IMG/VR virus record: IMGVR_UViG_3300030102_006934
Location: 310,001-374,000 of that record
DNA length: 64,000 nt
Reading direction: 5' to 3' (one strand)
Shown here: piece after piece, positions 1-64,000 of the stretch
Position numbering within the stretch: the stretch's first letter is position 1
Layout: each line of letters opens with the position of its first letter
Translations under genes and position numbers: made by a program
The notes under the pieces: model-generated
What the model was told of the DNA's origin: nothing
Databases searched by the model: none
The model's input: only the letters and a program-made list of their open reading frames with translations

Positions 1-1
1 G

Positions 2-145
2 AGAAAAGGCTTTGATAACCTTAAAGGTGGTGATTTATGTCACTACCATATAAAAGAGTCAAACGATTCTGTTACCACAAAACTTTTAGATATAAAACGA
101 ATGGATTCTGCAACCTATAACTTCAAAAATAGAAACGTAGAATAG
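2..145 (+). CDS. 3' end of a hypothetical protein (truncated by window edge)
   Basis: Open frame RKGFDNLKGGDLCHYH...NRNVE ending TAG at 143-145. Confidence 0.6.
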   Translation, partial: RKGFDNLKGGDLCHYHIKESNDSVTTKLLDIKRMDSATYNFKNRNVE

Positions 146-182
146 AGGTTTTATCCCACCTTTACCCAAAATTTATAAAGGG

Positions 183-341
183 GGTGACCATAGGTAAGTT
201 TAAACGTAGGACAATCCTACACTTGAGGTCGTAAAACATACCTCTTGGATTTGTCTCAAGTAAAATAAAGACATTCAGTGGGGCTGAATTAAAAATCTAC
301 CGTATCTACAGTGGTTACGTGAAAAATAAAAACTGAACACC
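183..341 (+). ncRNA. Candidate multibranch structured RNA
   Basis: Non-coding; outer GGTG/CACC, GACCAT/GTGGTT, GGTA/TACC; hairpins GTAGG-acaat-CCTAC, GAGGT..ACCTC, GTCT..AGAC, ATTCAG-tgggg-CTGAAT; terminator follows. Confidence 0.45.
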
Positions 342-360
342 ATTCCGATATCAAAAAACT

Positions 361-390
361 AGGGGGGGAAATTATTTTCCCCCTTTTTTT
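361..390 (+). terminator. Rho-independent terminator
   Basis: AGGGGGGGAAA-tta-TTTTCCCCCT followed by T-run. Confidence 0.8.
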
Positions 391-447
391 TTATAAAGCT
401 TTTTTTATTTTTAAAAAATAACTATAATTATTTAAAATGTTATAACA

Positions 448-1230
448 ATGAAATATTTTTTCGACATAAAAGAGATAGATAAAAATTTAGCAATAGATTT
501 TATACAAGAAAGACACTACTCTAAAGTACTACCTAGATTGACTAAACACTGGTTGGGTTGTTTTTACGATGGTGAACTAGTGGGTGTTTTAACTTTAGGT
601 TGGGGTACACAGCCTTTACAGACAATAAAAAAATTATTCCCTAAGTTGGTATCACAAGATTATTATGAAATCGGTAAAATGTGTATGGATGATAAAATGC
701 CTAGGAACTCAGAGTCTCAAATGATATCTTCAGTTGTCAGATGGATTAAAATTAATCTACCAGAAAAAAAATTTTTATACACATGGGCTGATGGTATTGT
801 AGGTAAAGTGGGTTACGTTTATCAAGCTTCAAATTTCATATATGGTGGTTTTATATGGACAGATATCTATATATCTCCGAAAGGTGAAAAAATACACCCT
901 AGAAGTTCTAAGTCACTACTAAAAGAAAATGCTGATTTTTTGGGTAAAGATAAGTTATTTTGGATGACCCCAGATTTTATGAAAACAAAGGGTATTAGAA
1001 GGATAAGGGGTAAACAATTTAGGTATATTATACCCCTAAGTAAAAGTTCTAAAAAAATATTAAAAAATGGGTCCACTGTCACTTGGGGTATAGAATACCC
1101 TAAAGCTAAAGATCTATTATGGAAAGAACAAGTTGCTAAAGGTAAATATGATACACTAAAAGAGATACCACAAATGAATTTAAGTGTTGTAGAGATTAAT
1201 GAAAAAAATGTGAACGCACATAAGAATTAA
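448..1230 (+). CDS. Mom-family (GNAT-fold) DNA adenine modification protein
   Basis: FIQERHYS, LVGVLTLG, EIGKMC, PRNSESQMIS, TWADG, GYVYQASNFIYGG motifs typical of Mu Mom homologues. Confidence 0.8.
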   Translation: MKYFFDIKEIDKNLAIDFIQERHYSKVLPRLTKHWLGCFYDGELVGVLTLGWGTQPLQTIKKLFPKLVSQDYYEIGKMCMDDKMPRNSESQMISSVVRWIKINLPEKKFLYTWADGIVGKVGYVYQASNFIYGGFIWTDIYISPKGEKIHPRSSKSLLKENADFLGKDKLFWMTPDFMKTKGIRRIRGKQFRYIIPLSKSSKKILKNGSTVTWGIEYPKAKDLLWKEQVAKGKYDTLKEIPQMNLSVVEINEKNVNAHKN

Positions 1231-1264
1231 ACACTTTTTTTGATACTTATTAATAAAGTGTCAC

Positions 1265-1444
1265 ATGTCAACAATAGAAGATATTCTATACAAAGCTCAA
1301 GAACTTAATCTGAGAGATGAGTTATTCAGAAATTTAAAGAAAATAAAAAATAAAGATGAATATAAATATTTAGATTTAAAGTCTTTATATGAAATAGCCT
1401 TTAATGATTTAGTTTGTGATTTTTCTGAAATTAAAAACACTTAA
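1265..1444 (+). CDS. Small hypothetical protein (59 aa, MSTIEDILYKAQE...)
   Basis: ATG to TAA frame filling the gap; ATACTTATTA motif variant upstream. Confidence 0.65.
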   Translation: MSTIEDILYKAQELNLRDELFRNLKKIKNKDEYKYLDLKSLYEIAFNDLVCDFSEIKNT

Positions 1445-1470
1445 TTATTTTTTATTTAAATTAATTTTAT

Positions 1471-1478
1471 TATATTTG
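1471..1478 (+). promoter_or_regulatory. Bacteroidota-type -7 promoter element TAnnTTTG
   Basis: TATATTTG upstream of ATG 1505; same element near 5968, 6698, 9469, 17912 and on the - strand near 15080, 26238, 27468, 48170. Confidence 0.65.
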
Positions 1479-1504
1479 TGTTATTAAATGTAAAACACAA
1501 AAAA

Positions 1505-2266
1505 ATGAAATACGATTTAATACAAAAATTTATCAACAGAGAGGTCAAAGCTAAAAGTATTTTTACCATCAAAAAGATAAATAAGAGTGAAGCTTATGAC
1601 TTTATTAAAAAGTATCATTATTTAGGTGACGCAAAATTTTTCTCTAAATTTGCGTATGGTTTATTTAGTAGAGAGGATGATGGTCTTATTGGGGTCACCA
1701 CTTTTTCTAACCCACAAGGAGCCACAACTATGAAAGGTTGGTTTAACCTAACTAACCAAGATCAATCTGTTTTGGAACTAAGTAGATTGTGTGTTATACC
1801 AGAACTAAATGGGACTAACGCCACATCTTTCTTATTGGGTAATAGTATTAAGATGTTGAAGAAAGAAGGTATAAGATCAGTAATAACTTTAGCTGATAAT
1901 TCTAGACATAGTGGCAGTATCTACCAAGTTTGTAACTTCACTTATTTTGGTTTATCTAATAAAAAGAGTGATTTTTTCTTATACAAAGGTGATGGTACCT
2001 TTAAGAAAAATTTTAGAGGTAAAACAAATGATGCACAAGGTGTTTGGTTACCAAGAACCCAAAAACACAGATACGCCTATATTTTAGATAAGACACTACT
2101 ATGTAATTATGAACCTAAACCTTACCCAAAGAAAGAAGACTTTGGTGTGAAAGAATGTACTTGTGATAATAACGTTATCCTTGACAAAAGGTTTAACGTT
2201 AAGTATACTTGTCCCAACTGTACCAATGAGTTGAAATTGGTAGAAGAGGAGAAAGAGTGGTTTTAA
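1505..2266 (+). CDS. Second Mom-family DNA modification protein with C-terminal Cys cluster
   Basis: FIKKYHYL, LIGVTTF, LELSRLC, NATSFLL, TLAD, HSGSIYQVCNFTYFG; C-terminal CxC...CxxC; ATG 1505 preferred over GTG 1478. Confidence 0.8.
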   Translation: MKYDLIQKFINREVKAKSIFTIKKINKSEAYDFIKKYHYLGDAKFFSKFAYGLFSREDDGLIGVTTFSNPQGATTMKGWFNLTNQDQSVLELSRLCVIPELNGTNATSFLLGNSIKMLKKEGIRSVITLADNSRHSGSIYQVCNFTYFGLSNKKSDFFLYKGDGTFKKNFRGKTNDAQGVWLPRTQKHRYAYILDKTLLCNYEPKPYPKKEDFGVKECTCDNNVILDKRFNVKYTCPNCTNELKLVEEEKEWF

Positions 2267-2282
2267 TACCGCATTTATTTTT

Positions 2283-3191
2283 ATGAAGGAAAAAATTAGA
2301 CAAATACTTAGAGAAAGACAACTAGAGTTAGACCTACAAGCAAAGTCTAACGATATTGATGAAACCAAATATGATAGGTGCTCACGTTACGAATACAACA
2401 GTAAGCATAAAAATCTATGTTTAGATTTGGCAAGTATGGGTAGTTTTTTACATAAAGATTTAGGTCTTAAAGATATAATAAACTCTAAAATATTACTAAT
2501 GGGGGAGGTCAAAGATCTAAACCACCAATACCAAGAACCCTTAAGTATTTTATATAATAAACCAAACTTTGAAGAAATCAAAAAGGTATCTGATGGTTAT
2601 TATGTTGAACATCTAAACAATAAAGTGGTATTATTTGATGAGTCTGGTCAATGGCACCATGTAAACAAATTGAATACTAATTATTCAGATTTGGCAGAAC
2701 TTTTAACAGAACTTTTTATTAGGAGTGGGGATATTAAAAACATAGTCAATAAAAATAGTTTAGGTTTAAAAAAATACTTATTATCACAAAAAGAAAATTT
2801 AAGATCTTTAATGGATAAACATTTTCAGTTAGAAGAGTATAAAGAATTTGTTAGAAACACAAAGACACTTTCAGAAAGAGGTGAAAGAGCTGAAAACGAA
2901 GTCAAGTCAATATTAGAAAAAGTAGGATTCAAAACACTATACCAAGGAGGGCATGGTGACTTTATTGATATGATATTTGGTATTGATTTAATTATGAATT
3001 ATAATGATGAGGTAGTTACAATACAAGTGAAAAATTCGGAAAGCCAAGCTTTAAAGGCTTCAGAACAATTCACCTATAGAAGGGTTGATTATTTTGCTTC
3101 ACCCACCAATTTAGGCATGGTCATTAAAAACAGAAAGGGTGAAATAACAGAACTAGATAGAGATGGTAGGATAACTAATGAAACCGAATAA
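2283..3191 (+). CDS. Protein with N-terminal KIRQILRE signal and C-terminal PD-(D/E)xK-like nuclease domain
   Basis: GERAENEV...GIDLIM...TIQVK. Confidence 0.55.
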   Translation: MKEKIRQILRERQLELDLQAKSNDIDETKYDRCSRYEYNSKHKNLCLDLASMGSFLHKDLGLKDIINSKILLMGEVKDLNHQYQEPLSILYNKPNFEEIKKVSDGYYVEHLNNKVVLFDESGQWHHVNKLNTNYSDLAELLTELFIRSGDIKNIVNKNSLGLKKYLLSQKENLRSLMDKHFQLEEYKEFVRNTKTLSERGERAENEVKSILEKVGFKTLYQGGHGDFIDMIFGIDLIMNYNDEVVTIQVKNSESQALKASEQFTYRRVDYFASPTNLGMVIKNRKGEITELDRDGRITNETE

Positions 3192-3516
3192 AAGCATACC
3201 TAGTTTTTGTTTTGAATCCCCTTGGTTAAAACCATTTGACCTTTCAACAGAATTTGGGGAAATAAATGTGACTACTAGGGTAATACCTAGGGTAAGACCA
3301 ATTTGGGTTCAAGAACTCACAGTTACTACTGATACCAATAACATCATAACCGAAGAACCTATCGATTCACCACAAGGTAACCTATTTTATTTCGATTACC
3401 AGTTTCAAAATATAACAGATCCCATTGTTTATGGTGATGGTTCTTGGTCTTATGAAAATTTATTTGAAGGTACTATTGGTATTAAATTAGAAATTAAAGA
3501 ACATAAATTTATTTAA
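3178..3516 (+). CDS. Hypothetical protein
   Basis: ORF track, overlapping start/stop. Confidence 0.6.
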   Translation: MKPNKSIPSFCFESPWLKPFDLSTEFGEINVTTRVIPRVRPIWVQELTVTTDTNNIITEEPIDSPQGNLFYFDYQFQNITDPIVYGDGSWSYENLFEGTIGIKLEIKEHKFI

Positions 3517-3560
3517 TGAAACTAGATAATATTTATTAATAAGAAAACAGTTATTAAAAT

Positions 3561-5915
3561 ATGTCTAAAAAAACAAAACTAGGTTCTTGGTTTACCGACC
3601 CAATGAAAAGGGGTTGGATAAATAGAGATACCCTCATAAACGAAGAGGGTGATTTTGATTGGGTCAGAGATGTATCCCCCTCAGTACCAAAGTGGGAAGA
3701 TAGGGAAAAAATAGACTTAGTAGGTTTTTTAATAGAACTAGCAGAATTTGATTTAGGTATTTTAGATGATTTAAATGGTCAAGGAGTTTTAGAACCAACA
3801 GATGAGTATAGAATGGGATACACCGATGACGAATGGGGTGAATACGGTTTTGATAGGTGGAGAGATGTTGATTGGAAGGCAGATGGTATGATGAACACTC
3901 AGTTAGATAGGGAAGCTCTTAGTTTTTCACACGATATTATTTACTACCTAGAAAATGCGAATCACCCAAAATGGGAATTTGTTAAATGGGATACAACAGA
4001 GTACAATCTAGAACACTCAACACACCAAGATGTAATTATTGTTAAAAATAAAAAACAAGATAGATATTTTGCCATTTATTTAGAGGGTTCACCTTGGGAT
4101 GGTATAAATTTTGATGATAACTCAGTAGTTGAGGTTTTCCCAAAGAAAATAACAAAAACCATTTATGAATCAAAAATAACCAATAAAACTATCGTAGAAA
4201 CCGATTTTGAGTGGGCTTCAGAATTTAATTGGTCCAAAGAAATGTTAGATAGTTTATTGGAAGATTGTAAAACATTAAAGGTCGCTAATTTTAATGTTAG
4301 AAACAAGCAACCTTATCGTTCAGCTGGAGGTCCAGCGATTATGTTTTTAAGTAGGTGTAGAGAATGGTGGGATTACTTTAGTAGTTTACCATTAAGTCAT
4401 TCTGGTAGAGGACCAGCAGAATGGTTCACTGAGGACAGTTACAAAAATGGTGAGTATGGGGTTATTTGGAATCCAAATTGGGGTACAAAAAGAATAACTC
4501 CACAGTTAGAGGATTTGAAAAATGGTTATACGTCAGCTATAACAACACCTTGGGGTTATGGTATAGAAAAACAATTAAATGGTATAAGTGGTAGTGAAGC
4601 TTGGTTCGTAGTAGATGAGAACAATAAACCAGTTTACAACTTAATGCCTAATAATGTTAAAGAGTATGCTAAAATATATGAAGAAGAATTTTTTGGTAAC
4701 AAGTTAAATGAATCTGAAGATTTTGAATGGGTTAAAAAATATGATATTAACAACTTCTTTGATGAATATTTTAAAAAAGAAAATTTTTACATGGACACTT
4801 TGGGTGATAACCCAAGTAATTACACTTTAGTATCGGATAATACTGTTTTTGTTTCTGATGATGATGTGTTTATTAATATTTCAGAAGATGATTTAGATGA
4901 AATGATTGACGAGGAAGATTACATTTTAAGGGAACTTCTTAAAACAGGTAAATATGATGATGGTGGTTATGGTTACGAATTTGAGCAAGAGGAAATGAAT
5001 TATATTAGAATACCAGACCCAAAACGACTTGAAACTATTTTACAAGACTATTCTGAAGAATTACCACAATTTATTGAAGACGGTAAGATACAAAATTTAA
5101 TGAACAATAGTAATCTAAATGAAATAGTAGAAATTGTTAAGTGTCCAAAATTCGATGCATTATGGAACGAATTTACTGATAACTTTCTTATTGATTATGG
5201 TTATGTAATTTCTGAGTATAAATCAGAATACGTAACCCAAATTTATAACAGCGTTGTGGAAAATTTAAACTTCGAATTTGGTTGGGATTATGGGAATTTA
5301 ATTTATGAATTTACCTTCAAAAAAGATGATTTCTTTAATTATTTTTCAAACAATAATGGTGAAACTATAGAAGACTACTTATTAGATAAGTTAAAACCTA
5401 TAATTAAAGAAGATATGCAAACGACTTACGCGGATGCATTTGGTGGTGATTACAGTGAATACTTGGATTACCACTATAACAATTTTATAGATAAAGTAGA
5501 AGATTTTGTATGGTCAGGTGAGTTAGAGGGTTGTATTAATAATGTTGAAAAATGGGAATCATTAGGATTTAGTGTCAAAAAAAGTAGCTATGGTCATAGT
5601 CTTGACAACGCTTGGATGGAAATTGTTACAGATAAATTTACGTATGAAAAGGATGTAACACGTTATAATTCTACAGAAAAGAAAACAGAAACAAAACCAT
5701 TTGTTTTTACCGCTAGGTTAAATAGTGATGCCACCCGTTGTATATCATTAAAAGCACAATATCGTGATGTTTGGGGAACACCAATAAAACTATATCAAAT
5801 GGAAGAGAATGATGAGGGCATCACACCTAGACAAACAAAAAAATTGGTAAATGATTTTATAAAAAATAATACACAAAAGTCAGTTAATAAATTACTTTTC
5901 GATGATGAAGATTAA
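3561..5915 (+). CDS. Acidic modular protein with three E-x-D-F-[DE]-W tags
   Basis: LINEEGDFDWVRD, IVETDFEWASE, LNESEDFEWVKK; ATATTTATT upstream at ~3529. Confidence 0.8.
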   Translation: MSKKTKLGSWFTDPMKRGWINRDTLINEEGDFDWVRDVSPSVPKWEDREKIDLVGFLIELAEFDLGILDDLNGQGVLEPTDEYRMGYTDDEWGEYGFDRWRDVDWKADGMMNTQLDREALSFSHDIIYYLENANHPKWEFVKWDTTEYNLEHSTHQDVIIVKNKKQDRYFAIYLEGSPWDGINFDDNSVVEVFPKKITKTIYESKITNKTIVETDFEWASEFNWSKEMLDSLLEDCKTLKVANFNVRNKQPYRSAGGPAIMFLSRCREWWDYFSSLPLSHSGRGPAEWFTEDSYKNGEYGVIWNPNWGTKRITPQLEDLKNGYTSAITTPWGYGIEKQLNGISGSEAWFVVDENNKPVYNLMPNNVKEYAKIYEEEFFGNKLNESEDFEWVKKYDINNFFDEYFKKENFYMDTLGDNPSNYTLVSDNTVFVSDDDVFINISEDDLDEMIDEEDYILRELLKTGKYDDGGYGYEFEQEEMNYIRIPDPKRLETILQDYSEELPQFIEDGKIQNLMNNSNLNEIVEIVKCPKFDALWNEFTDNFLIDYGYVISEYKSEYVTQIYNSVVENLNFEFGWDYGNLIYEFTFKKDDFFNYFSNNNGETIEDYLLDKLKPIIKEDMQTTYADAFGGDYSEYLDYHYNNFIDKVEDFVWSGELEGCINNVEKWESLGFSVKKSSYGHSLDNAWMEIVTDKFTYEKDVTRYNSTEKKTETKPFVFTARLNSDATRCISLKAQYRDVWGTPIKLYQMEENDEGITPRQTKKLVNDFIKNNTQKSVNKLLFDDED

Positions 5916-5989
5916 TTTTATACCATTTTTTCATTAAAAATAGTTGTTTTTATCTTTTTTTAACCTTATATTTGTGTAAATTACATTAA

Positions 5990-6682
5990 ATGGGTGATAT
6001 ATTAAAAATAACATTAATTTCAGACACACATACTAGACACAATAAATTAAATCATTTATTACCTGGTGGGGATGTTTTAATTCATGCAGGTGATGTAACT
6101 TCTGTAGGTAATTTCACTGAAACTTTAGATTTTATTAAATGGTTCGATAAAATAGATAACTACGATAAAAAAATATTTATTGCCGGAAATCATGACTACT
6201 TATTTCAACAAAGACCTGACCAAACACTTGAGATGATTCTTGACCATGAAAGTGTTACCTATTTACAAGATAGTCAAACCTTTTTAGGGATTGAAAATAA
6301 TATCAAAACTTGGGGTACACCTTGGCAACCAGAATTTAAAAGTTGGGCTTTTAATTTAAAAAGGAGAAGTAAAGAAATAAAAGAAAAATGGGCTCAAATA
6401 CCAAAAGACACACAACTACTAATCACACACGGACCACCTTTTGGACGTTTAGATTGGGTCACTAAAAGTTATGAAAACGTTGGTTCTTTAGAATTAGCTA
6501 GAAGAATAGAAATAATCAAACCAAAGATACACGTTTTTGGCCATGTACATGAAGGTTATGGGTATACTCATGATGGTTATACACATTATATAAACGCTTC
6601 TATGGTCAGCCATCAAGACATGAACAACAATCCCATAAATATTATTTGGGATGTAGATAAAAATGAGGTAAAATTTTTGTAA
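5990..6682 (+). CDS. Calcineurin-like metallophosphoesterase
   Basis: SDTH, HAGD, GNHD, THGPP, GHVHE. Confidence 0.9.
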   Translation: MGDILKITLISDTHTRHNKLNHLLPGGDVLIHAGDVTSVGNFTETLDFIKWFDKIDNYDKKIFIAGNHDYLFQQRPDQTLEMILDHESVTYLQDSQTFLGIENNIKTWGTPWQPEFKSWAFNLKRRSKEIKEKWAQIPKDTQLLITHGPPFGRLDWVTKSYENVGSLELARRIEIIKPKIHVFGHVHEGYGYTHDGYTHYINASMVSHQDMNNNPINIIWDVDKNEVKFL

Positions 6683-6709
6683 TAAATAAAAATTTGTTAT
6701 ATTTGAAAT

Positions 6710-7081
6710 ATGAAAAAAATAATAATCTTAATCGTTATAATTTTAAATAGCGTGTTAGTATTATCACAAACCAACACTAACTATTTAATAGAGAATTATA
6801 CAACTAGTAAAGGACAAACTGTGAAGACCAAGAATTATACCCAACAGTATAATTTTTATATTGAAAAGTCTGAAAGACAGAGAAATATAGCAACAATAGT
6901 TGGTTTAGTTGGTGGTTTAGTTGGTGTGGTTGGGTATAACTACTTACCACGTAACACACAAGGAAATTATTATTTAATAATAACTTCGATGGCAACCTCA
7001 TGTATCTCAACAACTTTTTACATAAGGTCATCGGTTAATAGAAGAAAAGCGTATAAACTTAAAAAAAATACTTATTTATGA
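6710..7081 (+). CDS. Membrane protein with signal peptide
   Basis: N-terminal hydrophobic signal, two further TM segments. Confidence 0.7.
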   Translation: MKKIIILIVIILNSVLVLSQTNTNYLIENYTTSKGQTVKTKNYTQQYNFYIEKSERQRNIATIVGLVGGLVGVVGYNYLPRNTQGNYYLIITSMATSCISTTFYIRSSVNRRKAYKLKKNTYL

Positions 7082-7353
7082 TTAACACACTAACATACAG
7101 TTTTATGGCATTAGTTTTTTTAATTTTTATTACAGTACTAGTAATAAAAATTTATAAAATGTACCCCCAATTTGGTATTGCTCTGATGTGGGGTAGTTTG
7201 TTTACCAAGATGTTATTTATTATAACCTATACATTGGTAGTAAAAGATTTGATTGATAATCATATAATATATGCCACCTTTATTCTAATGGCTGTCATAT
7301 ATAGTATGGTACACACACTTATATCACTTAAAAACATTTTTAAAAAAGTATAA
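7078..7353 (+). CDS. Small multi-TM membrane protein
   Basis: Three hydrophobic segments, ATGA overlap. Confidence 0.7.
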   Translation: MINTLTYSFMALVFLIFITVLVIKIYKMYPQFGIALMWGSLFTKMLFIITYTLVVKDLIDNHIIYATFILMAVIYSMVHTLISLKNIFKKV

Positions 7354-7889
7354 TGAAAAAAGATAGGTTTTTATCGGTTAAAAAATTAGCAACAAAACTA
7401 CATGGAGAACAAAAAAGAAAATACTCTGGTGAACCATATGTTACACACACTATTAGGGTTGCTAAAATTGTTGAGGACCATGGTGGTGATGATAATATGA
7501 TCTATGCTGCATTACTCCATGATGTTCTAGAGGATACAGAAACCACTGAATTGGAATTGTTCTCTATGTTGTCTACTATTATAGGTAATACTGACTCTAT
7601 AGATACTCTTCGTTTAGTTAAGGAACTAACAGATGTTTTTACAACAGAAGAATACCCCAAAATAAATAGAAGTGGAAGAAAAGAAATGGAATCTTTTAGA
7701 CTGGGTAAGGTTTCACCTAGGTCACAAACAATTAAATACGCGGACCTATTAGACAATAGTGCTGATATTTTAAGAAATGATCCTAAGTTCGCTAAATTAT
7801 ACCTAAAAGAAAAAGAGATGATTTTAAATCAAATGGACCAAGGTAACCAAACACTTTATAAAAAATGTTTAAATGTCTTGAACCTTTGA
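7353..7889 (+). CDS. HD-domain RelA/SpoT-type small alarmone hydrolase (Mesh1-like)
   Basis: HGEQKRKYSGEPYVTH, AALLHDVLEDT, IKYADLLDN. Confidence 0.85.
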   Translation: MKKDRFLSVKKLATKLHGEQKRKYSGEPYVTHTIRVAKIVEDHGGDDNMIYAALLHDVLEDTETTELELFSMLSTIIGNTDSIDTLRLVKELTDVFTTEEYPKINRSGRKEMESFRLGKVSPRSQTIKYADLLDNSADILRNDPKFAKLYLKEKEMILNQMDQGNQTLYKKCLNVLNL

Positions 7890-7984
7890 TTTATTAATAC
7901 TATATTTAAATAAAGATAAGGGGTTACACAATAACGTTTGGAACTCTGTAACCTTAAAAAAGAACCTTATCTTTTTTTTATTTT

Positions 7985-8056
7985 GGCCCCTTCGTCTAGT
8001 GGTTAGGACGCTAGGTTTTCATCCTAGAAACAGGAGTTCGATTCTCCTAGGGGCTA
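7985..8056 (+). tRNA. tRNA-Glu(TTC)
   Basis: Cloverleaf; anticodon arm CTAGG-TT-TTC-AT-CCTAG; GTTCGATTC. Confidence 0.95.
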
Positions 8057-8147
8057 CTGAGTAGGTTTTCGGTGTAAAACTCTTCGGAGTACCTAATCAA
8101 AATCCAGCCATTGTTCAGAATGGGAGATTATGAATAAAAACCGAAAC

Positions 8148-8221
8148 GGTCTGGTAGTTCAGTTGGTTAGAATACCTGCCTGTCACGCAGGGGGTCGCGA
8201 GTTCGAGTCTCGTCCAGACCG
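8148..8221 (+). tRNA. tRNA-Asp(GTC)
   Basis: GGTCTGG/CCAGACC acceptor; CCTGC-CT-GTC-AC-GCAGG. Confidence 0.95.
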
Positions 8222-8231
8222 CAAATATTTA

Positions 8232-8316
8232 GGAAGATTGGCAGAGTGGTCGAATGCACTGGTCTTGAAAACCAGCATACCGAGAGGTATCGAAGGTTCG
8301 AATCCTTCATCTTCCG
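8232..8316 (+). tRNA. tRNA-Ser(TGA)
   Basis: GGAAGAT/ATCTTCC; CTGGT-CT-TGA-AA-ACCAG; long variable arm; G73. Confidence 0.95.
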
Positions 8317-8322
8317 CAAAAT

Positions 8323-8349
8323 AAACCCAAATACTCTTTGGGTTTTTTT
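8323..8349 (+). terminator. Rho-independent terminator
   Basis: AAACCCAAA-tactc-TTTGGGTTT plus T-run. Confidence 0.8.
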
Positions 8350-8373
8350 GTTAACCCAAACTATTTATTGTTG

Positions 8374-9132
8374 ATGAAACTTTTTGAAGTGTACGAAGAT
8401 ATAGTTATTGAAAACTCTTGGGGTAAACTAGAGGAAATACTACAATCAGGTTTATTTCAAGAAGAAGGTGACTCTAAATTAAATGAATTACTAGAGAAGT
8501 CACAATTGTTAATTTTTAAAGCCTTTGACATAAACCCCAAAGAGGGTGGTAAATATTTTGTTTCTGGTTCCGCTAGACTATTTAAAAATCCTAGATTATT
8601 GAATGTGTTAAACAAACACGATAAATCTTTTGAGTTAGTATTAGGTGATTTAGATGTGGTAATACCTAATCAAGAAAACTGGGAAACATTATACAAAAAC
8701 TATACAAATACAAATTCTGAATTTATAAAAGAGTTGTCACAAAAAATAAGTAAATCACCAGAAGATATTAAAAATAAGTTTTTAGAACAAAAGGGTAATT
8801 TTACAAAAGGTATTTATAGACCTGGTGTTGGCGGTATGGAACTTGTTGATGACGATATGGAAGCTTTTAAAGTTTGGGACCCTAGTAAAGCTAAAGACGC
8901 AAAAGACATGTCTGTTAGGAGCCAAAGTGACATTCTAAAAGACAGTGTTAATATAGGTGGTTATTTTTTTATGAATATAAAAGATGTATTTGATTATAAA
9001 TCAAAATTGAGTAGGGAAAAAGAAAAAAACATTGTGGCTTTCTTAAAAGATTATTTAACAGGAGAAGAGTCCCCACAAAGAGCCGAAGAACTTTTCAATA
9101 AAATAGGTGAAGAACTTGGAAAGGATAAATAA
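8374..9132 (+). CDS. Putative nucleotidyltransferase-fold protein
   Basis: FVSGSARL...GDLDVVI (GS...DxD); TATTTATT just upstream of ATG 8374. Confidence 0.55.
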   Translation: MKLFEVYEDIVIENSWGKLEEILQSGLFQEEGDSKLNELLEKSQLLIFKAFDINPKEGGKYFVSGSARLFKNPRLLNVLNKHDKSFELVLGDLDVVIPNQENWETLYKNYTNTNSEFIKELSQKISKSPEDIKNKFLEQKGNFTKGIYRPGVGGMELVDDDMEAFKVWDPSKAKDAKDMSVRSQSDILKDSVNIGGYFFMNIKDVFDYKSKLSREKEKNIVAFLKDYLTGEESPQRAEELFNKIGEELGKDK

Positions 9133-9150
9133 TTTAACTATCTTTACACA

Positions 9151-9438
9151 ATGAAAGGTAAAGAATACTTTAATAGGTTCACGGAAGATGAAAAAGTGGT
9201 TTGGTTAAAAAATTTCCACAAGTTTGGTTTTAATGATTTTAAGTCTTCAGAACAAGTAATGAAAACTGAATTTAAAAACTACTTTCAGTTTTTTTTCGGT
9301 ATATTCCCAATAGAAAAAACTGAAGAAGGTTATAGTTATTGGTCAAACCTTTTCCACAAATATAGAGAATACGATAAGTTAACTATTAAAATTGGTCATA
9401 ATTTTAAGAGTTATGTAACTGAACCAAAAATTTTTTAG
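9151..9438 (+). CDS. Hypothetical protein
   Basis: ORF track. Confidence 0.7.
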   Translation: MKGKEYFNRFTEDEKVVWLKNFHKFGFNDFKSSEQVMKTEFKNYFQFFFGIFPIEKTEEGYSYWSNLFHKYREYDKLTIKIGHNFKSYVTEPKIF

Positions 9439-9468
9439 AAATAGGTTGTTATATTAAAAAGTTTTATT

Positions 9469-9496
9469 TATATTTGTATCAGTTCTTTGAAAATAT
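9469..9496 (+). promoter_or_regulatory. TAnnTTTG promoter plus boxA-like leader of the tRNA operon
   Basis: TATATTTG-tatc-AGTTCTTTGAAAATAT directly before the RNA; near-identical TATATTTG-tgtt-AGTTATTTGAAATAT precedes tmRNA. Confidence 0.55.
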
Positions 9497-9752
9497 GACC
9501 GTGTGGCGGAATTGGTAGACGCTTACAAGAAAAACTAAAACTATGGTAAAACTTGGTTTATATGTTTCCCTCTCACCCTTGTGTTGGTGAAAAAACATAT
9601 AAGTATAATATAATATAATAATAACAACTAAAAGATTACTAACGCGTTAGTTGAAACAAATTATAATATGATAAATAATAAAGAAAAATCCAGTTGTTTT
9701 AGTTTGATTGTATGAACGAAAGTTCGTGAAGGTTCGAATCCTTCCATGGTCA
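9497..9752 (+). ncRNA. tRNA-Leu-like RNA with a ~180-nt insert replacing the anticodon loop
   Basis: Acceptor GACCGTG/CATGGTC+A73, D arm GCGGAATTGGTAGACGC, anticodon stem TACAA/TTGTA, variable arm GAAC-GAAA-GTTC, T arm GAAGG-TTCGAAT-CCTTC. Confidence 0.8.
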
Positions 9753-9850
9753 CAATAGGGTGGTAGATAAAATAGTAAAAAATCAATAATGCACCGAAAG
9801 GGGGAAATTCAATTTAGCATAAAAATCAATTACAACCACCCACAGTTTTA

Positions 9851-9924
9851 GGACTTTTAGCTCAGTTGGTTAGAGCACTTGACTCATAATCAAGGGGTCG
9901 TAGGTTCGAGCCCTACATGGTCCA
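9851..9924 (+). tRNA. tRNA(CAT), probably Ile2 (lysidine type)
   Basis: CTTGA-CT-CAT-AA-TCAAG; C4-G69 and A73; D arm resembles Ile2; elongator Met not excluded. Confidence 0.85.
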
Positions 9925-9933
9925 CGTTAATTA

Positions 9934-10017
9934 GCTCGGGTGGCGGAATAGGTAGACGCGTCAGACTTAAAATCTGATTCCCAGTTGGGAGTGAGGGTTC
10001 GATTCCCTCTCCGAGTA
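9934..10017 (+). tRNA. tRNA-Leu(TAA)
   Basis: TCAGA-CT-TAA-AA-TCTGA, long variable arm. Confidence 0.95.
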
Positions 10018-10020
10018 CTA

Positions 10021-10231
10021 GAGAGAGTGATGGGTACTCTCGGTGTTAGTAGAGGTCACGAAACTCTACCCCAAAAGCCTACGCGCGGGAAGAGCGAGGT
10101 ATGTGGATACACGGATGGGTCATCCCCCTACCCCCACATCAAGGATTGACTTTTTTATGTGGTAAGACACTAATGAGTATTTTGAATAGGAAAAGAACGT
10201 TAAAATCTAGTACACTAAACCCTAGTGTACG
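10021..10231 (+). ncRNA. Candidate structured ncRNA in tRNA spacer
   Basis: GC-rich; stems GAGAGT/ACTCTC, GTAGAG/CTCTAC, ATGTGG/CCACAT, GGATG/CATCC, GTACACTA/TAGTGTAC. Confidence 0.5.
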
Positions 10232-10236
10232 CATTT

Positions 10237-10310
10237 GGATGGGTAGCTCAGCTGGATAGAGCATCTGCCTTCTAAGCAGACGGTCGCAGGTTCGAATCCT
10301 GCCCCGTTCA
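10237..10310 (+). tRNA. tRNA-Arg(TCT)
   Basis: TCTGC-CT-TCT-AA-GCAGA; GTTCGAATC. Confidence 0.95.
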
Positions 10311-10315
10311 CTATT

Positions 10316-10342
10316 AAAACCTCGACATTAGTTGGGGTTTTT
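10316..10342 (+). terminator. Rho-independent terminator
   Basis: AAAACCTCGAC-atta-GTTGGGGTTTT plus T-run. Confidence 0.75.
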
Positions 10343-10391
10343 TATTGCCAATTAAAATAGGTTACCTACCTTTGTTCTAAACAAATAAGTT

Positions 10392-11132
10392 ATGTTAAAT
10401 ATATTTGAGGTTGGTGGATGTGTTAGAGATGAAATTCTAGGTGTAAGTACCAACGACATCGATTTTACTTTTGTTATAGAAGATACCAACCAAACAGTGG
10501 ATGAGGGTTGGGATCAAATGTTATCTCACCTAAAAGAGGCTGGGTTTAAAATATTTTTAGAAACAAAAGAATGTTTTACTGTTAGAGCTAAATTCCCCAA
10601 AAACCATATTAATGAAGGATTAGTGGCTGACTTTGTTATGGCTAGGAAAGAAGTTGGTTACATTGATGGTACTAGGAAACCTATTTTAGAACTAGGTACA
10701 CTGTTAGATGACTTAGTTAGAAGAGATTTTACAATCAATGCTTTAGCAAAAGATATGGACGGTAATATTATAGACCCCTTCGGTGGTGTAAAACATCTTA
10801 AAGAAGGTATCCTAATAACACCTCTAGATTCAAGAAAAACCATGATGGACGACCCACTTAGAATATTAAGAGCTTTAAGATTTTCTATCACAAAAGGTTT
10901 TGAGGTATCTGAAGACATTATGGAAGCTATGAAGCAACCAAACATTTTAGAGAAATTAAAAACAACAGTTAGCCAAGAAAGAATTAGAGAAGAGTTGACT
11001 AAGATGATGAAATTCGATACAATTAAAACAATGAAACTACTAGTTAATATTGATAACGAGTTTATTCATGGGTTTTTAAATATCATTTTTGAAAAAGACA
11101 TGTGGTTAAACCCAACTACCAAAAACAAGTAA
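10392..11132 (+). CDS. cca: tRNA nucleotidyltransferase (CCA-adding / poly(A) polymerase family)
   Basis: VGGCVRD, DIDF, DLVRRDFTINALA, DPLRILRALRF, VSQERIREE; adjacent tRNAs lack encoded CCA. Confidence 0.9.
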   Translation: MLNIFEVGGCVRDEILGVSTNDIDFTFVIEDTNQTVDEGWDQMLSHLKEAGFKIFLETKECFTVRAKFPKNHINEGLVADFVMARKEVGYIDGTRKPILELGTLLDDLVRRDFTINALAKDMDGNIIDPFGGVKHLKEGILITPLDSRKTMMDDPLRILRALRFSITKGFEVSEDIMEAMKQPNILEKLKTTVSQERIREELTKMMKFDTIKTMKLLVNIDNEFIHGFLNIIFEKDMWLNPTTKNK

Positions 11133-11149
11133 ATTAAAAAACAAAAAAA

Positions 11150-11404
11150 ATGAATTTATTAAATAATATCGTAGATTATTACGAAGAAGAGGAAATATTA
11201 AAGGCAGATGGTTTCGATGAGGCGGTTATTGGTATAGAAGAAGGTACCATGAGATTGATTTATTCAGTTACTAAGTGTATTGAAATACTAATGACTGAAG
11301 ATGATATGTCTATGGAAGATGCTATGGAACATTTTAGATATAATGTTAGTGGTGCTTATGTTGGTAAAAAAACACCTATATGGTCAGAGGATATGTTTTA
11401 TTAA
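11150..11404 (+). CDS. Conserved phage hypothetical protein
   Basis: ADGFDEAVIG...YNVSGAYVGKKTP. Confidence 0.75.
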   Translation: MNLLNNIVDYYEEEEILKADGFDEAVIGIEEGTMRLIYSVTKCIEILMTEDDMSMEDAMEHFRYNVSGAYVGKKTPIWSEDMFY

Positions 11405-11541
11405 CATATTTATATAGTAGTAAAATAACTTTTACATAATTTGTTTTTTTATATAGAAATAATGTACAATATTTTTGAACCAGAGAACATTCATGACGAG
11501 GATGACGAGTTAGATATTTTCTAGTATATTTATTAGAAAAT

Positions 11542-11615
11542 GGGGGATTAGCTCAGCTGGCTAGAGCACCTGCCTTGCACGCAGGGGGTCATCGGTTCGA
11601 CTCCGATATCCTCCA
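11542..11615 (+). tRNA. tRNA-Ala(TGC)
   Basis: G3-U70; CCTGC-CT-TGC-AC-GCAGG. Confidence 0.95.
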
Positions 11616-11678
11616 CAATAAAATTGTTTTTACTCACCACTATCACTTATTAACTATCTTACTATATTTATATTCGAT

Positions 11679-12131
11679 ATGTTAGATGAATTTATATTGA
11701 ATACTAAAGAGGCGAGATTAATACAAATCGATTATAAATTGATTACTGGCGATTTAAATGAGGAGTTACTATCCAAAATGTCACCTCAAGAACAAATTAA
11801 CACATATAACTTAGCTTTACTACTACCTAGTAGAAGTTGTGAAGAAGACGATGAACTTTATTGGGATCAAATACTAGTTGATGAATTTATATTATCTTAT
11901 TTAGAACAAATACTAAATAAAAGAAAAATAAAATATTTTTTAACTGACATAACAAAAGATTATTATAAAAAATCTAGTTACCTTGACCTTGATTTTATAA
12001 AAGATATCGATGGGTTTATGGATACCTTATTAACTATTGATGATGTTTTGGATAGGATAAATGATGTTGGTTTGGATAAGATAAATTTATTGGAGTTATC
12101 TTTTTTAGAAAGGAATTCTAGTAAGTTTTAG
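11679..12131 (+). CDS. Hypothetical protein
   Basis: ORF track; ATATTTATA upstream. Confidence 0.7.
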   Translation: MLDEFILNTKEARLIQIDYKLITGDLNEELLSKMSPQEQINTYNLALLLPSRSCEEDDELYWDQILVDEFILSYLEQILNKRKIKYFLTDITKDYYKKSSYLDLDFIKDIDGFMDTLLTIDDVLDRINDVGLDKINLLELSFLERNSSKF

Positions 12132-12163
12132 TTTAAACGTTAATATTTATAATAAAAGGTCGT

Positions 12164-12673
12164 ATGAAGGTCTTAGTATTGAATATGGATTACAGTCCTA
12201 TAAACGTAACATCCCTACAGAGAGGTTTTAAGTTAGTATTTAAAGGAAAGGCAGAAATAGTAACACACGAAATAAAAAACCCAATCAAAACGGAAAGAAA
12301 AAAATACAGAAGACCAACGGTAATAAGACTTTTAAGATATATTTCAGTACCATTTAGAAAGGTTAAATTAAATAGACAAAATATTTTTAGGAGAGACGAT
12401 TATAAGTGTGTGTACTGTTACTCCAAAGATAACCTCACCTTAGACCATTTAATACCTAAATGTAAGGGTGGTCAAAATAGTTGGTCTAATTTAGTTACTT
12501 CTTGTGGTAGTTGTAATGTTAAAAAGGGTGATAAGGATGTTGACTTATTCTTAGAAGAGAATAACATTGAAATGAGTCATCAACCATTTAAACCAACATA
12601 CTTATATTTTGTAGAAAAAATAAATAATGTAAACCCAGATTGGAAACAGTTTGTGGGTATAGTAAAAAAATAA
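12164..12673 (+). CDS. HNH endonuclease (McrA-like)
   Basis: VLVLNMDYSP, RDDYKCVYC, TLDHLIP, WSNLVTSCGSCNVKK. Confidence 0.9.
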   Translation: MKVLVLNMDYSPINVTSLQRGFKLVFKGKAEIVTHEIKNPIKTERKKYRRPTVIRLLRYISVPFRKVKLNRQNIFRRDDYKCVYCYSKDNLTLDHLIPKCKGGQNSWSNLVTSCGSCNVKKGDKDVDLFLEENNIEMSHQPFKPTYLYFVEKINNVNPDWKQFVGIVKK

Positions 12674-12674
12674 A

Positions 12675-12833
12675 ATGGATTTCGAGTTAGGTAAGGATTA
12701 TTATTTAGAGAATGGTAAAATAGTTTTAACAGAAATATACCATAAAAAAAGAGGTACTTGTTGTGGTTCTAATTGTAGACATTGTGCCTATGAGCCACCA
12801 CATCAAAAAGGTAATAAAAAATTAAAAGAATAA
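12675..12833 (+). CDS. Small Cys-rich protein (DUF5522-like)
   Basis: 52 aa, YHKKRGTCCGSNCRHCAY; below ORF-track cutoff. Confidence 0.75.
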   Translation: MDFELGKDYYLENGKIVLTEIYHKKRGTCCGSNCRHCAYEPPHQKGNKKLKE

Positions 12834-12848
12834 TATATTTATAACTAT

Positions 12849-13559
12849 ATGGAATGGGAAGGTTATGATTGGCAAATAGGTGAGAGATGGGGTATTATTC
12901 ACCCAAATAAACCAATTTGTTATTACGATAAGGACGCGGTTAAAATAAATAAAAAGGGTGAACTAGAATTATACACACACTATAACCCTAGAAAATTTGA
13001 TGGTAAAACTGTTAACACAGGCGTTGGTTTGATTAATTGCAAAGAGAAGTTCGAATATGGTAGGTTCGACATAGATATTAAATTACCTAAAGGACCATCT
13101 TTGTGGCCAGCTTTTTGGATGTGGTCTTATAACTTTTGGCCACCAGAGATTGATGTGTTTGAGGCGTACTCAAATAAAAAGGGTAGTTATTTTAATTGGA
13201 ATATAGATGCTCTTTGGGGGAACTTTTGGAATGTTAAGAGTAATTTACATTTGGGAATTCAACCAGAAAATTATCAATATGGTGCAAAAAGACATTGGTT
13301 GGGCTGGGAATGTCCTAGTAAGGATTTTCATAAGTATAGTGTGGAGTGGTTCCCAAATGAGGTAAACATTCTATTTGACGATAGATTGGTCAGAAAAATT
13401 AATGATGAAAAAACTTTATCACAATTAAGAGATTTCCCAATGAATGTTATTATAAATACACACATTAGGCCAGGTTACCCAGCAGAGGATAAAGAATTAA
13501 TCACAAAAATGGTTTGTAAAAACTTTAGATACTCTAAGTTTTACCCTTACAATTTATAG
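12849..13559 (+). CDS. Glycoside hydrolase family 16 (laminarinase/beta-glucanase-like)
   Basis: YGRFD, LWPAFWM, PPEIDVFE (ExDxxE), FHKYSVEW. Confidence 0.9.
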   Translation: MEWEGYDWQIGERWGIIHPNKPICYYDKDAVKINKKGELELYTHYNPRKFDGKTVNTGVGLINCKEKFEYGRFDIDIKLPKGPSLWPAFWMWSYNFWPPEIDVFEAYSNKKGSYFNWNIDALWGNFWNVKSNLHLGIQPENYQYGAKRHWLGWECPSKDFHKYSVEWFPNEVNILFDDRLVRKINDEKTLSQLRDFPMNVIINTHIRPGYPAEDKELITKMVCKNFRYSKFYPYNL

Positions 13560-13616
13560 AATTGTATTGACAAAAATATTTTTTTGGTTATATTAATAAA
13601 AAAAAAGTTATAAATT

Positions 13617-14048
13617 ATGGATAATTTAAATTTCGGAAGTATGGATGATGATTTATTTAGAAAAGATTTTTTGAATTTTTTAAATCAACACCAAAAAAGG
13701 ATGAGTGATTTCATGAAAAAAATGTATGGTGATAATAATTTAAATTCCGGTCAGTCATTTGACGAAATCATGTCAAGACTAAATATTACCCCCAATAATA
13801 TAGAAAGGGGTGAGGATGAGTATGGGACTTGGGAGAATAGTGAATGGTTCTCAAATGATGGTAATACTCATTACAACTCTTTTTTCAGAGAATTTAACCC
13901 ATATAAAGACATAAAACCAAGGAGTAAAACTCAAGAGATTAGCACCCTTGATTTATTGGAGTCAAAGTTAAACAAGTCTATATTAGAAGAGGATTACGAA
14001 TCCGCGGCTAAAATTAGAGATTTGATGAAGTCTTTGAGTGAAGATTAA
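13617..14048 (+). CDS. Protein with C-terminal UVR (UvrB/C) motif
   Basis: LESKLNKSILEEDYESAAKIRD. Confidence 0.75.
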   Translation: MDNLNFGSMDDDLFRKDFLNFLNQHQKRMSDFMKKMYGDNNLNSGQSFDEIMSRLNITPNNIERGEDEYGTWENSEWFSNDGNTHYNSFFREFNPYKDIKPRSKTQEISTLDLLESKLNKSILEEDYESAAKIRDLMKSLSED

Positions 14049-14572
14049 TGGAACCTAGGAAAGTAGTAAAAAAATTTCAAGAATTTACTGATACTAACTA
14101 TCCCAGAGGTATCTTTAATCACCATATTTATGAACCCACACAATCGATTAGAAGAGTAATGGAATTACCCATGGGTAATGTCTTAGGTATTCTTAAAGTT
14201 GATTCAGAAGCACCAATAATGTTGACGAAACAGGTGGGTTTACCTATAGGGATGTTGGCAGAAGATTTTCCTAGAACGGCGGTCTCTTCCAATTCCCATA
14301 CCCCACGACCAATAAGAATAAGGTTTAGGGACGGTATTAATGTCACAGAAATAGAATTACAAGATAGTATATGGGATTGGGCTGATAGTATGAGTAAAAA
14401 AAATATTTGTATAAAAACTTTAGACCCTACAGGGGTAGAAACAGAAAGATGGGATTTAAGAGGTTGTTTCCCTACACAAATCGGTTATGATTTAATTCCA
14501 GGGAACGATGAGCATCTATATTTAGAAATAACTTTAAATTGGGATTGCTTAACGAAACAAATTTTAGAGTAA
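14048..14572 (+). CDS. Tail-tube (gp19-like) paralog
   Basis: IWDW...KKNI...LDPTGVETERWDLRGCFPT...ITLNWD. Confidence 0.6.
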   Translation: MEPRKVVKKFQEFTDTNYPRGIFNHHIYEPTQSIRRVMELPMGNVLGILKVDSEAPIMLTKQVGLPIGMLAEDFPRTAVSSNSHTPRPIRIRFRDGINVTEIELQDSIWDWADSMSKKNICIKTLDPTGVETERWDLRGCFPTQIGYDLIPGNDEHLYLEITLNWDCLTKQILE

Positions 14573-14663
14573 TTTTTGTTTATACCAGATATTTAATTAT
14601 TGTCAGTAATGTAATCACATCCCCCGACCAAAACAAACTCAATGGGGTTTTTATTGGCAAAAA

Positions 14664-14695
14664 AAAGGGACCTCTAGGGGTCCCAATTTTTTTAT
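14664..14695. terminator. Bidirectional terminator between convergent genes
   Basis: A-run, GGGACCTC-ta-GGGGTCCC, T-run. Confidence 0.75.
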
Positions 14696-15075
14696 ATATC
14701 AATTTGTTTAACATCTTTAAAGTATTTTTCAATACCCTCATAGTCTACAAAACTACCCAAATTATCTAATAAGCCTTGTAGTGTCATGATCTTCCAATCT
14801 AGTAAGTTATGTAAATCGTCTACTTCATTTTGAAGTTTATACCCCCATGTATCGAAATCTTCATCTGAAAGCTTATTTAATTTTTTTTCTACACTCTTAC
14901 GCTTTTCATAAGAAGAATCATTTATTTTAGACAAAGACCACCATATAGAATTTAAATCCATCTCTCCCTTTATTATTTCATCTAAAGTAGTAAATGTTAT
15001 GGTACTATATATATTATTGATTTTGTTAATTTCTTTTTCTACAAAATCCCTATATTTTTTAACTTCTTCTACCAT
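14692..15075 (-). CDS. Hypothetical protein
   Basis: ORF track; TATATTTG upstream on - strand. Confidence 0.7.
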   Translation of the reverse strand: MVEEVKKYRDFVEKEINKINNIYSTITFTTLDEIIKGEMDLNSIWWSLSKINDSSYEKRKSVEKKLNKLSDEDFDTWGYKLQNEVDDLHNLLDWKIMTLQGLLDNLGSFVDYEGIEKYFKDVKQIDI

Positions 15076-15101
15076 AATACAAATATAATAAATTAAGTTG
15101 A

Positions 15102-16532
15102 TTAACCTATTTTAGACCTATTATTTTTAATAAAATCTAAGACTTCATCCTCCATTTGTTCAGAACTAGAATCTACGGAATTTTCTAGGATATCTAAATC
15201 AGTTTTTATACCATAAAACTCCATACCATCATTATTCTCTAATTTTAATTTTAACATATTAATTATTCTATATGAGGCGGGGTCTAATGGATCAACCTTA
15301 AGTAGGTTTATAACTTCTTTGTCTGGTCTGGATAAGAATACGTAAAAATTACTTTGGTTATGTTTTTCTAAATCTTCTGGTGTATAACTCCATTTCCTAA
15401 GTAATACCTTACTATCTGTATTATTTATCTTTTTAGCATCAATCTTACCAGCAATCTCATTTTTCTTTGATTGATCAATTTCATCAGATATGTCTTTCAT
15501 AACTTCAAACTGGTTTAATATGTGTGGATTGTTTATAACAACCAATAATCTTTCATCCACAGTTAAATTATCTCTCATCTCTTTATAATCATTAATACTA
15601 ACCTCACCTTGTGTATATTTGGTTATAAATTCGTTCTTTTGTTTAGGACTTAAATCTCCTGACAATACTTTGAATGTATTTGAGTCTAACTTAACATCTT
15701 TACTATTCAATAATTTATCAACCACGGAACTTCTTTGTTCTGGTTTTAAGATATCATTAAACTTCTTATAATCCCTTATAGTAGGGTTTTTTAAATAAGT
15801 TTGTAGTTGTGCACTTAATTTTTTCTCTTTATGTATAGGATTAAAAGCCTCAACTTTATCCATCATTTCTTGGGTGACCCAAGTTGGTCTGTTTTGACTA
15901 GGGCTATCTTGGGCGTCCCACCAAGTTTGGCCTCCACCATCAGTAAATTTATATTGTAAAGCGTACTTGTAGTCTCTACCAGTTGCTGGAGCATTTTTCT
16001 TAATAAAGAAATAAAAATTAGAATGTCTACTATAATCCTCAAAGTGACTATTAAAACCATCAGCACCGGCAGTTGCCGCAATACACCACTGTGAACCAGC
16101 TCCATACTTACAAGAGGCCTGAACTGTAAAAGGTGCGAAAACAACAACCTCATCATCTTCATATACTTTTTTAGCTTGTTTAGCGAATTTTTTTTCTTCT
16201 GCTTTCTTTTCAGCTTCATCAACAACCGCTTTAAATTCAAATATAGATTCATAAGAATTAATATCTTTGTTTTTAATTCTAGGTAAATTTTTGTGAAACC
16301 CCTTAACCAACTTAACAATTGAATCAGCACTAAGAATATCTTCTTCCGCTTCTAACTTACCTAAAGCTGCTTTAGTCATCCACCCTAAATATTTATTATT
16401 TCCAGATGGATCTTCTTGTGATAATTTATTGATTAGGTCTATATTTTCTTCCCCATATTTTCTTATCACATCTTCTTTTCTACCCTCTAATAATATGGTA
16501 GATTCTAAAATTTGATTTAAATTAAATTCCAT
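15102..16532 (-). CDS. YGAGxxWC-family phage protein (paralog of 33991 and 59117)
   Basis: DPSGNNKYLGWM, KNKDINSY, ASCKYGAGSQWCIA; ATATTTATA upstream on - strand. Confidence 0.8.
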   Translation of the reverse strand: MEFNLNQILESTILLEGRKEDVIRKYGEENIDLINKLSQEDPSGNNKYLGWMTKAALGKLEAEEDILSADSIVKLVKGFHKNLPRIKNKDINSYESIFEFKAVVDEAEKKAEEKKFAKQAKKVYEDDEVVVFAPFTVQASCKYGAGSQWCIAATAGADGFNSHFEDYSRHSNFYFFIKKNAPATGRDYKYALQYKFTDGGGQTWWDAQDSPSQNRPTWVTQEMMDKVEAFNPIHKEKKLSAQLQTYLKNPTIRDYKKFNDILKPEQRSSVVDKLLNSKDVKLDSNTFKVLSGDLSPKQKNEFITKYTQGEVSINDYKEMRDNLTVDERLLVVINNPHILNQFEVMKDISDEIDQSKKNEIAGKIDAKKINNTDSKVLLRKWSYTPEDLEKHNQSNFYVFLSRPDKEVINLLKVDPLDPASYRIINMLKLKLENNDGMEFYGIKTDLDILENSVDSSSEQMEDEVLDFIKNNRSKIG

Positions 16533-16535
16533 TAC

Positions 16536-16949
16536 TTATTTCTTTTTTTTATAAATATCTTGGTTTTCTTTAAATTTCCTTAAAATCTTATGAGATTCTT
16601 CAGTTAATCTAAAACTTTTATCCCTATTCTCTTTTTTAGGTATGAATTTAAGGTTATCCATAGACCCAACTAAGTGAGGTGGTATATTCTCTAAATATGC
16701 GTGAGCGATTGGAAGTACGTGGTCTAATTCATAGCAACCAGACCTACCCCAACAACGTTTGGTGTAGTTTTTTAATTTTTTTAATGGCTGCATTTCAGTT
16801 ACCAACCAAACCCTTAAATAATATAATCTTTTTTTCTTATTCTTTATTTTATCTAAAGATCTTTTTTTAAGTTTAGGCATTATTCGATAGATATCAACCT
16901 CAGTGGTGTCATATAGTTTAAACCCCTTTTTATTTTTCTTTAAACCCAT
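16536..16949 (-). CDS. HNH-like endonuclease
   Basis: ELDHVLPI...NLKFIPKKENRDKS. Confidence 0.65.
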   Translation of the reverse strand: MGLKKNKKGFKLYDTTEVDIYRIMPKLKKRSLDKIKNKKKRLYYLRVWLVTEMQPLKKLKNYTKRCWGRSGCYELDHVLPIAHAYLENIPPHLVGSMDNLKFIPKKENRDKSFRLTEESHKILRKFKENQDIYKKKK

Positions 16950-16994
16950 TTACAATAAACTATTATATGTTATAATTATTATAAAATAAAGATT

Positions 16995-17180
16995 ATGACA
17001 AACGAACAAAAAGGTAAATATTACGATCAGTTACTAAAAGAACATGATCAAAAAGCTTCTAGAGTTAGTAACTTAAAGAATAAAATAGACATTACCAAAG
17101 AAGAAAAGGAAGAGATTAAAAAATTAAAACAAGAAATGGTGGAAATTCAAAGAAAAGCCTATTCTTTAGGAACACTTTAA
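16995..17180 (+). CDS. Small coiled-coil protein
   Basis: ORF track. Confidence 0.65.
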   Translation: MTNEQKGKYYDQLLKEHDQKASRVSNLKNKIDITKEEKEEIKKLKQEMVEIQRKAYSLGTL

Positions 17181-17183
17181 GTT

Positions 17184-17891
17184 ATGGTAGCTTACGTATT
17201 TGATGTAGATGGTACTCTGACACCTAGTAGATTACCCATGAATCAAGAATTCAGTCAATTTTTTACTAATTGGTCGAGGGATAAAGAAGTATTTTTTGTT
17301 ACAGGTTCAAATAGTGATAAAACTATTGAACAAGTTGGTTTAGATATATGGAAAAACATTACCGCATCATTACAGTCTTGCGGGAATCAAATATTCATAG
17401 ATGGTAAAGAAGTTTACAAAAACGAGTGGGAACCTAATGAAAAATTAATTAGTTTATTAGAATACTTTTTAATGAGTTCTGACTATAGAAAAAGAACTTC
17501 TAACCATATTGAAGAAAGGGTTGGTTTATTAAACTTCTCTGTTGTTGGTAGGGATTGTACACAACAAGAGAGAGAAAATTATTACGAGTGGGATAAAACG
17601 GCTCAAGAGAGGGTCTCCATGGTAAAAGAGATTATGGAGAAGTTTACAGAGCTAGAAGCTTCTGTTGGTGGTCAAATATCCATAGACATTCACCCTAAAG
17701 GTGCTAATAAAGGACAAGCTAAAGATTGGATATTAAATCATTTAGGTAAAGATACAAGTATTTATTTTTACGGTGATAAAACAGAATTTGGTGGGAATGA
17801 TTATGACCTAGCAAAAGTACTTACAGAAGATAGACATAAAGTCTTTCAAGTGAGTGGTTGGGAGGAGACTTATAAACTACTAAAAAAATAG
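17184..17891 (+). CDS. HAD-IIB phosphomannomutase-like enzyme
   Basis: FDVDGTLTPSR, IEERVGLLNFSVVGR, GGQISIDI, GDKTEFGGND. Confidence 0.85.
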   Translation: MVAYVFDVDGTLTPSRLPMNQEFSQFFTNWSRDKEVFFVTGSNSDKTIEQVGLDIWKNITASLQSCGNQIFIDGKEVYKNEWEPNEKLISLLEYFLMSSDYRKRTSNHIEERVGLLNFSVVGRDCTQQERENYYEWDKTAQERVSMVKEIMEKFTELEASVGGQISIDIHPKGANKGQAKDWILNHLGKDTSIYFYGDKTEFGGNDYDLAKVLTEDRHKVFQVSGWEETYKLLKK

Positions 17892-17938
17892 ACATCATAA
17901 TAATTTTTTATTATATTTGTGTTAGTTATTTGAAATAT

Positions 17939-18335
17939 GGGGGTATTCTGGATTTGACTTGCAGTAATCAAGATTGGTGTAAGCATGTCGTGAAATGATA
18001 CTATCACGTAAATCTGTGTATTACAACTCTTAAATGGCAACATTTTAGAAAACGCAACAGTAGGTCATTTTGTGGCTGAAGATGCAGCTGTAGTAGCCTA
18101 ATTAGATTAGGACTAACTACCCATCACAACTAAGACTCCGATATTAGAGTATGTGATGTCAACGAATCGGAAACAGACTTAGTATGGTATAGTAGCCAAG
18201 TCGAACTACTATCAATGTTGTTGAACACTGTAAAAAAATCAACTATTTTGGTAAGTTAGAAAACTTAATCCTAAACATGTAGAAGACCGTTAAGATGCGG
18301 TAAGGACATGGGTTCGACTCCCATTACCTCCACCA
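17939..18335 (+). ncRNA. ssrA: tmRNA
   Basis: 5' GGGGGTATTCTGGATTTGAC, 3' GGTTCGACTCCCATTACCTCCACCA, G3-U; tag frame 18036-18101 GNILENATVGHFVAEDAAVVA*. Confidence 0.95.
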
Positions 18336-18480
18336 TTAAGGTTGGTAGTGTCTCTACGGAGAGCTTGTAGAAATACACTGCAGTCCCTGATTTGATCAAT
18401 CAAAAACTACCATTTTTCCTTGTTTTTAAAAAACAAGGTGGTGGAAAACCTAAAAAATGGTTAATCCATTCAAGGCCCCA

Positions 18481-18510
18481 AAAACCCTCACAGAGATGTG
18501 GGGGTTTTTT
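18481..18510 (+). terminator. Rho-independent terminator
   Basis: AAAACCCTCACA-gaga-TGTGGGGGTTTTTT. Confidence 0.85.
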
Positions 18511-18521
18511 AGTTACAAAGG

Positions 18522-18530
18522 ATATTTATT
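18522..18530 (+). promoter_or_regulatory. ATATTTAT(A/T) motif, putative phage late promoter
   Basis: Recurs a few to ~25 nt upstream of starts at 3561, 8374, 11542, 11679, 12164, 12849, 18534, 20726, 23150, 26322, 28678, 42918, 49234, 58426, 59117, 60527 and of - strand genes 16532 and 28425. Confidence 0.65.
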
Positions 18531-18533
18531 ATT

Positions 18534-18731
18534 GTGAGTATCAAAAGAATCATAAAAGAAGAGGTGGATGAATTTGATTGGGTTAAAGATGTTAACCCAA
18601 GACTACCAATATCTAAAAAAGAAATATCTTTGATTAATGAAGTTATAAATTTCCTAATTGATAATGAACAGTATGGTGATGATTGGGGTGAACATATCGA
18701 TACACTTCAAAAAATAATAGACCAAGGTTAA
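18534..18731 (+). CDS. Small DFDW-tag protein
   Basis: IKRIIKEEVDEFDWVKD. Confidence 0.75.
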   Translation: MSIKRIIKEEVDEFDWVKDVNPRLPISKKEISLINEVINFLIDNEQYGDDWGEHIDTLQKIIDQG

Positions 18732-18733
18732 AA

Positions 18734-20182
18734 ATGAACATAAAAAGGGTTATACGAGAAGAGTTGAGTGACTTTGACTGGGTTGAAGAGATACCCAGTG
18801 TATTACCCAAAGATAGTGATTGGTGGATAATCAATGATGTTGATCCCTATAGTTTAGAGGTAAGTGAAGAAATACAAGATTTTGTATTTAAACAAGGTTT
18901 TACTTGGATGTCGGGTCGGAAAAATTTCGTACCCAACAAGGTCGTAGCAATCTCACATCGAGGTGGAACATATGATCAACAATTAGGTAGATTTGGTTTT
19001 TACCGTCCATCTGACCATTCACCAAGTGACATAGAAAGATATGAAACAGGGAAAGATGACCTAGTTTATCGATGGAGTGAAATCGTTAAACCAATTAAAG
19101 AATCGGATGATATGGATTGGATTAGAGATATAAAACCAACAGACCCAATCGGTGATTTCCTCATGAAAAAATTTCATGAGAAAATGGTTACTTATTTATC
19201 GTTGGGTGGTAGAAAAGGTGATGTTATTTCTAGGGAATGGGCTACCGTTGAAGCTTTTTTAATTGAATTAAGGGAATTAAAAGAGAATGGCTTTGTTAAT
19301 TTTTTAAGTAGGGTATTATTACAAAGTCATGTCGATAGACCTTACCCACATGTCTTAAAGGCTATAGAAGACTCAGGTTTTGACGTTAATAAGTCAGAAG
19401 AAACCAAAAGACTTTATAAAATATTTCAGTCTTATAACTCTTTGGGTAATAGAATAAAAAGGACTTTAAAAAAAACTTTCATAAGAGAGAATGACCTAGA
19501 TTGGATTGCTGGTGTTAGTAAAGACTATTGGGATTATTATGATGCTGTGGTTTTCAAAAAAACATTGTTTGATGCTGAATTTAAGAAGTTTATTAACCAA
19601 GCCCTAAAATCCGTACAACCAACCAACGCTTCAGATTGGGAAGAAGATGATGAGATGAGTGATTTAGAGTACTTAAATTATAGGATTAGAAGACATGGCC
19701 AAGCTTTTATCGGAAAATACAGAGATGAAAAAGGTCGGAATGTTTTAGTTTTTGGTCAGGACCCAGATTATGAACTATACCCCCAAGTAAAGGATGCTAA
19801 AACTATAAATTACGAAGATATAAAAAAGGGGTTGTTCGAATCCAACGACTTTAGTTGGATCCAAGATATAGAACCACCGGTATTTAAACAACTAGATATT
19901 GCCACAAAAGATGATAATGATATAAACGTAAAGTGGGGTGATAATGGGGATTTTAGTGAGGTGATAGATTCTAGTGGTCATAGGTATTTTAATCAAAGGG
20001 AATTAGGTTTATTTTTAGGTCTTTCTTATAGAAATTGGTCTGAAACTATTAATAATCTAGGGAAGTCAAATCTACTATTATATATAAAACACTTGATTGA
20101 TTCTATAGAGTGGAGTTTACCAAGAGAACAGGAAGATTATGATGATTTTATTAAATTATATAAAATAGTGGAAAAGTTATGA
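18734..20182 (+). CDS. Four-module DFDW-tag protein
   Basis: IREELSDFDW, IKESDDMDW, IRENDLDW, LFESNDFSW. Confidence 0.8.
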   Translation: MNIKRVIREELSDFDWVEEIPSVLPKDSDWWIINDVDPYSLEVSEEIQDFVFKQGFTWMSGRKNFVPNKVVAISHRGGTYDQQLGRFGFYRPSDHSPSDIERYETGKDDLVYRWSEIVKPIKESDDMDWIRDIKPTDPIGDFLMKKFHEKMVTYLSLGGRKGDVISREWATVEAFLIELRELKENGFVNFLSRVLLQSHVDRPYPHVLKAIEDSGFDVNKSEETKRLYKIFQSYNSLGNRIKRTLKKTFIRENDLDWIAGVSKDYWDYYDAVVFKKTLFDAEFKKFINQALKSVQPTNASDWEEDDEMSDLEYLNYRIRRHGQAFIGKYRDEKGRNVLVFGQDPDYELYPQVKDAKTINYEDIKKGLFESNDFSWIQDIEPPVFKQLDIATKDDNDINVKWGDNGDFSEVIDSSGHRYFNQRELGLFLGLSYRNWSETINNLGKSNLLLYIKHLIDSIEWSLPREQEDYDDFIKLYKIVEKL

Positions 20183-20709
20183 ACCTAAAAAAAATTATAA
20201 AAGAGGAATTAATTAAAGAATCTGGTGTAGAAAATTATCTACAATCAATATCTAGTATAACTTCAGGTAATCAAAAAAAGTATTACCAATGGATTTTAGA
20301 TAATCTAGAAAAAATTCCTGTTGTTAGTTATCGTTCTAACGAAGAACTAAAAGATAAAATAGATTCTTTTGTGGGAAAAATGAGACGCCGTGGTAGTTTT
20401 TGTGAAAAGAAAGGTTGTTTTGATACTGCCTATAATACAGCAATGCATGTTCCTGGAGTTCATTATATAGAAGGTTATGTTCAATCCATGATACCTATTG
20501 TTCACGCATGGAATTATCTTCCAGAAGAAGGTATATATTTTGATTTAATTAACGATATAGCTTGGGAAGAAGAAGATTCACACTTTAACGAATACTATAA
20601 GGTTATAGATTTAGATAAGTCAGGTGTGTTAAAATGGTCCATTGAAACTGGTTACGGTGGTGGATTCCTAGAAAGCCCAAAGTTTGTTAAACATATTTTA
20701 AAACAATAA
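20179..20709 (+). CDS. Transglutaminase/papain-like fold protein with KKIIKEE signal
   Basis: GCFDTA, YIEGYV, HAWN, YFD (Cys-His-Asp). Confidence 0.55.
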   Translation: MNLKKIIKEELIKESGVENYLQSISSITSGNQKKYYQWILDNLEKIPVVSYRSNEELKDKIDSFVGKMRRRGSFCEKKGCFDTAYNTAMHVPGVHYIEGYVQSMIPIVHAWNYLPEEGIYFDLINDIAWEEEDSHFNEYYKVIDLDKSGVLKWSIETGYGGGFLESPKFVKHILKQ

Positions 20710-20725
20710 TTAAATATTTATTATT

Positions 20726-21751
20726 ATGAACATCAAAAGAATTATAAAAGAGGAGATGGATGACTTTGATTGGGTTAGAAATATAGAGGTTGATACTGAT
20801 TTAACCCCTGCTCAACTTTACAATAGAATTAATGATTTACCAAATGGTATAGTTGGCCCTTATGTCGGTGAAAACTTCGCTGATATTAAGTATGAGAATG
20901 GTAGGTACTATTTAATGGTTGATGATTTTTGTGATTTTAAAGAATGGTTTAGTGATAGAGAAAACGGTTCTCAAGGTTATTATATGAATCAATGGGCTTT
21001 TACACAAGCTTTTTGTGGAGAAGATGATTTTTTTGAACCTTATGGTGATTTGGTTTATGATTGGATTGACCAAGTATGGGAACTTGTTGCGGGGGATGAA
21101 AAATTATATAATTATGTAGTTGATTACATTACTGAAAACTTAGTTGGGGATGAGATGAGATTAGATAATGAGGAAAAAATATTAACTTTAGAAGATGTTC
21201 TTACTTGGTCAGCTGATTCAGATGTTTTAGGAATGGTTATAAATGAACTAGATGTTTTTGAGGATTTAAAATGGGAATTAGAGAGATCTTACGAAAATGC
21301 TTATAATACATTTGTTGTTGATAATATGTATAAAGCAGGTAGGGATGCTATCACAGATGTTGTGGGTGATGGTGAAAGAAAAGATGTAGAACTTTATAAT
21401 TCATACAGTAAATCCAATTACAACGCTAATAAATTAGTTTTTGACGTGACGAGTATGTTGTCAGATTATCTTTATGAGGCTATTGAGTATTGTATAGATA
21501 ATAGATGTAAACCTTATTGGAAACCAGAGAATTATGATTTTGAATCGGAGGGTGAGACGGAAGAAGAAGCTTTTGAAGATTTTTGTCATGAGTGTATGAA
21601 TTACCCCTTTGATGACCATGGGTCTTTCCTTTCTTTTATGAAAGAAATATTAGAAGAAAATGGGGACTTATTAAATCCTAGAGTCGATGATTACCCTAGT
21701 AACGATGAGATAGAAGATTATTTTATAGAAGACGTACATGGAAGATTCTAA
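20726..21751 (+). CDS. Acidic DFDW-tag protein
   Basis: IKRIIKEEMDDFDW; DLTPAQ...LLNPR domain shared with next gene. Confidence 0.8.
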   Translation: MNIKRIIKEEMDDFDWVRNIEVDTDLTPAQLYNRINDLPNGIVGPYVGENFADIKYENGRYYLMVDDFCDFKEWFSDRENGSQGYYMNQWAFTQAFCGEDDFFEPYGDLVYDWIDQVWELVAGDEKLYNYVVDYITENLVGDEMRLDNEEKILTLEDVLTWSADSDVLGMVINELDVFEDLKWELERSYENAYNTFVVDNMYKAGRDAITDVVGDGERKDVELYNSYSKSNYNANKLVFDVTSMLSDYLYEAIEYCIDNRCKPYWKPENYDFESEGETEEEAFEDFCHECMNYPFDDHGSFLSFMKEILEENGDLLNPRVDDYPSNDEIEDYFIEDVHGRF

Positions 21752-23102
21752 AAAAACAAATTTAAAATTAATTATACGAGAAGAGTTGGATGACTTTGAT
21801 TGGGTCAGAGACGTGAATACCAATCAAGATATCGCATTAGACATTGTTAATAAAACTAAATTTTTTGTGTTAGACGGTAGTTTAAGGGTAGACCTACCTT
21901 TTATGAGTTATTATGAAGGTTATCCAGTGAAACAGTTATTTAACTCCTCGTCATTACTTAAAAGTAATAGCCCTACTATTATGTTCCTTAATTACGTTAG
22001 CCAAAATCATGGGTTTGAAAGAACCGACTTCATGGCCAAATATAACATAAACGCAAATGTACGTGATATATGGTTTAGGTATAAAAATTTAATGACACAA
22101 AAAGTTTTAGACAACCTTAAAGATAAACCAATTAACGAATCAGATGACTTTGGTTGGGTTAGGGATATAAAGATTGATTATGATTTAACTCCTGCTCAGT
22201 TTTACCATAGGTATGAAGGTAATTTACCACTAAAATTTGTAGGACCACTAATAGATAATGGATTTATTGATATAGACTATGATGGAGATGAACTTTATTT
22301 AAAATTGGAAGACGGTTGGTGTGATTTAAAATCACTTTTTACGGAACATGATACCAGTTCTTCTCAAGGAGCATACATTAACAAAAGTTTAGTTAATAAT
22401 TTATATTGTGATGAGGATTACTTTGAACCATTCGATGGGATAGTTTATGATTGGGAAGATCAAGTTTGGGGCCTTATAACTCAAGATGATGAACTATATA
22501 AATACATAATAGACCATATAAACGAAAATATTGTGGGTTACCAAATGGATTTTGAGGGTGAACAAAGAACTCTAACTAAGGAAGATATTCTTGAATGGTC
22601 TGCCGACTCCGATGGGTTGGGTGAAGTCATCAATGACTTGAATGTTTTTGAGGATTTAAAATGGGAATTAGAACTTTCTTATGAAAATGCTTATAACAAT
22701 GTAATTAGAGATAATATTTACGAATCCGTTAGAAAAAGTGTTGAGGATTATCTTGGTCCGGCTGATTGGTATGGTAATGTTTTAACTTTTAAAGTAACTG
22801 AACCTCTTTTAGAACTTATAGGTAATGAAATTGGTGATTGTTGGGAAAACTGTAAACGACTTTGGGATCCAAAAGAATATGAAGATACTTATATGATGTT
22901 CAATAAAACCGAAGAAGAAGCTTTTGAGGAATACTGTGGTTCTTGTTTTGACCACCCATTTGATTCATATGGTTACTTTTTGGATTTCTTTAGTGAGTAC
23001 TTATCTGAAGAAGGGGAATTACTAAACCCAAGGCTTGATGAATTCGCGTCAGATGCTGAAATGTTACCATATTTTAAAGACGAGGTCTATTCTAGATTTT
23101 AA
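21738..23102 (+). CDS. Two-module DFDW-tag protein, paralog of 20726
   Basis: IREELDDFDW, INESDDFGW then DLTPAQ...VFEDLKWELE...LLNPR. Confidence 0.8.
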   Translation: MEDSKKTNLKLIIREELDDFDWVRDVNTNQDIALDIVNKTKFFVLDGSLRVDLPFMSYYEGYPVKQLFNSSSLLKSNSPTIMFLNYVSQNHGFERTDFMAKYNINANVRDIWFRYKNLMTQKVLDNLKDKPINESDDFGWVRDIKIDYDLTPAQFYHRYEGNLPLKFVGPLIDNGFIDIDYDGDELYLKLEDGWCDLKSLFTEHDTSSSQGAYINKSLVNNLYCDEDYFEPFDGIVYDWEDQVWGLITQDDELYKYIIDHINENIVGYQMDFEGEQRTLTKEDILEWSADSDGLGEVINDLNVFEDLKWELELSYENAYNNVIRDNIYESVRKSVEDYLGPADWYGNVLTFKVTEPLLELIGNEIGDCWENCKRLWDPKEYEDTYMMFNKTEEEAFEEYCGSCFDHPFDSYGYFLDFFSEYLSEEGELLNPRLDEFASDAEMLPYFKDEVYSRF

Positions 23103-23149
23103 TTTTAGGTTTACAAACAATTCAGATATTTATAATTAAAACTAATCAT

Positions 23150-23896
23150 ATGTTATTAGGGTTTAATATCCAATTATTGGTAGCAATATTTTTTATCCCT
23201 TTAATCTACGCTGTAATAATTTATTTTACATCACCATATAAATCAGTTAGTTTTAGAAGGGGGTTATTATACCTATGGGCTGGTTTACTTTCACCTACTG
23301 TAGTTCAAATGTTCTATTTTTTTATACCACACTTAAGGGAAAATCATTCGGATTTCTACCAAATGTTCGCCATCGTAGGGCCAGTTGAGGAGATATCTAA
23401 ATTTATTTTATTTTATACCGTATTAATCGTAACCAAAGAAAAGAAAATTAGTGACCACCCCTTCAAGTATATGTTCTATTTCGCTATGACTGGATTAGGT
23501 TTTGCTATTTTTGAGAATATTCACTATATCATGATGTATGGTGAATCCGTATTACCTATAAGGACTTTTACCAGTACAGTAGCTCACATGATATTTGGTT
23601 TGTTGTTTGGGTATTGGATTGGTTTAGGTACCATTGTTAGGAAAAATTTTGAAGACCGTTCTGTTTTTGGGGTTTTGGTTAGAAAAAACCACGATTTAAG
23701 AAGATTTATTTATTTTATAGTAGGTTTTGTTTTTGCCTTTTTTTACCACGGAATGTTTAATTATAATTTAGCCACGTCAGAAAGTTCAACTATGGTAATA
23801 TTGATAATGTTAATATCTTTTGGTTTGGTAACTTCTAAGTTATTGGCTGATGATTTAAATAGAAAATGGTCTTCTAGGTCTAAAAATAATTACTGA
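23150..23896 (+). CDS. PrsW-family intramembrane protease
   Basis: GPVEEISK, GLGFAIFEN, AHMIF, HGMFN; multiple TMs. Confidence 0.85.
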   Translation: MLLGFNIQLLVAIFFIPLIYAVIIYFTSPYKSVSFRRGLLYLWAGLLSPTVVQMFYFFIPHLRENHSDFYQMFAIVGPVEEISKFILFYTVLIVTKEKKISDHPFKYMFYFAMTGLGFAIFENIHYIMMYGESVLPIRTFTSTVAHMIFGLLFGYWIGLGTIVRKNFEDRSVFGVLVRKNHDLRRFIYFIVGFVFAFFYHGMFNYNLATSESSTMVILIMLISFGLVTSKLLADDLNRKWSSRSKNNY

Positions 23897-25340
23897 AATC
23901 TATAACCCTCCTATTACCAACAAGCTGATGTTTTATTTTGTAGGTATTAAATGAAAACCAGTGATTCTTAATTCCGAATTCAAAAGAACTTAGTTTTTTT
24001 CGTAATGAAATAGATAATAAATCTTCTTCTACGGATCTCTTATTAATTATTCTTTCATAAACTTTATTGAAATATCTTTCTCTAAATAACCCATCCCTTA
24101 CAAACCTTTTCTTAAAATAGTCTATTAACTTAATTTGATTTTCAACGTTATCAACAAAAAATATGTCAGGTTGTATTCTATTAATATGTAGGTATTGGAT
24201 GAAACCGTTAATTCTATTTAAATCTTGTAAATTAAATTCACAATTAAAATAATTCTTAGATAACCTAAGACAACGTAATAAACTTAATCTTAAATAAAGA
24301 TGTTTTGACTTCATCTTATTTTGAAAAATAAATTCGTGTAATTTATTTTTAATTTCATCACTGTATTTATCCCTAAAAAATAAATCCCATATAACTAATA
24401 AACTTTCCTTGTGCCAACTTAACAAATTGGTGATGACTCCCCCATACAAGCTCTCTATTGAGGAGATAATTTTTACCGAATTAAAATCTGGTTTAACCTT
24501 ATAGTAAGTCAAACCATCTTCTTCCATAAAAACCACATCATCACCCTCTCTAGGCGTAACCCACACAAAGTTTTCTGAAAATAATTTAGAGTCTTGATTA
24601 ATTCTAGAAAGCCAAACATTACCAACAGCTAACATACCACCATTCTCAAATCTTAATACCTCTCTAAGGAGAGACATCTCAGAATCAAAATTTTTTGTAA
24701 TAGTCTTTAATTCTGTAGATTTCTTTTTCATTCTGTAAGCTGTTTGAACGGGGTGTTTTAAAGAAGTAACCTCAATCATATCACGAAGTATAAAATCAAC
24801 AAACTCATCTGTATAAACTATTTTTTTTGATACTCTGTTTATACCTGCCATACAACAATTTAAATCAAAAGTGTTGATTAACCCTAAATAATATTTATCT
24901 AAATCTTTAGAATACTCCCCATTGTGATGAAAAACATCTAAAAATATTTTGTTTATAATACCATCTACCTCACTAGATTTCATGGTTATTTGTTCGCCAA
25001 AAGAAGTTATAAAATACTTAGCGTAATCAGAACCAACTGTATTATCTAAATTTATTTGTTGTATTTCCTTTTGTAGACTTAATTGTGAATAGTCGGGAAA
25101 GTAATCTTCCGAGTAATTAAAAGAAAACACATCCACATCGTTTATCGTTGGGTTATTAAGTTTATCCTTATTAAGGATATAATATATTGTGTTGGCTACA
25201 GCACCACCACAAATAAAATGTTCAATAGGAACCTCATCAAATTGAGTGCCACGGATGTGACACTCATGTTTGATTATGTTGAGGACTTCGTTAAAAGTCT
25301 CGTTAGATTCCAGTATTTTAATTACTTCCTCTTTTTTCAT
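23880..25340 (-). CDS. Nucleotidyltransferase-fold protein
   Basis: FICGGAVA, NDVDVF, FDLNCC; ATG 25340. Confidence 0.6.
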   Translation of the reverse strand: MKKEEVIKILESNETFNEVLNIIKHECHIRGTQFDEVPIEHFICGGAVANTIYYILNKDKLNNPTINDVDVFSFNYSEDYFPDYSQLSLQKEIQQINLDNTVGSDYAKYFITSFGEQITMKSSEVDGIINKIFLDVFHHNGEYSKDLDKYYLGLINTFDLNCCMAGINRVSKKIVYTDEFVDFILRDMIEVTSLKHPVQTAYRMKKKSTELKTITKNFDSEMSLLREVLRFENGGMLAVGNVWLSRINQDSKLFSENFVWVTPREGDDVVFMEEDGLTYYKVKPDFNSVKIISSIESLYGGVITNLLSWHKESLLVIWDLFFRDKYSDEIKNKLHEFIFQNKMKSKHLYLRLSLLRCLRLSKNYFNCEFNLQDLNRINGFIQYLHINRIQPDIFFVDNVENQIKLIDYFKKRFVRDGLFRERYFNKVYERIINKRSVEEDLLSISLRKKLSSFEFGIKNHWFSFNTYKIKHQLVGNRRVIDFSNYF

Positions 25341-25341
25341 T

Positions 25342-25629
25342 TTAAACCAAATTATACCTTTTAACCAACCTTTTATCAACTAGGTGAGTTAAACTTTCTT
25401 TTTTAGCTAAGTCCCAAGCGTGTTTAATCGCTTTTAAACTATCATTGAAACCGCCCTCTATAAGTTTGGTTCCTTGGTATATACCAGCACTTGTAGACCC
25501 AGGTGCTGTAGAGACATCACCCAATCTGTTTTTACCTATTTTAGGTTGTGTAATACTGTGTCTAATTTCATAGTAACCAATTTTACAAACTAATTTTCCG
25601 TACTTTGTTGCTCTAGATTTTGTTGCCAT
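25342..25629 (-). CDS. Hypothetical protein
   Basis: ORF track. Confidence 0.7.
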   Translation of the reverse strand: MATKSRATKYGKLVCKIGYYEIRHSITQPKIGKNRLGDVSTAPGSTSAGIYQGTKLIEGGFNDSLKAIKHAWDLAKKESLTHLVDKRLVKRYNLV

Positions 25630-25752
25630 TTTTTATTTATTTTTGTTTATATATTACAAGTATAGTAATTATTTTTCAATAAAAAAAGGGGTTAACCACT
25701 TTTTTATTGTGAAATCTAAATTTTCTATAATTTAAAAATTCTATAATACATT

Positions 25753-26214
25753 TTATCTTATTCTACCTCCACAAATTGGTCCTATACCAGACTTAATTGA
25801 TTGTGGGGTTGTTAGTTTTTTGTGACAAGCCCCACATCTTCCATGGTGGTATACTTTAACCATTGGGTATTTTTCTTGGCTATTAAAGAATTTATCTAAG
25901 AACCACTGAAAAACTACTACTTTTTGATCTTTTTGATAAATTTTAGAATTTCTACTGTGTTTGTATTTTTTATCTGAAAAACACGTCCCAATAAAATCGT
26001 AATTCCCATATTGACCTAAAGTGGAAACAAACCACACATCCTCTTCTTTGTGTTTTTTAACTTTGAAGGTCACGTAATTGTTTGTTAGGGTATTAGCCAC
26101 TGTGAACAAAGAGTTTCCAGCGAATACAAATTCTCTGAGTTGATTACCTCTTAATTCGTTAGCTGGTATAAAATCGTGTTTCTTTTGTTTTGTGGGTATT
26201 TTTACGAAGTCCAT
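25753..26214 (-). CDS. DUF6011-like zinc-binding protein
   Basis: CGACHKKLTTPQSIKSGIGPIC. Confidence 0.75.
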   Translation of the reverse strand: MDFVKIPTKQKKHDFIPANELRGNQLREFVFAGNSLFTVANTLTNNYVTFKVKKHKEEDVWFVSTLGQYGNYDFIGTCFSDKKYKHSRNSKIYQKDQKVVVFQWFLDKFFNSQEKYPMVKVYHHGRCGACHKKLTTPQSIKSGIGPICGGRIR

Positions 26215-26321
26215 GTTTTATTTATTTTATATTTATACAAATATAACACACTTATTTTAATTGGCAAAACTTTAAGTAAAATAAGTCTTTATTTAAAAGT
26301 TGTTTATATTTATATTTGAGT

Positions 26322-26510
26322 ATGTTAAAAACCGAAGTCAAAAAGGGGAATATTGAAAAAGCTTTGAAATCTTACAAAAGTAAGGTTATAAAGACTAGAC
26401 AAATGAAATTACTAAATAGTAAAAAAGAATTTGAAAAGCCTTCTGTTAGAAAAAGAAGGGAAAAACAAAAAGGTGCTTATAAGCAAAAAATAAGAAGGGA
26501 GAACGATTAG
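26322..26510 (+). CDS. rpsU: Ribosomal protein bS21
   Basis: NIEKALKSYKSKV...EFEKPSVRKRR. Confidence 0.85.
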   Translation: MLKTEVKKGNIEKALKSYKSKVIKTRQMKLLNSKKEFEKPSVRKRREKQKGAYKQKIRREND

Positions 26511-26532
26511 TCCTCCCATTACTATTTTAAAC

Positions 26533-27441
26533 CTACTGTATCCTACTCATCCAAACTAATTTATCATTGTTTGTATTAAATATATCACTAAATAATGCTG
26601 AGTTTATTTGACCACTCCCAATAAAGTTACTAGGGACAAAACCACTAAAGTCACCACCAATTGTATAGAAACCGTATAACGTCATTTCAGACATGTTGTT
26701 ACCAATTACATTAGACAATGTGTAGTTTGTTGTTGTACCCCCATTTATTGTGTATTGATTGTTTGATACAAAATGTAAAGTGTCATTAGGGTAATTGTTT
26801 GAAAACCCATCATAGTATTTAGTTACTACCCATTTTGTACCAACGATTTCGTTTTCCTCAGTAGATTGTGTAATTAACCCACCATAAGTATAACCGTACA
26901 AAGCATTTGGTTGACAACTAGTACAGGTCTCCCCTTGTTTAACAAATGTTAAGGTTGAAAAGTAATTATAGTTAGAACCACTAGAAGAAGCGTAACCTTC
27001 TCCTACACGAACTGTTAGTTTTTCTTCTGTGAGTTCTAAAACAATTAAAGACCTAGAACTACCATCCTCCAAACCATTAATTGATACTATTTCAGTAGTA
27101 CCATTCATTTCGTAAGCGTTTTCACCGTTGAGGGTAAAATTAGAATTACCGAAGTTCCATGTTGTAATATCTTGAACTAAACTATCGAAAAGAACGTCAC
27201 TACCATTTATTGGTTGTAGGTTACTAATGTTTTGATTATCACCAAAATGGTCATAGTAAGACTTATCACCATTATCCATGTTCTCCAAATATATCCTACC
27301 ATCTGATAGGATCCAGTTATAACCGATTAGTTCTGCGTTGTTCTCAACTATAACCACATTGTTTTCTGGAATTTCTATAACTTCTTTTTCACAAGATGTT
27401 GATAAAAATATTAGAGTAATAAGGAAGAATAATTTTTTCAT
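26533..27441 (-). CDS. Lipoprotein (lipocalin-like domains)
   Basis: Lipobox LSTSC; LIGYNW and IVGTKW repeats. Confidence 0.7.
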   Translation of the reverse strand: MKKLFFLITLIFLSTSCEKEVIEIPENNVVIVENNAELIGYNWILSDGRIYLENMDNGDKSYYDHFGDNQNISNLQPINGSDVLFDSLVQDITTWNFGNSNFTLNGENAYEMNGTTEIVSINGLEDGSSRSLIVLELTEEKLTVRVGEGYASSSGSNYNYFSTLTFVKQGETCTSCQPNALYGYTYGGLITQSTEENEIVGTKWVVTKYYDGFSNNYPNDTLHFVSNNQYTINGGTTTNYTLSNVIGNNMSEMTLYGFYTIGGDFSGFVPSNFIGSGQINSALFSDIFNTNNDKLVWMSRIQ

Positions 27442-27553
27442 TTTTAATTGTTTTAATAATTTATACTACAAATATAAGTATTTTATTATTATAGGCAAAA
27501 TTTATTATTGACAATATTAAAAAAATGTCTATTTTTTGTGTTAAAATAAAATT

Positions 27554-27769
27554 ATGAATTATAGAAAAGGAGATAAAGTAAGTATAATCACTTATAACCC
27601 ACCATTAGAGGCGACTGTTGCTGATTACTATGAATTACCTTTTGAACAGGTACCTATGGATAATGAAACTTTAATAAGAAAATATTACGGTAAAAAAGTA
27701 CCTATAGTCGAGGTTTTCAATAACGGTAAACTCTTATCTTTTGTTGCTGATATTGTAAAAAAAAATTAA
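27554..27769 (+). CDS. Hypothetical protein
   Basis: ORF track. Confidence 0.65.
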   Translation: MNYRKGDKVSIITYNPPLEATVADYYELPFEQVPMDNETLIRKYYGKKVPIVEVFNNGKLLSFVADIVKKN

Positions 27770-28425
27770 CTTAACTTATTTTTTACTTTATCTAGTACAG
27801 ACTTAACACCAAAAGTGGCTGAAGCCAAAGTTATACCCAATAACATCTGTTTAATGTTGTTCACACTCAAGCCATATTCATTAATTATTTGTGTTAGTAT
27901 GTTAGTTGTTGGTACTAACAAGAAAGTAAAACCTAATATATCAGATAAACTATAGGTTACTTCTATGGTTTTTTTAGTAACGTTATTGATAATCTTTTTA
28001 GTGTTTTTGATGAGTTCTTTAACACCTTTTAAATTAGATTCAATACCCTTTTCTTTTATCTTATTCCTCAAAATAGTCTTATCAGAATCGTTAATTAGTA
28101 TTGATATTGCTGTTATTATCAGTAAAACAATATCTTCCTTTGTCATAGATAAACCAGAACCAGATATTAATTCACTTACAGGATTTACAAAAGCTCCAAT
28201 ACCAGTCCCAAAGGTAAATAAGAATTTTTTGGATATATTTAAATCGTTAATAATATCACTTATTATATTATTAGTATTTTCTTTTTCATCACTTTCTTTT
28301 ATTAATAAACTTAAATCTTTATTATCACCATATTCTGAAATATCGTTATAAAGAGCGTTAACTAACCCCTCTACATAAATTTTTTCTAAAGTTAAATTTA
28401 AGTTTATTTTTGATGTTTTTACCAT
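27766..28425 (-). CDS. Membrane-associated hypothetical protein
   Basis: Hydrophobic segments; ATATTTATT upstream on - strand. Confidence 0.7.
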   Translation of the reverse strand: MVKTSKINLNLTLEKIYVEGLVNALYNDISEYGDNKDLSLLIKESDEKENTNNIISDIINDLNISKKFLFTFGTGIGAFVNPVSELISGSGLSMTKEDIVLLIITAISILINDSDKTILRNKIKEKGIESNLKGVKELIKNTKKIINNVTKKTIEVTYSLSDILGFTFLLVPTTNILTQIINEYGLSVNNIKQMLLGITLASATFGVKSVLDKVKNKLS

Positions 28426-28453
28426 ATATTAATAAATATAAAAAAAATACAAA

Positions 28454-28660
28454 ATGTTAATACTAAAAATATTGTTTTTTTACATACTAACTATCCCAGT
28501 ATGTAATCTATTATTAAATAGAATAATAAACATAGAATACCTAATCACCGAAAAGAAGGTAAGAAGGTTAAAACGTGTATTTTATATACCATTTCTTAAT
28601 ATAAGTACCTATTTCATTTATTTATTGATAGTAATTATAAAATTTAAAAGACCTTTGTAA
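28454..28660 (+). CDS. Small membrane protein
   Basis: Two TMs. Confidence 0.55.
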   Translation: MLILKILFFYILTIPVCNLLLNRIINIEYLITEKKVRRLKRVFYIPFLNISTYFIYLLIVIIKFKRPL

Positions 28661-28677
28661 TATTTATATAGAAAGAT

Positions 28678-29172
28678 ATGAATATGAAAAAAAGAGTCGT
28701 AAAGTTTAATGAGTCGGATCTAGAAAAAATTGTTCAAAAAATACTAAAGGAAGAGGGTGAAGAAAGAAGTTCACGTTATATGTTCTTTTCTAACTTAGAA
28801 CAAATTCATAGACAAGCAGCCATGTTGTTAGAGATGGATGAAGATATGTTGGAACAAATCTTAAATAACGGTCATGATTGGGCACAAGATCACATATCAG
28901 AAGCTAAAAATAACATGGACCAAGTATTTGATTTCATTATGAATAAAATCAAAGAACCCCAAAACGTTTCTGTTGATGAGGGTAGTAATTTAAAAAATAA
29001 TAACTTAATCTCAGAGAGTGGTAAAAACTGTGCAGACACAGAAAAGGGTTGTATTAGAAAAAGAAAGTCTGGTTGGGTTATTTTAAATAATAAAAAAGGT
29101 GGTGTTTGGAGAAAATGTGACTCCAAAAAACACTGTGAAGAAATATTAGATGCGTTTCACGCTAGTAAGTAG
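28678..29172 (+). CDS. Hypothetical protein with IVQKILKEE signal
   Basis: VKFNESDLEKIVQKILKEE; second Cys-containing module after LISE. Confidence 0.75.
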   Translation: MNMKKRVVKFNESDLEKIVQKILKEEGEERSSRYMFFSNLEQIHRQAAMLLEMDEDMLEQILNNGHDWAQDHISEAKNNMDQVFDFIMNKIKEPQNVSVDEGSNLKNNNLISESGKNCADTEKGCIRKRKSGWVILNNKKGGVWRKCDSKKHCEEILDAFHASK

Positions 29173-29174
29173 TT

Positions 29175-30236
29175 ATGGAAATTAAAGAAATTATATTAGA
29201 AGAGTTATTTCTTGAGGCTAAGAAGAAAAAGAAATCTAAAAAAAAGAAGAAAGCTAAAAGAGATGCTTGTTACCATAAAGTTAAGTCTAGATATGATGTT
29301 TGGCCTTCAGCTTATGCTTCAGGAGCCTTAGTAAAATGTAGAAAAGTTGGTGCAGCTAATTGGGGTAACTCAAAGAAAGAATCTGAAGAAATAGAAAACC
29401 ACAACTTAATCACTGAAAAAAAGAAAGGTAAAAGAAAGTTAACTAAAAAGGCTAGTTCAGAATCAAACTTAGGTGATTGGTTCAAAAGAAAAGGAGCTAA
29501 AGGTTCTTCTGGTGGTTGGGTTGATTGTAATGCTCCTGACGGTAAAGGTGGTTATAAATCATGTGGTAGAAAAGAAGGTGAAAAAAGAGCTAAATACCCA
29601 GCTTGTAGACCTACACCTGGAGCATGTAAAGATAAGGGTAAAGGTAAGTCTTGGGGTAAGAAAGCTAAGAAAGAATCTATATCTGAAAGTTTACAATATC
29701 ACATAGACCGTAATATACCTTTAGTGGAAAACATTTATAGATATGGTTCAGAAGGATTCTTTAACCTTATTAATGAAACTAGAGAATTATATAAAAAAGG
29801 TGAGATAGATTTATGTTTAGCTGATAAAGAATTACTCCAAACCAATATAGGCGAGAAAGCTATGTTTGAAGGTAAAGAGGTTTGGTTAGACATCCCAATG
29901 GAAAACACAGAAGTATTATTTGAGGATGATAAGTTTAAAGGTAAAAAGTCTGGTTCCCCAACTAGAGATACTTCTGGTGGTAAAGCTTATAAAGTTTATG
30001 TTGCTGGTTGTTCAAAGAAAACAGATTCAAATCCAAGAGGAATTAAATTAGTTAGATTTGGTTCTGGTGGTTTAAAAGCTAAGTTAAGTAACAAAGAAGC
30101 TAAAAAGTCTTACAACGCTAGACACGGTTGTTCAGAAGGAAGACATAACGATAAGTGTAAGGCTGGTTATTGGTCTTGTAGATTACCACGTTACGCTAAA
30201 AAATTAGGTTTGTCTGGTGGTGGAACTTGGTGGTAA
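29175..30236 (+). CDS. Highly basic multi-module phage protein
   Basis: WPSAYASGALVKCRK; WFK..WVDC..YPACRP; VRFG..ARHGC..AGYWSCR; modules separated by LITE, ISE, LFE. Confidence 0.75.
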   Translation: MEIKEIILEELFLEAKKKKKSKKKKKAKRDACYHKVKSRYDVWPSAYASGALVKCRKVGAANWGNSKKESEEIENHNLITEKKKGKRKLTKKASSESNLGDWFKRKGAKGSSGGWVDCNAPDGKGGYKSCGRKEGEKRAKYPACRPTPGACKDKGKGKSWGKKAKKESISESLQYHIDRNIPLVENIYRYGSEGFFNLINETRELYKKGEIDLCLADKELLQTNIGEKAMFEGKEVWLDIPMENTEVLFEDDKFKGKKSGSPTRDTSGGKAYKVYVAGCSKKTDSNPRGIKLVRFGSGGLKAKLSNKEAKKSYNARHGCSEGRHNDKCKAGYWSCRLPRYAKKLGLSGGGTWW

Positions 30237-30636
30237 AATAGAGTGCCCAATATGTGATTGGGATTGGGAATTAGAATCTGATGATGATAGACCTACATTA
30301 TGTCATAAATGTGGATATGATTCGGATATAAAAGAGTTTGATATGAAAGCTTTAAAAAAATGGGAAAAAGAAAACCAACTACCATTTCAAGAACAAAAAG
30401 AAGAAAGATATATAGTTAGAACTTTTTCCGAATCGACAGAGGATACGGAATTGGTTTGGCATAGAGATAAGGAAGATAGGATAGTTAAAAGTTTAGGTAA
30501 CACTGATTGGTCGATTCAATTGGATAATGAACTTCCTAGACCTTTAACAGAAATGATTTACATCCCTAAGAATAGTTACCATAGAGTTATTAAGGGTACG
30601 GGTGATTTAAAAGTGAGAATTAACAAATTATCATGA
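30217..30636 (+). CDS. Zn-ribbon plus cupin-like protein
   Basis: CPIC...CHKC; WHRD...YHRVIKG. Confidence 0.65.
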   Translation: MVELGGKIECPICDWDWELESDDDRPTLCHKCGYDSDIKEFDMKALKKWEKENQLPFQEQKEERYIVRTFSESTEDTELVWHRDKEDRIVKSLGNTDWSIQLDNELPRPLTEMIYIPKNSYHRVIKGTGDLKVRINKLS

Positions 30637-31472
30637 AAACAATAAATGAGGAAATAAATAGGATTAAACAGATAATGGGACTTCTAAATGAAGAAGGAAA
30701 ACAGTATGGTACAATACTGATATTTGGACCTCAAGGTGTTGGTAAATCCACAATCACAAAACCATTAAGTAAAAAACTTGGGATGGAAGTTATTGGTACT
30801 GATGATTTTATTAATCAAGGTGACTGGCAAAGTCAAGAAACGAAAAAGAAAGGCTGGGAAAAAAGAAAAGAAAATGAGTTTACAGGTATGGTCAGTTTTT
30901 TAAAAAACAATTTAGGTAAACCAGTTATTTTAGATGTAGGTGGTAGTCATGGTGTGTGGGAAAAAGACCATTTAATAGAAATTATGAAATTAATATCAGA
31001 TTATCCTAATAGATTTTTATTGTTACCCTCAAAAGATATGGGAAAATCAAAAGAATTTTTAAGACGTAATATGTTAAACAGAGAAAAAGGGATGGAAGGT
31101 GCTATTAAATACTGGGAAGCGTTATTAAAACAAGACGACAATTTCTCTAAAAACTTTAATGGTGAAGATAAAGTGGACTGGGACAAAAGAATGGAACGTG
31201 TAAAAAGTGGTGATGAAAGTGAAGCCAAATTTTGGATTAATAAAATGCAAACGAGACTAGATTTAATTAAGTCAGGAAAAGTAACATGGGATGAATTTGA
31301 TATTAACGATGATAAAACTTTAATCAAAAAATCAGACCCCACCTATTTTGAAGATTATACTCAGTATTTCATAGAAAACATGAAAAAGTCTGGGATTGGG
31401 AATCATGTGATTTATAATTTAGGTAAAGAACAAGAATCATTAGTTGATGAAATAATAAGCAAATTAAAATAA
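30633..31472 (+). CDS. P-loop kinase (shikimate/NMP kinase-like)
   Basis: GPQGVGKST, TDDF, ILDVGG. Confidence 0.75.
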   Translation: MKTINEEINRIKQIMGLLNEEGKQYGTILIFGPQGVGKSTITKPLSKKLGMEVIGTDDFINQGDWQSQETKKKGWEKRKENEFTGMVSFLKNNLGKPVILDVGGSHGVWEKDHLIEIMKLISDYPNRFLLLPSKDMGKSKEFLRRNMLNREKGMEGAIKYWEALLKQDDNFSKNFNGEDKVDWDKRMERVKSGDESEAKFWINKMQTRLDLIKSGKVTWDEFDINDDKTLIKKSDPTYFEDYTQYFIENMKKSGIGNHVIYNLGKEQESLVDEIISKLK

Positions 31473-31897
31473 TGAAAAATTTAATTAAAAAAGTATTGAA
31501 GGAGTCGATTGGTGGTAATTATTTTTATTTAATAACTACTAAAGATGGTAAGTATTATTTCAACGAAGGTTATGAAACTTTTGATGCTAAACACGAATTA
31601 GTCCCACTAGATGGTACACTTGATTATGATGAGTTGGATAGACTACATCAACCAAGTCGAGGAGGTGGTTATCTCTATCAATCAAGAGAAAGAGCTGAAA
31701 AATCTTTAAAAGCTAAAATAAAATGGTATGAAAAAATTAGAACTGAAATGGAAGATGAGAATTATCAGCAGGATGAGTTTTTCGATAAACCAAGAAGAGC
31801 TTTGATTAATCAAATGGAGGACTTAGGTTATACATGGGATGATTTAGAAGTTAAAGAATATTATTTAGGTTTAATACCAGCAACAACAAGTATATGA
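31472..31897 (+). CDS. Hypothetical protein with LIKKVLKES signal
   Basis: ORF track. Confidence 0.7.
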   Translation: MKNLIKKVLKESIGGNYFYLITTKDGKYYFNEGYETFDAKHELVPLDGTLDYDELDRLHQPSRGGGYLYQSRERAEKSLKAKIKWYEKIRTEMEDENYQQDEFFDKPRRALINQMEDLGYTWDDLEVKEYYLGLIPATTSI

Positions 31898-32226
31898 AAA
31901 ACTTAATTAGACATATATTATTAGAAGAAGCTAGTAAAGTAGAATACCAAGTAAGGGATATTGGTGGTCCTACTTACTATAAACGCCATAAAGGAGAAAA
32001 ATGGACTTTTACAGATGAAGTAGATTTTTTCAAAAACTCTAATAGAAACAATCTAGTTAAATGGGTAGAAAAGAAGCCGAAAAAAGGACCATTCGTTAGA
32101 CAAGTAGAGGTTCCCCAAGAAGATACTGATACTTTGAAATATTTAAAGGTATACTACCAAAATTTATCCCCTAATGATTATTCGGTGAAAATTCAAGGTG
32201 AAGAAATTATTATTAAAGCAAAATGA
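31894..32226 (+). CDS. Hypothetical protein with LIRHILLEE signal
   Basis: ORF track. Confidence 0.7.
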   Translation: MKNLIRHILLEEASKVEYQVRDIGGPTYYKRHKGEKWTFTDEVDFFKNSNRNNLVKWVEKKPKKGPFVRQVEVPQEDTDTLKYLKVYYQNLSPNDYSVKIQGEEIIIKAK

Positions 32227-33911
32227 AAAATTTAATTAAAAATATTTTGAGGAGATCAGATATAGATACATCTATTACTGAAGTTTACAATATATTCGAA
32301 GAAGAAGAGTTTGACCCATTTGGGTATATCACAGACCAAGGTGATGAGGATTTAGAAGCTATGGAATTAGGTGTGGATTTTGAGAAAGATTGTGTTTTAG
32401 GTTTTTCAAAAAACAACGCAAAATTAGAGTGGCCTTATTTTTCTTTACCAGCTGGATATACATGTCCTTTTGCGACTGTTTGTAAAAACTTCCCCGCGAG
32501 ATGGGAAGGGCCCACTAAGGGTGGTAAATTTAAAAAACCTTCTTCTTGGGACAAGAATGTTAAAGCAGGACCAAAAGCTGAGATGATGTGTTACGCGGCA
32601 AGAGCTCAAGGACAATACCCAGGGGCTAACGTACAAGCTTTTAAGAATTTGGATTTGATTAAAAAAATGAAAACCAAAGAAAAGATGGCTGATTTGATAG
32701 TTAAATCAATGAAGTATCATAATTTAGATAATACTGACGTATTAAGAATACATGAGGCTGGTGACTTCTTCAACCAAGAATATTTTGACGCTTGGGTTGA
32801 AGTAGCTGAAAGATTGCCTAATACATTATTTTATGCGTATACAGTCTCACTACCATATTATATGTCTAGAAAAAACAGTTTACCTAAGAATTTTAAGGTA
32901 ATAGCCTCAATGGATAAAAACAATGAGGATTTCATTTTAGATAACAATTTAAGATACTCAAGAGTGGTTAATTCAACAGAAGAAGCAAAAGAACTAGGAT
33001 TACCAATAGATGTGGATGATTCTTTAGCTTTGGGTACTGATGATAATTTTGCTCTAATAATACATGGTGGCCAACCTAAAGGCTCTGAAGCTGCTAAAGC
33101 TTTAAAAAAGAATAGAGAGTCTGGTTTGTATGATAAAATAAAAAAAATGAAAAAGATGAATCAAACTAAAAAAAACACTCTAAGAGATAAAATAAGAAAA
33201 GAGTTAAGGAATGAAGATTTAGAGTATTGGGGTGTTAAGGGTAATAAAATGGGTCCTTTAAAGGAAGATGATTTTTCGTGGACTAATAATAGTAACCTTG
33301 ATGGTATCATTTTTAGGACAAAAGAAAGACCAGATTTAACCTATATTATTAAAGATAATGGTAACCCCACTGTTAGTATATATAAACAAGGTGGTGGGTT
33401 TATTAATTCTATTGTAAGAGACTATGTTAAATCACAATTTAAAACAAATGGATGGTACGTAATAGAAGATGATAAATTAATTCATGAGGTGGACTCTGAT
33501 TTTGGTTCAGAAGATGACGAAATCACATCATTAAAAGGTCACCGTGATTACACTGATTGGGTGTTTATACATAGAAACCTAAATAGACCACCATATTATT
33601 CAATTAAGGCTGGTAAGAGTGGTGGACCAGTTATTGGTTACGATACTGACATCCATTTGAAAGATGTACAATTTAAAGTACAAAAGGGTGGTATGAATAG
33701 AGTAAGGAAAGAAAAAAGAAAAAATGTACACGCTGGTGTTGTGGGTAAAATAATTAGTTCTGGTGGTGAGTACAACACAGATGGTTGGGTTTTAATAACT
33801 TACAACCCATATAAACATGATTCTTTTGTTGAATATGAAACAGAAGAGCCTATATTTAAGGCAGATGAAGTTATACTAAAAAATGAAAGGGAGGTTTGGG
33901 CTAAAAAATGA
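32223..33911 (+). CDS. Gene product 88 (GP88)-like domain fused to two further modules
   Basis: FSLPAGYTCP...CYA...RIHEAGDFF...FYAYT; LKEDDFSW module; C-terminal HRNL...RVRKEKRKNVHA...YNPY domain. Confidence 0.7.
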   Translation: MKNLIKNILRRSDIDTSITEVYNIFEEEEFDPFGYITDQGDEDLEAMELGVDFEKDCVLGFSKNNAKLEWPYFSLPAGYTCPFATVCKNFPARWEGPTKGGKFKKPSSWDKNVKAGPKAEMMCYAARAQGQYPGANVQAFKNLDLIKKMKTKEKMADLIVKSMKYHNLDNTDVLRIHEAGDFFNQEYFDAWVEVAERLPNTLFYAYTVSLPYYMSRKNSLPKNFKVIASMDKNNEDFILDNNLRYSRVVNSTEEAKELGLPIDVDDSLALGTDDNFALIIHGGQPKGSEAAKALKKNRESGLYDKIKKMKKMNQTKKNTLRDKIRKELRNEDLEYWGVKGNKMGPLKEDDFSWTNNSNLDGIIFRTKERPDLTYIIKDNGNPTVSIYKQGGGFINSIVRDYVKSQFKTNGWYVIEDDKLIHEVDSDFGSEDDEITSLKGHRDYTDWVFIHRNLNRPPYYSIKAGKSGGPVIGYDTDIHLKDVQFKVQKGGMNRVRKEKRKNVHAGVVGKIISSGGEYNTDGWVLITYNPYKHDSFVEYETEEPIFKADEVILKNEREVWAKK

Positions 33912-33990
33912 TTGGAATGGTCTTCTTTCTATTCGTTTTTATTTTTTTGGTTACCTGTTCTATCATCGATGATAATATTAATAAGAAAAA

Positions 33991-35454
33991 ATGAAATTAA
34001 ACTTATCTAAAATACTAAATTCTACATTAATCCTTGAGGGTAGGTGGGAGGATGTAATTAAAAAGTATAATCCCCAAGGTAGTGATATAGAAGTAATAGA
34101 TTATCTATCAAGAGAAGATCCTTCTGGAAATAACAAATATTTAGACTGGATGACTAAAATTTGGATGGGTCACACCAAAGAACTACCCACAGATGAGGAA
34201 ATATTGAATTTGGTAAAAAACTTTCATCAGAACTTAAGTAGAATTAAAAACAAAGATATAAATAGTTATACCTCCTTTAAAGAATTAGGGGTGGTTGTTG
34301 ATGAGGCTGTGAGAAAAGCCTACACCAAGAAAGCTAAAAAGAATGTTATAAAAGTTTTCGAAAATGATGATATTTTAGTCTTAGCCCCTTTGAGTATTGA
34401 AGCTTCTTGTAAGTATGGTGCTGGTACTAAGTGGTGTATTGCGGCAACAAATAATCAAATGGTGGGTAACCCACATTTTGAAAGTTACACCAAACACTCT
34501 AGTTTTTATTTTTTGATAAATAAAAAAATGACAAAGGAAGAAAACCCAAGAGAATATAAATACGCTTTACAGTGGAAACGAAGCGGTGATGAATTTACAT
34601 GGTGGGATGCTCAAGATGATTCTCACAGTGTGGCTCCGAATTGGGTTACTGATGAAGTATTGGAAGCTATAAAACAAAATGGGGAAAAAGTTAATAGGGG
34701 TTTACTTAAGACAAAAATTAAAGACTTTTTAAACGCACCTAATATAGATGAGTATATTAAAATGAAAGATGTTCTTAATGAAAAAGAAAAAACCCAAGTC
34801 ATAGACACCCTCATAAAACAAGGTTTTAGTATTGATTACTTTCCGATATTTAAAGAAGATATAACAGAATCACAAATGAAAACTTTAATAGCTAAGTTTG
34901 TTAAAGTATATACTAAAAGTGAAAGGTTTAAGTTTAAAGATTTTAACTTGATAAAGGGTTATTTAAGTAAAGAACAACTTTTTAATATTTTAGAATCTCA
35001 TGTGAGTTTATTGGAAAATGATGAGGTTGTTAATTGGATGGATACTAATTTTTCCCATAAATATAAACACAACTTAGTTAATAAGATAGATGGAATAAAT
35101 AAAATTTCTAACAATTTAAATAATAAACTTATTTTAAAAAAATGGTCTATGACAGAAGAGGAGTTGGAAGAACAATTAGCGATATCTTATTATGCCTTTT
35201 TATCTTCTGGTGATTGGGATACTGGTCAAAGAGAAAATTTTATAGATTCTTTAGTTAAAATAGATAGGCTGGACCCAAGTTCACATAAGACCTTAAATAT
35301 GATGAAAATGAGAAAACAATTTCAACCAGCAACTAAATTGTACATGATTAAAACCAGTGAGGGATTACTAGACGATTATGTGGGTATGTCTGACGAAGAA
35401 ATAGATGACCCCATATTAGACTCTATAAAACAAAGAGCGATAGAAATTAGGTAA
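33991..35454 (+). CDS. YGAGTKWC-family phage protein
   Basis: Full-length paralog of 15102-16532. Confidence 0.8.
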   Translation: MKLNLSKILNSTLILEGRWEDVIKKYNPQGSDIEVIDYLSREDPSGNNKYLDWMTKIWMGHTKELPTDEEILNLVKNFHQNLSRIKNKDINSYTSFKELGVVVDEAVRKAYTKKAKKNVIKVFENDDILVLAPLSIEASCKYGAGTKWCIAATNNQMVGNPHFESYTKHSSFYFLINKKMTKEENPREYKYALQWKRSGDEFTWWDAQDDSHSVAPNWVTDEVLEAIKQNGEKVNRGLLKTKIKDFLNAPNIDEYIKMKDVLNEKEKTQVIDTLIKQGFSIDYFPIFKEDITESQMKTLIAKFVKVYTKSERFKFKDFNLIKGYLSKEQLFNILESHVSLLENDEVVNWMDTNFSHKYKHNLVNKIDGINKISNNLNNKLILKKWSMTEEELEEQLAISYYAFLSSGDWDTGQRENFIDSLVKIDRLDPSSHKTLNMMKMRKQFQPATKLYMIKTSEGLLDDYVGMSDEEIDDPILDSIKQRAIEIR

Positions 35455-35455
35455 A

Positions 35456-36220
35456 ATGAAAAACTTAATCAAAAAAATATTAAAAGAAGATTTTAATCCT
35501 GAAGATTTTGAATGGGTTAGAGAGATAGACCCATTGAACACCTTCAAGGAGTGGGTAGAATCAACTAGTTTAATAAAAAAAAATAATCCTAGTGGAAAAA
35601 CTGATAGACAATGGTTGAACCACATAGAAAGGACTAAAAATTGGGTTGAAGATTTTACAGATGAAACACATACATTATTAGAATATGTAGAAAATTTAAA
35701 CAGTTCAGCTGGTTTAGAACACACAAAAGATATGCTTGGTGCGATACATGATTATATAGGCACTGAAGATGGAAATAGTGAAGGTTATTATGTTGGTACT
35801 TATAGAGAAGGGGAAAGATATTTATGGATGTTTTTAAAATATTTTAGTCCATACGGTGAAAAATATAATCTAACACTAAAAGAGTTATTAGACATATCAC
35901 ATAAGTATTTTGAAAGTCGTGTTGACGCTGATATAGAAAAGTCAGAGTCATTAAGAGAATATAATGAAATTGAAAAAAGAAGTACCACTGAAATCACAAT
36001 ATCTTTATTAAATGAGGCAGCTGACCATTTCGCTAAAGGTTTAAGGTTAATTGAATCGGCGACACAATTTGCTTATGACTCAAACAACGAAGATTTAATT
36101 AGAGATTTGGAAGAACTAAGGATATCAATTCAAAGTGGGAGTGATAAGATGTGGGTTGAAAACCCAAACAGTATGAATATTGTTAATCGTATTAATGATA
36201 TAATCACTAAATATAGTTAA
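35456..36220 (+). CDS. DFEW-tag protein
   Basis: LIKKILKEDFNPEDFEWVRE. Confidence 0.75.
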   Translation: MKNLIKKILKEDFNPEDFEWVREIDPLNTFKEWVESTSLIKKNNPSGKTDRQWLNHIERTKNWVEDFTDETHTLLEYVENLNSSAGLEHTKDMLGAIHDYIGTEDGNSEGYYVGTYREGERYLWMFLKYFSPYGEKYNLTLKELLDISHKYFESRVDADIEKSESLREYNEIEKRSTTEITISLLNEAADHFAKGLRLIESATQFAYDSNNEDLIRDLEELRISIQSGSDKMWVENPNSMNIVNRINDIITKYS

Positions 36221-36787
36221 ATGAGAAAGTTAATTAAAAAGATATTGGTGGAATCTGATTGGGATTGGATTGAAAATGTTAAGTACGTAACATTGGAGTG
36301 GGGTGAAATACCAAAGAAAGGTGAAAAACTGATTTGTGTAGATGGTTATATTAACACCGAAGAATTATCTTATTATATACAAGGTGCGGATGAAGATGTG
36401 TGTGATAAACTAAATGGGGGTCACGGATATTATCCAAAAAAAGAAATAATAGTAGAAAAAACTACTTTAGATGAGTGTACAAATGGTGGTAGTAGAGTCA
36501 TAGTTTGGCCAAGAGTAACCCGAAGAATGCGTAATGAAAATGGTATTATGGGTGATGCGTTAGCGAGAATATCGACTCAACATAAAACGATTAATGAGTC
36601 TTACTTCGACTCCAATAAACTTTACAATAAAAGTTACATAGACAGTGTTACCAAAAACGCTGATAGAAATATAAAACGAATTGTTAATAACCTAGAAGTG
36701 GTTAAATGTAAAGATAAAAATAATAACTCAACTGAGTGTGTTAGAATACCAGAAGTGGTATTTGTTTATATAAATGGTAGATATTAA
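36221..36787 (+). CDS. DWDW-tag protein
   Basis: LIKKILVESDWDWIEN; second module after INES. Confidence 0.75.
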   Translation: MRKLIKKILVESDWDWIENVKYVTLEWGEIPKKGEKLICVDGYINTEELSYYIQGADEDVCDKLNGGHGYYPKKEIIVEKTTLDECTNGGSRVIVWPRVTRRMRNENGIMGDALARISTQHKTINESYFDSNKLYNKSYIDSVTKNADRNIKRIVNNLEVVKCKDKNNNSTECVRIPEVVFVYINGRY

Positions 36788-36789
36788 AA

Positions 36790-37125
36790 ATGAAACATTT
36801 AATTAGAAAAATACTAAATGAAGGTGATTTTGATTGGGTAGAAGATTCAAAAAGTCCTAATATACCCTTAAAAGACATATCTGACTGGGTATATGAAACT
36901 AGATATAAAATTGCTCCAGTCATGCAAAGTATAGATGAATTCAAAAAACAAAACTTTATCAAAGGTGGGTCTAATAATTCGAATACCACTAATTCAGAAG
37001 TACTAGAAGACGTTTTATATTCTATCACACAAATAGGTACTGAAATAAGTAATATATATGATAGTCTTGAACAAATAGACGAAGAACTTCACTCATTAAG
37101 TTTTGTAATTGAAGATGATGAATAA
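36790..37125 (+). CDS. DFDW-tag protein
   Basis: LIRKILNEGDFDWVED. Confidence 0.75.
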   Translation: MKHLIRKILNEGDFDWVEDSKSPNIPLKDISDWVYETRYKIAPVMQSIDEFKKQNFIKGGSNNSNTTNSEVLEDVLYSITQIGTEISNIYDSLEQIDEELHSLSFVIEDDE

Positions 37126-37816
37126 AAAAGACATATTATTGGAAATGGGTAGGTACGACTCCTTAACTAGAAGAATAAGTAATGATATTTTTAGTGAGAT
37201 AAAAAAATCAGAAGGAAAACTAGGTATTACTCGTATAGAACTTCCTTGGGATACAAAGAAAATTCCGGCATATAATCACGAATCTGGTCTTGTTATAGAA
37301 GTAGCTCTAGTAATTAATAGAACTGAGGATACAATACTTTATGGTAATAGGGAATTACCTTATTATGTGTTTACTTATTTAGCTGATGAGGATTCTATAG
37401 TTGTAGAGGTTAGCTTAGACGAATTGTATGGTAAAAGTTTTTATGAGGAGATTATCTACAAAATCAATGAAGATGTTAGACACGAAATAGAGCATTTACT
37501 ACAAGAGATGGGTGTGGGTGACAGAGAGGGTCTAGATTTAAAAAATTCTTCTAATTATGAAACCACTTTCGACCACCATAAAGATAAAGGTGAAGTAGCG
37601 GCCCTAGTACATGGATTTTATCGTAGAGCTAAACTAGAGAAAAAACCAATAGACGTTATAATGTTAGAGGACTTGAATAAAGATATCTTGGATGGTAGAA
37701 TAACAGTAGAAGAGGCAGATAAGTTAATACAACTATGGATTAAGTATTCAATGAATAATCTACCAAAAGCACAGTACACACCAAAAATTAAAAGACGTTT
37801 TATTTTCGAAAAGTAA
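37118..37816 (+). CDS. Putative zincin-like (HExxH) protein
   Basis: VRHEIEHLLQ...GEVAA. Confidence 0.55.
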   Translation: MNKKDILLEMGRYDSLTRRISNDIFSEIKKSEGKLGITRIELPWDTKKIPAYNHESGLVIEVALVINRTEDTILYGNRELPYYVFTYLADEDSIVVEVSLDELYGKSFYEEIIYKINEDVRHEIEHLLQEMGVGDREGLDLKNSSNYETTFDHHKDKGEVAALVHGFYRRAKLEKKPIDVIMLEDLNKDILDGRITVEEADKLIQLWIKYSMNNLPKAQYTPKIKRRFIFEK

Positions 37817-37892
37817 TTTTAGGCTTTAATTTATTAAATAAAAATACTATTATTTTAACAAATAAATTATTTAGTTTAAAAATAGTGTAATT

Positions 37893-38063
37893 ATGCCAAA
37901 ATCAAGAAATAGAAAAAATCATAAGAAAAAAGTAGAAGCTAGAAGAAAAAGAATGGATGCCAAAAAAAGAACTATGGAGAATCAGTTCAGAAAAATGGTT
38001 GAGCAAAGAATGAAAGAAATGAATGCTAATAACGATGAAAGTAAAGAACAAGAAAATGTCTAA
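37893..38063 (+). CDS. Small basic protein (56 aa, MPKSRNRKNHKKK...)
   Basis: Open frame read by eye; overlaps next start. Confidence 0.65.
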   Translation: MPKSRNRKNHKKKVEARRKRMDAKKRTMENQFRKMVEQRMKEMNANNDESKEQENV

Positions 38064-38694
38064 TAAAGAAAGTGATGTATTAGTTAGTGATTTAGTTTAT
38101 GACGGTTATCATAAAATAGAAGAAGTAGTTAGAAACTACGAAGGTAAAGAAATAAAAACTGAAGTTTTAAAAAAAGGCCAAAATGTATCAGCTGTTGTGT
38201 ACAATACTGAAAGTAAAGAGTACATTTTTATCGAAAAATACAAAGTATCTGCTGACGGTGTTACTGTTGAAATAATAAACGGTAACGTTGGTCAAAATGA
38301 AAAACCACAACAATCAATAAAAAGGTTGGTTACGGAGTTGACTGGTTATAAAGTAGAAACAGTAAAAGAAATAACTAACTATTACATGGACACCAATAAT
38401 TCAGATGAGATTTGTTCTTTATACTATATTGAGGTTAATGAATTAGTTGTGGATGATTTGGAGTTTGAGGATTATAAATTAATTAAAGTTGAAAAACTAG
38501 GTTTGGGTGGTAAGCTATTTGTAGAAGACCCTATGAACATGATGAGTTTTAATACAGAAGAAGATAAAAAAGTAAAACCACCATATCAAACTATTGACGC
38601 AAAATCTTTAATAGCTGTTATGTGGGTTGAAAACAACAACATTTTAAAAGATGTTGCAGAACTTATAACTAACGCTAAAATAAGAAGTTTATGA
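38056..38694 (+). CDS. Nudix (ADP-ribose pyrophosphatase-like) protein with degenerate Nudix box
   Basis: GNVGQNEKPQQSIKRLVTELTGY; IDAKSLIA. Confidence 0.65.
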   Translation: MSNKESDVLVSDLVYDGYHKIEEVVRNYEGKEIKTEVLKKGQNVSAVVYNTESKEYIFIEKYKVSADGVTVEIINGNVGQNEKPQQSIKRLVTELTGYKVETVKEITNYYMDTNNSDEICSLYYIEVNELVVDDLEFEDYKLIKVEKLGLGGKLFVEDPMNMMSFNTEEDKKVKPPYQTIDAKSLIAVMWVENNNILKDVAELITNAKIRSL

Positions 38695-38897
38695 TGAACG
38701 AAAAAATAGTGGATGCTTTAAGGACAAAGTATCAATACGACATGAAAAAATCAGTATCTTTAATAGATTCTGAATTAAACAACCCAACCACTGAGACTAT
38801 AATTAATGTAGACCGTTTAATTGGTGAGTTTTATGAAGCTAAAGAAAAAGCTTCCTACTTGGAGGCTATCATTAAGAATTTAAAGGGGGAAGAGTAA
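38691..38897 (+). CDS. Hypothetical protein
   Basis: ORF track. Confidence 0.65.
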   Translation: MMNEKIVDALRTKYQYDMKKSVSLIDSELNNPTTETIINVDRLIGEFYEAKEKASYLEAIIKNLKGEE

Positions 38898-39562
38898 TGA
38901 CAAACAATCAAATATTTTTCAATATAGATACACAACAAGACTTTTTTGATAGGGAGTGTGTAGATATACCAAATGGGGAATCTGTTTTAGAAAATTTAAA
39001 ATCAATTAGTAATTATTTAAGGGATAACCAAATTAAAACTATCCATACAATAAGATGGTTCATAGAGGATTCGGAATTCTTTTCTGAGATGCCAGATTAT
39101 AAAACTAAATTCCCTAAACATTGTATTAAAGATACAAAAGGATCTAGATTTATAAGTCAGACAGCACCTATAGGTTATTTTTTGATAAATTGGGAGGGTG
39201 GTGACTTAGTATTCCCAGAAATACACAGAAACACAAACATTGTGGTAACTAAAAAAAATACTGATTTATTTGGTGGTAACTCTTTTTCCGAAGCTTTAAT
39301 AAATAATCTAGGAATTCCAATGATGCAAAGACCATCTTTTTATCTGTACGGTGTTTCAGTTGGTTCCACAGCATTGTCACTATTAAGAAGAGGTTATTCA
39401 GTGACGGTCATTAGTGATGCCAATATAAACTTAGATGGACAAGTATTTAAAAAAGAGGATATAATAAATAGTACTATAAACCCAGAAACTGGTAAACAAG
39501 TAAATGAGGTGTTACCATTAAATTTTATAACAACAAAAGAGTTAATAGATGGAAATAAATAG
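38897..39562 (+). CDS. Nicotinamidase/isochorismatase-fold protein, catalytic Cys apparently absent
   Basis: IDTQQDF, FPKHC, VTK, YGVSVGSTAL, VISDA. Confidence 0.7.
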   Translation: MTNNQIFFNIDTQQDFFDRECVDIPNGESVLENLKSISNYLRDNQIKTIHTIRWFIEDSEFFSEMPDYKTKFPKHCIKDTKGSRFISQTAPIGYFLINWEGGDLVFPEIHRNTNIVVTKKNTDLFGGNSFSEALINNLGIPMMQRPSFYLYGVSVGSTALSLLRRGYSVTVISDANINLDGQVFKKEDIINSTINPETGKQVNEVLPLNFITTKELIDGNK

Positions 39563-40172
39563 TGAATCAATAGAGAGATGGGGTTCGATAGGTTTGTTAG
39601 AGGGACTACCTATATGGGAGAAAAATGAGTTAGCCTTAATTTTAGATAACGCCACAAAAATATTGTTAGACCAAATTAAGAGAAAATCTTTAAGCGATGA
39701 ATTTTTAGACATTTATGATAATGTGTACATCCCTATTTGTAGAAGATTATATAGAAGGGTTGGCCCTAGGTTTGACATTATTAAGATGATGGATAGATTG
39801 ATGGATGATACGATACTTAATTTTGACTTACTTAAAGGGAAAGTTGAAAACAAAAAAAAGGAAAAACTAAGTCAAAAAGACCCAATAGTAGAGTTCTGTG
39901 TTAATTTTTCCGATTCTTACGAGGATGAAGAAACTCTTAAAAGTTTTTTATCAGAAGAAGATTATGAAAAAAAGGTAGATCTAATTTTAGAAAGAATGCG
40001 GTCTGTGTTATTAAATAATAGGAATGTTTTAAGTTTTAAGAATACTGGTACCGATTGGGATATAAAATTATCGGAAGAGAAAAGGTCAGTTAGTCATGTT
40101 AGGTTTTGGAATCAAAAAATGTCTAACTCTTTTCTACTACAATCTCTATCAGATATAAACAAAGGTATATAA
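39549..40172 (+). CDS. Hypothetical protein; N-terminus resembles that of T4-like major capsid proteins
   Basis: IERWGSIGLLEGL...LALILDN...IPICRR. Confidence 0.5.
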   Translation: MEINSESIERWGSIGLLEGLPIWEKNELALILDNATKILLDQIKRKSLSDEFLDIYDNVYIPICRRLYRRVGPRFDIIKMMDRLMDDTILNFDLLKGKVENKKKEKLSQKDPIVEFCVNFSDSYEDEETLKSFLSEEDYEKKVDLILERMRSVLLNNRNVLSFKNTGTDWDIKLSEEKRSVSHVRFWNQKMSNSFLLQSLSDINKGI

Positions 40173-40657
40173 TGGAAAAGGCAGAGAGGTTAAAAAATCA
40201 AATTTTCTTTGATGATAGGGGTTCATTTAGTCCTCTATCACTTAATTTATTAGATAAAGTATGGGTTCAAAGTAATGTTAGTGTCAACCCCCAAAAATGG
40301 ACTCTAAGAGGACTCCATTTCCAAAAGGGTTGGTACTCACAAGCTAAACTGATAAAAGTTATAAAAGGTGAGATATTGGACTTTGTGGTGGATTTAAGAG
40401 GCGATACCCCATCCAAAGTTGAGTTTTTTCAAATGTCTGAGGGTGATGAAATAATTGTCCCTAAAGGTTACGCCCATGGGTTTATCACTTTAGAAGATAA
40501 TACTGTAGTACAATATTTAGTGGATAATGAGTACAACCCAAGTTCAGAAGGTAATATAGTGTGGACCAATTTCGAATCTATTTTGAATAAAATAAAAGAG
40601 GTTTCCCCAGAATTTGATGATTCTAAAGTGATAATTTCAAAAAAAGATTTAATTTAA
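40172..40657 (+). CDS. rmlC: dTDP-4-dehydrorhamnose 3,5-epimerase
   Basis: DDRGSF, TLRGLHFQ, QAKLI, VVDLR, GYAHGF, YLVDNEY. Confidence 0.9.
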   Translation: MEKAERLKNQIFFDDRGSFSPLSLNLLDKVWVQSNVSVNPQKWTLRGLHFQKGWYSQAKLIKVIKGEILDFVVDLRGDTPSKVEFFQMSEGDEIIVPKGYAHGFITLEDNTVVQYLVDNEYNPSSEGNIVWTNFESILNKIKEVSPEFDDSKVIISKKDLI

Positions 40658-40842
40658 TCACAAAACCTGTTGACCATTTAAAATAAGTTTAGTAGTATTG
40701 TATTGTATTTAAACAGAGAAGTCTGAGAAAAAGAAAGAAGAGAAATTTTTTAAACTTGGTTATCGTGTTAAGTTAAAAAGTTGTAAACTTAATTATTGAA
40801 AAGAGACTTAATGTTTAAGGGGGTATAAAATCCCCCATATAA

Positions 40843-40914
40843 GCGGGTGTAGTTTAAAAGTAAAACATTTAACATCCAGTTAGAAGTTGGCGGTGCGAAT
40901 CCGACCTACCCGCT
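40843..40914 (+). tRNA. Non-canonical tRNA-Gly(TCC), copy 1
   Basis: GCGGGTG/TACCCGC+T73; loop CATCCAG (A33); T arm GGCGG-TGCGAAT-CCG(A)CC; D loop lacks GG. Confidence 0.8.
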
Positions 40915-40952
40915 CTAAAATTAAGAAAGACAGTTATACTGTCAAAATATAA

Positions 40953-41024
40953 GCGGATGTAGTTTAATGGTAAAACGTTTAACATCCAGTTAGAAGTTAG
41001 GAGTTCGATTCTCACTCATCCGCT
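40953..41024 (+). tRNA. Non-canonical tRNA-Gly(TCC), copy 2
   Basis: GCGGATG/CATCCGC+T73; loop CATCCAG (A33); T arm AGGAG-TTCGATT-CTC(A)CT. Confidence 0.85.
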
Positions 41025-41053
41025 CAATTTAAAAAAAGATTAACTCAATTAAA

Positions 41054-41188
41054 ATGAGGAAAAAACATCTAACCAAAAAATACGCTAAGTTAATATCCTT
41101 TAGACTTTTAGCCACTGTAAAACATGTGGACTATGAGTGGTTGGAAAAAGTCCTTTCGGATTTAATAGACGCTTCAAATAAAAAGTAG
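41054..41188 (+). CDS. Small hypothetical protein (44 aa)
   Basis: Open frame read by eye. Confidence 0.5.
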   Translation: MRKKHLTKKYAKLISFRLLATVKHVDYEWLEKVLSDLIDASNKK

Positions 41189-41189
41189 T

Positions 41190-41414
41190 ATGATTAAAAA
41201 AAGAACTTTAAACGAATATAGACAAACAAAAGACTCGGTGTATAAAGTTACAAATGGTAAGGACAATAGTCACCCAAAATACAAATCATTAGATAAACCA
41301 TTACTCACTCAAGAAGATATGTCTGAGTTAATTGATTTAATTAGTAGTACACCTAATGATTGGGATTTAGGTCAAAGAATTAGAGAATATTTTATTAAAA
41401 AAACTCTAGTATAA
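41190..41414 (+). CDS. Hypothetical protein
   Basis: TPNDWDLGQRIR. Confidence 0.7.
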   Translation: MIKKRTLNEYRQTKDSVYKVTNGKDNSHPKYKSLDKPLLTQEDMSELIDLISSTPNDWDLGQRIREYFIKKTLV

Positions 41415-41451
41415 TAAAAAAATAAGGTTCTAACCTTAAAAAAAAAATAGT

Positions 41452-41607
41452 ATGGATAAGATAAAGAAAATAGTTAACTCTTCTTGGTTTAGGTCAGCTT
41501 TAGCTGGTTTAGTTGCCGTAGGTTTGGTCATCAAGGGTGAGTTATTTTACGCAGGTATCGCTATAGGTATTGGTGTTAGAGAATTCTTACTAGCATTTAA
41601 ATCTTAG
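41452..41607 (+). CDS. Small two-TM membrane protein (51 aa)
   Basis: MDKIKKIVNSSWFRSALAGLV...; terminator follows. Confidence 0.65.
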   Translation: MDKIKKIVNSSWFRSALAGLVAVGLVIKGELFYAGIAIGIGVREFLLAFKS

Positions 41608-41624
41608 TATGAAAAGTAAATTAA

Positions 41625-41654
41625 AAAACCTTGTGATTACAAGGTTTTTTTTTT
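41625..41654 (+). terminator. Rho-independent terminator
   Basis: AAAACCTTGT-gatt-ACAAGGTTTT plus T-run. Confidence 0.85.
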
Positions 41655-41700
41655 ATTCCGTAAGGTTGATTTAATGGTTTTAATTTAATATCGTTATTTT

Positions 41701-42171
41701 ATGGACTATAAAAAGGGTGAAATAGTAAAGATTAGTGATGATAGGTTAGTTAAAATAATTAATTTACCAGGATCTTTTATGTCCAACGGATCTTATGAAG
41801 TTGTTGAATGGATAGATAATGGAGTGGGTGAGATAGGGAAACCTTTTTGGGTTAAACCAGAAAAAATCATGTACCCTATCAAAAAGGAAATGTTAGACGA
41901 TATTAACCACTACTTTGAGGTTATATGGGATGAAGATGGTTTAAATTTAATACCCAAAAACTTCTCATTAATAGATATTGAGTCTGATAGAGACGACTTT
42001 AATAGAATTAAATTTACTTTTGAAGAAGGGAGAAAACATAAAACTGTTAATATTCATGTGGGTGGTGTACCAATTAATGATAAAGACAAAATCACCACCA
42101 GACCCAAGAAGAAGAAAAGTAAAGTGAAAAAAATTATAAATGTTTTAAAAGAAAAAGAAGATGAAGTTTGA
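41701..42171 (+). CDS. Hypothetical protein
   Basis: ORF track. Confidence 0.7.
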   Translation: MDYKKGEIVKISDDRLVKIINLPGSFMSNGSYEVVEWIDNGVGEIGKPFWVKPEKIMYPIKKEMLDDINHYFEVIWDEDGLNLIPKNFSLIDIESDRDDFNRIKFTFEEGRKHKTVNIHVGGVPINDKDKITTRPKKKKSKVKKIINVLKEKEDEV

Positions 42172-42628
42172 AAAACCTTTTCACATTAAAATACAACCTT
42201 ATTACAATATTAAAGAACCTACCACTGAAAGAGAAAATGCTGAGACTACTTTAAATGTTAGAGAGTTAGGTGGTATGACAACTACTACGGGTGAAAGACT
42301 AGAAGGACAAGAAGTTGAAATGATTAGAAGTGGTGGTAAAATGGATTGGAACCTTTTTAATGAGTCTAATGGTGGTAAACCCCAAAATAATCTCCATTTG
42401 ATGCGTATTTGGACTCTACAGATGGTGACACAAATGGTTAATGAAAAGGCCTATACTAATGAGTTCCATAGTGAACCTAAATTTGGGGTATCTGAAGAAG
42501 ATAAAAATATAGTTTTAAAAACAATCCGTAAAATGACTAATATTTTAAACGATGAATTAGAAAAAACTAGTAATTCATTAATAACAAAAAAGAAAAATAA
42601 ATTTAATTTTAGTGAAAATGTTGAATAA
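42161..42628 (+). CDS. Hypothetical protein
   Basis: ORF track. Confidence 0.7.
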   Translation: MKFEKPFHIKIQPYYNIKEPTTERENAETTLNVRELGGMTTTTGERLEGQEVEMIRSGGKMDWNLFNESNGGKPQNNLHLMRIWTLQMVTQMVNEKAYTNEFHSEPKFGVSEEDKNIVLKTIRKMTNILNDELEKTSNSLITKKKNKFNFSENVE

Positions 42629-42884
42629 AGAAAAAAAATTATATGAGATAATATCGGACAATGGTTCCTATATCTATTTAGATGAGTTAAATAATGTTAT
42701 CTATGATGCAGACTTTAAAGTTGTGTTAGGTAAAATAAGTGATGAATTTAGGTTCATACCAAAGTCTAATACAGTTTTAGAACAAGGATTAACACCACAA
42801 ATGTTAACTTTAATCTCTAATTTAATTAAAAAGAAGGCGGGTATAGGTGAAAAAAGAGCTGAGTCTATTGAGGTAGAGGATTAA
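42612..42884 (+). CDS. Hypothetical protein
   Basis: ORF track. Confidence 0.65.
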   Translation: MKMLNKEKKLYEIISDNGSYIYLDELNNVIYDADFKVVLGKISDEFRFIPKSNTVLEQGLTPQMLTLISNLIKKKAGIGEKRAESIEVED

Positions 42885-42917
42885 AAACTTATTATAGTAA
42901 CAACATATTTATATGGT

Positions 42918-44147
42918 ATGGGGTTAAGTTCTATAATAAAACATTTTTTAACTGAAGTAGGTGGAATATCTATTGAGTCCAGAAAATGGGCTAAAATAAT
43001 AGAAAAATATGTTTCAGATGTCTTAGAAAAACAAAGGGAAGAACAGAAGAAAAATACACCTCAAAAGGGTTATGGGAAAGAAACAGATTACCCAGAAGAT
43101 TTTGAAAGCTACTACGACTCTTACCCAACTCACTTTATAAATGATGAGGGTCAAGAATATAATGTAGGATATGTCTACGGTTTGGAAATTATTGATTACG
43201 TAGATGAAGATATAAGAGATATTATAGAAAATGTTTTATTCGAAGTTGAGTTTGACTCTGATGGTTTGTTTATAGATGTCGTTAATTTTGAAATAGAGGA
43301 GTTGGAGCCGTTTTTTGGCCAAATTTATGGAGCCGTTGAAGATTACATATTCGATGGTGGTCACTTTATTGATGATGATTACAACCAGTTAGAGGTCGTA
43401 TACAACAAAAATGATCAATTTGATTATTTCTATGAGAGTAACTTAGAATTTTTTTCAACACCAAGCATAGAACAAATAGAAATAGAAGGTAAGTATTTTC
43501 CAGAAGCTTATAAAGATTTTAGTGTAGATAAATGGATTATAAAAAATTCTAATAGAATAGAATACGACCATAGGGAATCTGGTTACGATAAAGATGGTAA
43601 TTATTTAGTTTATCTGAATATGCCATTATACTCTGTTGGTGGGTCAGCACTAAATCATGAGATAAAACACGCTTTCGATGATTGGAACAGAATTAGTAGA
43701 GGGGCTCAACCAATAAGGTCTAGTTGGGAAATTAAAAATATATATACACCAGATTTTGAGAAATTAATTTTAGGGGACTCCCGTAAATTTGGGAGTGTGT
43801 TATCTGAAATAATAAAAAAGTATTATATGGGATCTAAATTAGAAGTACCAGCTTACCTAGAAAGTGAGTTCGATGACCCAACAATGACCAATTATAAAGC
43901 CGTTGCTAAGGATATGATTAATTTTAAGGTTTCTAACTACCTAGATAAAGATGGTAATCCTATGGGACCTTTACAAGAAAATTGGTCTAATTTAATAGGT
44001 AATTATGATATCCCATTTTTTAAGAAGTTTCCAGATGTTTTAGAGTTTTTAAAGTATACTCAGAAACACTTCAATAAAAGAGGTGAATATATTTTAAAGA
44101 AAATAAATAAAATGAGTTATTTAAACGATAAAAACAAAAAAAAATAA
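42918..44147 (+). CDS. HExxH-containing protein with IIKHFLTE signal
   Basis: LNHEIKHAFD...LEVPAY; ATATTTATA upstream. Confidence 0.65.
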   Translation: MGLSSIIKHFLTEVGGISIESRKWAKIIEKYVSDVLEKQREEQKKNTPQKGYGKETDYPEDFESYYDSYPTHFINDEGQEYNVGYVYGLEIIDYVDEDIRDIIENVLFEVEFDSDGLFIDVVNFEIEELEPFFGQIYGAVEDYIFDGGHFIDDDYNQLEVVYNKNDQFDYFYESNLEFFSTPSIEQIEIEGKYFPEAYKDFSVDKWIIKNSNRIEYDHRESGYDKDGNYLVYLNMPLYSVGGSALNHEIKHAFDDWNRISRGAQPIRSSWEIKNIYTPDFEKLILGDSRKFGSVLSEIIKKYYMGSKLEVPAYLESEFDDPTMTNYKAVAKDMINFKVSNYLDKDGNPMGPLQENWSNLIGNYDIPFFKKFPDVLEFLKYTQKHFNKRGEYILKKINKMSYLNDKNKKK

Positions 44148-44194
44148 TTCACATTTTACTTTTCTTATATAGATTTTTTATCTACAATTAAAAT

Positions 44195-44389
44195 ATGAGA
44201 AATAGTTATATAATTAAAAAAATTATGGCGGATGCTAAGGGTGATAAAAAACATGTATTACTTTTAGATTCACAGAATGAAGTTTTAGAGATGAAATCAA
44301 TGAAAGAGGCTAATAAGTTAGTTGACATATTAAATTCAAATTCTGACAGTGGTTGGGTTTACGAAATAATGGAGATTAAAAATAAATGA
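44195..44389 (+). CDS. Hypothetical protein
   Basis: ORF track. Confidence 0.7.
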   Translation: MRNSYIIKKIMADAKGDKKHVLLLDSQNEVLEMKSMKEANKLVDILNSNSDSGWVYEIMEIKNK

Positions 44390-44396
44390 TTTTAAA

Positions 44397-44759
44397 ATGT
44401 CTTGTGAAGGGGAGCCTTTTTGGGCTAAAAAGAAGAGAGATCAATGGGAACAACTAAAGTTTAATTCAGAATTTCTGAAAGAATCTTTAGAAAAAAATGG
44501 AGAGTTACATTGTGAGTATTGTGGGAAGGATAATTTAACTATCTATGAGTGGTGTGAAAAAGTTAATTTTAATGATGTCGCTACTGTAGATCATTTTTAC
44601 CCTAAATCAAGATATCAGAACTTAAAAAAGGATAAAAATAACTTAATTGTATCTTGTTATAACTGTAATAATAAGAAAAAAGATTCTGTTTGGGATATAG
44701 AAAATATAAAACACCCAATGGACCTTGATAAAATTAAAAAAATTAAAAAAATTGTTTAA
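44397..44759 (+). CDS. HNH endonuclease
   Basis: CEYCG, TVDHFYP, NLIVSCYNCNNKK. Confidence 0.85.
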   Translation: MSCEGEPFWAKKKRDQWEQLKFNSEFLKESLEKNGELHCEYCGKDNLTIYEWCEKVNFNDVATVDHFYPKSRYQNLKKDKNNLIVSCYNCNNKKKDSVWDIENIKHPMDLDKIKKIKKIV

Positions 44760-45225
44760 AAAAGGGTTAGATTTTGAGAATTTACTACACAAGTTAAAAC
44801 CAAGTACTGCAATATTTTCATTAATTTTTTTGATAGTAATAGTATTAAGCGAACAACCACTAGAGTCAATATCATCCACATGGGGTACACCTTTACAACC
44901 CATGTTTATAATAACTAACGCCTTAACTAGTTACTTTTTCTTTGAACTTAAAAAGTGGAGGTTAGCCGCTTTATTCCTTTTACTACTAACAGCATTCCCA
45001 CTAGACACTTTCAAAGAAGTTCACGATATTTCAGCAACATTGTTTTTTTTATTTTGTATGAGAGGATTATTTTTTATTAAAAAATTTAGATTTTACTTAG
45101 TAATTTACATGTTTTCCCCAATAATATGGTTAATTTATAATCTTTTTTGGTTCGAAGTTTACGCTATTTTTGTTTTATGTCTTTACCATTTAAATTTAAT
45201 TTATTATATTAGGTTTAAAATATAG
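44725..45225 (+). CDS. Multi-TM membrane protein (start uncertain)
   Basis: Hydrophobic helices; SISSTW, HDISA. Confidence 0.6.
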   Translation: MIKLKKLKKLFKKGLDFENLLHKLKPSTAIFSLIFLIVIVLSEQPLESISSTWGTPLQPMFIITNALTSYFFFELKKWRLAALFLLLLTAFPLDTFKEVHDISATLFFLFCMRGLFFIKKFRFYLVIYMFSPIIWLIYNLFWFEVYAIFVLCLYHLNLIYYIRFKI

Positions 45226-45228
45226 AAA

Positions 45229-45393
45229 ATGGATGAAATTAATCAAAAAAGTATTGGAGATTTAACTGTTTCGGAGGCTATGGTTTTATTAACCCCAATA
45301 AGTTTATCCTATGGATTAAGATTAAATAGATTAAAAGAATTTAAATTAGCTAGATTGATACTAGTTAATTTGTATAGTAGAGAGTTGATTTGA
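45229..45393 (+). CDS. Small hypothetical protein (54 aa)
   Basis: Open frame read by eye; TGATG coupling to a 34-aa ORF at 45393-45497. Confidence 0.55.
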   Translation: MDEINQKSIGDLTVSEAMVLLTPISLSYGLRLNRLKEFKLARLILVNLYSRELI

Positions 45394-45523
45394 TGGGTAG
45401 GTTTTTAAATTTTTTGAGGTCTTGGTGGAAAGAACACATTGTAGACGTTTGCCCACCAGAATTAGAGGACGAAGAGTTTTCTGAAAAATATAGGTAAATA
45501 ATAAAAATTAAAAATAAAAAAAA

Positions 45524-45898
45524 ATGAGTATTAAAAAACGTTTTGTTGAAATGATTAAAAATGGTTACCCAGAGTTTAACCAAGAAAGTGACTCTGTTGA
45601 AATTGAATTTGAAGGTGGAGGGGATGACTTTGGTTCTTTTCATTATATTGACATCTATCCTAATAGAGAGGGTGATGTAGATTTAAATGAAGATGAAAAT
45701 CGTAATCTTCTTTTGGATATTATTGATGCTGGTAATGTACACTATACTTGGATTAACAATGGTACAACTGGTAATATCAAGTATAATGAAGAAGGTGAAC
45801 AGGAATTATCAGTTTATACTTTAGTTAGTGAAGAACATTACGGTTATGTTGAAGAGGAGGAAGAAGTTGAAAACACAAATGAAGAAGTAAATGGCTAA
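45524..45898 (+). CDS. Acidic protein, DUF6878-like
   Basis: VEIEFEGGGDDFG...NNGTTG. Confidence 0.55.
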   Translation: MSIKKRFVEMIKNGYPEFNQESDSVEIEFEGGGDDFGSFHYIDIYPNREGDVDLNEDENRNLLLDIIDAGNVHYTWINNGTTGNIKYNEEGEQELSVYTLVSEEHYGYVEEEEEVENTNEEVNG

Positions 45899-46295
45899 CC
45901 CTAGAGTACATTCAAAGTCTTCAGTAAGATTATGGGGTGGTGAGATAGAAGACTATCTACCACTTCATAATAAAATGGATTGTTCTAAGAAGTATTTTTC
46001 AGACAATAGACATCGAACATTAACACACAATATGTTTTTTATTTTTGAGGTTATGTTGCCTTTATTTGGGGAGTATATAACCAATTCATCTGGTAAAGTT
46101 GTGTCAGTTAAAGATATATGTGAATACCATATACTAGAGGATTACGGTAAGAAATTTATACCCAACGTATCAGACTTTTTATCTGAGATGGATATTAAAC
46201 CTTGGATGGCTAATGGCGTTGGTGAGAATCCATATTCCATCAAGAAAAATGTTTCGGAGGAGAAAAAGGTTTTGAAAAGAATATTAATAGATTAA
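45891..46295 (+). CDS. DUF6915-like protein
   Basis: MANPRVHSKSSVRLWGG...HRTLTH...HILEDYG..FIP. Confidence 0.7.
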   Translation: MANPRVHSKSSVRLWGGEIEDYLPLHNKMDCSKKYFSDNRHRTLTHNMFFIFEVMLPLFGEYITNSSGKVVSVKDICEYHILEDYGKKFIPNVSDFLSEMDIKPWMANGVGENPYSIKKNVSEEKKVLKRILID

Positions 46296-46461
46296 TGTGA
46301 AAAATATATTAAAAAAAATAATAATATTCTTTTTAATTAGGAATATTGGTAAAAAAAATAGAAGTAAATATGATAGGATTTAAATACGTTTTATTAGTTT
46401 TCACACTAACCTTTATATTTATAATTTACTCAGCTAAAAAATGGTATAAAAAAAGTGGTAA

Positions 46462-46683
46462 ATGAAGTCTTTAGATCTCCATGGTATAAAACACGCCGAT
46501 GTCTTTAGAAAAGTGGACACATTTGTTGGTGAAAATATTATACGGGGGGTTAACGAGGTAGAAATAATAACTGGTTACAGTGTGAAAATGAAATCTTTAG
46601 TTAACATAGTTTTAGATGATTATGGGTTAGATTCTGAAGAAGATTTTTTAAATAAAGGAAGATTAGTGGTTAAACTAATTTAA
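46462..46683 (+). CDS. Standalone Smr-domain protein
   Basis: LDLHG...EIITG...NKG. Confidence 0.75.
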   Translation: MKSLDLHGIKHADVFRKVDTFVGENIIRGVNEVEIITGYSVKMKSLVNIVLDDYGLDSEEDFLNKGRLVVKLI

Positions 46684-46710
46684 TATAATAACAAAAAAAA
46701 CAGAAGCAAA

Positions 46711-47016
46711 ATGAAAAAAATGTTTAAACGATTAATTGACTTGTTTAGGTCAAAAAAAGAAGAAAAGGTTACGGAAAGACCTAAACCAAAAGCTAAACCA
46801 AAAGCTAAATCAAAAGCTAAATCAAAAGCTAAACCAAAAGCTAAATCAAAAGCTAAACCAAAAGCTAAACCAAAAAAAACAAAAGTTAACATCACATCAC
46901 AAATGAAAAAAGACTTTGTTAAAGATAGGGAAAAGGGTTTAAGTTTTAAATCTATTGGTGAAAAGTACGGGATACCAACCAGTACTGTAACCTACCATAT
47001 AAAAAATAATAAATGA
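46711..47016 (+). CDS. Basic protein with KAKP/KAKS repeats and C-terminal HTH
   Basis: GLSFKSIGEKYGIPTSTVTYHI. Confidence 0.7.
   Translation: MKKMFKRLIDLFRSKKEEKVTERPKPKAKPKAKSKAKSKAKPKAKSKAKPKAKPKKTKVNITSQMKKDFVKDREKGLSFKSIGEKYGIPTSTVTYHIKNNK
46781..46874 (+). repeat. Coding 12-bp tandem repeat (CTAAA[C/T]CAAAAG) x ~8
   Basis: Read directly; encodes KAKP/KAKS. Confidence 0.9.
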
Positions 47017-47318
47017 GTAAAAAACTCAAAAAGTTAAAACAAGAATACAGAGATTCTACACCTAAAGAAATTAGAGAAGCTATATTAGAAAATACAGTAT
47101 ATGGTTTTTTAGGTTCGACATTAATAGTTTTTATATCTTCTGGTGTAGATATTGCTGTATTAATAAGTTACCTAGTTTACTACTTCTTTTTAGGTAAGGT
47201 TGTTAATAGACCTAAATATGTAACTTCTTTAGGTAAGTTTATATTGTTCCCGGTACCTACATCTTTAGGGGCATTCATAGGATATAAATTCGCTGGTTAC
47301 ATTTCACTAGTAATGTAA
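47013..47318 (+). CDS. Membrane protein
   Basis: Three TMs. Confidence 0.7.
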   Translation: MSKKLKKLKQEYRDSTPKEIREAILENTVYGFLGSTLIVFISSGVDIAVLISYLVYYFFLGKVVNRPKYVTSLGKFILFPVPTSLGAFIGYKFAGYISLVM

Positions 47319-47349
47319 GATCAAAAAAGGGACCTAAGTCCCTTTCATC

Positions 47350-48147
47350 TTAAAAGAATGAGTGTCTAAACCTTCGTGGTTGTTCTTCTACAGATTCTTC
47401 TACTATAGTGTCAATCTCTTGAATGAGGTTCTCACCTACATTAGGTATGTAACTCATACCACCATCAGATAGTCTGTAGTATTGTTTAACCTTATTTTCA
47501 CCTCTTCTATTTTTACTAAACTCTAAGTAACGGTTTCCTATCTCATCATCAAACTTAACATATAACATACCAGTTGTATCAAATTCTATGGAAGAGTCTC
47601 CTTTGAAGGTACCAGATTTAGTTGATTGTTGAATAACTATAAAAGAACTAAAAATATTTTTTTCATTACCACCCTTTTTATGTTTAAACATCAAATCTAA
47701 AACCCACCTACTACTTTGTTTAACATTTAAATCAGTGGTCATGTTAATACGACCAGCAACAACTTCTAAACTATCTAGTAGAACAACATCCCAACCTTGA
47801 TTAAGTACATCAACCAAAACTTTTTGTGGTTCGTTACAACCAGCTAAATATAAAGTATTTAAATCTAATAAACCTGGTATCTTTTGTGAAAGTTCGTAGT
47901 TGTCAACTTCATCTTGTTCACCAGAGATATATAGAACCCTTTTAGTTGGGTTATTTGTTTGTAATTTATGAATAGTGTCAATAGACCAAGAGGTTTTCCC
48001 ACTACCAGCACCACCGACCACAACATAAACACAAGAAGGTAGTAAACCACCCCTATCAGATATAAAATCATCTAGAATGGTATTTGTTTTTATTGGTACT
48101 AAAACTTCTTGTGGAATTTCTAAATTTCTTAATTTGACTATTTTCAT
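47350..48147 (-). CDS. RadA/Sms-like RecA-family ATPase
   Basis: GGAGSGKT, LYISGEQ, VLLDS, QSTKSGTFKG, KNRRG. Confidence 0.8.
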   Translation of the reverse strand: MKIVKLRNLEIPQEVLVPIKTNTILDDFISDRGGLLPSCVYVVVGGAGSGKTSWSIDTIHKLQTNNPTKRVLYISGEQDEVDNYELSQKIPGLLDLNTLYLAGCNEPQKVLVDVLNQGWDVVLLDSLEVVAGRINMTTDLNVKQSSRWVLDLMFKHKKGGNEKNIFSSFIVIQQSTKSGTFKGDSSIEFDTTGMLYVKFDDEIGNRYLEFSKNRRGENKVKQYYRLSDGGMSYIPNVGENLIQEIDTIVEESVEEQPRRFRHSFF

Positions 48148-48246
48148 TTTTACCGTTTTAAATGTTAAACAAATATAAGAAAATTATATGGATAAAAAAA
48201 ATTATAGTTGATTTTTTTTTAATAAATATTTATCTTTAGTTTTGTT

Positions 48247-48411
48247 ATGAATTTAGAAAAATACCCAGAAATATTTAAATTACCATTAATAATAACGAAA
48301 TTAGATTTAGAGATGGAAAAAAGTTATTTAGACTATTACGATGATGAGTATTGGGATAATTATAAGAAAAGAAAAATAAAAAACAGAATCAATAAAAATA
48401 GTCATGAATAA
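48247..48411 (+). CDS. Small hypothetical protein (54 aa)
   Basis: Open frame overlapping the tdk start. Confidence 0.5.
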   Translation: MNLEKYPEIFKLPLIITKLDLEMEKSYLDYYDDEYWDNYKKRKIKNRINKNSHE

Positions 48412-49033
48412 ACTTTATTTTAGGTACGCAACAATGGGAGCAGGAAAATCATTAGACTTATTAAAGACAGCTCATAATTATGAGGAGAGAAATAAGAGAG
48501 TATTTTTACTAACATCAAGTTTAGATGATAGGTTCGGTAAAAAGAAAATAGCCTCAAGGTTAGGTATTAGTAAGAAGGCAGACACTTTTAATAAAGATAC
48601 GGACATATACGAATTAATATATCACAAGAACCAAGTCATTAACTCCCTGAATCAAAAATCAGTTAATGATAAAAAATTATCTTGTGTACTAATCGATGAA
48701 TCACAATTTTTAACAAAAGCACAAGTTTGGCAACTAACAGATGTAGTAGATTATTTAAATATAGATGTTATTTGTTATGGTTTAAGGTCCGATTATCAAG
48801 GAGAACCTTTCGAGGGTTCTACATATTTAATGACTTTATCTGATGAAATAGAGGAATTAAAGACCATATGTGAGTATGGTGATAAAACTTCAATGAATAT
48901 GAGGATGTTAGATGGTAAACCAATATTCAGAGGCAGTCAAATACACATAGCAGCCGATGACTCATACACCCCAGTTTGTAGGAAACATTTTAAAAAAGAA
49001 AGACACAAAAAAACTTTTATCGAAAATGAGTGA
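48404..49033 (+). CDS. tdk: Thymidine kinase
   Basis: YATMGAGKS, IASRLG, LIDESQFL, YGLRSDY..EPFEGS, KTIC, YTPVCRKH. Confidence 0.95.
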   Translation: MNKLYFRYATMGAGKSLDLLKTAHNYEERNKRVFLLTSSLDDRFGKKKIASRLGISKKADTFNKDTDIYELIYHKNQVINSLNQKSVNDKKLSCVLIDESQFLTKAQVWQLTDVVDYLNIDVICYGLRSDYQGEPFEGSTYLMTLSDEIEELKTICEYGDKTSMNMRMLDGKPIFRGSQIHIAADDSYTPVCRKHFKKERHKKTFIENE

Positions 49034-49190
49034 AAAGGAAATACATAACAAATGGAAAAAAATTCTTAGAGGAATTTCTATTGAAGATGCTATTAGGTGT
49101 GAAGGTTACCATGAGGATTTAGAAAATGGATTTTTATCCTATGAGGAAGTAAGAGAACTTATCTACCAAATATCATTAAAATATAGTTAA
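49026..49190 (+). CDS. Small hypothetical protein
   Basis: Internal ATG of ORF 48957. Confidence 0.55.
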   Translation: MSEKEIHNKWKKILRGISIEDAIRCEGYHEDLENGFLSYEEVRELIYQISLKYS

Positions 49191-49233
49191 AATGGTTATA
49201 GTACATTACCACATTGGCTAATATTTATTAAGT

Positions 49234-52200
49234 GTGATGTCAATTAAAAAAATTTTAAAAGAGTATAATAATTTCGATTGGATTAATGATATAAATCCTA
49301 TTTCCCCACATATAGAAAATATTGTGGGTAAAAAACTACGTCATCGAGACAATAACTTAGCACATATACCCAACCACAACGATTTAAGTAAAATAAAAGA
49401 CGGTGGTGTTCTTTTATTAAAACCCAAGATGGATTATTATTTTGTTGTGGACCGTATAGACCGTATAACAAATGAGGTTATTATTAAAATATTCCCTAAA
49501 AGAAAATCTCGCTACAAACAAGAAGAAGTAAGATATTCAATTAGTGATATGGAGAATTTAATTCGGTTGGGTATATGGGTTCTTGATGATAGTATAGAAG
49601 AATCTGATAATACCATAGTAGAAGAAGAGGAAATAGGGCTAGACAATGATGAAAATATATCACAAGAAGAAATAGATTATATTAATAAAGAGTATGGTTC
49701 TTTAAGGGATAGGGAAAATATAAAAAACACATTGAAGAACCCACCTTTTAACTTCAATCCGTCCCAAATAAGAAATGGAAGTATCAACACTTATGTTGTG
49801 AGATATATAGTTTCTAAAGAAGGAAATAAAGGTAATAAAGATGTTTTTGTAAAAGAAAAATTTGAAAATTTTTTGGATAAAGTAAATAGTGTATTGGGCA
49901 CTAATTACAAAAACTCTAGTGGATATAGGGAATTGACATCATCAGCAAAACCCAAAAAACAAGGGGCTTTGACTCAACGACAAATATTGGTACACAACTT
50001 TAATATGAGTAAGGAAGCAATTGAAAGTTGGTTACAAGTAAAACAAAATAACCAAAGAGTTGTTGGACAAAAGAACCTAAGACAGCCAAAAACACAGGAA
50101 GAGATAGATACTAACCTTACTAAACTCATAGATTATTTAGCTAAAACTAAACTTAGTGAAATTATTTTATCATTAGATGGTTTACTAGAAAAGTTTGGGT
50201 TAAGTCGTGATGATAAAAGTAAAAATGACGCAATCCCCAAAAAAGATGAGATTGTTAAACAATTAATTGATGAATTTGAACAGAACTTAAGGGTGAAGTT
50301 TTATTTAAATTACATTGGTGGTAATGTTGTAGATCAAAGGTCTAACTGGGCAACATTTGTGAGGTATTCTAAAGCAATTAAAAAAATTATAGAAAACAGT
50401 GAACTACCAAAAGACCTCGGAATAGACTTTAAAAATAGTAAGAACTATAAAAGGTTAAAGGATTTATTTGAAAAAATAAAAGAAAAAGAATACTGTTACA
50501 TTTTTAGTGAAAACTGTGAATTATCCAGTTCTGATATAGAAAAAGTTATGGACTTTTTCGGTAAAAAATATGAAAATAGTTTTTTAACTAAAGGATTTAA
50601 AAAAGATACTAATAGGGGTCTTGAGTCTAGGATTCATAATTTAGATATGGTGGGGTATAACTTTTCTGAAAAAATAAAATCAAAAGATTTTAATGCGGAC
50701 GAAATTTATAATTATATAACTAAAAACATTAAAAATTATTTAGATAATACAGAAACTATTGTTAAGTATGATTTATTGGCTAAAGGGGAAAGAAAAGACA
50801 ATAAGGGTAATATTATAATACCCAACGAAGGTAAAGTTGAGGTAAAGGATATAAACTATTTAGATAGTTACTTATCAGAATTTTTAGCATCTCCAGTCAA
50901 AAGAGCGGAATATGGGGTGAAAGATGACCCTAAATATTTAAAAAGGTATAATGAAGTGGTTGATAGGGTTTATACCTATTTAACAGAAAATTATAAAGAA
51001 ATCATTATTAGTAAAATTCAAGAAGGTTTAGAAGGTATAATAATATCTAATAATATCTATGTCCCTAATAAAAAAAATAACATTAAATTTTATTTATCCG
51101 ATATTGGTCGAAGTAACCCCAAAAAACAAAGAAGAATTACTGTTAGATACGAGATTAATGAAAGTAACTGGGAAAATTTTTATATAATAGATGATAATGG
51201 TGTGTTACAACCACTAGATGAAGACACCAAAAAAGTGTTAAGATATAAAGGTGAAAAAATTTCTGAATCTAACGACATTGATTGGATAAAAGATGCTTAT
51301 AAAACAGAATGGACTTTTGATGATATCGCACAATTATATTATGCTGGTGACGTTGAAGCTGTTAAAATTGTTAGGTTTAAAGATTTAAAACACTTAAGGG
51401 GAGCTATTGAGTGGTGTCTTGGTGAGGATGCGGAGTTAGATTTTTTCAATGAATTCAAGGTCGGTAATATACGCCAGATACTTTCTACCAATTTAGACAT
51501 TGACGGCCAAATATCACACAATAATTTTACAGTGAGTGATTTAGATTGTGGTTGGTGTCTAGATGACCCAGATTCCATTGGTTATAATTGTAATGAAAGA
51601 CCTAAAACCATGTCTCTACGGGTTGATGGTCAAATATTCGAAGACTCTTTTGCCTTCAGTGAGGATTGGGTTGAGTTAGAACCTATTATGAAATCAGATG
51701 AAATAAATGAATCTTCTGAGGGGTTAGAATGGATTAGGGATGTGGTACCTGACGACAGTGTAAGATTTGATAAAGATAAATTATATTACTTTAACCCACC
51801 ACTAAACCATGATGAGATAATAAATTTAATGAATAGAATACCCAATGAAAGTAAGTATACACAAACCAAAAAATGGTTTGATAGGGTTTTTGGGGGTAGA
51901 GCACCACAGAGGTATATGACTTATTTTAATGTAGATGGTGGTGATCGAAATGATGGTAAATTTTATGTTAGTGGTTGGTGTAGTGAAACTCGTTGGTCTC
52001 AGGTTAATGATGAGTATTATCCACACTCTGAACCAGTAAATGGTAGGGATGAATTTTTTGGACACTATAAAATTTCAGAAGAAAAGGTAAGTGAATCTAA
52101 AGACGATTTTGATTGGGCGAGGGACGTTAATCCAAATCCTTTTCACGGTACAAACATTAAATTCTATATAAACGCTACACCAACTCAAGAACAAGCTGAA

Positions 52201-53970
52201 AAGATTTGGGATTTATTAATTGATGCGGGTGTAACTGATTCGGCTAAAGTTAAAGAATACAACAGGGTGTATAAGTTGATGAGGGGTAGAGGTACATTTA
52301 TGATGATTGACCACGATGGTGACTTTATGTATAATATTGATAACTTATCTGAGTACGTTAGAAATGGAAGAATTAGTTCTGGTAATATTATTAATTTTAC
52401 AGACATTTTTTCAGATGATGAACCTGATGATTATATAAAAGAATCTAAAGATTTTGAATGGTTAGATGATGTACCACTAACTCTTAACCATATTTTTAAT
52501 GAGTTAAGTATTGGTGATGAGTTAACCCTAAAGGGCAATACTTATGGTGCTCATCTAAATATGCAACATTTTAAATACACAGAACCTTTTACAATTACGA
52601 TACAATCAATCGGACCTAGATTAGAAGATTCTGATTTTAAAATATCAGTTAGAGAAAAGGAAGCTATAGTTAACTTAGGTATAAAACATAAGGGTGAACT
52701 ACTTAAAAAGTACCCAAAATTTCATGTGTTTTCAAATAATTCGTTTTTTCCAGAGGATGGCGATTTAGAAGTTGTTTCTTGGGTTAAATCTGAAGATAAA
52801 TTAGAAGAGTCCTCACAAGATTGGGATTGGGCCGAAACTCCAGAAGTAATCATAGGGGGTAAAAACGGTTTACCAAAAGAAAGTGTTCCTTTAGGTACTA
52901 AAGTGGTGAATTATGATGGTGACATATTCACCATAGAGGATATTACTGGAGGGTATATGGATTTCCAACATGTATGGGGTAGTGACCAAAAGACAGCTTG
53001 GTTGGGTCCTAAAGATGATGAGGATAATAAAAATTGGCATAATACCTTATGGTTAAGAAAAGCAACTTCTGAAGATTTAAATGAATCTGAAAATGAGTGG
53101 GACTGGGCAAAGAATATAGTTACTGATGGTTTAGATCTTAAGTTTAGTGAAGGGATGTGTTTACTTAGGAAAGACGGTACTCGATGGTTGGTAGTGGATA
53201 CACCGAAACACGCTTCAAAATCCACAACATTAGTTTGGCTTCAACGAACTCACACAAATGGGATAGATATAACTGAAAAAAAGAGGCCAATCTCACCCTT
53301 TAGAGAATCAACTCTTTCTAGGCAAATACAAAGTGGTGATATAACAATCTGTAATAAACCTTTAAAGGAATCCGATGACTTTGATTGGGTTGATGATATT
53401 GATGCTGTAGACCCTAAAAAACCTAAGCCTGGTTATGTTTATAATTGGAGTGGTTATAGTGATATAATTGATGATGATGAGGTGCTAACCGATACCATAA
53501 TTATTACAAAAATAAAGGGTGATGACGAATGGGTTAGTGGGGGTTTTGAAATTATGTTTGTTCCAGAAGGTACTTCTCCCAATTCCGAAGATGCGGTTCA
53601 TAAACAAGTTTTTGATAAATTAGTTGATAAGGGTGAAATTCAATTTCTTCACAAATTAGATACTGATATGGTTAATGAATCTAAAGATGATTTTGATTGG
53701 GTTAGAGATACAATACCTGTTGAACTAGAAGACCCTCAATCTTGGGTCGGTAGGTCCTTTGGTTATGGTCCTGAAATAGTAGATAACATGGATGGAGCGG
53801 AACTAGCAATGGGTGATGATAAGGAATATTATACTATAGATAGTATTGATGGAAATGGTAATTTAGCTTTAACGAGGCACCACCCCAATAGAAGAAGCAT
53901 GAGTGATAGTAGTACTTCAGTTATTTCTTTAAGAGATTATATTAGTAATGGTAGATGGGTATGGGTTTAA
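49234..53970 (+). CDS. 1578-aa modular polyprotein-like protein with nine DFDW-type tags
   Basis: Tags at N-terminus and ~51259, 51703, 52087, 52435, 52801, 53077, 53362, 53671; contains a KYDL...VEVKD domain shared with 60915. Confidence 0.85.
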   Translation: MMSIKKILKEYNNFDWINDINPISPHIENIVGKKLRHRDNNLAHIPNHNDLSKIKDGGVLLLKPKMDYYFVVDRIDRITNEVIIKIFPKRKSRYKQEEVRYSISDMENLIRLGIWVLDDSIEESDNTIVEEEEIGLDNDENISQEEIDYINKEYGSLRDRENIKNTLKNPPFNFNPSQIRNGSINTYVVRYIVSKEGNKGNKDVFVKEKFENFLDKVNSVLGTNYKNSSGYRELTSSAKPKKQGALTQRQILVHNFNMSKEAIESWLQVKQNNQRVVGQKNLRQPKTQEEIDTNLTKLIDYLAKTKLSEIILSLDGLLEKFGLSRDDKSKNDAIPKKDEIVKQLIDEFEQNLRVKFYLNYIGGNVVDQRSNWATFVRYSKAIKKIIENSELPKDLGIDFKNSKNYKRLKDLFEKIKEKEYCYIFSENCELSSSDIEKVMDFFGKKYENSFLTKGFKKDTNRGLESRIHNLDMVGYNFSEKIKSKDFNADEIYNYITKNIKNYLDNTETIVKYDLLAKGERKDNKGNIIIPNEGKVEVKDINYLDSYLSEFLASPVKRAEYGVKDDPKYLKRYNEVVDRVYTYLTENYKEIIISKIQEGLEGIIISNNIYVPNKKNNIKFYLSDIGRSNPKKQRRITVRYEINESNWENFYIIDDNGVLQPLDEDTKKVLRYKGEKISESNDIDWIKDAYKTEWTFDDIAQLYYAGDVEAVKIVRFKDLKHLRGAIEWCLGEDAELDFFNEFKVGNIRQILSTNLDIDGQISHNNFTVSDLDCGWCLDDPDSIGYNCNERPKTMSLRVDGQIFEDSFAFSEDWVELEPIMKSDEINESSEGLEWIRDVVPDDSVRFDKDKLYYFNPPLNHDEIINLMNRIPNESKYTQTKKWFDRVFGGRAPQRYMTYFNVDGGDRNDGKFYVSGWCSETRWSQVNDEYYPHSEPVNGRDEFFGHYKISEEKVSESKDDFDWARDVNPNPFHGTNIKFYINATPTQEQAEKIWDLLIDAGVTDSAKVKEYNRVYKLMRGRGTFMMIDHDGDFMYNIDNLSEYVRNGRISSGNIINFTDIFSDDEPDDYIKESKDFEWLDDVPLTLNHIFNELSIGDELTLKGNTYGAHLNMQHFKYTEPFTITIQSIGPRLEDSDFKISVREKEAIVNLGIKHKGELLKKYPKFHVFSNNSFFPEDGDLEVVSWVKSEDKLEESSQDWDWAETPEVIIGGKNGLPKESVPLGTKVVNYDGDIFTIEDITGGYMDFQHVWGSDQKTAWLGPKDDEDNKNWHNTLWLRKATSEDLNESENEWDWAKNIVTDGLDLKFSEGMCLLRKDGTRWLVVDTPKHASKSTTLVWLQRTHTNGIDITEKKRPISPFRESTLSRQIQSGDITICNKPLKESDDFDWVDDIDAVDPKKPKPGYVYNWSGYSDIIDDDEVLTDTIIITKIKGDDEWVSGGFEIMFVPEGTSPNSEDAVHKQVFDKLVDKGEIQFLHKLDTDMVNESKDDFDWVRDTIPVELEDPQSWVGRSFGYGPEIVDNMDGAELAMGDDKEYYTIDSIDGNGNLALTRHHPNRRSMSDSSTSVISLRDYISNGRWVWV

Positions 53971-53976
53971 AATAAT

Positions 53977-54186
53977 ATGATGATATTAACAAAAGAAGAG
54001 AAATTATTATTAATGGAGACCACACTAGATAATCTTAAATCTGGTGGTGAAGGTATTTTAATAACAGAAGAAGAATACCAATGGATACTTAATTACTTGG
54101 TATCGGATAATGAAAGATATGAAGATTGTGTTATTTTTAGAGATAATAAAGATAACATTGTGGGTGACATAGGTAATACTTATTGA
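53977..54186 (+). CDS. Hypothetical protein (UVR-like motif)
   Basis: NERYEDCVIFRD. Confidence 0.6.
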   Translation: MMILTKEEKLLLMETTLDNLKSGGEGILITEEEYQWILNYLVSDNERYEDCVIFRDNKDNIVGDIGNTY

Positions 54187-54187
54187 T

Positions 54188-55231
54188 ATGGATTCAGAAA
54201 AAAAAGAAGGTAAAGTTTCAAACGATTTTGATTGGGTAAAAGATGTTAAAGCAAGACTACCTTTAAGAGTTGGTACTTGTTTAACTTTTAAACACTCAAA
54301 AGAGGAAGAAGAATGGGTAGAAGATGAATACGGTAACATGATTGACCACGGTAAAATGAACTGGCATATCACAAGTAAGTTTATAGATGTGTATAATGAC
54401 GATAAACCAACCTTTTCAATGGTAGCCACAGATAGAATGGGTGAAAGTCGTCAAATTTTTATGGAAGTGGAAAAGGTTAAAGAATTGTATGAGGAAGGTG
54501 TTTATGAGCCTTGTAAAAAACAGCCATACCTAAAAAGAGTAATGAAAGAAGAATCCGATGATTTTGATTGGGTTGAGGATGTTTCCAACACTTTACCCAG
54601 AAATGATAATTGGATGTTAATTAACGATGTAGACCCTGATTCTTTGGAAGTGTCTAAAGATATACAAAATTACCTATTCAGTAAGGGTTTGTTTTGGAAT
54701 ACAGGTAGAAAAACCCCATTGTATCAACGTATATTAGCGATACACTATGTCTTACCACACCGAATACATAGTGGTAGCTTTACCTACGTACCTAATAGTA
54801 TACCTCATGAAAAAGCAAGATTAGAAGTTGAGTATGATAGGGAAGAACTTCTCAAAAAAGGAAAACATGTTTACTATTGGAGTCAATTAAAACCAGAAAA
54901 AGATAATATCAAAGAATCAAAAGATTTAAAATGGATCGAAGATATTGATTTTACAGACCCTAAAAAACCCAAACGTGGTTATGTTTATGATTGGAAGGGT
55001 TATAGTGATAGTGTTGCTAATTTAGGATATCAGTTAGGTGAAATTGGGGATATTATAATTATTAAAGAACCATTTAGCAACCCAAGTCATAGGTACCCCA
55101 AGTGGAAGATGCATTACTTCGATACTTTAAATTTTGATTGGGGTGAAGAATTAGATGGTATTTCTGAAATTGAATTCAATAGAAAAATAGATGACGGTAC
55201 CATAACCTACCTATACAAGTTAGGTCAATAA
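54188..55231 (+). CDS. Three-module DFDW-tag protein
   Basis: SNDFDW, MKEESDDFDW, IKESKDLKW. Confidence 0.8.
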   Translation: MDSEKKEGKVSNDFDWVKDVKARLPLRVGTCLTFKHSKEEEEWVEDEYGNMIDHGKMNWHITSKFIDVYNDDKPTFSMVATDRMGESRQIFMEVEKVKELYEEGVYEPCKKQPYLKRVMKEESDDFDWVEDVSNTLPRNDNWMLINDVDPDSLEVSKDIQNYLFSKGLFWNTGRKTPLYQRILAIHYVLPHRIHSGSFTYVPNSIPHEKARLEVEYDREELLKKGKHVYYWSQLKPEKDNIKESKDLKWIEDIDFTDPKKPKRGYVYDWKGYSDSVANLGYQLGEIGDIIIIKEPFSNPSHRYPKWKMHYFDTLNFDWGEELDGISEIEFNRKIDDGTITYLYKLGQ

Positions 55232-55309
55232 ACATTTACCACATTATATAACAATTTTTCTTGATTATTTTAAATTTATTTTCTATCATTAACTAAACAT
55301 AGTTAAGAA

Positions 55310-55969
55310 ATGGGAAAAAATAATAATAAAGCAAACGATGCTTGGCAAGTATTAAGAATTCAAGGAGAATTTGTAAAAGGTTTCGACCAATTATCAGAGT
55401 TAGGTCCTTGTATATCCATATTTGGTTCAGCTAGAACTAAGAAAGATAACAAATATTATAATAATGCAAAAGAACTTGCTGACTTATGTACTAAAAATGG
55501 TTTTGGTGTGATAACTGGTGGTGGTCCTGGAATTATGGAAGCGGCAAATAAAGGAGCTTATAAGTCAGACAAACCAAGTGTTGGTTTATCAATACAACTA
55601 CCTTTTGAGGCCAAAGAAAACGATTATATAGATAATTTAGTGGAATGTAGGTATTTTTTTACTAGAAAAGTTTTCTTCTTAAAATACGCACAAGCATTTG
55701 TTGGATATCCGGGTGGGTTTGGGACTTTAGATGAGTTATTTGAAACCCTAACACTTATTCAATGTGGTCACATGAGAAAAGTACCAGTAGTTCTTGTCGG
55801 TGTAAGTTATTGGAGACCACTTATATATTGGTTAAGAGATACAATGTATAAGGAGGAGGGTAATATTTCTGAAAAGGACTTCGATTTATTTACAATAGTA
55901 GATACCCCACAAGAAGCTATGGAATACATTTTACAAAAACGAAAACATCAAACAGATATTAATTTTTAA
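55310..55969 (+). CDS. LOG-family nucleotide phosphoribohydrolase (TIGR00730-like)
   Basis: IFGSAR, TGGGPGIMEAANKGA, YFFTRK, PGGFGTLDE. Confidence 0.9.
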   Translation: MGKNNNKANDAWQVLRIQGEFVKGFDQLSELGPCISIFGSARTKKDNKYYNNAKELADLCTKNGFGVITGGGPGIMEAANKGAYKSDKPSVGLSIQLPFEAKENDYIDNLVECRYFFTRKVFFLKYAQAFVGYPGGFGTLDELFETLTLIQCGHMRKVPVVLVGVSYWRPLIYWLRDTMYKEEGNISEKDFDLFTIVDTPQEAMEYILQKRKHQTDINF

Positions 55970-55986
55970 ACAAAAACAAAACAAAT

Positions 55987-56439
55987 ATGAAAAAATTTAT
56001 CAAAACCCCAATAATTATACTAATTATGATTCCATTCTTAATGTTTGGACAATCGAAACAACAATTTATAGAAACTAACATAGGATTAGCCGCCATAGGA
56101 AGTTACAAAGTATCTGATATGTACTATCCAGGTTGTAGTGTTCTATATGGTCAAACAAGACATATGTCAGAGAATAGTGTCTTTGAGTGGGAAGTAGGTC
56201 TAGCTGTTCCATGTGTTGTAACGGGTAAAGCTGGAGTTGGATTTGGTACTATTAAAAATAACTTTATGATATCAATTAGACCTTGGCCTTTAACAGTTGG
56301 TCCACAACTAAGAATAGGTGGTCTTGTTGCATCATTTGAATTCGGTACAGAGAGTGAAATAAGCTTTGGTGCGGGATTAATTGGTACAGTTGGGTATAGA
56401 TTCAACCTAAAAAGTAAAAAGAAAAATAATCTTAAATAA
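55987..56439 (+). CDS. Secreted / outer-membrane beta-barrel-like protein
   Basis: Signal peptide; C-terminal TVGYRF. Confidence 0.6.
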   Translation: MKKFIKTPIIILIMIPFLMFGQSKQQFIETNIGLAAIGSYKVSDMYYPGCSVLYGQTRHMSENSVFEWEVGLAVPCVVTGKAGVGFGTIKNNFMISIRPWPLTVGPQLRIGGLVASFEFGTESEISFGAGLIGTVGYRFNLKSKKKNNLK

Positions 56440-56445
56440 AAAAAA

Positions 56446-56727
56446 ATGATTAAAAATAAGTATAAAAAGGAGAAAAAAGAACTAATAGATTCCCTAAATA
56501 AAATGGGTAGACACGTTGCGGTATTAGAAATCAAACTTGTTAGTACATCTAAGGTTGAGGATAATTTAATTTATGAGTGTACATACACGGAGAGTGGTAA
56601 AATAAATGTTGTACCAGTAATAGCAAAAGACGTTACACAAGCTCTAGCAAAATTAGAACAATTCACACAACTAGGTATACCAGAAGATGTTTTAAAATAT
56701 ATGTTAGGTAGTGAGAGGTATTCTTAG
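56446..56727 (+). CDS. Hypothetical protein
   Basis: ORF track. Confidence 0.65.
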   Translation: MIKNKYKKEKKELIDSLNKMGRHVAVLEIKLVSTSKVEDNLIYECTYTESGKINVVPVIAKDVTQALAKLEQFTQLGIPEDVLKYMLGSERYS

Positions 56728-56962
56728 TTTAGTCATACTGTTAAGTAGTTGTAGTGTTGTTGAATATTATAGTGTAGATGGTGAATCTACTTTCGTTGGA
56801 ATTACGAAAAGTGAAAACCATTTTCATGAACATTTTGTAGATAGTACAAATAACTCACACCATTGTTTTTATTATCACGACACAACAACATATAGGTGGA
56901 AAATAGTGGTTGATAATATAGTGAAAAGAAAAAAATTAGTTAGATATAAATTAAAAAAATGA
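56711..56962 (+). CDS. Small lipoprotein
   Basis: Lipobox LSSC. Confidence 0.6.
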   Translation: MRGILSLVILLSSCSVVEYYSVDGESTFVGITKSENHFHEHFVDSTNNSHHCFYYHDTTTYRWKIVVDNIVKRKKLVRYKLKK

Positions 56963-58185
56963 GGGTATTTAAATTTGTAATAATTTTATTAGTGAGTTTA
57001 ACAAGTTATTCACAAAATTTTTGTAAAACTGACGAACACAATAGGTTATTTTTTGAAAAAAATATAAACCACTATAAAGGGGTTGAGGAAAAAATAAAAA
57101 AATATATTAAGAATAATCAAAATAAAGATGGTGACGAAGATATAATAACCATACCAGTGGTCTTTCATATAATATGGCAAGAAGATAAACAAAATTTAGA
57201 TGAAGAAGTTGTAATAGACCAGTTACTATTATTAAATGAGTGTTTTAACGCTGAAAATTCAGACACATCTATTTTGACTGACACTTTAAAAGACTGGGTT
57301 GGTAACTTCGGTATTCGTTTTGAGTTGGCTCACGAAGACCCTAATGGTTTTATGACTAATGGTATAACTAGAACTAAAACAATTAATCCACATTTCTCAT
57401 CATATAATAATCTAGTTAAAAAATCAAACTATGGTAAAGAACCGTGGCCGACTGATAGGTATTTAAATATATGGGTTTGTAACTTATTAGATGACTTATA
57501 TGGTTACGCTCAATTTCCAGGTGGACCAATTGAAACTGATGGTGTTGTGGTCGATTGGCAAACTGTAGGTAATGGTATATACCCTTGGACTTACCCTAGT
57601 TTGGAAAATTTAGCTTGTGGTAAAGTCTTGGTACATGAAATTGGCCATTGGTTAAATTTATATCACCCATGGGGGAACGAACCTTTTGGTTGTGGTGACG
57701 ACTACATACCAGAAACTGGCTTACAAGATGGACCTATTTATTCAAGTGACCAATGTTTTGATACTTTGATTAGTACATGTAATTCTATAGATAGAGTTTT
57801 TGTTAAAACTTATATGGACTATTCAGGTTGTGACTGTATGGTAACATTTACTACAAACCAAGTTGTACGGGGTTTGGCCTCACTACATACCTATAGAGAA
57901 AGTATGATAAATAATTACAAACCAAAACCTAATATTAATTATCTAGAAGAAACAAGGATAAACCCAACCCTAACTAAGGGTTTATTCTACATACATCTAC
58001 CAAATTATAGTGGAATAATTGAAGTATTTATTTTTGATATTGGTGGTAAATTGATAGAATATAGGTCTTTACACGGAAAAACAATTAATATTTTCGATAT
58101 TAGTAATAATGGTAATGGTATGTATTTTATAAAATTAACCCATAACAATTTTATATCAACAAAAAAAATATTAAAATATGACTAA
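56959..58185 (+). CDS. M43 (pappalysin/ulilysin-like) zinc metalloprotease with T9SS C-terminal sorting domain
   Basis: Signal peptide; TIPVVFHII, YLNIWV, GYAQFPG, HEIGHWLNLYH, YMDYS; CTD INP...IFDIGGKLI...GMYFIKL...KKILK. Confidence 0.9.
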   Translation: MRVFKFVIILLVSLTSYSQNFCKTDEHNRLFFEKNINHYKGVEEKIKKYIKNNQNKDGDEDIITIPVVFHIIWQEDKQNLDEEVVIDQLLLLNECFNAENSDTSILTDTLKDWVGNFGIRFELAHEDPNGFMTNGITRTKTINPHFSSYNNLVKKSNYGKEPWPTDRYLNIWVCNLLDDLYGYAQFPGGPIETDGVVVDWQTVGNGIYPWTYPSLENLACGKVLVHEIGHWLNLYHPWGNEPFGCGDDYIPETGLQDGPIYSSDQCFDTLISTCNSIDRVFVKTYMDYSGCDCMVTFTTNQVVRGLASLHTYRESMINNYKPKPNINYLEETRINPTLTKGLFYIHLPNYSGIIEVFIFDIGGKLIEYRSLHGKTINIFDISNNGNGMYFIKLTHNNFISTKKILKYD

Positions 58186-58384
58186 TATGGATAATAATAT
58201 TGATAAAAAATTACTATCTAAAAAAGATGTTATGAACTTACTAGATACTGTCTTTAAAGATAAAATTTTTAATTTTAGGGGGTCCAACAAATTTAAAGTT
58301 TCAGCTAGTAAAGAATATGAGAAGTTGTGTCTCACTTTAGATGATTTAGTTAGACAAAAAGTAGAAGAAAATAAACAAAAATAA
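58178..58384 (+). CDS. Hypothetical protein
   Basis: ORF track. Confidence 0.6.
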   Translation: MTNMDNNIDKKLLSKKDVMNLLDTVFKDKIFNFRGSNKFKVSASKEYEKLCLTLDDLVRQKVEENKQK

Positions 58385-58425
58385 CTAAATAGATTTTTTG
58401 TTTATAAAAGATATTTATTAACGTA

Positions 58426-59058
58426 ATGAGTATTAAAAAAATTATAAGGGAAGAGTTAGAGTCAATGGTTTATTCGGATAAGATTAAGCCCAAACACAAA
58501 AAAAAGATGAGTCGTGAACTTAAGTTTTTTAAAGACTTCCCTATTCGAAAATTTGCTAATATACCACCACCTAAAAACGAATCCATAGAAACTGAAGAAG
58601 AAATAGATTATTTAGAGAGTATACCAGTTAGTAAAAAATTTGTGGACGTGGCAGATGAATTCGAAGATTACTTTGGTGAATTTCTTAAAATTAGAGGATT
58701 AAAATACCCAAAGAAAGAATTATCAGAATTAATAGAAGAGACTAAAACAATAATTCTAAAATTAAAATACCACTATAACAGACCAAGACCATACCAAATA
58801 GCTAATGAAAAAAATATGTCTTTGAATTCTGAAGATTTAGCATCAGCTAAAACACCCTCTTACCCATCTGGACACGCAACACAAGGTACTTTTATTAGTC
58901 GTTATTTAGCCGATTTATACCCAAAATACGAGAAAGAACTTTTAGACATGGGTGAGGATATCGCTTTTAGTAGAAATATGGCAAAAGTACATTACCCAAG
59001 TGACACTGAGTTAGGTAAAATACTTGGTAATGATTTGTATGATTATCTAGGAAAATAG
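58426..59058 (+). CDS. PAP2/acid phosphatase-family protein with IKKIIREE signal
   Basis: KYHYNRPRP, SYPSGH, SRNMAKVHYPSD. Confidence 0.85.
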   Translation: MSIKKIIREELESMVYSDKIKPKHKKKMSRELKFFKDFPIRKFANIPPPKNESIETEEEIDYLESIPVSKKFVDVADEFEDYFGEFLKIRGLKYPKKELSELIEETKTIILKLKYHYNRPRPYQIANEKNMSLNSEDLASAKTPSYPSGHATQGTFISRYLADLYPKYEKELLDMGEDIAFSRNMAKVHYPSDTELGKILGNDLYDYLGK

Positions 59059-59116
59059 TAAAGATAAATCAATCATAATAAAATAGAGTTTTTACACCAC
59101 CATAATATTTATTAGT

Positions 59117-60403
59117 ATGAACTTAAAAACCATCATTAAGTCAGAACTATTATTTGAATCTTTGGAAGATAGGTTAAAATCTGCCTATCGAAAATGGTGT
59201 AAAAAAATGAAATTAAAAGACCAAGACACCCTTGATGATATTAAGAATGCTGATGGTTATGTAGAAGAACTTGATGTATATGCAGAAGAATTTGAGGACC
59301 CTCACAGTAAAATGTACCAAAAAGTTGAAGAACTATACGCCAAGGAAGATTATGAAGGTATACATAATTTGATAGCTGACCACCAATGTAGGGATTTGTA
59401 TATTGGTGCAGTATTTAAAGATTGGCTTTCTTATAGGAACCTAACAAAAAGTTCAGATATATTCCAATATAAAAGTGAGAGAGAACTTGCGGGGGAGTTA
59501 GAGGACGCAAAAGAGAAATCATTTACCAAAAAGTTAAAGAAAGCTTCAGAGGGTGAAGATTTTGATAAAATTTGGGAGAATGATGATATGTTGATTGTTG
59601 TCCCTAAGTCACACGTTGGAGCTTGTAAATTTGGTCAGGGTACTAAATGGTGTACCGCTAGTAAAACTGGTAATTACTTTGATCCTTATTATAAAAAAGG
59701 TATCTTATATAGGGTACTACAAAAAAATGATAATTATAAAGAATTGTTCTCTAATTTTCAGATGAATAATAAGTTAGTCTCTGACATTGAAAACCTAAGT
59801 AAAGTCTCCATAAATCTAAGAAGAAAACAAGACTCTATGTCTATGGTGGATAAAGTAGATTATGCTTTTGGAAATAAATCAACTTTAGAGTTTTTAAACT
59901 CCTTACCTAGTGAAGGTTATAAAGCCATTAAAAATTACCATAGTTTAAACGAACAAAGTATAAAAAATATTATAAGAGAAGAGTTGGATGACTTTGATTG
60001 GGTTAAAAATACTAACCCAATTCCAAATGAAATTTTAGACATAAGTAAGTACCGAGATGGGAATTATAAATTTTGGTTGGGAGATATATCAAAAGAAACT
60101 CAACTACAAATATTGGATTATATAAGTGAGGTGATTAGGGGTGACGATAATTTACATACCAATGGTACATTGTATGAAGTTCGTAAAAGGGTGGATAAAA
60201 ATTTAGTCTCTATTAATTCACTTTTTTTTGAGATTAAACAGGTTGGCTTAAAAAAAGGAATAAATTTATCAATAATGGGTTGGTACCCAAATGACCCACA
60301 TTTTGAAAGAGAAGAAAGATTAGAATATTGTAGAAATTATTTTTATCAAACGGATGATATAAATTTGTCTGATGTAGATTTGGGGGAACAAAATAAAATT
60401 TGA
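59117..60403 (+). CDS. FGQGTKWC-family protein fused to a C-terminal DFDW-tag module
   Basis: GACKFGQGTKWCTAS; internal IKNIIREELDDFDW. Confidence 0.75.
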   Translation: MNLKTIIKSELLFESLEDRLKSAYRKWCKKMKLKDQDTLDDIKNADGYVEELDVYAEEFEDPHSKMYQKVEELYAKEDYEGIHNLIADHQCRDLYIGAVFKDWLSYRNLTKSSDIFQYKSERELAGELEDAKEKSFTKKLKKASEGEDFDKIWENDDMLIVVPKSHVGACKFGQGTKWCTASKTGNYFDPYYKKGILYRVLQKNDNYKELFSNFQMNNKLVSDIENLSKVSINLRRKQDSMSMVDKVDYAFGNKSTLEFLNSLPSEGYKAIKNYHSLNEQSIKNIIREELDDFDWVKNTNPIPNEILDISKYRDGNYKFWLGDISKETQLQILDYISEVIRGDDNLHTNGTLYEVRKRVDKNLVSINSLFFEIKQVGLKKGINLSIMGWYPNDPHFEREERLEYCRNYFYQTDDINLSDVDLGEQNKI

Positions 60404-60472
60404 CGTTCCTTTCAATCGGTATTGAGTGAAATATTGAGTAAATACCCATCTACTAAATAAAGATAAATATAA

Positions 60473-60503
60473 AAAAACCCCCTATCTTATTTAGGGGGTT
60501 TTT
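60473..60503 (+). terminator. Rho-independent terminator
   Basis: AAAAACCCCCTA...TAGGGGTTTTT. Confidence 0.75.
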
Positions 60504-60526
60504 ATGCCTATTAGATATTTATTAGT

Positions 60527-60907
60527 ATGAAGAAAATAATAAAAAGAATTTTAAGAGAAGAATTCAATGATTTTGATTGGATTAAGGACACTGGTGGTGA
60601 TAAATATGTCCCTATAAGAGTTATTCTCAATAAGCTTGATGAGACTTATTATGGGGAAAATCCTAATGAAATTCTAGAATACGAAAATGTTTTCAAAGTA
60701 CCATTAGAAGATTTTGTGAGAATTACAAATAGTACGAATTATACAGACGAGGAATATGAGATTATTACCCCAATAGGTCATAATTTACTTAATTATGCTT
60801 ATGATTGTGAACTTAATCCATTTGTTTGTAAAGAAATTGATGATTTTTTCGATACGGAGGTTGACGAATATATTGAGGGTATAGTATTATTGGATGATAA
60901 TTTTTAA
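60527..60907 (+). CDS. DFDW-tag protein
   Basis: IIKRILREEFNDFDWIKD. Confidence 0.75.
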   Translation: MKKIIKRILREEFNDFDWIKDTGGDKYVPIRVILNKLDETYYGENPNEILEYENVFKVPLEDFVRITNSTNYTDEEYEIITPIGHNLLNYAYDCELNPFVCKEIDDFFDTEVDEYIEGIVLLDDNF

Positions 60908-60914
60908 TTTATAA

Positions 60915-63500
60915 ATGAGAGTTTTAATAAATAAAATATTAAAAGAGTTACATAGTAAAAGTATTATTAAAAAAGTACTTAATGAAAATTACCAGGACGA
61001 AAATATATCACAAGAAGAAAAAAATAGTATCATTGATGAGTATGGGTGGTTAAAAAATGAAGAAAAAATTGAAAGTATTTTAAAAAACCCGCCTTTTTCA
61101 AAGAAAACTAGGACCTATAGAATAGTTAATAGCTATAGGGTTAGGTATATTATATCTAAGGAAATAAAAAAAAATGTATATTTTAATAACGCGGGTTGGG
61201 CTAACTTTGTAAAGAAGGTGGGTCAAGTAATAGGCTTAAAAATAAAAGCAACAGATGATACCGTTTCAAAATTCTTTAAAAATATCGATGAGACCAAAAA
61301 ATATGGTTTAGAGGGGAAACATTTAGAAGATAGAAAAAATACTTCCACGGAGTTAAAAAAGAATTGGAATAAAATAGACCCTGAAGTATACGAAGAAAGA
61401 ATAGAACATACTATTAATTATTTAAAAAATACCAATATTACAGAATTGGAAAATTCAAAGACAAGCTTATTGACACGGTTTTCTTTAATACTAAGATACC
61501 AAGAAGAAATAATGAACTATCTTATTGATTATTTTAAAGATGACCCAAAAATAAGGTTTTATCTTAGTTATCTTAATAAAGGTGGAAAATATTGGGGTAC
61601 ACTTGTAAAATACCAAAAAAAACTAAGTAATGTGCTAGACAACCCTAATATTAGTGAAAAATATGATGACATTGTAGAAATGAAAAAATCATATAAGGCT
61701 ATTATTGAAGAAGAAGCACCTTATTTGTTTAACGAAAAGGGTAATTTTACTAAAAAAGAAAAGGAAATATTAGTAAATTGGTTTAATTTAACAAGTTATG
61801 AACATTCTTTCACAGAATTAGGGTTTTATAAACCAGAAGGAAAAGGTGCGGAGTCTTTAATACATAATCTACACAGTGCAGGTATTAGATACAATGTTAG
61901 TAATGAAATAAAAAATAATACTGATACTGATGACGTTGTAAAATTTGTGATAAACAATATTATTAATTATTTAAAAAACACAAAAGATATAATTAAATAC
62001 GATATTGTTAGTAAAGATACTATAAAAGATATTAATGGAAATGAAGTGATTCCAAAGGGTAGTAAAATAGAGGTTAAAGACATTAAGAATAGTGATAGTT
62101 ATTTTGCTGAATTTTTATCATCACCTGTTAAAAGCGGTTCAGAAATATTGAATAATGAAGTTTATAGAGGAAGGTATAATAAAATAATAGAAGGAATTTA
62201 TAATTGGTTATCTAACGATAGTGTGGGTATGGGTATTAAAAATACTATTAAGTGGTTAATGACTAACGATTTAGAAGGTATAATAATATCTAATAATATC
62301 TATGTCCCTAATAAAGATGGTAACATTGAATTTTATTTATCTAATATTGGTCAAAACAACCCAAAAAATCATATAAGAATTACAATAAGATATAATATTA
62401 ATTTAGATAAATCGAAAAATTTCTATAAAATAGGAGATGGTAAGTGGAAATTAAACGGTAAAGCATCCAAAAAAGGTATTCTTTACCCACTACCAGAAAC
62501 AGAAAGTAATTTAATAAGACCCATAGAGAAACAAATTTATAAAACAATAGAAGAATCTAAGACTAAATCTACAATAAATAAAATATTAAAAGAAGAATTC
62601 GATGATTTCGATTGGATTAAGGACACTTTTACCGAACTAAACAAAAGTGAAAAATGGATGTTGGTTAATGATATAGACCGTGAGAGTATATCGGAAGGTC
62701 ATGAAATACAAAAATATCTATTTGACTTGGGTTATAGTTGGGGTACTGGTGATTTAAAAAATTCACTAAAAGATTTTTGTATCTATACAATATATCATTT
62801 CGGAAATATTAGAAATGATGAACACTTATATTACGGAGATGGTTGTAGAAGTGCTGATATAAGAATTTCAGATAAAGATATTAAAAGTGGTGAACATATA
62901 GTTTATTATTGGAGTGAGTTAAAACCTAAAACAATAAAGGAAGAAAACGATTTTAAATGGATTGATGAACCAAGAAACAACCCATTAGATGGTTTAAGAT
63001 TAACAACACCTATGGGTAGAGCTGGTAGTGGTGGTAGTGGTTTAACAATAAAAGACGATGGTGGTACATATGTTACTGTTACCTCTTCTAACGGTTCTAG
63101 TGAATATCATAGGGGTACTGTTAAAAACTTTATAAGAATGGGTATTTGGTTACCAATAGATTCTATGAATGAATCAGATGATTTTGATTGGGCGAAAGAA
63201 ATAAAACCAACGTTGAATGTTGCCTTTGAAGAAGGTCTGATTAAAGCGGGTGATATTTTGACACTTTCTGGGGAACTAATGGATGATGAAGGAAGACACA
63301 CAATACAAGTTTCAGATTTTAAAATAAAAATAGATCAAATATATGGGCCTAATAGTGTATATAGAGACATCACCAGTTCTCTTTTCATACCACTACAAGA
63401 AAAATATTTCAAACACTTAGGTTATTATGAAAATGAATTTAATGATTCTATCAGATTTGCTAAGAAAGATGGTGAGTTAGAAATATTAGATATATCTTAA
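60915..63500 (+). CDS. Four-module DFDW-tag protein
   Basis: INKILKE repeated; LKEEFDDFDW, IKEENDFKW, MNESDDFDW; large domain paralogous to 49234. Confidence 0.85.
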   Translation: MRVLINKILKELHSKSIIKKVLNENYQDENISQEEKNSIIDEYGWLKNEEKIESILKNPPFSKKTRTYRIVNSYRVRYIISKEIKKNVYFNNAGWANFVKKVGQVIGLKIKATDDTVSKFFKNIDETKKYGLEGKHLEDRKNTSTELKKNWNKIDPEVYEERIEHTINYLKNTNITELENSKTSLLTRFSLILRYQEEIMNYLIDYFKDDPKIRFYLSYLNKGGKYWGTLVKYQKKLSNVLDNPNISEKYDDIVEMKKSYKAIIEEEAPYLFNEKGNFTKKEKEILVNWFNLTSYEHSFTELGFYKPEGKGAESLIHNLHSAGIRYNVSNEIKNNTDTDDVVKFVINNIINYLKNTKDIIKYDIVSKDTIKDINGNEVIPKGSKIEVKDIKNSDSYFAEFLSSPVKSGSEILNNEVYRGRYNKIIEGIYNWLSNDSVGMGIKNTIKWLMTNDLEGIIISNNIYVPNKDGNIEFYLSNIGQNNPKNHIRITIRYNINLDKSKNFYKIGDGKWKLNGKASKKGILYPLPETESNLIRPIEKQIYKTIEESKTKSTINKILKEEFDDFDWIKDTFTELNKSEKWMLVNDIDRESISEGHEIQKYLFDLGYSWGTGDLKNSLKDFCIYTIYHFGNIRNDEHLYYGDGCRSADIRISDKDIKSGEHIVYYWSELKPKTIKEENDFKWIDEPRNNPLDGLRLTTPMGRAGSGGSGLTIKDDGGTYVTVTSSNGSSEYHRGTVKNFIRMGIWLPIDSMNESDDFDWAKEIKPTLNVAFEEGLIKAGDILTLSGELMDDEGRHTIQVSDFKIKIDQIYGPNSVYRDITSSLFIPLQEKYFKHLGYYENEFNDSIRFAKKDGELEILDIS

Positions 63501-63519
63501 ATAACAATTAGTATTTACG

Positions 63520-63546
63520 TACCTCATATTATATGAGGTTTTTTTA
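63520..63546 (+). terminator. Rho-independent terminator
   Basis: ACCTCATA-tta-TATGAGGT plus T-run. Confidence 0.85.
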
Positions 63547-63606
63547 TGCCTAAAATTTGACCGTTTAAAATATTATTAATACATTAGTAATAATTAAAAA
63601 AAGAAA

Positions 63607-63909
63607 ATGAAAAAATATATTGTAATAGAAAGAAGTAGAACAAGAAAATCCTTTGATTTTATCAATGGTGACACTAAAAACTTGGTTGATATATGGCATA
63701 CGAGTTGCCCTTATGAACTATCTGACACTAAAAAAGGTGAGTTGAATCCTTTGTTGTTTGAAAGTAAACAAGATGCTGCCAAGTATAAAAATATACTACA
63801 GTCTGTGGCGAATGAAGATTGGGCGGAGAATAAACACTACCACAAAATGTACGGTGACTCCAAACCAAAATGGAAAGTAGAAGAGTATAATGGTAATTTA
63901 TTTATATAA
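63607..63909 (+). CDS. Hypothetical protein
   Basis: ORF track. Confidence 0.7.
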   Translation: MKKYIVIERSRTRKSFDFINGDTKNLVDIWHTSCPYELSDTKKGELNPLLFESKQDAAKYKNILQSVANEDWAENKHYHKMYGDSKPKWKVEEYNGNLFI

Positions 63910-64000
63910 ACTAGGATAAAAATGGTTCAGAAAAAAATAAACGGAGACTTAATAGAAAAAATAGAAGTATTTGAAGACCCAACTCAGGAGAAAGATTTTA

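Follow-up and report, generated by a model that had tools for sequence, protein, structure and literature searches.

The window analysed here, a 64-kb stretch of DNA, comes from the 380-kb genome of an uncultivated marine phage whose host is probably a member of the Bacteroidota. It encodes two Mom-family proteins, a pair of deviant tRNA-Gly genes, and a cluster of canonical tRNA genes with a tRNA nucleotidyltransferase (Table 1).

Table 1. Coordinates of the features in the window.
Feature	Position	Strand	Description
Mom1	448..1230	+	260 aa; Mom-family GNAT, predicted Gly-tRNA-dependent DNA adenine modifier
Mom2	1505..2266	+	Mom-family GNAT; C-terminal four-cysteine (zinc) ribbon
Possible PD-(D/E)XK restriction-type nuclease	2283..3191	+	Directly 3' of Mom2
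Seven canonical tRNA genes (Glu, Asp, Ser, Met, Leu, Arg, Ala)	7985..11616	+	ARAGORN; Rfam 59-70 bits
tRNA nucleotidyltransferase, class II, CCA-adding family	10392..11132	+	Short (246 aa); inside the canonical tRNA cluster
G5/C5 hairpin followed by ATATAA	40821..40838	+	Directly 5' of copy 1; read from sequence
Deviant tRNA-Gly(UCC) copy 1	40843..40914	+	Hand-read cloverleaf; Rfam 28.5 bits; own covariance model
Deviant tRNA-Gly(UCC) copy 2	40953..41024	+	ARAGORN tRNA-Gly(tcc); Rfam RF00005 47.1 bits

The two genes that the original prediction had called Mom-like both belong to the Mom family of Pfam (PF25680, cut-off 27.1 bits), with 181.9 bits (1.5e-53) for Mom1 and 105.4 bits (4e-30) for Mom2, and both match PHROG 1384, 'Mom-like DNA modification protein'. 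Mom1 was aligned to the crystal chain of Mu Mom (8bv8) at 7.5e-17, and the AlphaFold (AF2) model of Mom2 (pLDDT 84.7), whose ORF has an alternative GTG start at 1478, had the same chain as its top PDB match (E 5e-11). The two proteins are distant paralogues with 30% identity over 138 aa. In the alignment (Mu numbering), Mom1 retains H58, Y59, S124, D149 and Y159, with R111 replaced by K and R151 by I, and Mom2 retains R111, S124, D149 and Y159; H58, Y59, S124, D149 and Y159 are invariant in eight diverse Moms. The C-terminal cysteines of Mom2 are also conserved, in a further alignment. The ORF that follows Mom2 had no match in Pfam or PHROG, and its ESM-Atlas look-alikes, over the C-terminal ~110 aa, are of the RE_MjaI, RE_TaqI, Mrr_cat or Hjc families. 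It is possibly a PD-(D/E)XK nuclease, which we take as a lead only; the Mom-REase fusions of jumbo phages (PMC7824862) offer a comparison.

Both deviant tRNA-Gly genes of the original prediction fold as full cloverleaves, although copy 1 was not called by ARAGORN and scores marginally below the RF00005 cut-off of 29 bits. The two copies have G1-C72, C2-G71, G3-C70 and U73, and do not encode CCA. Their anticodon loop reads C-A-U-C-C-A-G, with A33 in place of the universal U33 and with C32 and G38 able to pair, and the 3' strand of their T stem carries a single bulged A. Copy 1 deviates further in having A18 and a UGC T loop (G55), while the elbow of copy 2 is normal, with G18 G19 and a UUCGA T loop. 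A second hairpin (40930-40944) lies 5' of copy 2, and this hairpin and the one preceding copy 1 are possible processing or termination signals. A relative, L004, conserves both tRNA copies and both hairpins, with compensatory changes in the second hairpin. In metatranscriptome data, short contigs from three of four RNA runs cover 40705-40913, which takes in copy 1 and its leader, and one such contig terminates at the 3' end of copy 1.

In the seven canonical tRNAs, as read from the sequence, the T stem is a regular 5-bp helix and the T loop reads TTCGA. Inspection of the 3' ends found CCA encoded in 0 of the 9 tRNAs of the window. The ORF within the canonical cluster contains the head domain of class II nucleotidyltransferases (PF01743, 2.8e-18), and its PHROG match is 24229, 'tRNA nucleotidyltransferase' (1.1e-65). 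A CCA-adding enzyme proposed to mature the deviant pair is thus present, but a special role for it is not supported: since none of the nine tRNAs encodes CCA, the enzyme is not tied specifically to the glycine pair and would serve all nine. Among the glycine codons of 16 long ORFs, GGT accounts for 71% and GGA and GGG together for only 25%, so the translational need for a UCC tRNA is weak; the deviant pair is, moreover, set 29 kb apart from the canonical tRNAs.

The tRNA pair belongs to a conserved family found in uncultivated marine phages only. The family keeps the bacterial glycine identity elements, and its hallmarks are an A at position 33 (or, where U33 is kept, an additional A in front of it), a C32 and a G38 that may pair, and a T-stem bulged A that does not vary. 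In the 25 distinct relatives of the pair (A-type), all 519 pair cells are paired (100%), nine pairs show compensatory changes, and all five T-stem pairs covary around the invariant bulged A. The 21 distinct G-type sequences, which have an 8-nt anticodon loop, are 99.8% paired with 13 compensatory pairs, and G1-C72, C2-G71 and G3-C70 are invariant among them. Judged by this pairing and these compensatory changes in both types, the tRNA family is real and under selection. The G18/U55 elbow varies within the family; the UCC anticodon, A37 and the loop are strictly conserved, a pattern that decoding could explain as well. A search of 185,579 bacterial and archaeal species (one genome each) and of 50,697 cultured-phage records found neither tRNA pattern, indicating that these are not host tRNAs or attachment sites.

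The co-occurrence of Mom with A33 or bulged tRNA-Gly across phages, which the original prediction had offered as a check, was strongly positive. The D-type tRNA directly adjoins a Mom ORF (2 nt) in 26 of 27 loci, and the G-type tRNA adjoins a Mom gene in 35 of 38; because most D and G loci were recovered via the tRNA, these counts carry an ascertainment bias. At loci picked by the Mom protein alone, the tRNA lies 1-3 nt past the stop codon in 5/5, and here Moms 84-85% identical to the D-type Mom carry the other tRNA type in the other orientation. Where they adjoin in the ~30-kb phages, tRNA and Mom are 0-3 nt apart or overlap. In 21 G-type loci the Mom ORF immediately precedes the tRNA on the same strand, touching it or extending at most about 12 nt into its 5' end, and in 14 the two genes are convergent. 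Two Mom clades (32 and 9 distinct members), with no more than 33% identity to Mom2, are tRNA-adjacent in every copy seen. Unlike the deviant family, canonical phage tRNA-Gly had no Mom in its flanks in 14 control loci (100 kb in total).

Among 65 evaluable loci of terminase-related ~30-kb phages, in which ARAGORN called no tRNA, 12 had both Mom and the tRNA, 3 had Mom only, none had the tRNA only, and 50 had neither (Fisher p 1e-10, uncorrected for relatedness; the loci are phylogenetically related, so this value overstates their independence). In one phage whose terminase is 96% identical, a TET-associated glycosyltransferase replaces the ~1-kb segment of Mom and tRNA; the replacement is another DNA-modification gene, and the site is variable. 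A looser arrangement was observed in ~60-kb contigs (lineage B) of a large-phage lineage with 191-270 kb relatives, where the tRNA lies 8.2 kb from a Mom2 homologue with 73% identity to Mom2 of the window. This homologue and the tRNA are all that the 20-kb lineage B locus shares with the 64-kb window.

The coupling is not universal. Within the window, the tRNA pair lies 39 kb from the Mom genes; the window itself gives no linkage evidence, as had been noted from the start, and the two are connected only by way of homologous tRNAs elsewhere. A jumbo-phage lineage, lineage C (191-270 kb contigs), retains an intact, covarying tRNA, with a nucleotidyltransferase copy (66.5% identity) about 14.5 kb upstream, but no Mom gene lies within 30 kb upstream or 9 kb downstream of the tRNA; the Mom2 gene is missing at the site syntenic to its close relative, lineage B. 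Three G-type loci have no adjacent Mom. Conversely, neither tRNA pattern was found in 95-226 kb contigs that encode Mom1 (79% identity) and Mom2 (61%), one Mom clade of ~30-kb phages has no deviant tRNA nearby, and the Mom1 clade (53 distinct members, at least 50% identity) was not seen next to the tRNA, with no such tRNA in the 40 kb around Mom in the cultured phage Melnitz, a member of this clade. Since Mu Mom works with ordinary host tRNAs, a deviant tRNA cannot be a general requirement.

Mu Mom has been shown to move glycine from Gly-tRNA(Gly) onto adenine N6 in dsDNA (Silva et al., Nat Commun 2026, PMC13219725), which bears out the donor that the original prediction had named. The enzyme accepts all three E. 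coli isoacceptors, rejects Gly-tRNA(Ala), and discriminates the tRNA body (PMC13219725). By homology to Mu Mom, the two Moms of the window would take glycine from Gly-tRNA(Gly) and place it on N6 of adenine in dsDNA; the glycine adduct would then rearrange to N6-carbamoylmethyl-adenine and the DNA would be shielded from nucleases. We propose that, after transcription and processing, the deviant tRNAs acquire CCA through the nucleotidyltransferase of either phage or host and are charged by the host GlyRS; all the known bacterial glycine identity elements (G1-C72, C2-G71, G3-C70, U73, C35 and C36) are kept. Once charged, the tRNAs would act mainly as the glycyl donor for Mom, not in translation, as the deviations of the family (A33 or the 8-nt loop, the loop-shrinking C32-G38 pair, the T-stem bulged A and the variable G18/U55 elbow) are expected to make them poor substrates of EF-Tu and the ribosome. 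The first three T-stem pairs, 49-65, 50-64 and 51-63, largely set the EF-Tu affinity for the tRNA body (PMC7826273), and the bulged A is located between T-stem pairs 63 and 64. If this is true, the glycine pool for DNA modification would be neither sequestered by nor drained from protein synthesis.

Given that about a hundred other contigs of marine phages have the tRNA immediately next to Mom, it is probable that marine phages with Mom and a deviant tRNA-Gly bring their own glycine carrier for disguising DNA, not for making protein. The same coupling may hold in the window genome too, despite the 39 kb between its genes. The general reading of the original prediction is thus supported by the co-occurrence; its rationale of a large AT-rich genome is not, as most cassettes sit in ~30-kb phages. 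Taken as a whole, a dedicated, non-translational glycine donor for Mom is the best explanation of the deviant tRNA-Gly, and we hold it with somewhat better than even confidence.

Two of the other explanations leave the tRNAs in translation. The variants could replace host tRNA-Gly lost to, or blocked by, an anticodon nuclease or another tRNA-targeting toxin of the host in the course of infection, with A33 and G38 giving resistance; Mom would then be close by simply because both sit in a common anti-defence 'moron' hot spot. Some phage tRNAs are known to evade host anticodon nucleases through changes in the anticodon loop (PMC10264068), and tRNA-Gly is among the established targets of toxins that read the acceptor stem, FaRel2 for one (PMC11245113). 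Such a role would agree with the strictly kept anticodon, A37 and GlyRS identity set, with the tRNAs that lack a nearby Mom in lineage C and the three G-type loci, and with the position of the cassette, a variable site at which it can be exchanged for another anti-restriction gene. However, the invariant T-stem bulge, the G-type 8-nt loop and the variable G18/U55 would remain unexplained, and all of them should impair translation; so would the Mom neighbour in 61 of the 65 D and G loci and all five Mom-side samples, in three arrangements and with two Mom clades. In addition, the canonical acceptor stem would provide no escape from acceptor-reading toxins, and codon usage shows little need for UCC. 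We therefore consider such evasion unlikely, and give slightly less weight again to the idea that Mom depletes Gly-tRNA late in infection and that the phage copy merely restores the supply for translation. Such a top-up would fit the adjacency to Mom equally well, as well as the conserved GlyRS identity elements and UCC anticodon, and possible adverse effects of co-opting charged tRNA have been mentioned for Mom (PMC13219725). A compensating tRNA, however, should look canonical, with U33, a regular T stem and encoded CCA like those phage tRNA-Gly(UCC) genes whose acceptor and D arm are the same, whereas the traits fixed in this family are expected to be unfavourable for EF-Tu and the ribosome, and UCC reads the minority glycine codons in the window.

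The tRNA could instead be a cis-acting tRNA-like element, such as a processing site, a terminator or a charge sensor, that controls Mom expression in the manner of Com on Mu mom and is not a donor. Misexpressed Mom is toxic in Mu; in the 21 co-directional G-type cassettes, an RNase P cut would trim the Mom message at its 3' end or slightly within it, and in the convergent ones the tRNA has its 3' end right against the Mom stop codon. Cis action cannot account for tRNAs that lie 8 kb and 39 kb from Mom and occur in both orientations, and conservation of the complete aminoacylation identity set, the acceptor stem and the discriminator goes far beyond the needs of a processing signal, making control in cis improbable. 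Least probable by our estimate is that the window genome has no functional link at all, its pair being drifting or pseudo tRNAs and its Moms using host tRNA-Gly like Mu Mom. The distance between the genes, the score of copy 1 under the Rfam cut-off, and the relatives with Mom1 and Mom2 but neither tRNA pattern would agree with this; decay is nevertheless excluded by the complete pairing and compensatory changes in the 25 distinct relatives and by the retention of both copies in L004, and copy 1 with its leader is covered by metatranscriptome contigs.

Several known systems come close to the Moms and tRNAs described here. The Moms of the window share with Mu Mom (PDB 8bv8) the PF25680 family, the GNAT fold, the conserved active-site residues H58, Y59, S124, D149 and Y159, the presumed donor Gly-tRNA(Gly) and the presumed target, dsDNA adenine. 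They differ in that the essential R151 of Mu Mom is not conserved, R111 is K in Mom1, and Mom2 adds a C-terminal zinc ribbon. Unlike Mu, which lacks a tRNA gene and can use any isoacceptor of the host, the window phage has two Mom paralogues side by side, and a deviant phage tRNA-Gly accompanies Mom both here and in some 100 contigs of marine phages; a Com-like regulator was not seen. Copy 2 is nearly identical in its acceptor stem, D arm and T loop to canonical phage tRNA-Gly(UCC) such as gene 102 of Streptomyces phage Karimac (80% identity overall), but the canonical form has U33, A38, a regular 5-bp T stem and encoded CCA. Like the phage tRNAs that escape anticodon nucleases (van den Berg et al. 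2023, PMC10264068), the deviant family has anticodon loops that depart from that of the host. Those tRNAs are translation-competent replacements within tRNA arrays, whereas the deviant family has a T-stem bulge, elbow changes, an off-array site and coupling to one enzyme gene.

The staphylococcal non-proteogenic tRNA-Gly of the FmhB/FemA/FemB system (Rietmeyer et al. 2021, PMC7826273) is a dedicated tRNA-Gly(UCC) for a non-translational aminoacyl-tRNA-dependent transferase, and the donor role proposed for the phage tRNAs parallels it. The two share a changed D/T elbow, six pairs in the anticodon stem closing a loop of five bases, and alterations to the part of the T stem that sets EF-Tu affinity; indeed, the UGC T loop of copy 1 is a mark of the staphylococcal tRNAs (PMC7826273). 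The staphylococcal tRNAs form a separate lineage reported in staphylococci only (PMC7826273), and A33 or an 8-nt loop has not been described for them. Their T stem is weakened by A-U pairs rather than by a bulged A, and where they supply a Fem protein that acts on peptidoglycan, the phage tRNA is virus-encoded and would supply a single-domain Mom GNAT that acts on DNA.

The two deviant tRNA-Gly(UCC) genes of the window, copy 1 and copy 2, lie exactly at the coordinates that the original prediction had assigned to them. ARAGORN called copy 2 as tRNA-Gly(tcc), and its Rfam RF00005 score (47.1 bits) was above the cut-off; copy 1 had no ARAGORN call and scored 28.5 bits against the gathering cut-off of 29. 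By comparison, the Rfam scores of the other seven tRNAs of the window, all canonical, were 59-70 bits. ARAGORN and Rfam miss such deviant tRNAs or score them near threshold, so standard annotation probably under-reports them. The identity set of bacterial GlyRS consists of G1-C72, C2-G71, G3-C70, U73, C35 and C36. Both copies have this set together with the UCC anticodon, and it is invariant in the 46 distinct members of the family described below. The anticodon loop of both copies is C-A-U-C-C-A-G, where A33 replaces the universal U33; C32 and G38 are paired in the minimum-energy folds, and the T stem of both copies contains one bulged A in the 3' strand between pairs 63 and 64. Further deviations of copy 1 are A18 and, with G at position 55, a UGC T loop; the T loop of copy 2 is UUC. 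In three metatranscriptomes, short contigs span the leader together with copy 1, one of them stopping at the tRNA 3' end, and none was found over copy 2. These contigs are consistent with expression of copy 1 but are not proof of it, as DNA carry-over is possible.

Neither copy encodes CCA. The window has a tRNA nucleotidyltransferase with the class II CCA-adding head-domain motif GGCVRDE...DIDF (expected GGxVRD...DxD), which had been proposed to mature the glycine pair. A dedicated role of this predicted CCA-adding enzyme was rejected, since CCA is encoded by 0/9 window tRNAs and all nine need it. Because none of the nine encodes CCA, the protein is more plausibly a general tRNA maturation enzyme, with putative addition of CCA, CC or A. 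A role of the pair in codon supplementation was also considered. The glycine codons in 16 long window ORFs were GGT 351, GGA 71, GGG 56 and GGC 19, counts from which codon supplementation would not predict two extra UCC tRNAs, and this role was weakened accordingly.

Features of the window and of related metagenome or viral loci (L-numbers); ~ marks approximate values
Feature	Sequence	Position	Strand	Remarks
Mom1	window	448-1230		Mom-family GNAT protein
Mom2	window	1505-2266		Mom-family GNAT protein
Mom2 C-terminal cysteine ribbon	window	2150-2266
Possible restriction-type ORF	window	2283-3191	+	starts 17 nt 3' of Mom2
tRNA nucleotidyltransferase, 246 aa	window	10392-11132		inside cluster of seven canonical tRNA genes; PF01743 2.8e-18; PHROG 24229; motif at 10413
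Two HNH endonucleases, GH16 glycoside hydrolase, eukaryotic-type phosphomannomutase, mycobacteriophage L5 gp88/gp82-like protein (five ORFs)	window	12164-12673, 44397-44759, 12849-13559, 17184-17891, 32223-33911
tmRNA gene, full length	window	17939-18335	+	Rfam RF00023, 106.7 bits, E 1e-40; not reported by ARAGORN
NUDIX, isochorismatase, 207-aa protein, RmlC-like cupin	window	38023-40657	+	directly upstream of tRNA pair
Metatranscriptome contigs	window	40705-40913		leader and copy 1
Deviant tRNA-Gly, copy 1	window	40843-40914
Deviant tRNA-Gly, copy 2	window	40953-41024
Peptidase_M43 and Por_Secre_tail protein	window	56959-58185	+	domain match; type IX secretion sorting domain
Nucleotidyltransferase and serine hydroxymethyltransferase (glycine-forming) of lineage C	L297	871-1605 and 4002-5144		~11-15 kb upstream of deviant tRNA
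TET-associated glycosyltransferase	L222	4667-5669		PF20691, 4.6e-14
Mom frame ending inside tRNA	L310	1353-2017
Mom frame ending inside tRNA	L236	4992-5656
Tandem Mom paralogues with one tRNA	L141	2628-3997	-
Tandem Mom paralogues with one tRNA	L339	1834-3166
Hairpin blocks flanking tRNA	L090	10890-11034, 11215-11290
Hairpin blocks flanking tRNA	L095	1-133, 207-290
Group E neighbourhood of tRNA	L147	10599-13343	-

A search of viral contigs with the acceptor and D-arm pattern divided phage tRNA-Gly(UCC) into two classes, a canonical class with U33, a regular T stem and encoded CCA, and a deviant class with A33, G38 and a T-stem bulge, usually without CCA. With a wider pattern, 61 loci were recovered from metagenomes, each with a record name indicating a marine source, together with 25 viral contigs. 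The 25 distinct sequences with the A-type pattern fall into four groups: group A, which is window-like and has two copies, and groups B/C, D and E. We built a covariance model from six of the 25 sequences and aligned all of them to it. All pair cells were standard (519/519, 100%), nine pairs had compensatory double changes, and five of the five T-stem pairs covaried around the invariant bulged A; position 18 was variable (G, A or U), and G19, C56 and A58 were kept. A second type (G type) agrees with the first in its identity elements and has a T stem of four pairs with a bulge as well as the eight-base anticodon loop C-A-U-U-C-C-A-G. Its 21 distinct sequences, from 38 viral contigs, had 99.8% pairing and 13 compensatory pairs. 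The loop letters were constant in 25/25 A-type and 21/21 G-type sequences, the search patterns having fixed those letters.

Neither tRNA pattern had a match among bacterial and archaeal genomes (185,579 species, one genome per species), and a host tRNA or attachment site as the origin of the family was dropped on this ground. A-, B- and D-type queries of cultured phages returned no deviant tRNA, only canonical Streptomyces and cyanophage tRNA-Gly, and in phage Melnitz the tRNA model had no match within the 40 kb surrounding the Mom1 homologue. The exact anticodon-arm 17-mer had two matches in viral contigs (L002 and L005), both within coding sequence, which we attributed to chance. The window itself spans positions 300001-364000 of a 380,343-bp viral contig (IMGVR_UViG_3300030102_006934) and has a G+C content of 30%, and none of 50,697 cultured-phage records is closely related to it. 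The host may be a member of the Bacteroidota, judging from the type IX secretion sorting domain on one peptidase. One contig with a D-type Mom bears the NCBI label 'uncultured Polaribacter sp.'.

Both Mom proteins of the window matched the Pfam Mom profile PF25680 above its curated cut-off of 27.1 bits (Mom1, 181.9 bits, 1.5e-53; Mom2, 105.4 bits, 4e-30), and both matched PHROG 1384. At the sequence level, Mom1 matched 8bv8, a crystal chain of Mu Mom (7.5e-17), and the predicted model of Mom2 (pLDDT 84.7) had 8bv8 as its top PDB match (E 5e-11, TM 0.69 by target), above generic GNATs; the two proteins are only 30% identical to each other. In an alignment of Mu Mom with seven homologues, including Mom1, Mom2 and the Melnitz, B-type and D-type proteins, the active-site residues H58, Y59, S124, D149 and Y159 (Mu numbering) were invariant. 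R111, which is essential in Mu Mom, is kept in Mom2 and replaced with K in the Mom1 clade; the R111K variant of Mu Mom is strongly impaired (PMC13219725). R151, also essential in Mu Mom, is replaced by I in Mom1 and by S in Mom2. Because it is unconserved in every non-Mu clade, it is probably Mu-clade-specific and not family-defining. The region of the helix-turn-helix-like insertion (~175-209), activity-essential in Mu, was poorly aligned, and the conserved R216-Y217 after it is present. The C-terminus of Mom2 has a four-cysteine ribbon (CxC ... CPxC) that is kept in 12 Mom2-clade proteins and missing in Mu Mom. The ORF that follows Mom2 was unmatched in Pfam and PHROG; its ESM-Atlas look-alikes carry the restriction-endonuclease families RE_MjaI, RE_TaqI, Mrr_cat or Hjc across the C-terminal ~110 aa, and it may work with the Moms as a restriction-type partner.

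The co-occurrence of Mom with A33/bulged tRNA-Gly across phages, as anticipated in the original prediction, was borne out. D-type phages (~30 kb) have the gene order ParB-like gene, Mom, tRNA (opposite strand), small terminase and large terminase, with 2 nt between the end of the Mom ORF and the tRNA in 26/27 loci. The G-type tRNA has a directly adjoining Mom ORF in 35/38 loci (all except L322, L326 and L329), with Mom on the same strand and directly upstream in 21 and convergent in 14; in the 21 co-directional cassettes the Mom ORF abuts the tRNA or enters it by at most ~12 nt. As a guard against ascertainment bias, we also sampled from the Mom side by looking up D-type Mom homologues on long contigs by exact sequence, and the tRNA was found 1-3 nt past the Mom stop codon in 5/5 loci. 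As a control, 14 canonical tRNA-Gly loci (100 kb total) contained no Mom. In L310, L236 and several other co-directional cassettes the Mom frame ends four codons plus stop inside the tRNA 5' end, so that RNase P processing would leave the Mom message without its stop codon.

The D-phage large terminase was used as a neutral probe and found 80 related loci, 65 of which had upstream sequence sufficient for scoring. Mom and tRNA were both present in 12, Mom only in 3, tRNA only in 0 and neither in 50 (Fisher's exact p 1e-10, in which independence is overstated as the phages are related). The three Mom-only loci have a separate Mom clade at a different position, and ARAGORN made zero tRNA calls on the terminase-related loci, hence no canonical tRNA was found there. 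L222 has a 96%-identical terminase, and there a TET-associated glycosyltransferase, which is another DNA-modification gene, replaces the ~1-kb segment of Mom and tRNA. Moms that are 84-85% identical to the D-type Mom were partnered by a G-type tRNA in the opposite orientation; thus, the tRNA part was exchanged and the pairing kept. When 227 Mom ORFs were clustered at 50% identity, a tRNA adjoined every copy in two clades (32 and 9 distinct members) and none in the Mom1 clade (53 members), and in the Mom2 clade (23 members) the linkage was a distant one, seen in lineage B and the window. Some D-type phages have two tandem Mom paralogues (64% identical) with a single tRNA, which echoes the two Moms of the window.

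Lineages B and C are other large phages. Lineage B is represented by contigs of up to 69 kb, syntenic with contigs of 191-270 kb, and has a homologue of Mom2 (73% identical) 8.2 kb upstream of the B-type tRNA; between its 20-kb locus and the whole 64-kb window, the Mom2 homologue and the tRNA were the sole shared items. Lineage C, a close syntenic relative of B, has no Mom between UvdE and DUF6011 and has kept the tRNA, and a walk along its 270-kb contig, covering the tRNA with 30 kb on its upstream and 9 kb on its downstream side, found no Mom. Lineage C is evidence that the tRNA can be retained with no Mom close by. In place of the Mom gene, this lineage carries a serine hydroxymethyltransferase and a 244-aa tRNA nucleotidyltransferase, the latter 66.5% identical to that of the window, and in L297 the two genes occupy the region holding Mom2 in lineage B. 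Contigs of 95-226 kb with adjoining homologues of Mom1 (79%) and Mom2 (61%) matched neither tRNA pattern. In lineages B and C, conserved non-coding hairpin blocks flank the tRNA, and in L090 an insertion of ~110 nt separates the tRNA from the downstream block. None of the four genes directly upstream of the window pair suggested another aminoacyl-tRNA-using enzyme, and the 207-aa protein had no family match and no Atlas lead. Group E contigs have a local context in common with the window (NUDIX, isochorismatase, unknown genes, tRNA), their own order being NUDIX, isochorismatase, unknown, SET domain, unknown, then tRNA, and probably belong to related large phages.

Mu Mom has been found to modify N6 of adenine in dsDNA with glycine that it takes from Gly-tRNA(Gly) (PMC13219725), which confirms, for Mu Mom, the donor that the original prediction had named. 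All three E. coli isoacceptors are usable by the enzyme and glycine on tRNA-Ala is unusable; phage tRNAs are unmentioned in that study (PMC13219725). How tightly EF-Tu binds a tRNA is determined by the first three pairs of its T stem (PMC7826273), and the bulge of the deviant tRNAs falls inside this segment. The deviant anticodon loop, T stem and elbow would keep the family out of translation. The most economical reading is that the phage-only tRNA-Gly family serves as the glycyl donor for the associated Moms, which we consider reasonably probable. For the window itself, in which the Moms and the tRNA pair are ~39 kb apart, the donor link would rest on membership of the tRNA family and on lineage B rather than on position.

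There are three main rivals. The tRNA could be a translational tRNA that resists host defences (PMC10264068; PMC11245113), a translational supplement to the glycine-tRNA pool depleted by Mom, or a tRNA-like element with a cis-regulatory role. All three fit the adjacency, the distance-independent co-occurrence, the aminoacylation identity and the anti-translational features, taken together, more poorly than the donor role does. On the other hand, the tRNA is clearly not needed by all Mom enzymes, and for this reason and because of its persistence in lineage C, our confidence in the donor role is no more than moderate. An extension of the donor role, which we regard as unlikely, is that the Mom-tRNA cassettes are orthogonal pairs, in which the Mom clades would read the bulged T stem and elbow and ignore host tRNA-Gly, and the tRNA, barred from EF-Tu and the ribosome, would have DNA chemistry as its sole job. 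The window copies (A18/G55 and G18/U55) would then each serve one Mom paralogue, perhaps with different sequence targets or even acyl groups.

Phage tRNAs have so far been accounted for by codon supplementation or, more recently, by escape from tRNA-targeting defences. If the donor role is true, it will add a third, non-translational role, that of a virus-encoded cofactor for DNA hypermodification, and will extend the 2026 discovery of charged-tRNA use by Mom. The two-gene cassettes are small and directly reconstitutable, and provide a natural test bed for tRNA recognition by GNAT enzymes. Mom and a dedicated non-proteogenic tRNA-Gly are each known already; new relative to the literature searched, in which no papers linking Mom with a phage-encoded tRNA were found, is a virus-encoded cassette joining both for DNA hypermodification. 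The donor role would also be the first non-staphylococcal parallel to the splitting of tRNA-Gly between translation and another pathway. The staphylococcal non-proteogenic tRNA-Gly has UGC or UGU for UUC in the T loop, a six-pair anticodon stem and a five-base loop (PMC7826273). At this place copy 1 has UGC and copy 2 has UUC. The weak A49-U65, U50-A64 and A51-U63 pairs of the staphylococcal tRNA differ from the mostly G-C pairs and the bulge seen here, and the deviant phage family was found only in marine phage contigs. By analogy, we propose that the deviant tRNA family may have a staphylococcal-type way of working outside the staphylococcal lineage, with a predicted non-translational role.

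What the first reader, a model, noticed from the sequence alone, without database searches (positions are those of the whole stretch)
10021..10231. ~210-nt GC-rich structured RNA between tRNA-Leu and tRNA-Arg
Seen: at least five helices (GAGAGT/ACTCTC, GTAGAG/CTCTAC, CCT-CGC/GCG-AGG, ATGTGG/CCACAT enclosing GGATG/CATCC, GTACACTA/TAGTGTAC), possible long-range GTGTT/GACAC, and a second ATGTGG downstream that offers an alternative partner for CCACAT. It would be released by tRNA processing. It lacks RNase P, SRP and tmRNA signatures.
Basis: seen in the sequence. Interest (0 to 1): 0.6.

Follow-up and report, generated by a model that had tools for sequence, protein, structure and literature searches.

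The report
Accessory non-coding RNA inside phage tRNA operon
A 218-base non-coding stretch recently inserted between two tRNA genes of an uncultured marine phage accumulates as a discrete, abundant RNA in ocean metatranscriptomes, but it matches no known RNA family, only one sub-lineage has it, and its function is unknown.

Summary
They are no more than chance gives: the fold z-score is -1.56 for the whole stretch and -0.14 for the GC-rich 5' part. Only 10019-10140 is GC-rich (50-60% against a 31% genome); 10141-10229 is AT-rich.

Three further results stand:
- **It is a derived insertion.** It fills 10019-10236, which is a 5-nt tRNA-Leu/tRNA-Arg spacer in at least 21 contigs of close relatives and in more distant ones. 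Carriers form one clade with 100/100 support.
- **It is non-coding and an orphan.** There is no Rfam hit at E<=10, no BLAST or custom covariance-model hit elsewhere, and every ORF is broken in natural variants.
- **It is expressed.** One metatranscriptome holds a 169-nt contig at depth about 182 lying exactly on 10019-10187. It starts 1-2 nt after the tRNA-Leu end, and neighbouring genes are at depth 0. Two other studies hold variants.

Five of six substitutions at proposed stem positions keep pairing through G-U on the + strand, which is suggestive only.

Best reading: an accessory RNA co-transcribed with the tRNAs and released by tRNA end-processing, like T4 RNAC/RNAD or tRNA-spacer sponge RNAs. 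A function in trans is inferred, not shown.

The parts
10019..10236 (+). Whole element: the tRNA-Leu/tRNA-Arg spacer, which is a roughly 214-nt insertion relative to the 5-nt spacer (CAAAT / CGAAT / CGTAT) of relatives.
   Evidence: Alignments; spacer census; clade mapping.
10019..10187 (+). RNA species seen as a complete 169-nt contig in metatranscriptome X11 (depth 181.7, 0 differences).
   Evidence: table 8 record 2. Flanking bins 10324-11200 are at depth 0, and the tRNA-Leu bin is at 1.5.
10019..10140 (+). GC-rich 5' domain (50-60% GC) holding four hairpins. About 7% of its positions differ between sub-lineages.
10023..10041 (+). Hairpin H1 (GAGAGUG/UACUCUC), four nt from the RNA 5' end. 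Its loop carries GAUGGGUA, a copy of the tRNA-Arg 5' end.
10049..10069 (+). Hairpin H2 (GUAGAG/CUCUAC). The loop varies in sequence and by 2-nt indels between variants. 10064 C>A opens the loop-closing pair.
10078..10099 (+). Hairpin H3 (CCU-CGC/GCG-AGG with bulged A10081). Variants 10084 C>U and 10095 C>U both give G-U pairs.
10101..10139 (+). Hairpin H4 (AUGUGG/CCACAU around GGAUG/CAUCC). It competes with CCACAU pairing to AUGUGG at 10157-10162. Variants 10101 A>G and 10122 A>G give G-U pairs. It contains GGAUGGGU, identical to the first 8 nt of tRNA-Arg.
10141..10229 (+). AT-rich 3' half. No differences are listed here in the X17 and X19 variants, which differ at about 7% in the 5' half, and L097 and L121 are identical to the window here. 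It is mostly unpaired in the predicted folds.
10210..10230 (+). Hairpin H5 (GUACACUA/UAGUGUAC, -9.6 kcal/mol), six nt before the tRNA-Arg 5' end. Variant 10230 C>U gives a G-U pair.
9934..10018 (+). tRNA-Leu(taa), with no encoded CCA. Its 3' processing would create the element's 5' end.
10237..10311 (+). tRNA-Arg(tct). RNase P cleavage at its 5' end would create the element's maximal 3' end.
10318..10344 (+). Terminator-like hairpin plus a T-run (-12.6 kcal/mol) that closes the tRNA transcription unit ahead of the CCA-adding enzyme gene (10392-11132).

Best explanation
The element is an accessory, lineage-specific non-coding insertion, a kind of 'RNA moron', in the tRNA operon of an uncultured marine phage.

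Proposed mechanism:
1. It is transcribed on the + strand together with tRNA-Met, tRNA-Leu and tRNA-Arg.
2. It is cut free by the enzymes that mature the flanking tRNAs: 3' processing of the CCA-less tRNA-Leu on its left and RNase P at tRNA-Arg on its right.
3. It persists as a discrete RNA of about 170-218 nt. Its ends are guarded by hairpins H1 and H5.
4. By inference, it acts in trans as a small decoy or sponge/regulatory RNA. The invariant AU-rich 3' half would be the interacting surface and the GC-rich hairpins the stabilising scaffold.

Shown: the insertion, the non-coding nature, the orphan status, RNA accumulation far above the neighbouring genes, and a 5' end next to the tRNA-Leu 3' end.

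Inferred: which enzymes cut it, the exact 3' end, the fold, and any function in trans.
For: Insertion:
- L068, L101-L120, L127, L135 and L137 have a 5-nt Leu/Arg spacer. So do the more distant L071, L072 and L075.
- Carriers (the window, L013, L093, L094, L096, L097, L121, L122) form one clade with 100/100 support, nested among empty-site contigs.

Non-coding:
- Natural 2-nt indels lie in two of the + frames. 10140 C>T makes a TAA stop in the third.
- tblastn of the three + frames against the phage collection finds nothing.

Orphan:
- No Rfam match at the gathering threshold or at E<=10.
- No blastn or nhmmer match elsewhere.
- Covariance model R1 finds only the element itself in G000. It finds nothing in two 190-kb relatives and only one chance-level hit (L018, 9.4 bits, E 6.1) in 85 loci.

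Expression:
- 20 marine runs from 9 studies hold the element, and 8 of them are RNA libraries.
- In X11 a 169-nt contig at depth 181.7 lies exactly on 10019-10187, while the flanking bins are at 0 and the tRNA-Leu bin is at 1.5.
- In X17 a 494-nt contig at depth 200.6 carries a variant in the tRNA-Met/Leu...Arg context, while the CCA-gene bins are at 0.3-13.
- X19 holds a 205-nt variant contig.

Structure and strand:
- At proposed stem positions, 5 of 6 substitutions (10084, 10095, 10101, 10122, 10230) are C>U or A>G changes that keep pairing as G-U on the + strand. They would break pairing on the - strand.
- No differences are listed at 10141-10229 in X17 or X19, against about 7% in the 5' half.

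Precedents:
- T4 RNAC and RNAD are phage small RNAs of still unknown function (PMC9697503). That their genes lie in the T4 tRNA gene cluster is from my own knowledge.
- Internal and external spacers of tRNA operons give sponge RNAs such as 3'ETS-leuZ (10.1101/2021.04.25.441314).
Against: - Fold energy is no better than that of shuffled sequence.
- The element is absent from most close relatives, so it is dispensable.
- As a recent foreign insertion, its GC-richness may reflect the donor rather than selection.
- All RNA evidence comes from assembled contigs, which cannot give true ends, strand or quantity.
- The substitution argument rests on 6 sites (roughly p = 0.03-0.06), and C/T changes are also the commonest change at unpaired sites.
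- No complementary target was found in the phage genome above chance: the longest antisense word is 13 nt, and same-sense words are as frequent.
- The host is unknown, so host targets could not be sought.
Confidence: 0.5

Rival explanations
1. It is a neutral passenger. A piece of foreign DNA landed in a recombination hot spot just 3' of tRNA-Leu. It is transcribed only because it sits in a strongly expressed tRNA operon, and the excised spacer survives simply because it is GC-rich and hairpin-capped. It has no function.
For: - The same junction carries at least four alleles in this phage population: the 5-nt spacer, a 57-nt insert (L129-L134), this 214-nt insert, and a replaced tRNA-Arg plus a reverse ORF (L103, L108, L110). 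L099 has a deletion into tRNA-Leu.
- The element is dispensable in most relatives.
- Fold energy is at chance level.
- There are no homologues anywhere.
Against: - Depth is about 180-200 against 0-13 for neighbouring genes in two independent studies.
- The 89-nt AT-rich half shows no differences listed in variants whose 5' half differs by about 7%.
- 5 of 6 stem substitutions are G-U compatible.
- The element persists in several diverged sub-lineages (window type, L097, L121, X17, X19).
Confidence: 0.3
2. It is a cis-acting cassette. An internal weak terminator (stem 10119-10125/10143-10150 plus U6 at 10151-10156), an overlapping promoter-like TTGACT (10146-10151) and the mutually exclusive H4 pairings together tune read-through into tRNA-Arg and the CCA-enzyme gene.
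For: - Three mutually exclusive pairings surround CCACAU, GGAUG and CAUCC.
- A U6 tract follows a possible stem.
- TTGACT is present.
Against: - The terminator-like stem is weak (-4.6 to -5.9 kcal/mol, 17-nt loop) against -12.6 for the real terminator after tRNA-Arg.
- The X11 RNA contig runs through it to 10187, and the X17 and X19 contigs run into tRNA-Arg.
- The promoter scan lists no site in the element.
- Relatives express tRNA-Arg without it.
Confidence: 0.07
3. It is a decayed remnant of tRNA sequence: partial duplications of the tRNA-Arg 5' end, or former tRNA genes of the array.
For: - GATGGGT occurs 33 times in 380 kb but three times within 10029-10244. GGATGGGT at 10113 and GATGGGTA at 10029 copy the first 8 nt of tRNA-Arg.
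- 10029-10054 can be drawn as an acceptor strand plus a D-arm-like CUCU/AGAG hairpin (read from the sequence).
Against: - No tRNA-model hit in the element even at E<=10.
- ARAGORN finds none, with or without introns.
- Local alignment to all eight tRNAs is at chance level, z <= 2.5.
- Outgroups show a 5-nt spacer, not extra tRNAs.
Confidence: 0.08
4. It is a small non-autonomous mobile element (MITE, or an IS200/IS605-type palindrome-associated element) that inserted next to the tRNA.
For: - It shows clean presence/absence.
- Hairpins sit close to both ends (H1, H5).
Against: - It is single-copy in G000.
- No copy turned up in the exact-pattern scans: three element patterns against IMG/VR contigs and two against 185,579 species genomes.
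- It has no terminal inverted repeats and no clear target-site duplication.
- No transposase was found among the neighbouring genes scanned against Pfam.
Confidence: 0.04
5. It encodes a small protein.
For: Three + strand ORFs of 40-54 aa overlap it.
Against: - 2-nt indels and a nonsense change occur in natural variants.
- The ORFs start or end inside tRNA genes.
- tblastn finds no hits.
Confidence: 0.01

Closest known systems
Phage T4 RNAC and RNAD (species 1 and 2 stable RNAs of the T4 tRNA gene cluster)
   Same: Small non-tRNA RNAs of a phage that accumulate during infection and whose function is still unknown (PMC9697503). That their genes lie among the T4 tRNA genes and are co-transcribed and processed with them is from my own knowledge.
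   Different: There is no sequence similarity: blastn against 50,697 phage records finds nothing. This element is a recent insertion limited to one sub-lineage of an unrelated marine phage. At 170-218 nt it is also larger.
tRNA-operon spacer RNAs acting as sponges (E. coli 3'ETS-leuZ, ITS-derived sponges)
   Same: It is derived from a transcribed spacer of a tRNA operon, released by processing, and stable enough to act in trans (10.1101/2021.04.25.441314). It also has an AU/A-rich unpaired stretch, including four ARN triplets at 10185-10196.
   Different: No target is known here. It is phage-borne, not chromosomal. It is much longer and carries a GC-rich multi-hairpin domain. Pairing partners could not be tested because the host is unknown.
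Phage 'morons' and hyperplastic-region inserts
   Same: It is a discrete accessory insertion between conserved genes, variably present among near-identical phages, at a site that carries several alternative inserts.
   Different: Classical morons are protein-coding units with their own promoter and terminator. This one is non-coding and relies on the tRNA operon's transcription and processing.

Membership tests
Any Rfam 15 family (tRNA, tmRNA, RNase P, SRP, 6S, Y-like RNAs, ribozymes, riboswitches, group I introns) | Covariance-model match at the gathering score, or at least at E<=10 | tested here: not met
   No hit lies in the body of 10019-10236 on either strand. Only tRNA-anchored hits touch its last few bases.
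T4 RNAC/RNAD-type stable RNAs | Gene lies inside a phage tRNA cluster on the same strand | tested here: met
   it sits between tRNA-Leu and tRNA-Arg, with all tRNAs on the + strand and a terminator only after tRNA-Arg.
T4 RNAC/RNAD-type stable RNAs | Sequence homology to the T4 RNAs | tested here: not met
   blastn (word 11, E<=10) against 50,697 phage records gives only four chance-level hits to transposase genes of C. difficile phages.
T4 RNAC/RNAD-type stable RNAs | Accumulates as a discrete stable RNA | tested here: inconclusive
   a 169-nt contig at depth 181.7 confined to the element, with neighbours at 0. Contigs cannot prove ends, strand or half-life.
tRNA-spacer-derived sponge RNA (3'ETS-leuZ type) | Originates from a transcribed spacer of a tRNA operon and is released by processing | tested here: inconclusive
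   Position is met. The contig 5' end at 10019 is 1-2 nt after discriminator A10017. The enzymes are not identified.
tRNA-spacer-derived sponge RNA (3'ETS-leuZ type) | Base-pairs with and titrates specific sRNAs or mRNAs | not testable with these tools
   The host is unknown. Within the phage genome there is no complementarity above chance.
MITE / IS200-IS605 palindrome-associated element | Multiple copies, terminal inverted repeats or family-typical ends, and a target-site duplication | tested here: not met
   It is single-copy. No other copy turned up in the pattern scans. No TIR or TSD is seen at the junctions. Sub-terminal hairpins are the only shared trait.
tRNA or tRNA pseudogene | Cloverleaf recognisable by a tRNA model | tested here: not met
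   Alignment to the phage's tRNAs is at chance level. Only the 7-8-nt GATGGGT(A) repeats are shared.
Promoter/terminator regulatory cassette | Strong hairpin plus U-tract that ends transcripts, and a consensus promoter | tested here: not met
   The stem is worth only about -5 kcal/mol. RNA contigs read through it. The promoter scan lists no site in the element.

The most novel reading that the evidence does not exclude
The element is a recently captured, phage-borne decoy RNA that rides the tRNA operon for expression and processing. Its two copies of the first 7-8 nt of tRNA-Arg (one forming a GGAUG/CAUCC mini-helix) and its invariant AU-rich arm would let it titrate a host factor. That factor could be a tRNA-directed defence nuclease, a tRNA-processing or repair enzyme, or a host sRNA or Hfq-like chaperone. 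On this reading non-coding 'RNA morons' are a currency of phage-host conflict in the ocean.
Probability: 0.12. Interest if true: 0.7.

Novelty: new member of a known kind. Interest (0 to 1): 0.4.

Why it matters
Phage tRNA islands are normally read only as tRNA supplies or as counter-measures to tRNA-cleaving defences. Here a non-tRNA RNA of unknown family was inserted precisely between two tRNAs. It is variably present among near-identical phages and is far more abundant in ocean metatranscriptomes than the neighbouring genes.

If it is functional, it would be a natural case of a phage gaining a regulatory or decoy RNA by plugging it into the tRNA processing pathway, the same logic as T4 RNAC/RNAD, whose role is still unknown decades on. 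The presence/absence polymorphism gives a ready-made natural experiment. If it is not functional, it is a clean example of how tRNA junctions act as insertion hot spots, and of how stable junk RNA can mimic a gene in metatranscriptomes.

Tried and rejected
- Rfam at the gathering threshold and at E<=10 found nothing in the element.
- blastn against GenBank phages found nothing.
- blastn and nhmmer against all fetched loci found only the same phage lineage.
- Exact-pattern scans of IMG/VR with three element patterns found nothing (the first pattern spanned the variable site 10112). Two tRNA-based patterns found no further carriers. tRNA-Leu look-alikes in L008, L009 and L011 have no such element downstream.
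- Two 23-nt patterns scanned against 185,579 species genomes found nothing.
- Covariance model R1, built from the 5' domain, found nothing significant beyond the element itself.
- Coding potential is rejected.
- Homology to the non-coding regions that follow the DUF2828 genes, or to any of the phage's tRNAs, is at chance level.
- A target search by complementarity within the phage genome gave nothing above chance.
- An internal terminator is too weak and is read through.
- L068 first looked like a secondary loss inside the carrier clade. It is a recombinant mosaic whose insertion-proximal part is of the empty type.
- A hammerhead-like core (CUAAUGAG ... GAAA) was considered from the sequence. 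It was dropped because the essential G5 is A and Rfam gives no hit.
- An SRP-like GGAA/AGC motif in H3 was considered and dropped for the same lack of a model hit.
- The X17 and X19 variant sequences were rebuilt only from the difference table. They were used only inside scripts, not sent to the alignment tools, so no formal pair-count test was run on them.

Full report
**Context.** The window is bases 310,001-374,000 of a 380,343-bp IMG/VR virus record with 31% GC. Around the finding lie tRNA-Glu, Asp and Ser (7985-8317), tRNA-Met (9851-9925), tRNA-Leu(taa) (9934-10018), tRNA-Arg(tct) (10237-10311) and tRNA-Ala (11542-11616), all on the + strand. Pfam assigns the neighbouring genes as a metallophosphoesterase, an HD-domain protein, a CCA-adding/poly(A) polymerase-type enzyme (10392-11132) and an HNH endonuclease. 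A hairpin plus T-run follows tRNA-Arg at about 10318-10344 (-12.6 kcal/mol). The element is therefore the internal spacer of a tRNA transcription unit.

**The observation.** Around H4 there are competing pairings.

The folding energy is not unusual. The z-score is -1.56 for the 218 nt, -1.22 for 10019-10187 and -0.14 for the GC-rich 127 nt. A sequence of this composition would give this many helices by chance. Only 10019-10140 is GC-rich (50-60%); 10141-10229 is about 30% GC.

**No known family, and not coding.**
- Rfam 15 gives nothing in the element at the gathering threshold or at E<=10 on either strand.
- The three + strand ORFs are excluded. Natural variants carry 2-nt indels at 10059-10061, and 10140 C>T creates TAA in the 52-codon frame.
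- tblastn of all three + frames against 50,697 phage records finds nothing.

**It is a derived insertion.** I used the CCA-enzyme gene 80 nt downstream as a handle to fetch 80 metagenome loci and further assemblies.
- The element is present, 98-100% identical, only in L013, L093, L094, L096 (all identical to the window), L097, L121 and L122.
- At least 21 contigs whose CCA enzyme is 90% or more identical have tRNA-Leu and tRNA-Arg separated by just CAAAT or CGAAT. These include L068, L101, L102, L104-L107, L111-L120, L127, L135 and L137.
- The more distant L071, L072 and L075 have CGTAT.
- On a maximum-likelihood tree of the CCA gene the carriers form one clade (100/100) nested among empty-site contigs.
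- L068 has a CCA protein 99% identical to the window's, yet it is a recombinant mosaic. Its tRNA-proximal part is of the empty type.

The simplest history is one insertion of about 214 nt into a 5-nt spacer.

The site is a hot spot. L129-L134 carry an unrelated 57-nt insert with its own GC-rich hairpin at the same junction. L103, L108 and L110 carry a different tRNA-Arg allele and a reverse-strand ORF. L099 has lost the 3' part of tRNA-Leu.

**The donor is unknown.**
- The element is single-copy in the record.
- Covariance model R1, built on 10019-10145 with 30 base pairs, finds nothing in two 190-kb relatives. In 85 loci it gives only one chance-level hit (L018, 9.4 bits, E 6.1).
- Exact-pattern scans of IMG/VR and of one genome for each of 185,579 prokaryote species are empty.
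- There are no terminal inverted repeats and no convincing target duplication.
- One internal oddity is non-random. GATGGGT occurs 33 times in 380 kb but three times within 216 nt here. GATGGGTA sits in the H1 loop and GGATGGGT in H4, and both copy the first 8 nt of tRNA-Arg. Overall alignment to the tRNAs is nonetheless at chance level.

**Expression.** The k-mer index finds the element in 20 marine runs from 9 studies, and 8 of those runs are metatranscriptomes. I laid four runs on 9300-11200.
- In RNA run X11, a complete 169-nt contig at depth 181.7 lies exactly on 10019-10187 with no differences. Bins over the CCA gene and the upstream intergenic DNA are at 0, and the tRNA-Leu bin is at 1.5. 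DNA carry-over would cover the neighbours too, so it cannot explain this.
- Unprocessed precursor would cover tRNA-Leu. A graph break caused by co-occurring empty-site variants would leave about 30 nt of tRNA-Leu on the contig. The start at 10019, 1-2 nt after discriminator A10017, therefore fits a processed 5' end. The tRNA has no encoded CCA, and a CCA-adding enzyme is encoded next door.
- In RNA run X17, from another study, a 494-nt contig at depth 200.6 joins tRNA-Met and tRNA-Leu, 100 other letters that replace 10021-10029, the element from 10030 (16 differences) and the start of tRNA-Arg. The CCA-gene bins are at 0.3-13.
- RNA run X19, from a third study, holds a 205-nt variant contig on 10040-10239.

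These are contigs, so strand, true ends and abundance remain to be shown with reads.

**Variation.** Across L097, L121, X14, X17 and X19, the variable sites are:
- 10019 and 10021, in the 5' tail;
- 10060, 10061 and 2-nt indels, in the H2 loop;
- 10064, the H2 closing pair, which is broken;
- 10084 and 10095 in H3, 10101 and 10122 in H4, and 10230 in H5;
- 10112, 10140, 10187, 10232 and 10234, all unpaired.

The five non-disruptive stem changes are all C>U opposite G or A>G opposite U. Pairing therefore survives as G-U on the + strand but would be lost on the - strand. With six sites this is suggestive only (about p = 0.03-0.06), and C/T changes are also the commonest change at unpaired sites. 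The AT-rich half 10141-10229 shows no listed difference in X17 or X19, whose 5' half differs by about 7%. This points to constraint on the 3' half or to recombination. RNAalifold on the four rebuilt variants keeps H2, H3 and H5 but adds no covariation.

**Interpretation.** Shown: a lineage-specific non-coding insertion that is transcribed and accumulates as a discrete RNA. Its 5' end abuts the tRNA-Leu 3' end. Hairpins sit 4 nt from that end (H1) and 6 nt before the RNase P site of tRNA-Arg (H5).

Inferred: release by tRNA-maturation enzymes and a function in trans. I favour a stable accessory RNA acting as a decoy or sponge (confidence 0.5 for the whole statement). The strongest rival is a neutral passenger that is stable by composition alone (0.3). 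A cis-acting terminator/promoter cassette is unlikely. The only hairpin-plus-U6 candidate is worth about -5 kcal/mol and is read through, and no promoter-like site is listed in the element.

**Comparison with the known.**
- The closest analogues by mechanism are T4 RNAC and RNAD. That paper calls them phage small RNAs of still unknown function (PMC9697503); their location in the T4 tRNA gene cluster is from my own knowledge.
- Bacterial tRNA-operon spacers can also act as sponge RNAs, such as 3'ETS-leuZ (10.1101/2021.04.25.441314).
- There is no sequence or model-level membership in any family.

I class the element as a new, orphan member of the known kind 'non-tRNA stable RNAs embedded in tRNA operons'. 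Interest is moderate. The expression and the natural presence/absence polymorphism make it testable, but structure and function are unproven and its distribution is narrow.

Noticed in passing
It is interrupted by a 174-nt AT-rich intervening sequence between positions 32 and 33, and that sequence ends in G. Rfam gives no group I intron hit. The same split gene is present in relatives L099 and L137. It could be an intron-bearing tRNA or a disrupted one.
   Followed up: partly
G000 whole record (window = 310,001-374,000): ORFs at about 2-83 kb are collinear with ORFs at about 229-308 kb at 28-71% amino-acid identity. Related contigs are 190-200 kb long. The 380-kb 'jumbo' record may therefore be two related roughly 190-kb genomes joined, or a genome with a large ancient duplication.
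   Followed up: partly
window 17939-18335 (+); G000:C1:82619-82988: The record holds two tmRNA genes. One is found by Rfam in the window (106.7 bits) but missed by ARAGORN. The other is found by ARAGORN in the other half of the record.
   Followed up: no
L006 2911-3424 (overlaps about window 1-447); L007 2947-3191; L002 2652-2950: Each DUF2828/DUF7788 gene (two in G000, one ending 74 nt before the window) is followed by 250-500 nt of non-coding DNA. That DNA has a long-range stem (...AGAAUC/G ... GAUUCUG...), a shared AGAGA(A/G)GAGG motif and a terminator, so it is a candidate partner RNA. My recollection that these proteins resemble Ro/TROVE-vWA proteins with Y-like RNAs was not confirmed: a PDB sequence search found no Ro60.
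   Followed up: partly
L129-L134 (junction about 215-160 nt before the CCA gene); L103, L108, L110; L099 849-915: The junction just 3' of tRNA-Leu is hypervariable in this phage population. Alleles include a 57-nt alternative insert with a GC-rich hairpin, an alternative tRNA-Arg allele plus a 136-aa reverse ORF, and a deletion that removes the tRNA-Leu T-arm.
   Followed up: partly
window 5990-12673: RNA-end-related genes cluster around the tRNAs: a metallophosphoesterase, an HD-domain protein, a CCA-adding enzyme and an HNH endonuclease. This suggests a tRNA maintenance or repair island.
   Followed up: no
window 10185-10196: Four consecutive ARN triplets (AAU AGG AAA AGA) lie in the invariant AT-rich half. 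This is the kind of motif that binds the Hfq distal face in 3'ETS-leuZ. It could easily be chance in A-rich sequence.
   Followed up: no
G000:C1:97680-97972: This is the strongest GC island of the record (up to 71% GC in 80 nt, against a 31% genome). It lies outside the window and was not examined.
   Followed up: no

Follow-up and report, generated by a model that had tools for sequence, protein, structure and literature searches.

Deviant phage tRNA-Gly genes as putative glycine carriers for Mom DNA modification

Introduction

Glycyl-tRNA is used outside translation in at least two settings that are relevant to the present study. In Staphylococcus, the non-proteogenic tRNA-Gly isoacceptors (NP1-3) are glycine donors for FmhB, FemA and FemB in peptidoglycan bridge synthesis. 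They are extra tRNA-Gly(UCC) species that keep glycine identity and supply a GNAT-fold aminoacyl-transferase outside the ribosome, but they carry UGC/UGU instead of TΨC in the T loop, lack the D-loop GG, have a sixth anticodon-stem pair with a five-base loop and bind EF-Tu weakly (PMC7826273). In phage Mu, the GNAT enzyme Mom was shown in 2026 to transfer glycine from Gly-tRNA-Gly onto adenine N6 of DNA (PMC13219725; bioRxiv 10.1101/2023.03.24.534169). Mu Mom accepts all three Escherichia coli tRNA-Gly isoacceptors, which the authors read as scavenging of host tRNA. Phage-encoded tRNAs, by contrast, have been explained by codon supplementation or nuclease evasion, for example in the T5 and mycobacteriophage cluster C1 models (PMC10264068).

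Our study examined a pair of deviant tRNA-Gly genes in a 64 000-nucleotide stretch (the window; positions 310,001 to 374,000 of IMG/VR record IMGVR_UViG_3300030102_006934) of a 380 kb jumbo phage genome. An earlier note, made from the sequence alone, had inferred that these RNAs are selected to be glycylated but kept off the ribosome, and are thus candidate dedicated glycyl donors rather than decaying pseudogenes. We tested this by comparative sequence analysis, covariation and searches for a partner enzyme.

Results

Two deviant tRNA-Gly(UCC)-like genes

Every sequence statement of the earlier note was confirmed. Both copies have G1-C72, C2-G71, G3-C70, U73, C35 and C36, and they share an identical anticodon arm (TTTAA-CATCCAG-TTAGA) with a pairable C32/G38. 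Pairs 49-65, 51-63, 52-62 and 5-68 differ compensatorily between the copies, and copy 1 has GTGC in place of GTTC. Copy 1 lacks the D-loop GG but keeps G19, so that it is A18-G19. The coordinates and properties of the features discussed here are given in Table 1.

Table 1. Features of the window relevant to the tRNA-Gly-like pair and the proposed partner enzymes. R1 is the family model, which included both window copies
Feature	Coordinates	Strand	Description	Supporting data
Deviant tRNA-Gly(UCC)-like gene, copy 1	40843..40914	+	Ends at discriminator U73; A33, C32-G38 pair, bulged A (40904) between 63 and 64, T loop TGCGAAT (G55), D loop AAAAGTA (A18); no CCA encoded	Missed by ARAGORN; Rfam 28.5 bits, just under the 29-bit gathering score; R1 97.2 bits (sequence was in the model); minimum-free-energy fold gives the acceptor stem, a 6-bp anticodon stem with a 5-nt loop and a bulged T arm
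Deviant tRNA-Gly(UCC)-like gene, copy 2	40953..41024	+	Same anticodon arm with A33 and C32-G38, bulged A (41014), normal TTCGATT T loop, G18G19; no CCA encoded	ARAGORN tRNA-Gly(tcc); Rfam 47.1 bits; R1 95 bits (sequence was in the model)
Hairpin directly 5' of copy 1	40819..40842	+	GGGGG-TATAAAAT-CCCCC followed by ATATAA; probably part of a precursor leader or processing context	Same arrangement in locus L005 with a changed stem; lies inside the metatranscriptome contigs
Hairpin directly 5' of copy 2	40929..40952	+	GACAG-TTATA-CTGTC followed by AAAATATAA	In L005 the stem is GACAAC...GTTGTC, a compensatory change
Stretch recovered in metatranscriptomes	40727..40913	+	Leader of about 100 nt plus copy 1, ending at the 3' end of the tRNA	Short contigs (155-174 nt) in three metatranscriptomes; no coverage of the adjacent coding sequence
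Mom paralog A	448..1230	+	GNAT-type glycyl-tRNA-dependent adenine-N6 DNA modification enzyme; proposed user of the RNAs	PF25680 at 181.9 bits (cut-off 27.1 bits); matches Mu Mom structure 8bv8 at E 7.5e-17; Mu residues H58, Y59, S124, D149 and Y159 kept, position 111 is K
Mom paralog B	1478..2266	+	ORF starts at GTG 1478, alignment made from 1508; type also found in the clade of records L007 and L008	PF25680 at 105.7 bits; no direct PDB hit; H58, Y59, R111, S124, D149 and Y159 kept
Match to the core domain of a CCA-adding enzyme	10407..10814	+	Inside the main tRNA cluster; could complete the two RNAs (functional connection inferred)	PF01743 at 67.9 bits within a 247-aa open frame

The seven other tRNAs of the phage are canonical, at 59-70 bits, and lie 30 kb from the pair. 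Of 29 distinct control phage tRNA-Gly(UCC) sequences, 25 have an unpaired 32/38, mostly C32/A38, and the extra A is absent from the control tRNA-Gly sequences with a standard T arm and present only in L058 and L068. The metatranscriptome contigs provide weak evidence for expression of copy 1, as depth is low and DNA carry-over is not excluded.

A conserved and structured RNA family

The deviant features are conserved with strong compensatory change in dozens of marine phage contigs and are absent from about 186 000 prokaryote species genomes, in which the A33 pattern gave 0 hits. Two exact-pattern hits (L004 and L006) were chance matches inside coding sequence. Alignment of 23 distinct relatives of the window pair gave 99 % paired cells on the cloverleaf, compared to about 50 % or less in the slid controls, with 13 of 22 pairs changed on both sides and 0 of 500 shuffles scoring as high. 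The bulged A was invariant in 23 of 23, and the 32-38 pair was always Watson-Crick (CG 20, AU 2, UA 1). The search pattern that collected most of these relatives fixed A33, T34, C35, C36, A37 and the D arm, and conservation of those positions in this set is therefore by construction, whereas positions 32/38, the stems, the T arm and the bulge were left free. The independent set of mom-adjacent RNAs described below gave 98.6 % paired cells, compared to about 40 % in the slid controls, and 306 doubly changed cells against 72 in shuffles.

Genetic linkage to mom

The genome was screened for enzymes that use aminoacyl-tRNA. FemAB (PF02388) and Acetyltransf_6 (PF13480) gave no match in the 380 kb genome at E up to 1, and the class II synthetase core was also absent. 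The immediate neighbours of the pair are a NUDIX hydrolase, an isochorismatase-type hydrolase, an RmlC-like epimerase and several unknowns; none is a tRNA-using enzyme, and the synteny reflects clade relatedness only. The genome does, however, encode two Mom paralogs, and only two RNAs of this family.

All 8 viral records with the bulged tRNA encode Mom, compared to 0 of 38 records with a canonical tRNA-Gly(UCC) sharing the same D arm, 9 of which are at least 90 % complete. Counting 6 independent lineages against 27 distinct canonical sequences, we calculated an exact-test value of about 1e-6. In the reverse test, 79 of 80 viral loci found with a Mom profile carry one family RNA abutting or overlapping the mom 3' end, of which 68 are on the same strand and 11 are convergent, and most overlap the mom frame. 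This figure applies to one Mom subfamily, as the query was built from Moms already known to be tRNA-linked, and four of the 79 hits were in the training set of the model. In 47 of the 68 same-strand modules the mom frame has no stop before the RNA, and in 20 more the stop lies 8-18 nt inside it. Phages with distant Moms (Mu, PAN70, pAEv1818 and SerPounce) gave no hit to the RNA, which fits the published use of host tRNA by Mu.

The linkage is not uniform. In the window the RNAs lie 40 kb downstream of the mom genes, and in the L007 and L008 records they are 117-125 kb away; linkage there is by co-occurrence only. A conserved element 3' of the tRNA in L007/L008 folds as hairpins plus an intrinsic terminator and matches no Rfam family. 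At Mom-B-type loci no RNA lies within 3 kb, and records carrying only the Mom-B type are inconsistent: four (G046, G047, G049 and G050; 29-70 % complete) show only a canonical tRNA-Gly, and one (G056; 94 % complete) shows none. Copy numbers of Mom and RNA match in G000 and G003 (2:2) and in six other records (1:1), but not in G048, with 2 Moms and 1 RNA, or in the cultured Psychrobacter phage vB_PmaS_Y8A, with 1 Mom and 2 RNAs.

Constraint on the mom-adjacent RNAs

Among 54 distinct mom-adjacent RNAs, G1-C72, C2-G71 and U73 are invariant (G1C2G3 in 54/54, C70G71C72 in 53/54), G3-C70 holds in 53 of 54, and C35/C36 are kept in all but one. These include the published bacterial GlyRS identity set of U73, G1-C72, C2-G71, C35 and C36 (PMC9976931). 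The bulged A is present in 54/54 and 32-38 is paired in 51/54. In contrast, N33 is T, A, G or C and the wobble base N34 is T, A or C (loops GACCA 14, TTCCA 10, ATTCCA 8, ATCCA 4, GTCCA 4 and others), while the D-arm region is cut to 12 nt in 19 of 54. CCA is often encoded. G55-type T loops occur in about 35 of the 54, which are Mom-A-adjacent, and 9 have TTC; a pairing of Mom-A with G55-type and Mom-B with TTC-type RNAs is suggestive only.

Discussion

Our data indicate that the two genes belong to a widespread family of phage RNAs that is conserved in structure and genetically linked to mom. We found no published report of this link, in a search that did not extend to the supplementary files of the Mom paper. 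The inference of the earlier note that the genes are not pseudogenes is demonstrated by the covariation, and its inference of selection for charging, but not decoding, is supported at the level of the family. The earlier note could not name an acceptor, and Mom is now proposed as one from its genetic linkage to the RNA.

We consider it probable that the two genes encode dedicated glycyl-carrier tRNAs for the Mom enzymes of the phage. Under this hypothesis, the RNAs are transcribed, processed and completed by CCA addition, possibly by the phage's own CCA enzyme, and are charged by the host glycyl-tRNA synthetase because they keep its identity elements. The paired 32-38 positions, the five-base loop with A33 and the bulged A on the T-stem strand would keep them out of the EF-Tu and ribosome pathway, or mark them for Mom, or both. 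Mom would then transfer the glycyl group to adenine N6 in phage double-stranded DNA, where it rearranges to N6-carbamoylmethyl-adenine, which protects the DNA from host nucleases. A private donor pool would let the phage modify a 380 kb genome without competing with translation. Use of Gly-tRNA-Gly as the donor has been shown for Mu Mom only, and charging of the RNAs described here, their exclusion from EF-Tu and the ribosome, and their preferential use by the cognate Mom are inferred without biochemical evidence. Furthermore, a private tRNA is not chemically required, given the range of isoacceptors accepted by Mu Mom (PMC13219725). R111K is strongly impaired in Mu, yet Mom-A of the window has K at this position, and R151, which is essential in Mu, is not conserved in either paralog or in the other tRNA-linked Moms.

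A more far-reaching reading, which we regard as about as likely as not, is that these RNAs define a class of virus-encoded, non-decoding aminoacyl-carrier RNAs that co-evolve with a DNA-modifying GNAT enzyme, with the bulged A as the handle that both excludes EF-Tu and recruits Mom. In most small phages the carrier is fused to a mom reading frame that has no stop codon before the RNA, and release of the RNA by RNase P would then truncate the mom message and couple enzyme dose to carrier supply.

Of the alternatives, the least unlikely is that these are ordinary translational tRNA-Gly genes that supplement the host pool, with the odd features as tolerated drift or clade quirks. The window copies keep a complete cloverleaf and a UCC anticodon, like the U34 tRNAs the phage carries for other four-codon boxes (Ala UGC, Ser UGA), and copy 2 passes the Rfam threshold. 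Substitutions of U33 probably reduce rather than abolish decoding, and the combination of C32 and U34 might read all four GGN codons; position 32 is noted as governing four-way reading by an unmodified UCC anticodon (PMC7826273). A decoding role for the window copies, alone or in addition, is therefore not excluded. However, the deviations are conserved rather than drifting, the wider family loses U33, a fixed wobble base and often the D arm while keeping the GlyRS identity elements, and Mom is present in all 8 bulged-tRNA records but in none of the 38 canonical ones. The pair also lies apart from the canonical tRNA cluster, and GGT makes up 67 % of Gly codons, with GGA/GGG only 28 %. Stop-codon recoding was rejected, as standard-code ORFs cover 88 % of the genome. 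A frameshift-suppressor role (sufS/glyT) was set aside, as wobble-base variation in the family argues against any decoding role.

It is also unlikely that the RNA is mainly a cis-acting tRNA-like element in which RNase P cleavage at its 5' end truncates the mom message and limits a toxic enzyme, with aminoacylation incidental. The frequent absence of a stop before the RNA favours this view, and Mu mom is known to be tightly regulated, with late expression suggested to mitigate adverse effects (PMC13219725). Yet a pure processing signal would not need the conserved GlyRS identity elements, including C35, C36, U73 and often an encoded CCA. In the jumbo phages the RNA is 40-125 kb from mom and must act in trans, and the 11 convergent modules are not on the mom transcript. 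This role could coexist with the donor role.

Still less likely is that these are decoding tRNAs whose anticodon loop (A33, paired 32-38) has changed to resist a host or phage anticodon nuclease, as proposed for mycobacteriophage tRNAs with anticodon-loop substitutions (PMC10264068). Although the most striking change here is in the anticodon loop, this would not explain the invariant T-stem bulge, G55 with A18, the D-arm loss in relatives, the free variation of the wobble base or the tight physical coupling to mom. A tRNA-Gly-specific anticodon nuclease does not appear to have been described, and the host is unidentified. Decay of duplicated tRNA genes, despite the low Rfam score of copy 1 and its omission by ARAGORN, is refuted by the compensatory changes that maintain every helix and by conservation of the deviant positions themselves.

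If these RNAs are the private donors of Mom, a large group of phages (at least 471 viral contigs for one Mom subtype) would encode both the enzyme and the carrier RNA of a DNA-hypermodification system, and this would be the first tRNA dedicated to modifying DNA and the first viral counterpart of the staphylococcal non-proteogenic tRNA-Gly. It would also explain some orphan or deviant phage tRNA genes that codon-usage models cannot. Standard annotation misses about 88 % of these RNAs, and phage tRNA censuses therefore undercount them; a covariance model of the family could serve as a marker for adenine-hypermodified phage genomes. The invariant bulged A and the minimal D-arm-less versions offer a simple natural system for asking how an aminoacyl-tRNA is kept from EF-Tu and handed to another enzyme.

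Compared to the staphylococcal isoacceptors, copy 1 of the window shares the T-loop change, the missing D-loop GG and the sixth anticodon-stem pair, and copy 2 shares the paired 32-38. The analogy made in the earlier note is apt for G55, the missing G18 and the paired 32-38, but it remains an analogy, as the genome has no Fem transferase. The present family is encoded by a virus rather than a cell, and its partner is a DNA-modifying enzyme. Its hallmark is the bulged A between 63 and 64, whereas, according to the earlier note, T-stem pairs tune EF-Tu binding and the staphylococcal tRNAs, which escape EF-Tu, show GUGC/no-GG changes. Position 33 is not U in most members, many members lack a D arm and the gene is often fused to the reading frame of the enzyme. 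Common descent is neither shown nor likely. Compared to phage Mu, the enzyme family (PF25680) is the same, as is the inferred chemistry of glycyl transfer from charged tRNA-Gly to adenine N6 in double-stranded DNA, but Mu has no tRNA gene of its own, whereas the relatives of its enzyme described here carry their own specialized RNA. Phage tRNAs of the codon-supplementation and nuclease-evasion models are likewise carried by large lytic phages, and the nuclease-evasion model also involves anticodon-loop deviations from the host type. Those tRNAs, however, remain decoders with a standard architecture, whereas our evidence supports a family constrained for charging but not decoding and tied to one enzyme gene.

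Two deviant tRNA-Gly-like genes and their conservation

The 380,343-bp IMG/VR phage record, of which bases 310001-374000 form the window, has a GC content of about 31 %. Inspection of the sequence confirmed two tRNA-Gly-like genes, exactly as described in the earlier note, with G1-C72, C2-G71, G3-C70, U73, C35 and C36 present in both copies. Both share an identical anticodon arm with the loop CATCCAG (A33 and a pairable C32/G38), and both have one extra A between T-stem positions 63 and 64, with the pairs on either side differing compensatorily between the copies. Copy 1 additionally has G55 (GTGC) and A18 in place of G18. ARAGORN and Rfam call copy 2 a tRNA-Gly(tcc), at 47.1 bits, whereas copy 1 is missed by ARAGORN and scores 28.5 bits, just under the 29-bit Rfam threshold. 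The other seven tRNAs of this phage lie 30 kb away, score 59-70 bits and are canonical, and the oddities are therefore specific to this pair. Each copy is immediately preceded by a short hairpin followed by (A)ATATAA, the stems of which differ compensatorily in locus L005, and this may indicate a processing signal or a phage-specific promoter element. The coordinates of these and other features are collected in the table below.

Features in the window and in related loci
Location	Feature	Details
window 448-1230	Mom-A	Mom paralog
window 1478-2266	Mom-B	Mom paralog
window 2283-3191	ORF of 302 aa	directly follows Mom-B; no Pfam match
window 7985-11616	main tRNA cluster	seven canonical tRNA genes
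window 10407-10814	CCA-adding enzyme domain	PF01743, 67.9 bits; inside the main tRNA cluster
window 17939-18335	tmRNA	Rfam RF00023, 106.7 bits, full length
window 38023-40657	genes just upstream of the RNA pair	NUDIX hydrolase; isochorismatase-type hydrolase (possibly for NAD or nicotinamide salvage); conserved unknown 207-aa protein found in 26 loci; RmlC-like dTDP-sugar epimerase
window 40727-40913	stretch covered by metatranscriptome contigs	leader of about 100 nt plus copy 1
window 40819-40842	hairpin	immediately precedes copy 1
window 40843-40914	tRNA-Gly-like gene, copy 1
window 40929-40952	hairpin	immediately precedes copy 2
window 40953-41024	tRNA-Gly-like gene, copy 2
L105:4348-5109	mom reading frame	no stop codon before the adjacent RNA
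L220:2162-2301	two tandem family RNAs	Psychrobacter phage vB_PmaS_Y8A, OQ059336.1, about 7786-7925
L024:2712-2830	odd tRNA	inside a tRNA cluster
L007:11108-11290	elements downstream of the single tRNA	hairpins plus an intrinsic terminator; extra insert of about 130 nt between the tRNA and these elements
L008:205-292	elements downstream of the single tRNA	hairpins plus an intrinsic terminator, shared with L007
L018:6963-8285	secreted proteins (cluster c30, with related loci)	SprB-repeat and T9SS-associated domains, next to the RNA

The closest tRNA-Gly genes in cultured phages (Streptomyces and Bacillus phages, about 80 % identical) have U33 and no bulge. Pattern scans found the deviant form in three other viral contigs and in 45 metagenome contigs, mostly marine, but in none of the genomes representing about 186,000 prokaryote species, one from each. 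The search pattern fixed the D arm and A33-T34-C35-C36-A37, and these positions therefore carry no information in this set, although everything else was left free. Positions 32/38 were C/G in 24 of 26 distinct sequences and T/A in one, and the bulged A was invariant. Across 23 distinct sequences the cloverleaf with a 32-38 pair was 99 % paired (about 50 % or less in the slid controls), with 13 of 22 pairs changed on both sides and 0 of 500 shuffles as high. These genes are under purifying selection for exactly the features that look aberrant. Downstream of the single tRNA, the contigs L007 and L008 share hairpins and an intrinsic terminator, neither of which matches an Rfam family. The secreted proteins encoded next to the RNA in relatives of this phage, at L018 and related loci, hint at a Bacteroidota host.

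As a control, the same pattern with T33 gave 42 viral loci and 29 distinct sequences, most of which are canonical, with a 21-nt variable loop plus T arm and C32/A38. However, two distinct sequences, present in four loci (L058/L088 and L068/L083), combine T33 with an A32-U38 pair, the bulged A, a G55 T loop and the AAAAGTA D loop of copy 1. The bulge and the paired 32-38, and not A33, are therefore the hallmarks of the family. An odd tRNA at locus L024 has an A33-TCC anticodon loop (C32/A38), a bulged-A T arm and about 35 extra nucleotides in the variable region, but its acceptor stem is GCATATG with discriminator A and so it does not have bacterial glycine identity.

Association with the DNA modification enzyme Mom

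Clustering of neighbouring genes revealed three different genomic contexts for the RNA, and in loci L015, L052, L058 and L068 the adjacent gene encodes a Mom-family protein (PF25680, E 4e-48). Mom of phage Mu makes N6-carbamoylmethyl-adenine, and a 2023 preprint and a 2026 paper show that it does so by transferring glycine from Gly-tRNA-Gly to adenine N6 in double-stranded DNA, after which the adduct rearranges on the base (bioRxiv 10.1101/2023.03.24.534169; PMC13219725). All three Escherichia coli isoacceptors worked, which the authors read as scavenging of host resources. The genome studied here encodes two Mom paralogs, of which Mom-A matches the Mu Mom crystal structure 8bv8 at E 7.5e-17. 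Both paralogs keep Mu residues H58, Y59, S124, D149 and Y159, R111 is R in Mom-B and K in Mom-A, and R151 is not conserved in any tRNA-linked Mom examined. A survey of jumbo phages reports Mom domains commonly fused to restriction-endonuclease-fold domains (PMC7824862), which draws attention to the ORF that follows Mom-B.

The association was tested in both directions. All 8 viral records holding a bulged tRNA-Gly (G000-G005, G044 and G045, which represent four lineages) encode Mom, and L015 and L052 add two more lineages. In contrast, none of 38 records holding a canonical tRNA-Gly(UCC) with the same D arm does, and nine of those are at least 90 % complete. In the reverse direction, a profile of three tRNA-linked Moms retrieved at least 471 relatives in viral contigs, and the best 80 loci were fetched. 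A covariance model of the RNA (R1) hit 79 of the 80, once per locus and always at the mom 3' end, although four of the 79 hits are sequences that were in the model, the rest being independent; the one exception, L163, truly lacks the RNA. The phages Mu, PAN70, pAEv1818 and SerPounce, which carry distant Moms, have no such RNA, and this fits the documented use of host tRNA by Mu.

In the jumbo-phage clades the RNA is not next to mom, as it lies 40 kb away in records G000 and G003 and 117-125 kb away in records G001 and G002. The window's genome holds only two family RNAs. The match of two Moms to two RNAs in G000 and G003, and of one to one in six other records, is suggestive but not a rule, as record G048 has two Moms and one RNA and Psychrobacter phage vB_PmaS_Y8A has one Mom and two RNAs. 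Furthermore, the records found through the Mom-B paralog are mixed. Five carry a family RNA (the copy in G048 has T33), four, at 29-70 % complete, show only a canonical tRNA-Gly(UCC), one 94 %-complete record shows none, and the remaining seven, mostly small fragments, gave no hit or only a canonical tRNA.

Sequence constraint in the mom-adjacent RNAs

Among 54 distinct mom-adjacent sequences, G1C2G3 is present in 54, C70G71C72 in 53, U73 in 54 and the bulged A in 54. C35C36 is present in all but one, A37 in most, and positions 32-38 are Watson-Crick in 51. Position 33, however, is G, T, A or C and position 34 is A, T or C, the commonest loops being GACCA (14), TTCCA (10), ATTCCA (8), ATCCA (4) and GTCCA (4). 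The T loop has G55 in about 35, CCA is encoded in 34 and the D-arm region is cut to 12 nt in 19, giving total lengths of 64-72 nt up to the discriminator. The helices covary strongly, with 98.6 % paired cells against about 40 % when slid and 306 doubly changed cells against 72 in shuffles; acceptor pairs 1-3 are frozen, whereas pairs 4-7 change freely. The frozen positions include the published bacterial GlyRS identity set of U73, G1-C72, C2-G71, C35 and C36 (PMC9976931), while the freely varying positions, U33 and the wobble base, and the dispensable D arm are what decoding needs. This is the signature of an RNA selected to be charged with glycine but not to read codons. It is also why ARAGORN finds only 7 of 59 of these RNAs and why the Rfam tRNA model misses both RNAs in the cultured phage vB_PmaS_Y8A. 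This phage carries ParB, Mom, two unannotated family RNAs and TerS in that order, the RNAs being tandem D-arm-less members with TTCCC loops, a bulged A and an encoded CCA, which sit in a gap between mom and terS that GenBank annotates as empty.

Gene geometry and expression

Of the 79 modules, 68 are on the mom strand and 11 are convergent. In 47 of the 68 the mom frame has no stop codon before the RNA and reads through it, overlapping by 74-118 nt, and in 20 more the stop lies 8-18 nt inside the RNA, for example at tRNA positions 8-10 (TAG) in L068 and L058. Manual inspection of L105, one of the 47 loci without a stop codon before the RNA, showed that the conserved Mom C-terminus ...GMYKGQ ends where the RNA begins and that the frame then runs 47 nt past the RNA. 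Excision of the RNA would therefore truncate the mom message, and processing by RNase P would leave a truncated or stop-less mom mRNA. The tmRNA encoded by the phage studied here could matter if release of the carrier RNA from fused mom transcripts creates stop-less messages, although in this genome mom and the RNAs are not fused.

Three metatranscriptomes from two studies contain short contigs (155-174 nt) that cover only the leader and copy 1, and one of these (X16) ends at the 3' end of the tRNA. No contig covers the flanking genes. This is consistent with a precursor transcript, but it is weak evidence, as depth is low and DNA carry-over cannot be ruled out. The phage encodes a match to the core domain of a CCA-adding enzyme, which fits RNAs that do not encode CCA, and it has no class II synthetase core.

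Discussion

Our analysis confirms the observation made in the earlier note and supports its interpretation of the two RNAs as being under selection to be glycylated but kept off the ribosome. It also makes that interpretation concrete, as the acceptor pathway is very probably Mom-type adenine hypermodification of phage DNA, a conclusion that we hold with good, although not complete, confidence, the charging of these RNAs, their exclusion from EF-Tu and the ribosome and their preferential use by the cognate Mom being inferred. One alternative is a decoding or dual role for the full-length copies in this genome. These retain a full cloverleaf and a UCC anticodon, and it cannot be excluded that they also decode. 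GGA plus GGG make up only 28 % of the glycine codons of the phage and GGT makes up 67 %, and the genetic code is standard. A mainly cis-regulatory role for the fused versions is a further possibility, as truncation of the mom message by excision of the RNA may be a regulatory coupling. This is a partial alternative to the donor role and may equally form part of a broader interpretation of these RNAs.

The nearest functional analogue is the staphylococcal non-proteogenic tRNA-Gly that feeds the Fem transferases, which shares UGC in the T loop and the loss of the D-loop GG with copy 1 and a paired 32-38 with both copies, and which binds EF-Tu weakly (PMC7826273). The phage family differs in being viral, in having a partner that modifies DNA and in having a bulged A as its hallmark; it often lacks U33 and the D arm, and it is frequently fused to the enzyme gene. 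As no Fem-type transferase is present in the phage genome, the family would work like the staphylococcal system without belonging to it. The Mom literature that could be read, which excluded the supplements of the 2026 paper and subscription-only journals, does not mention any mom-linked tRNA gene. We therefore regard these RNAs as probably being a dedicated non-proteogenic tRNA-Gly, a kind already known from staphylococci, but with a new partner, a new architecture and a viral origin.
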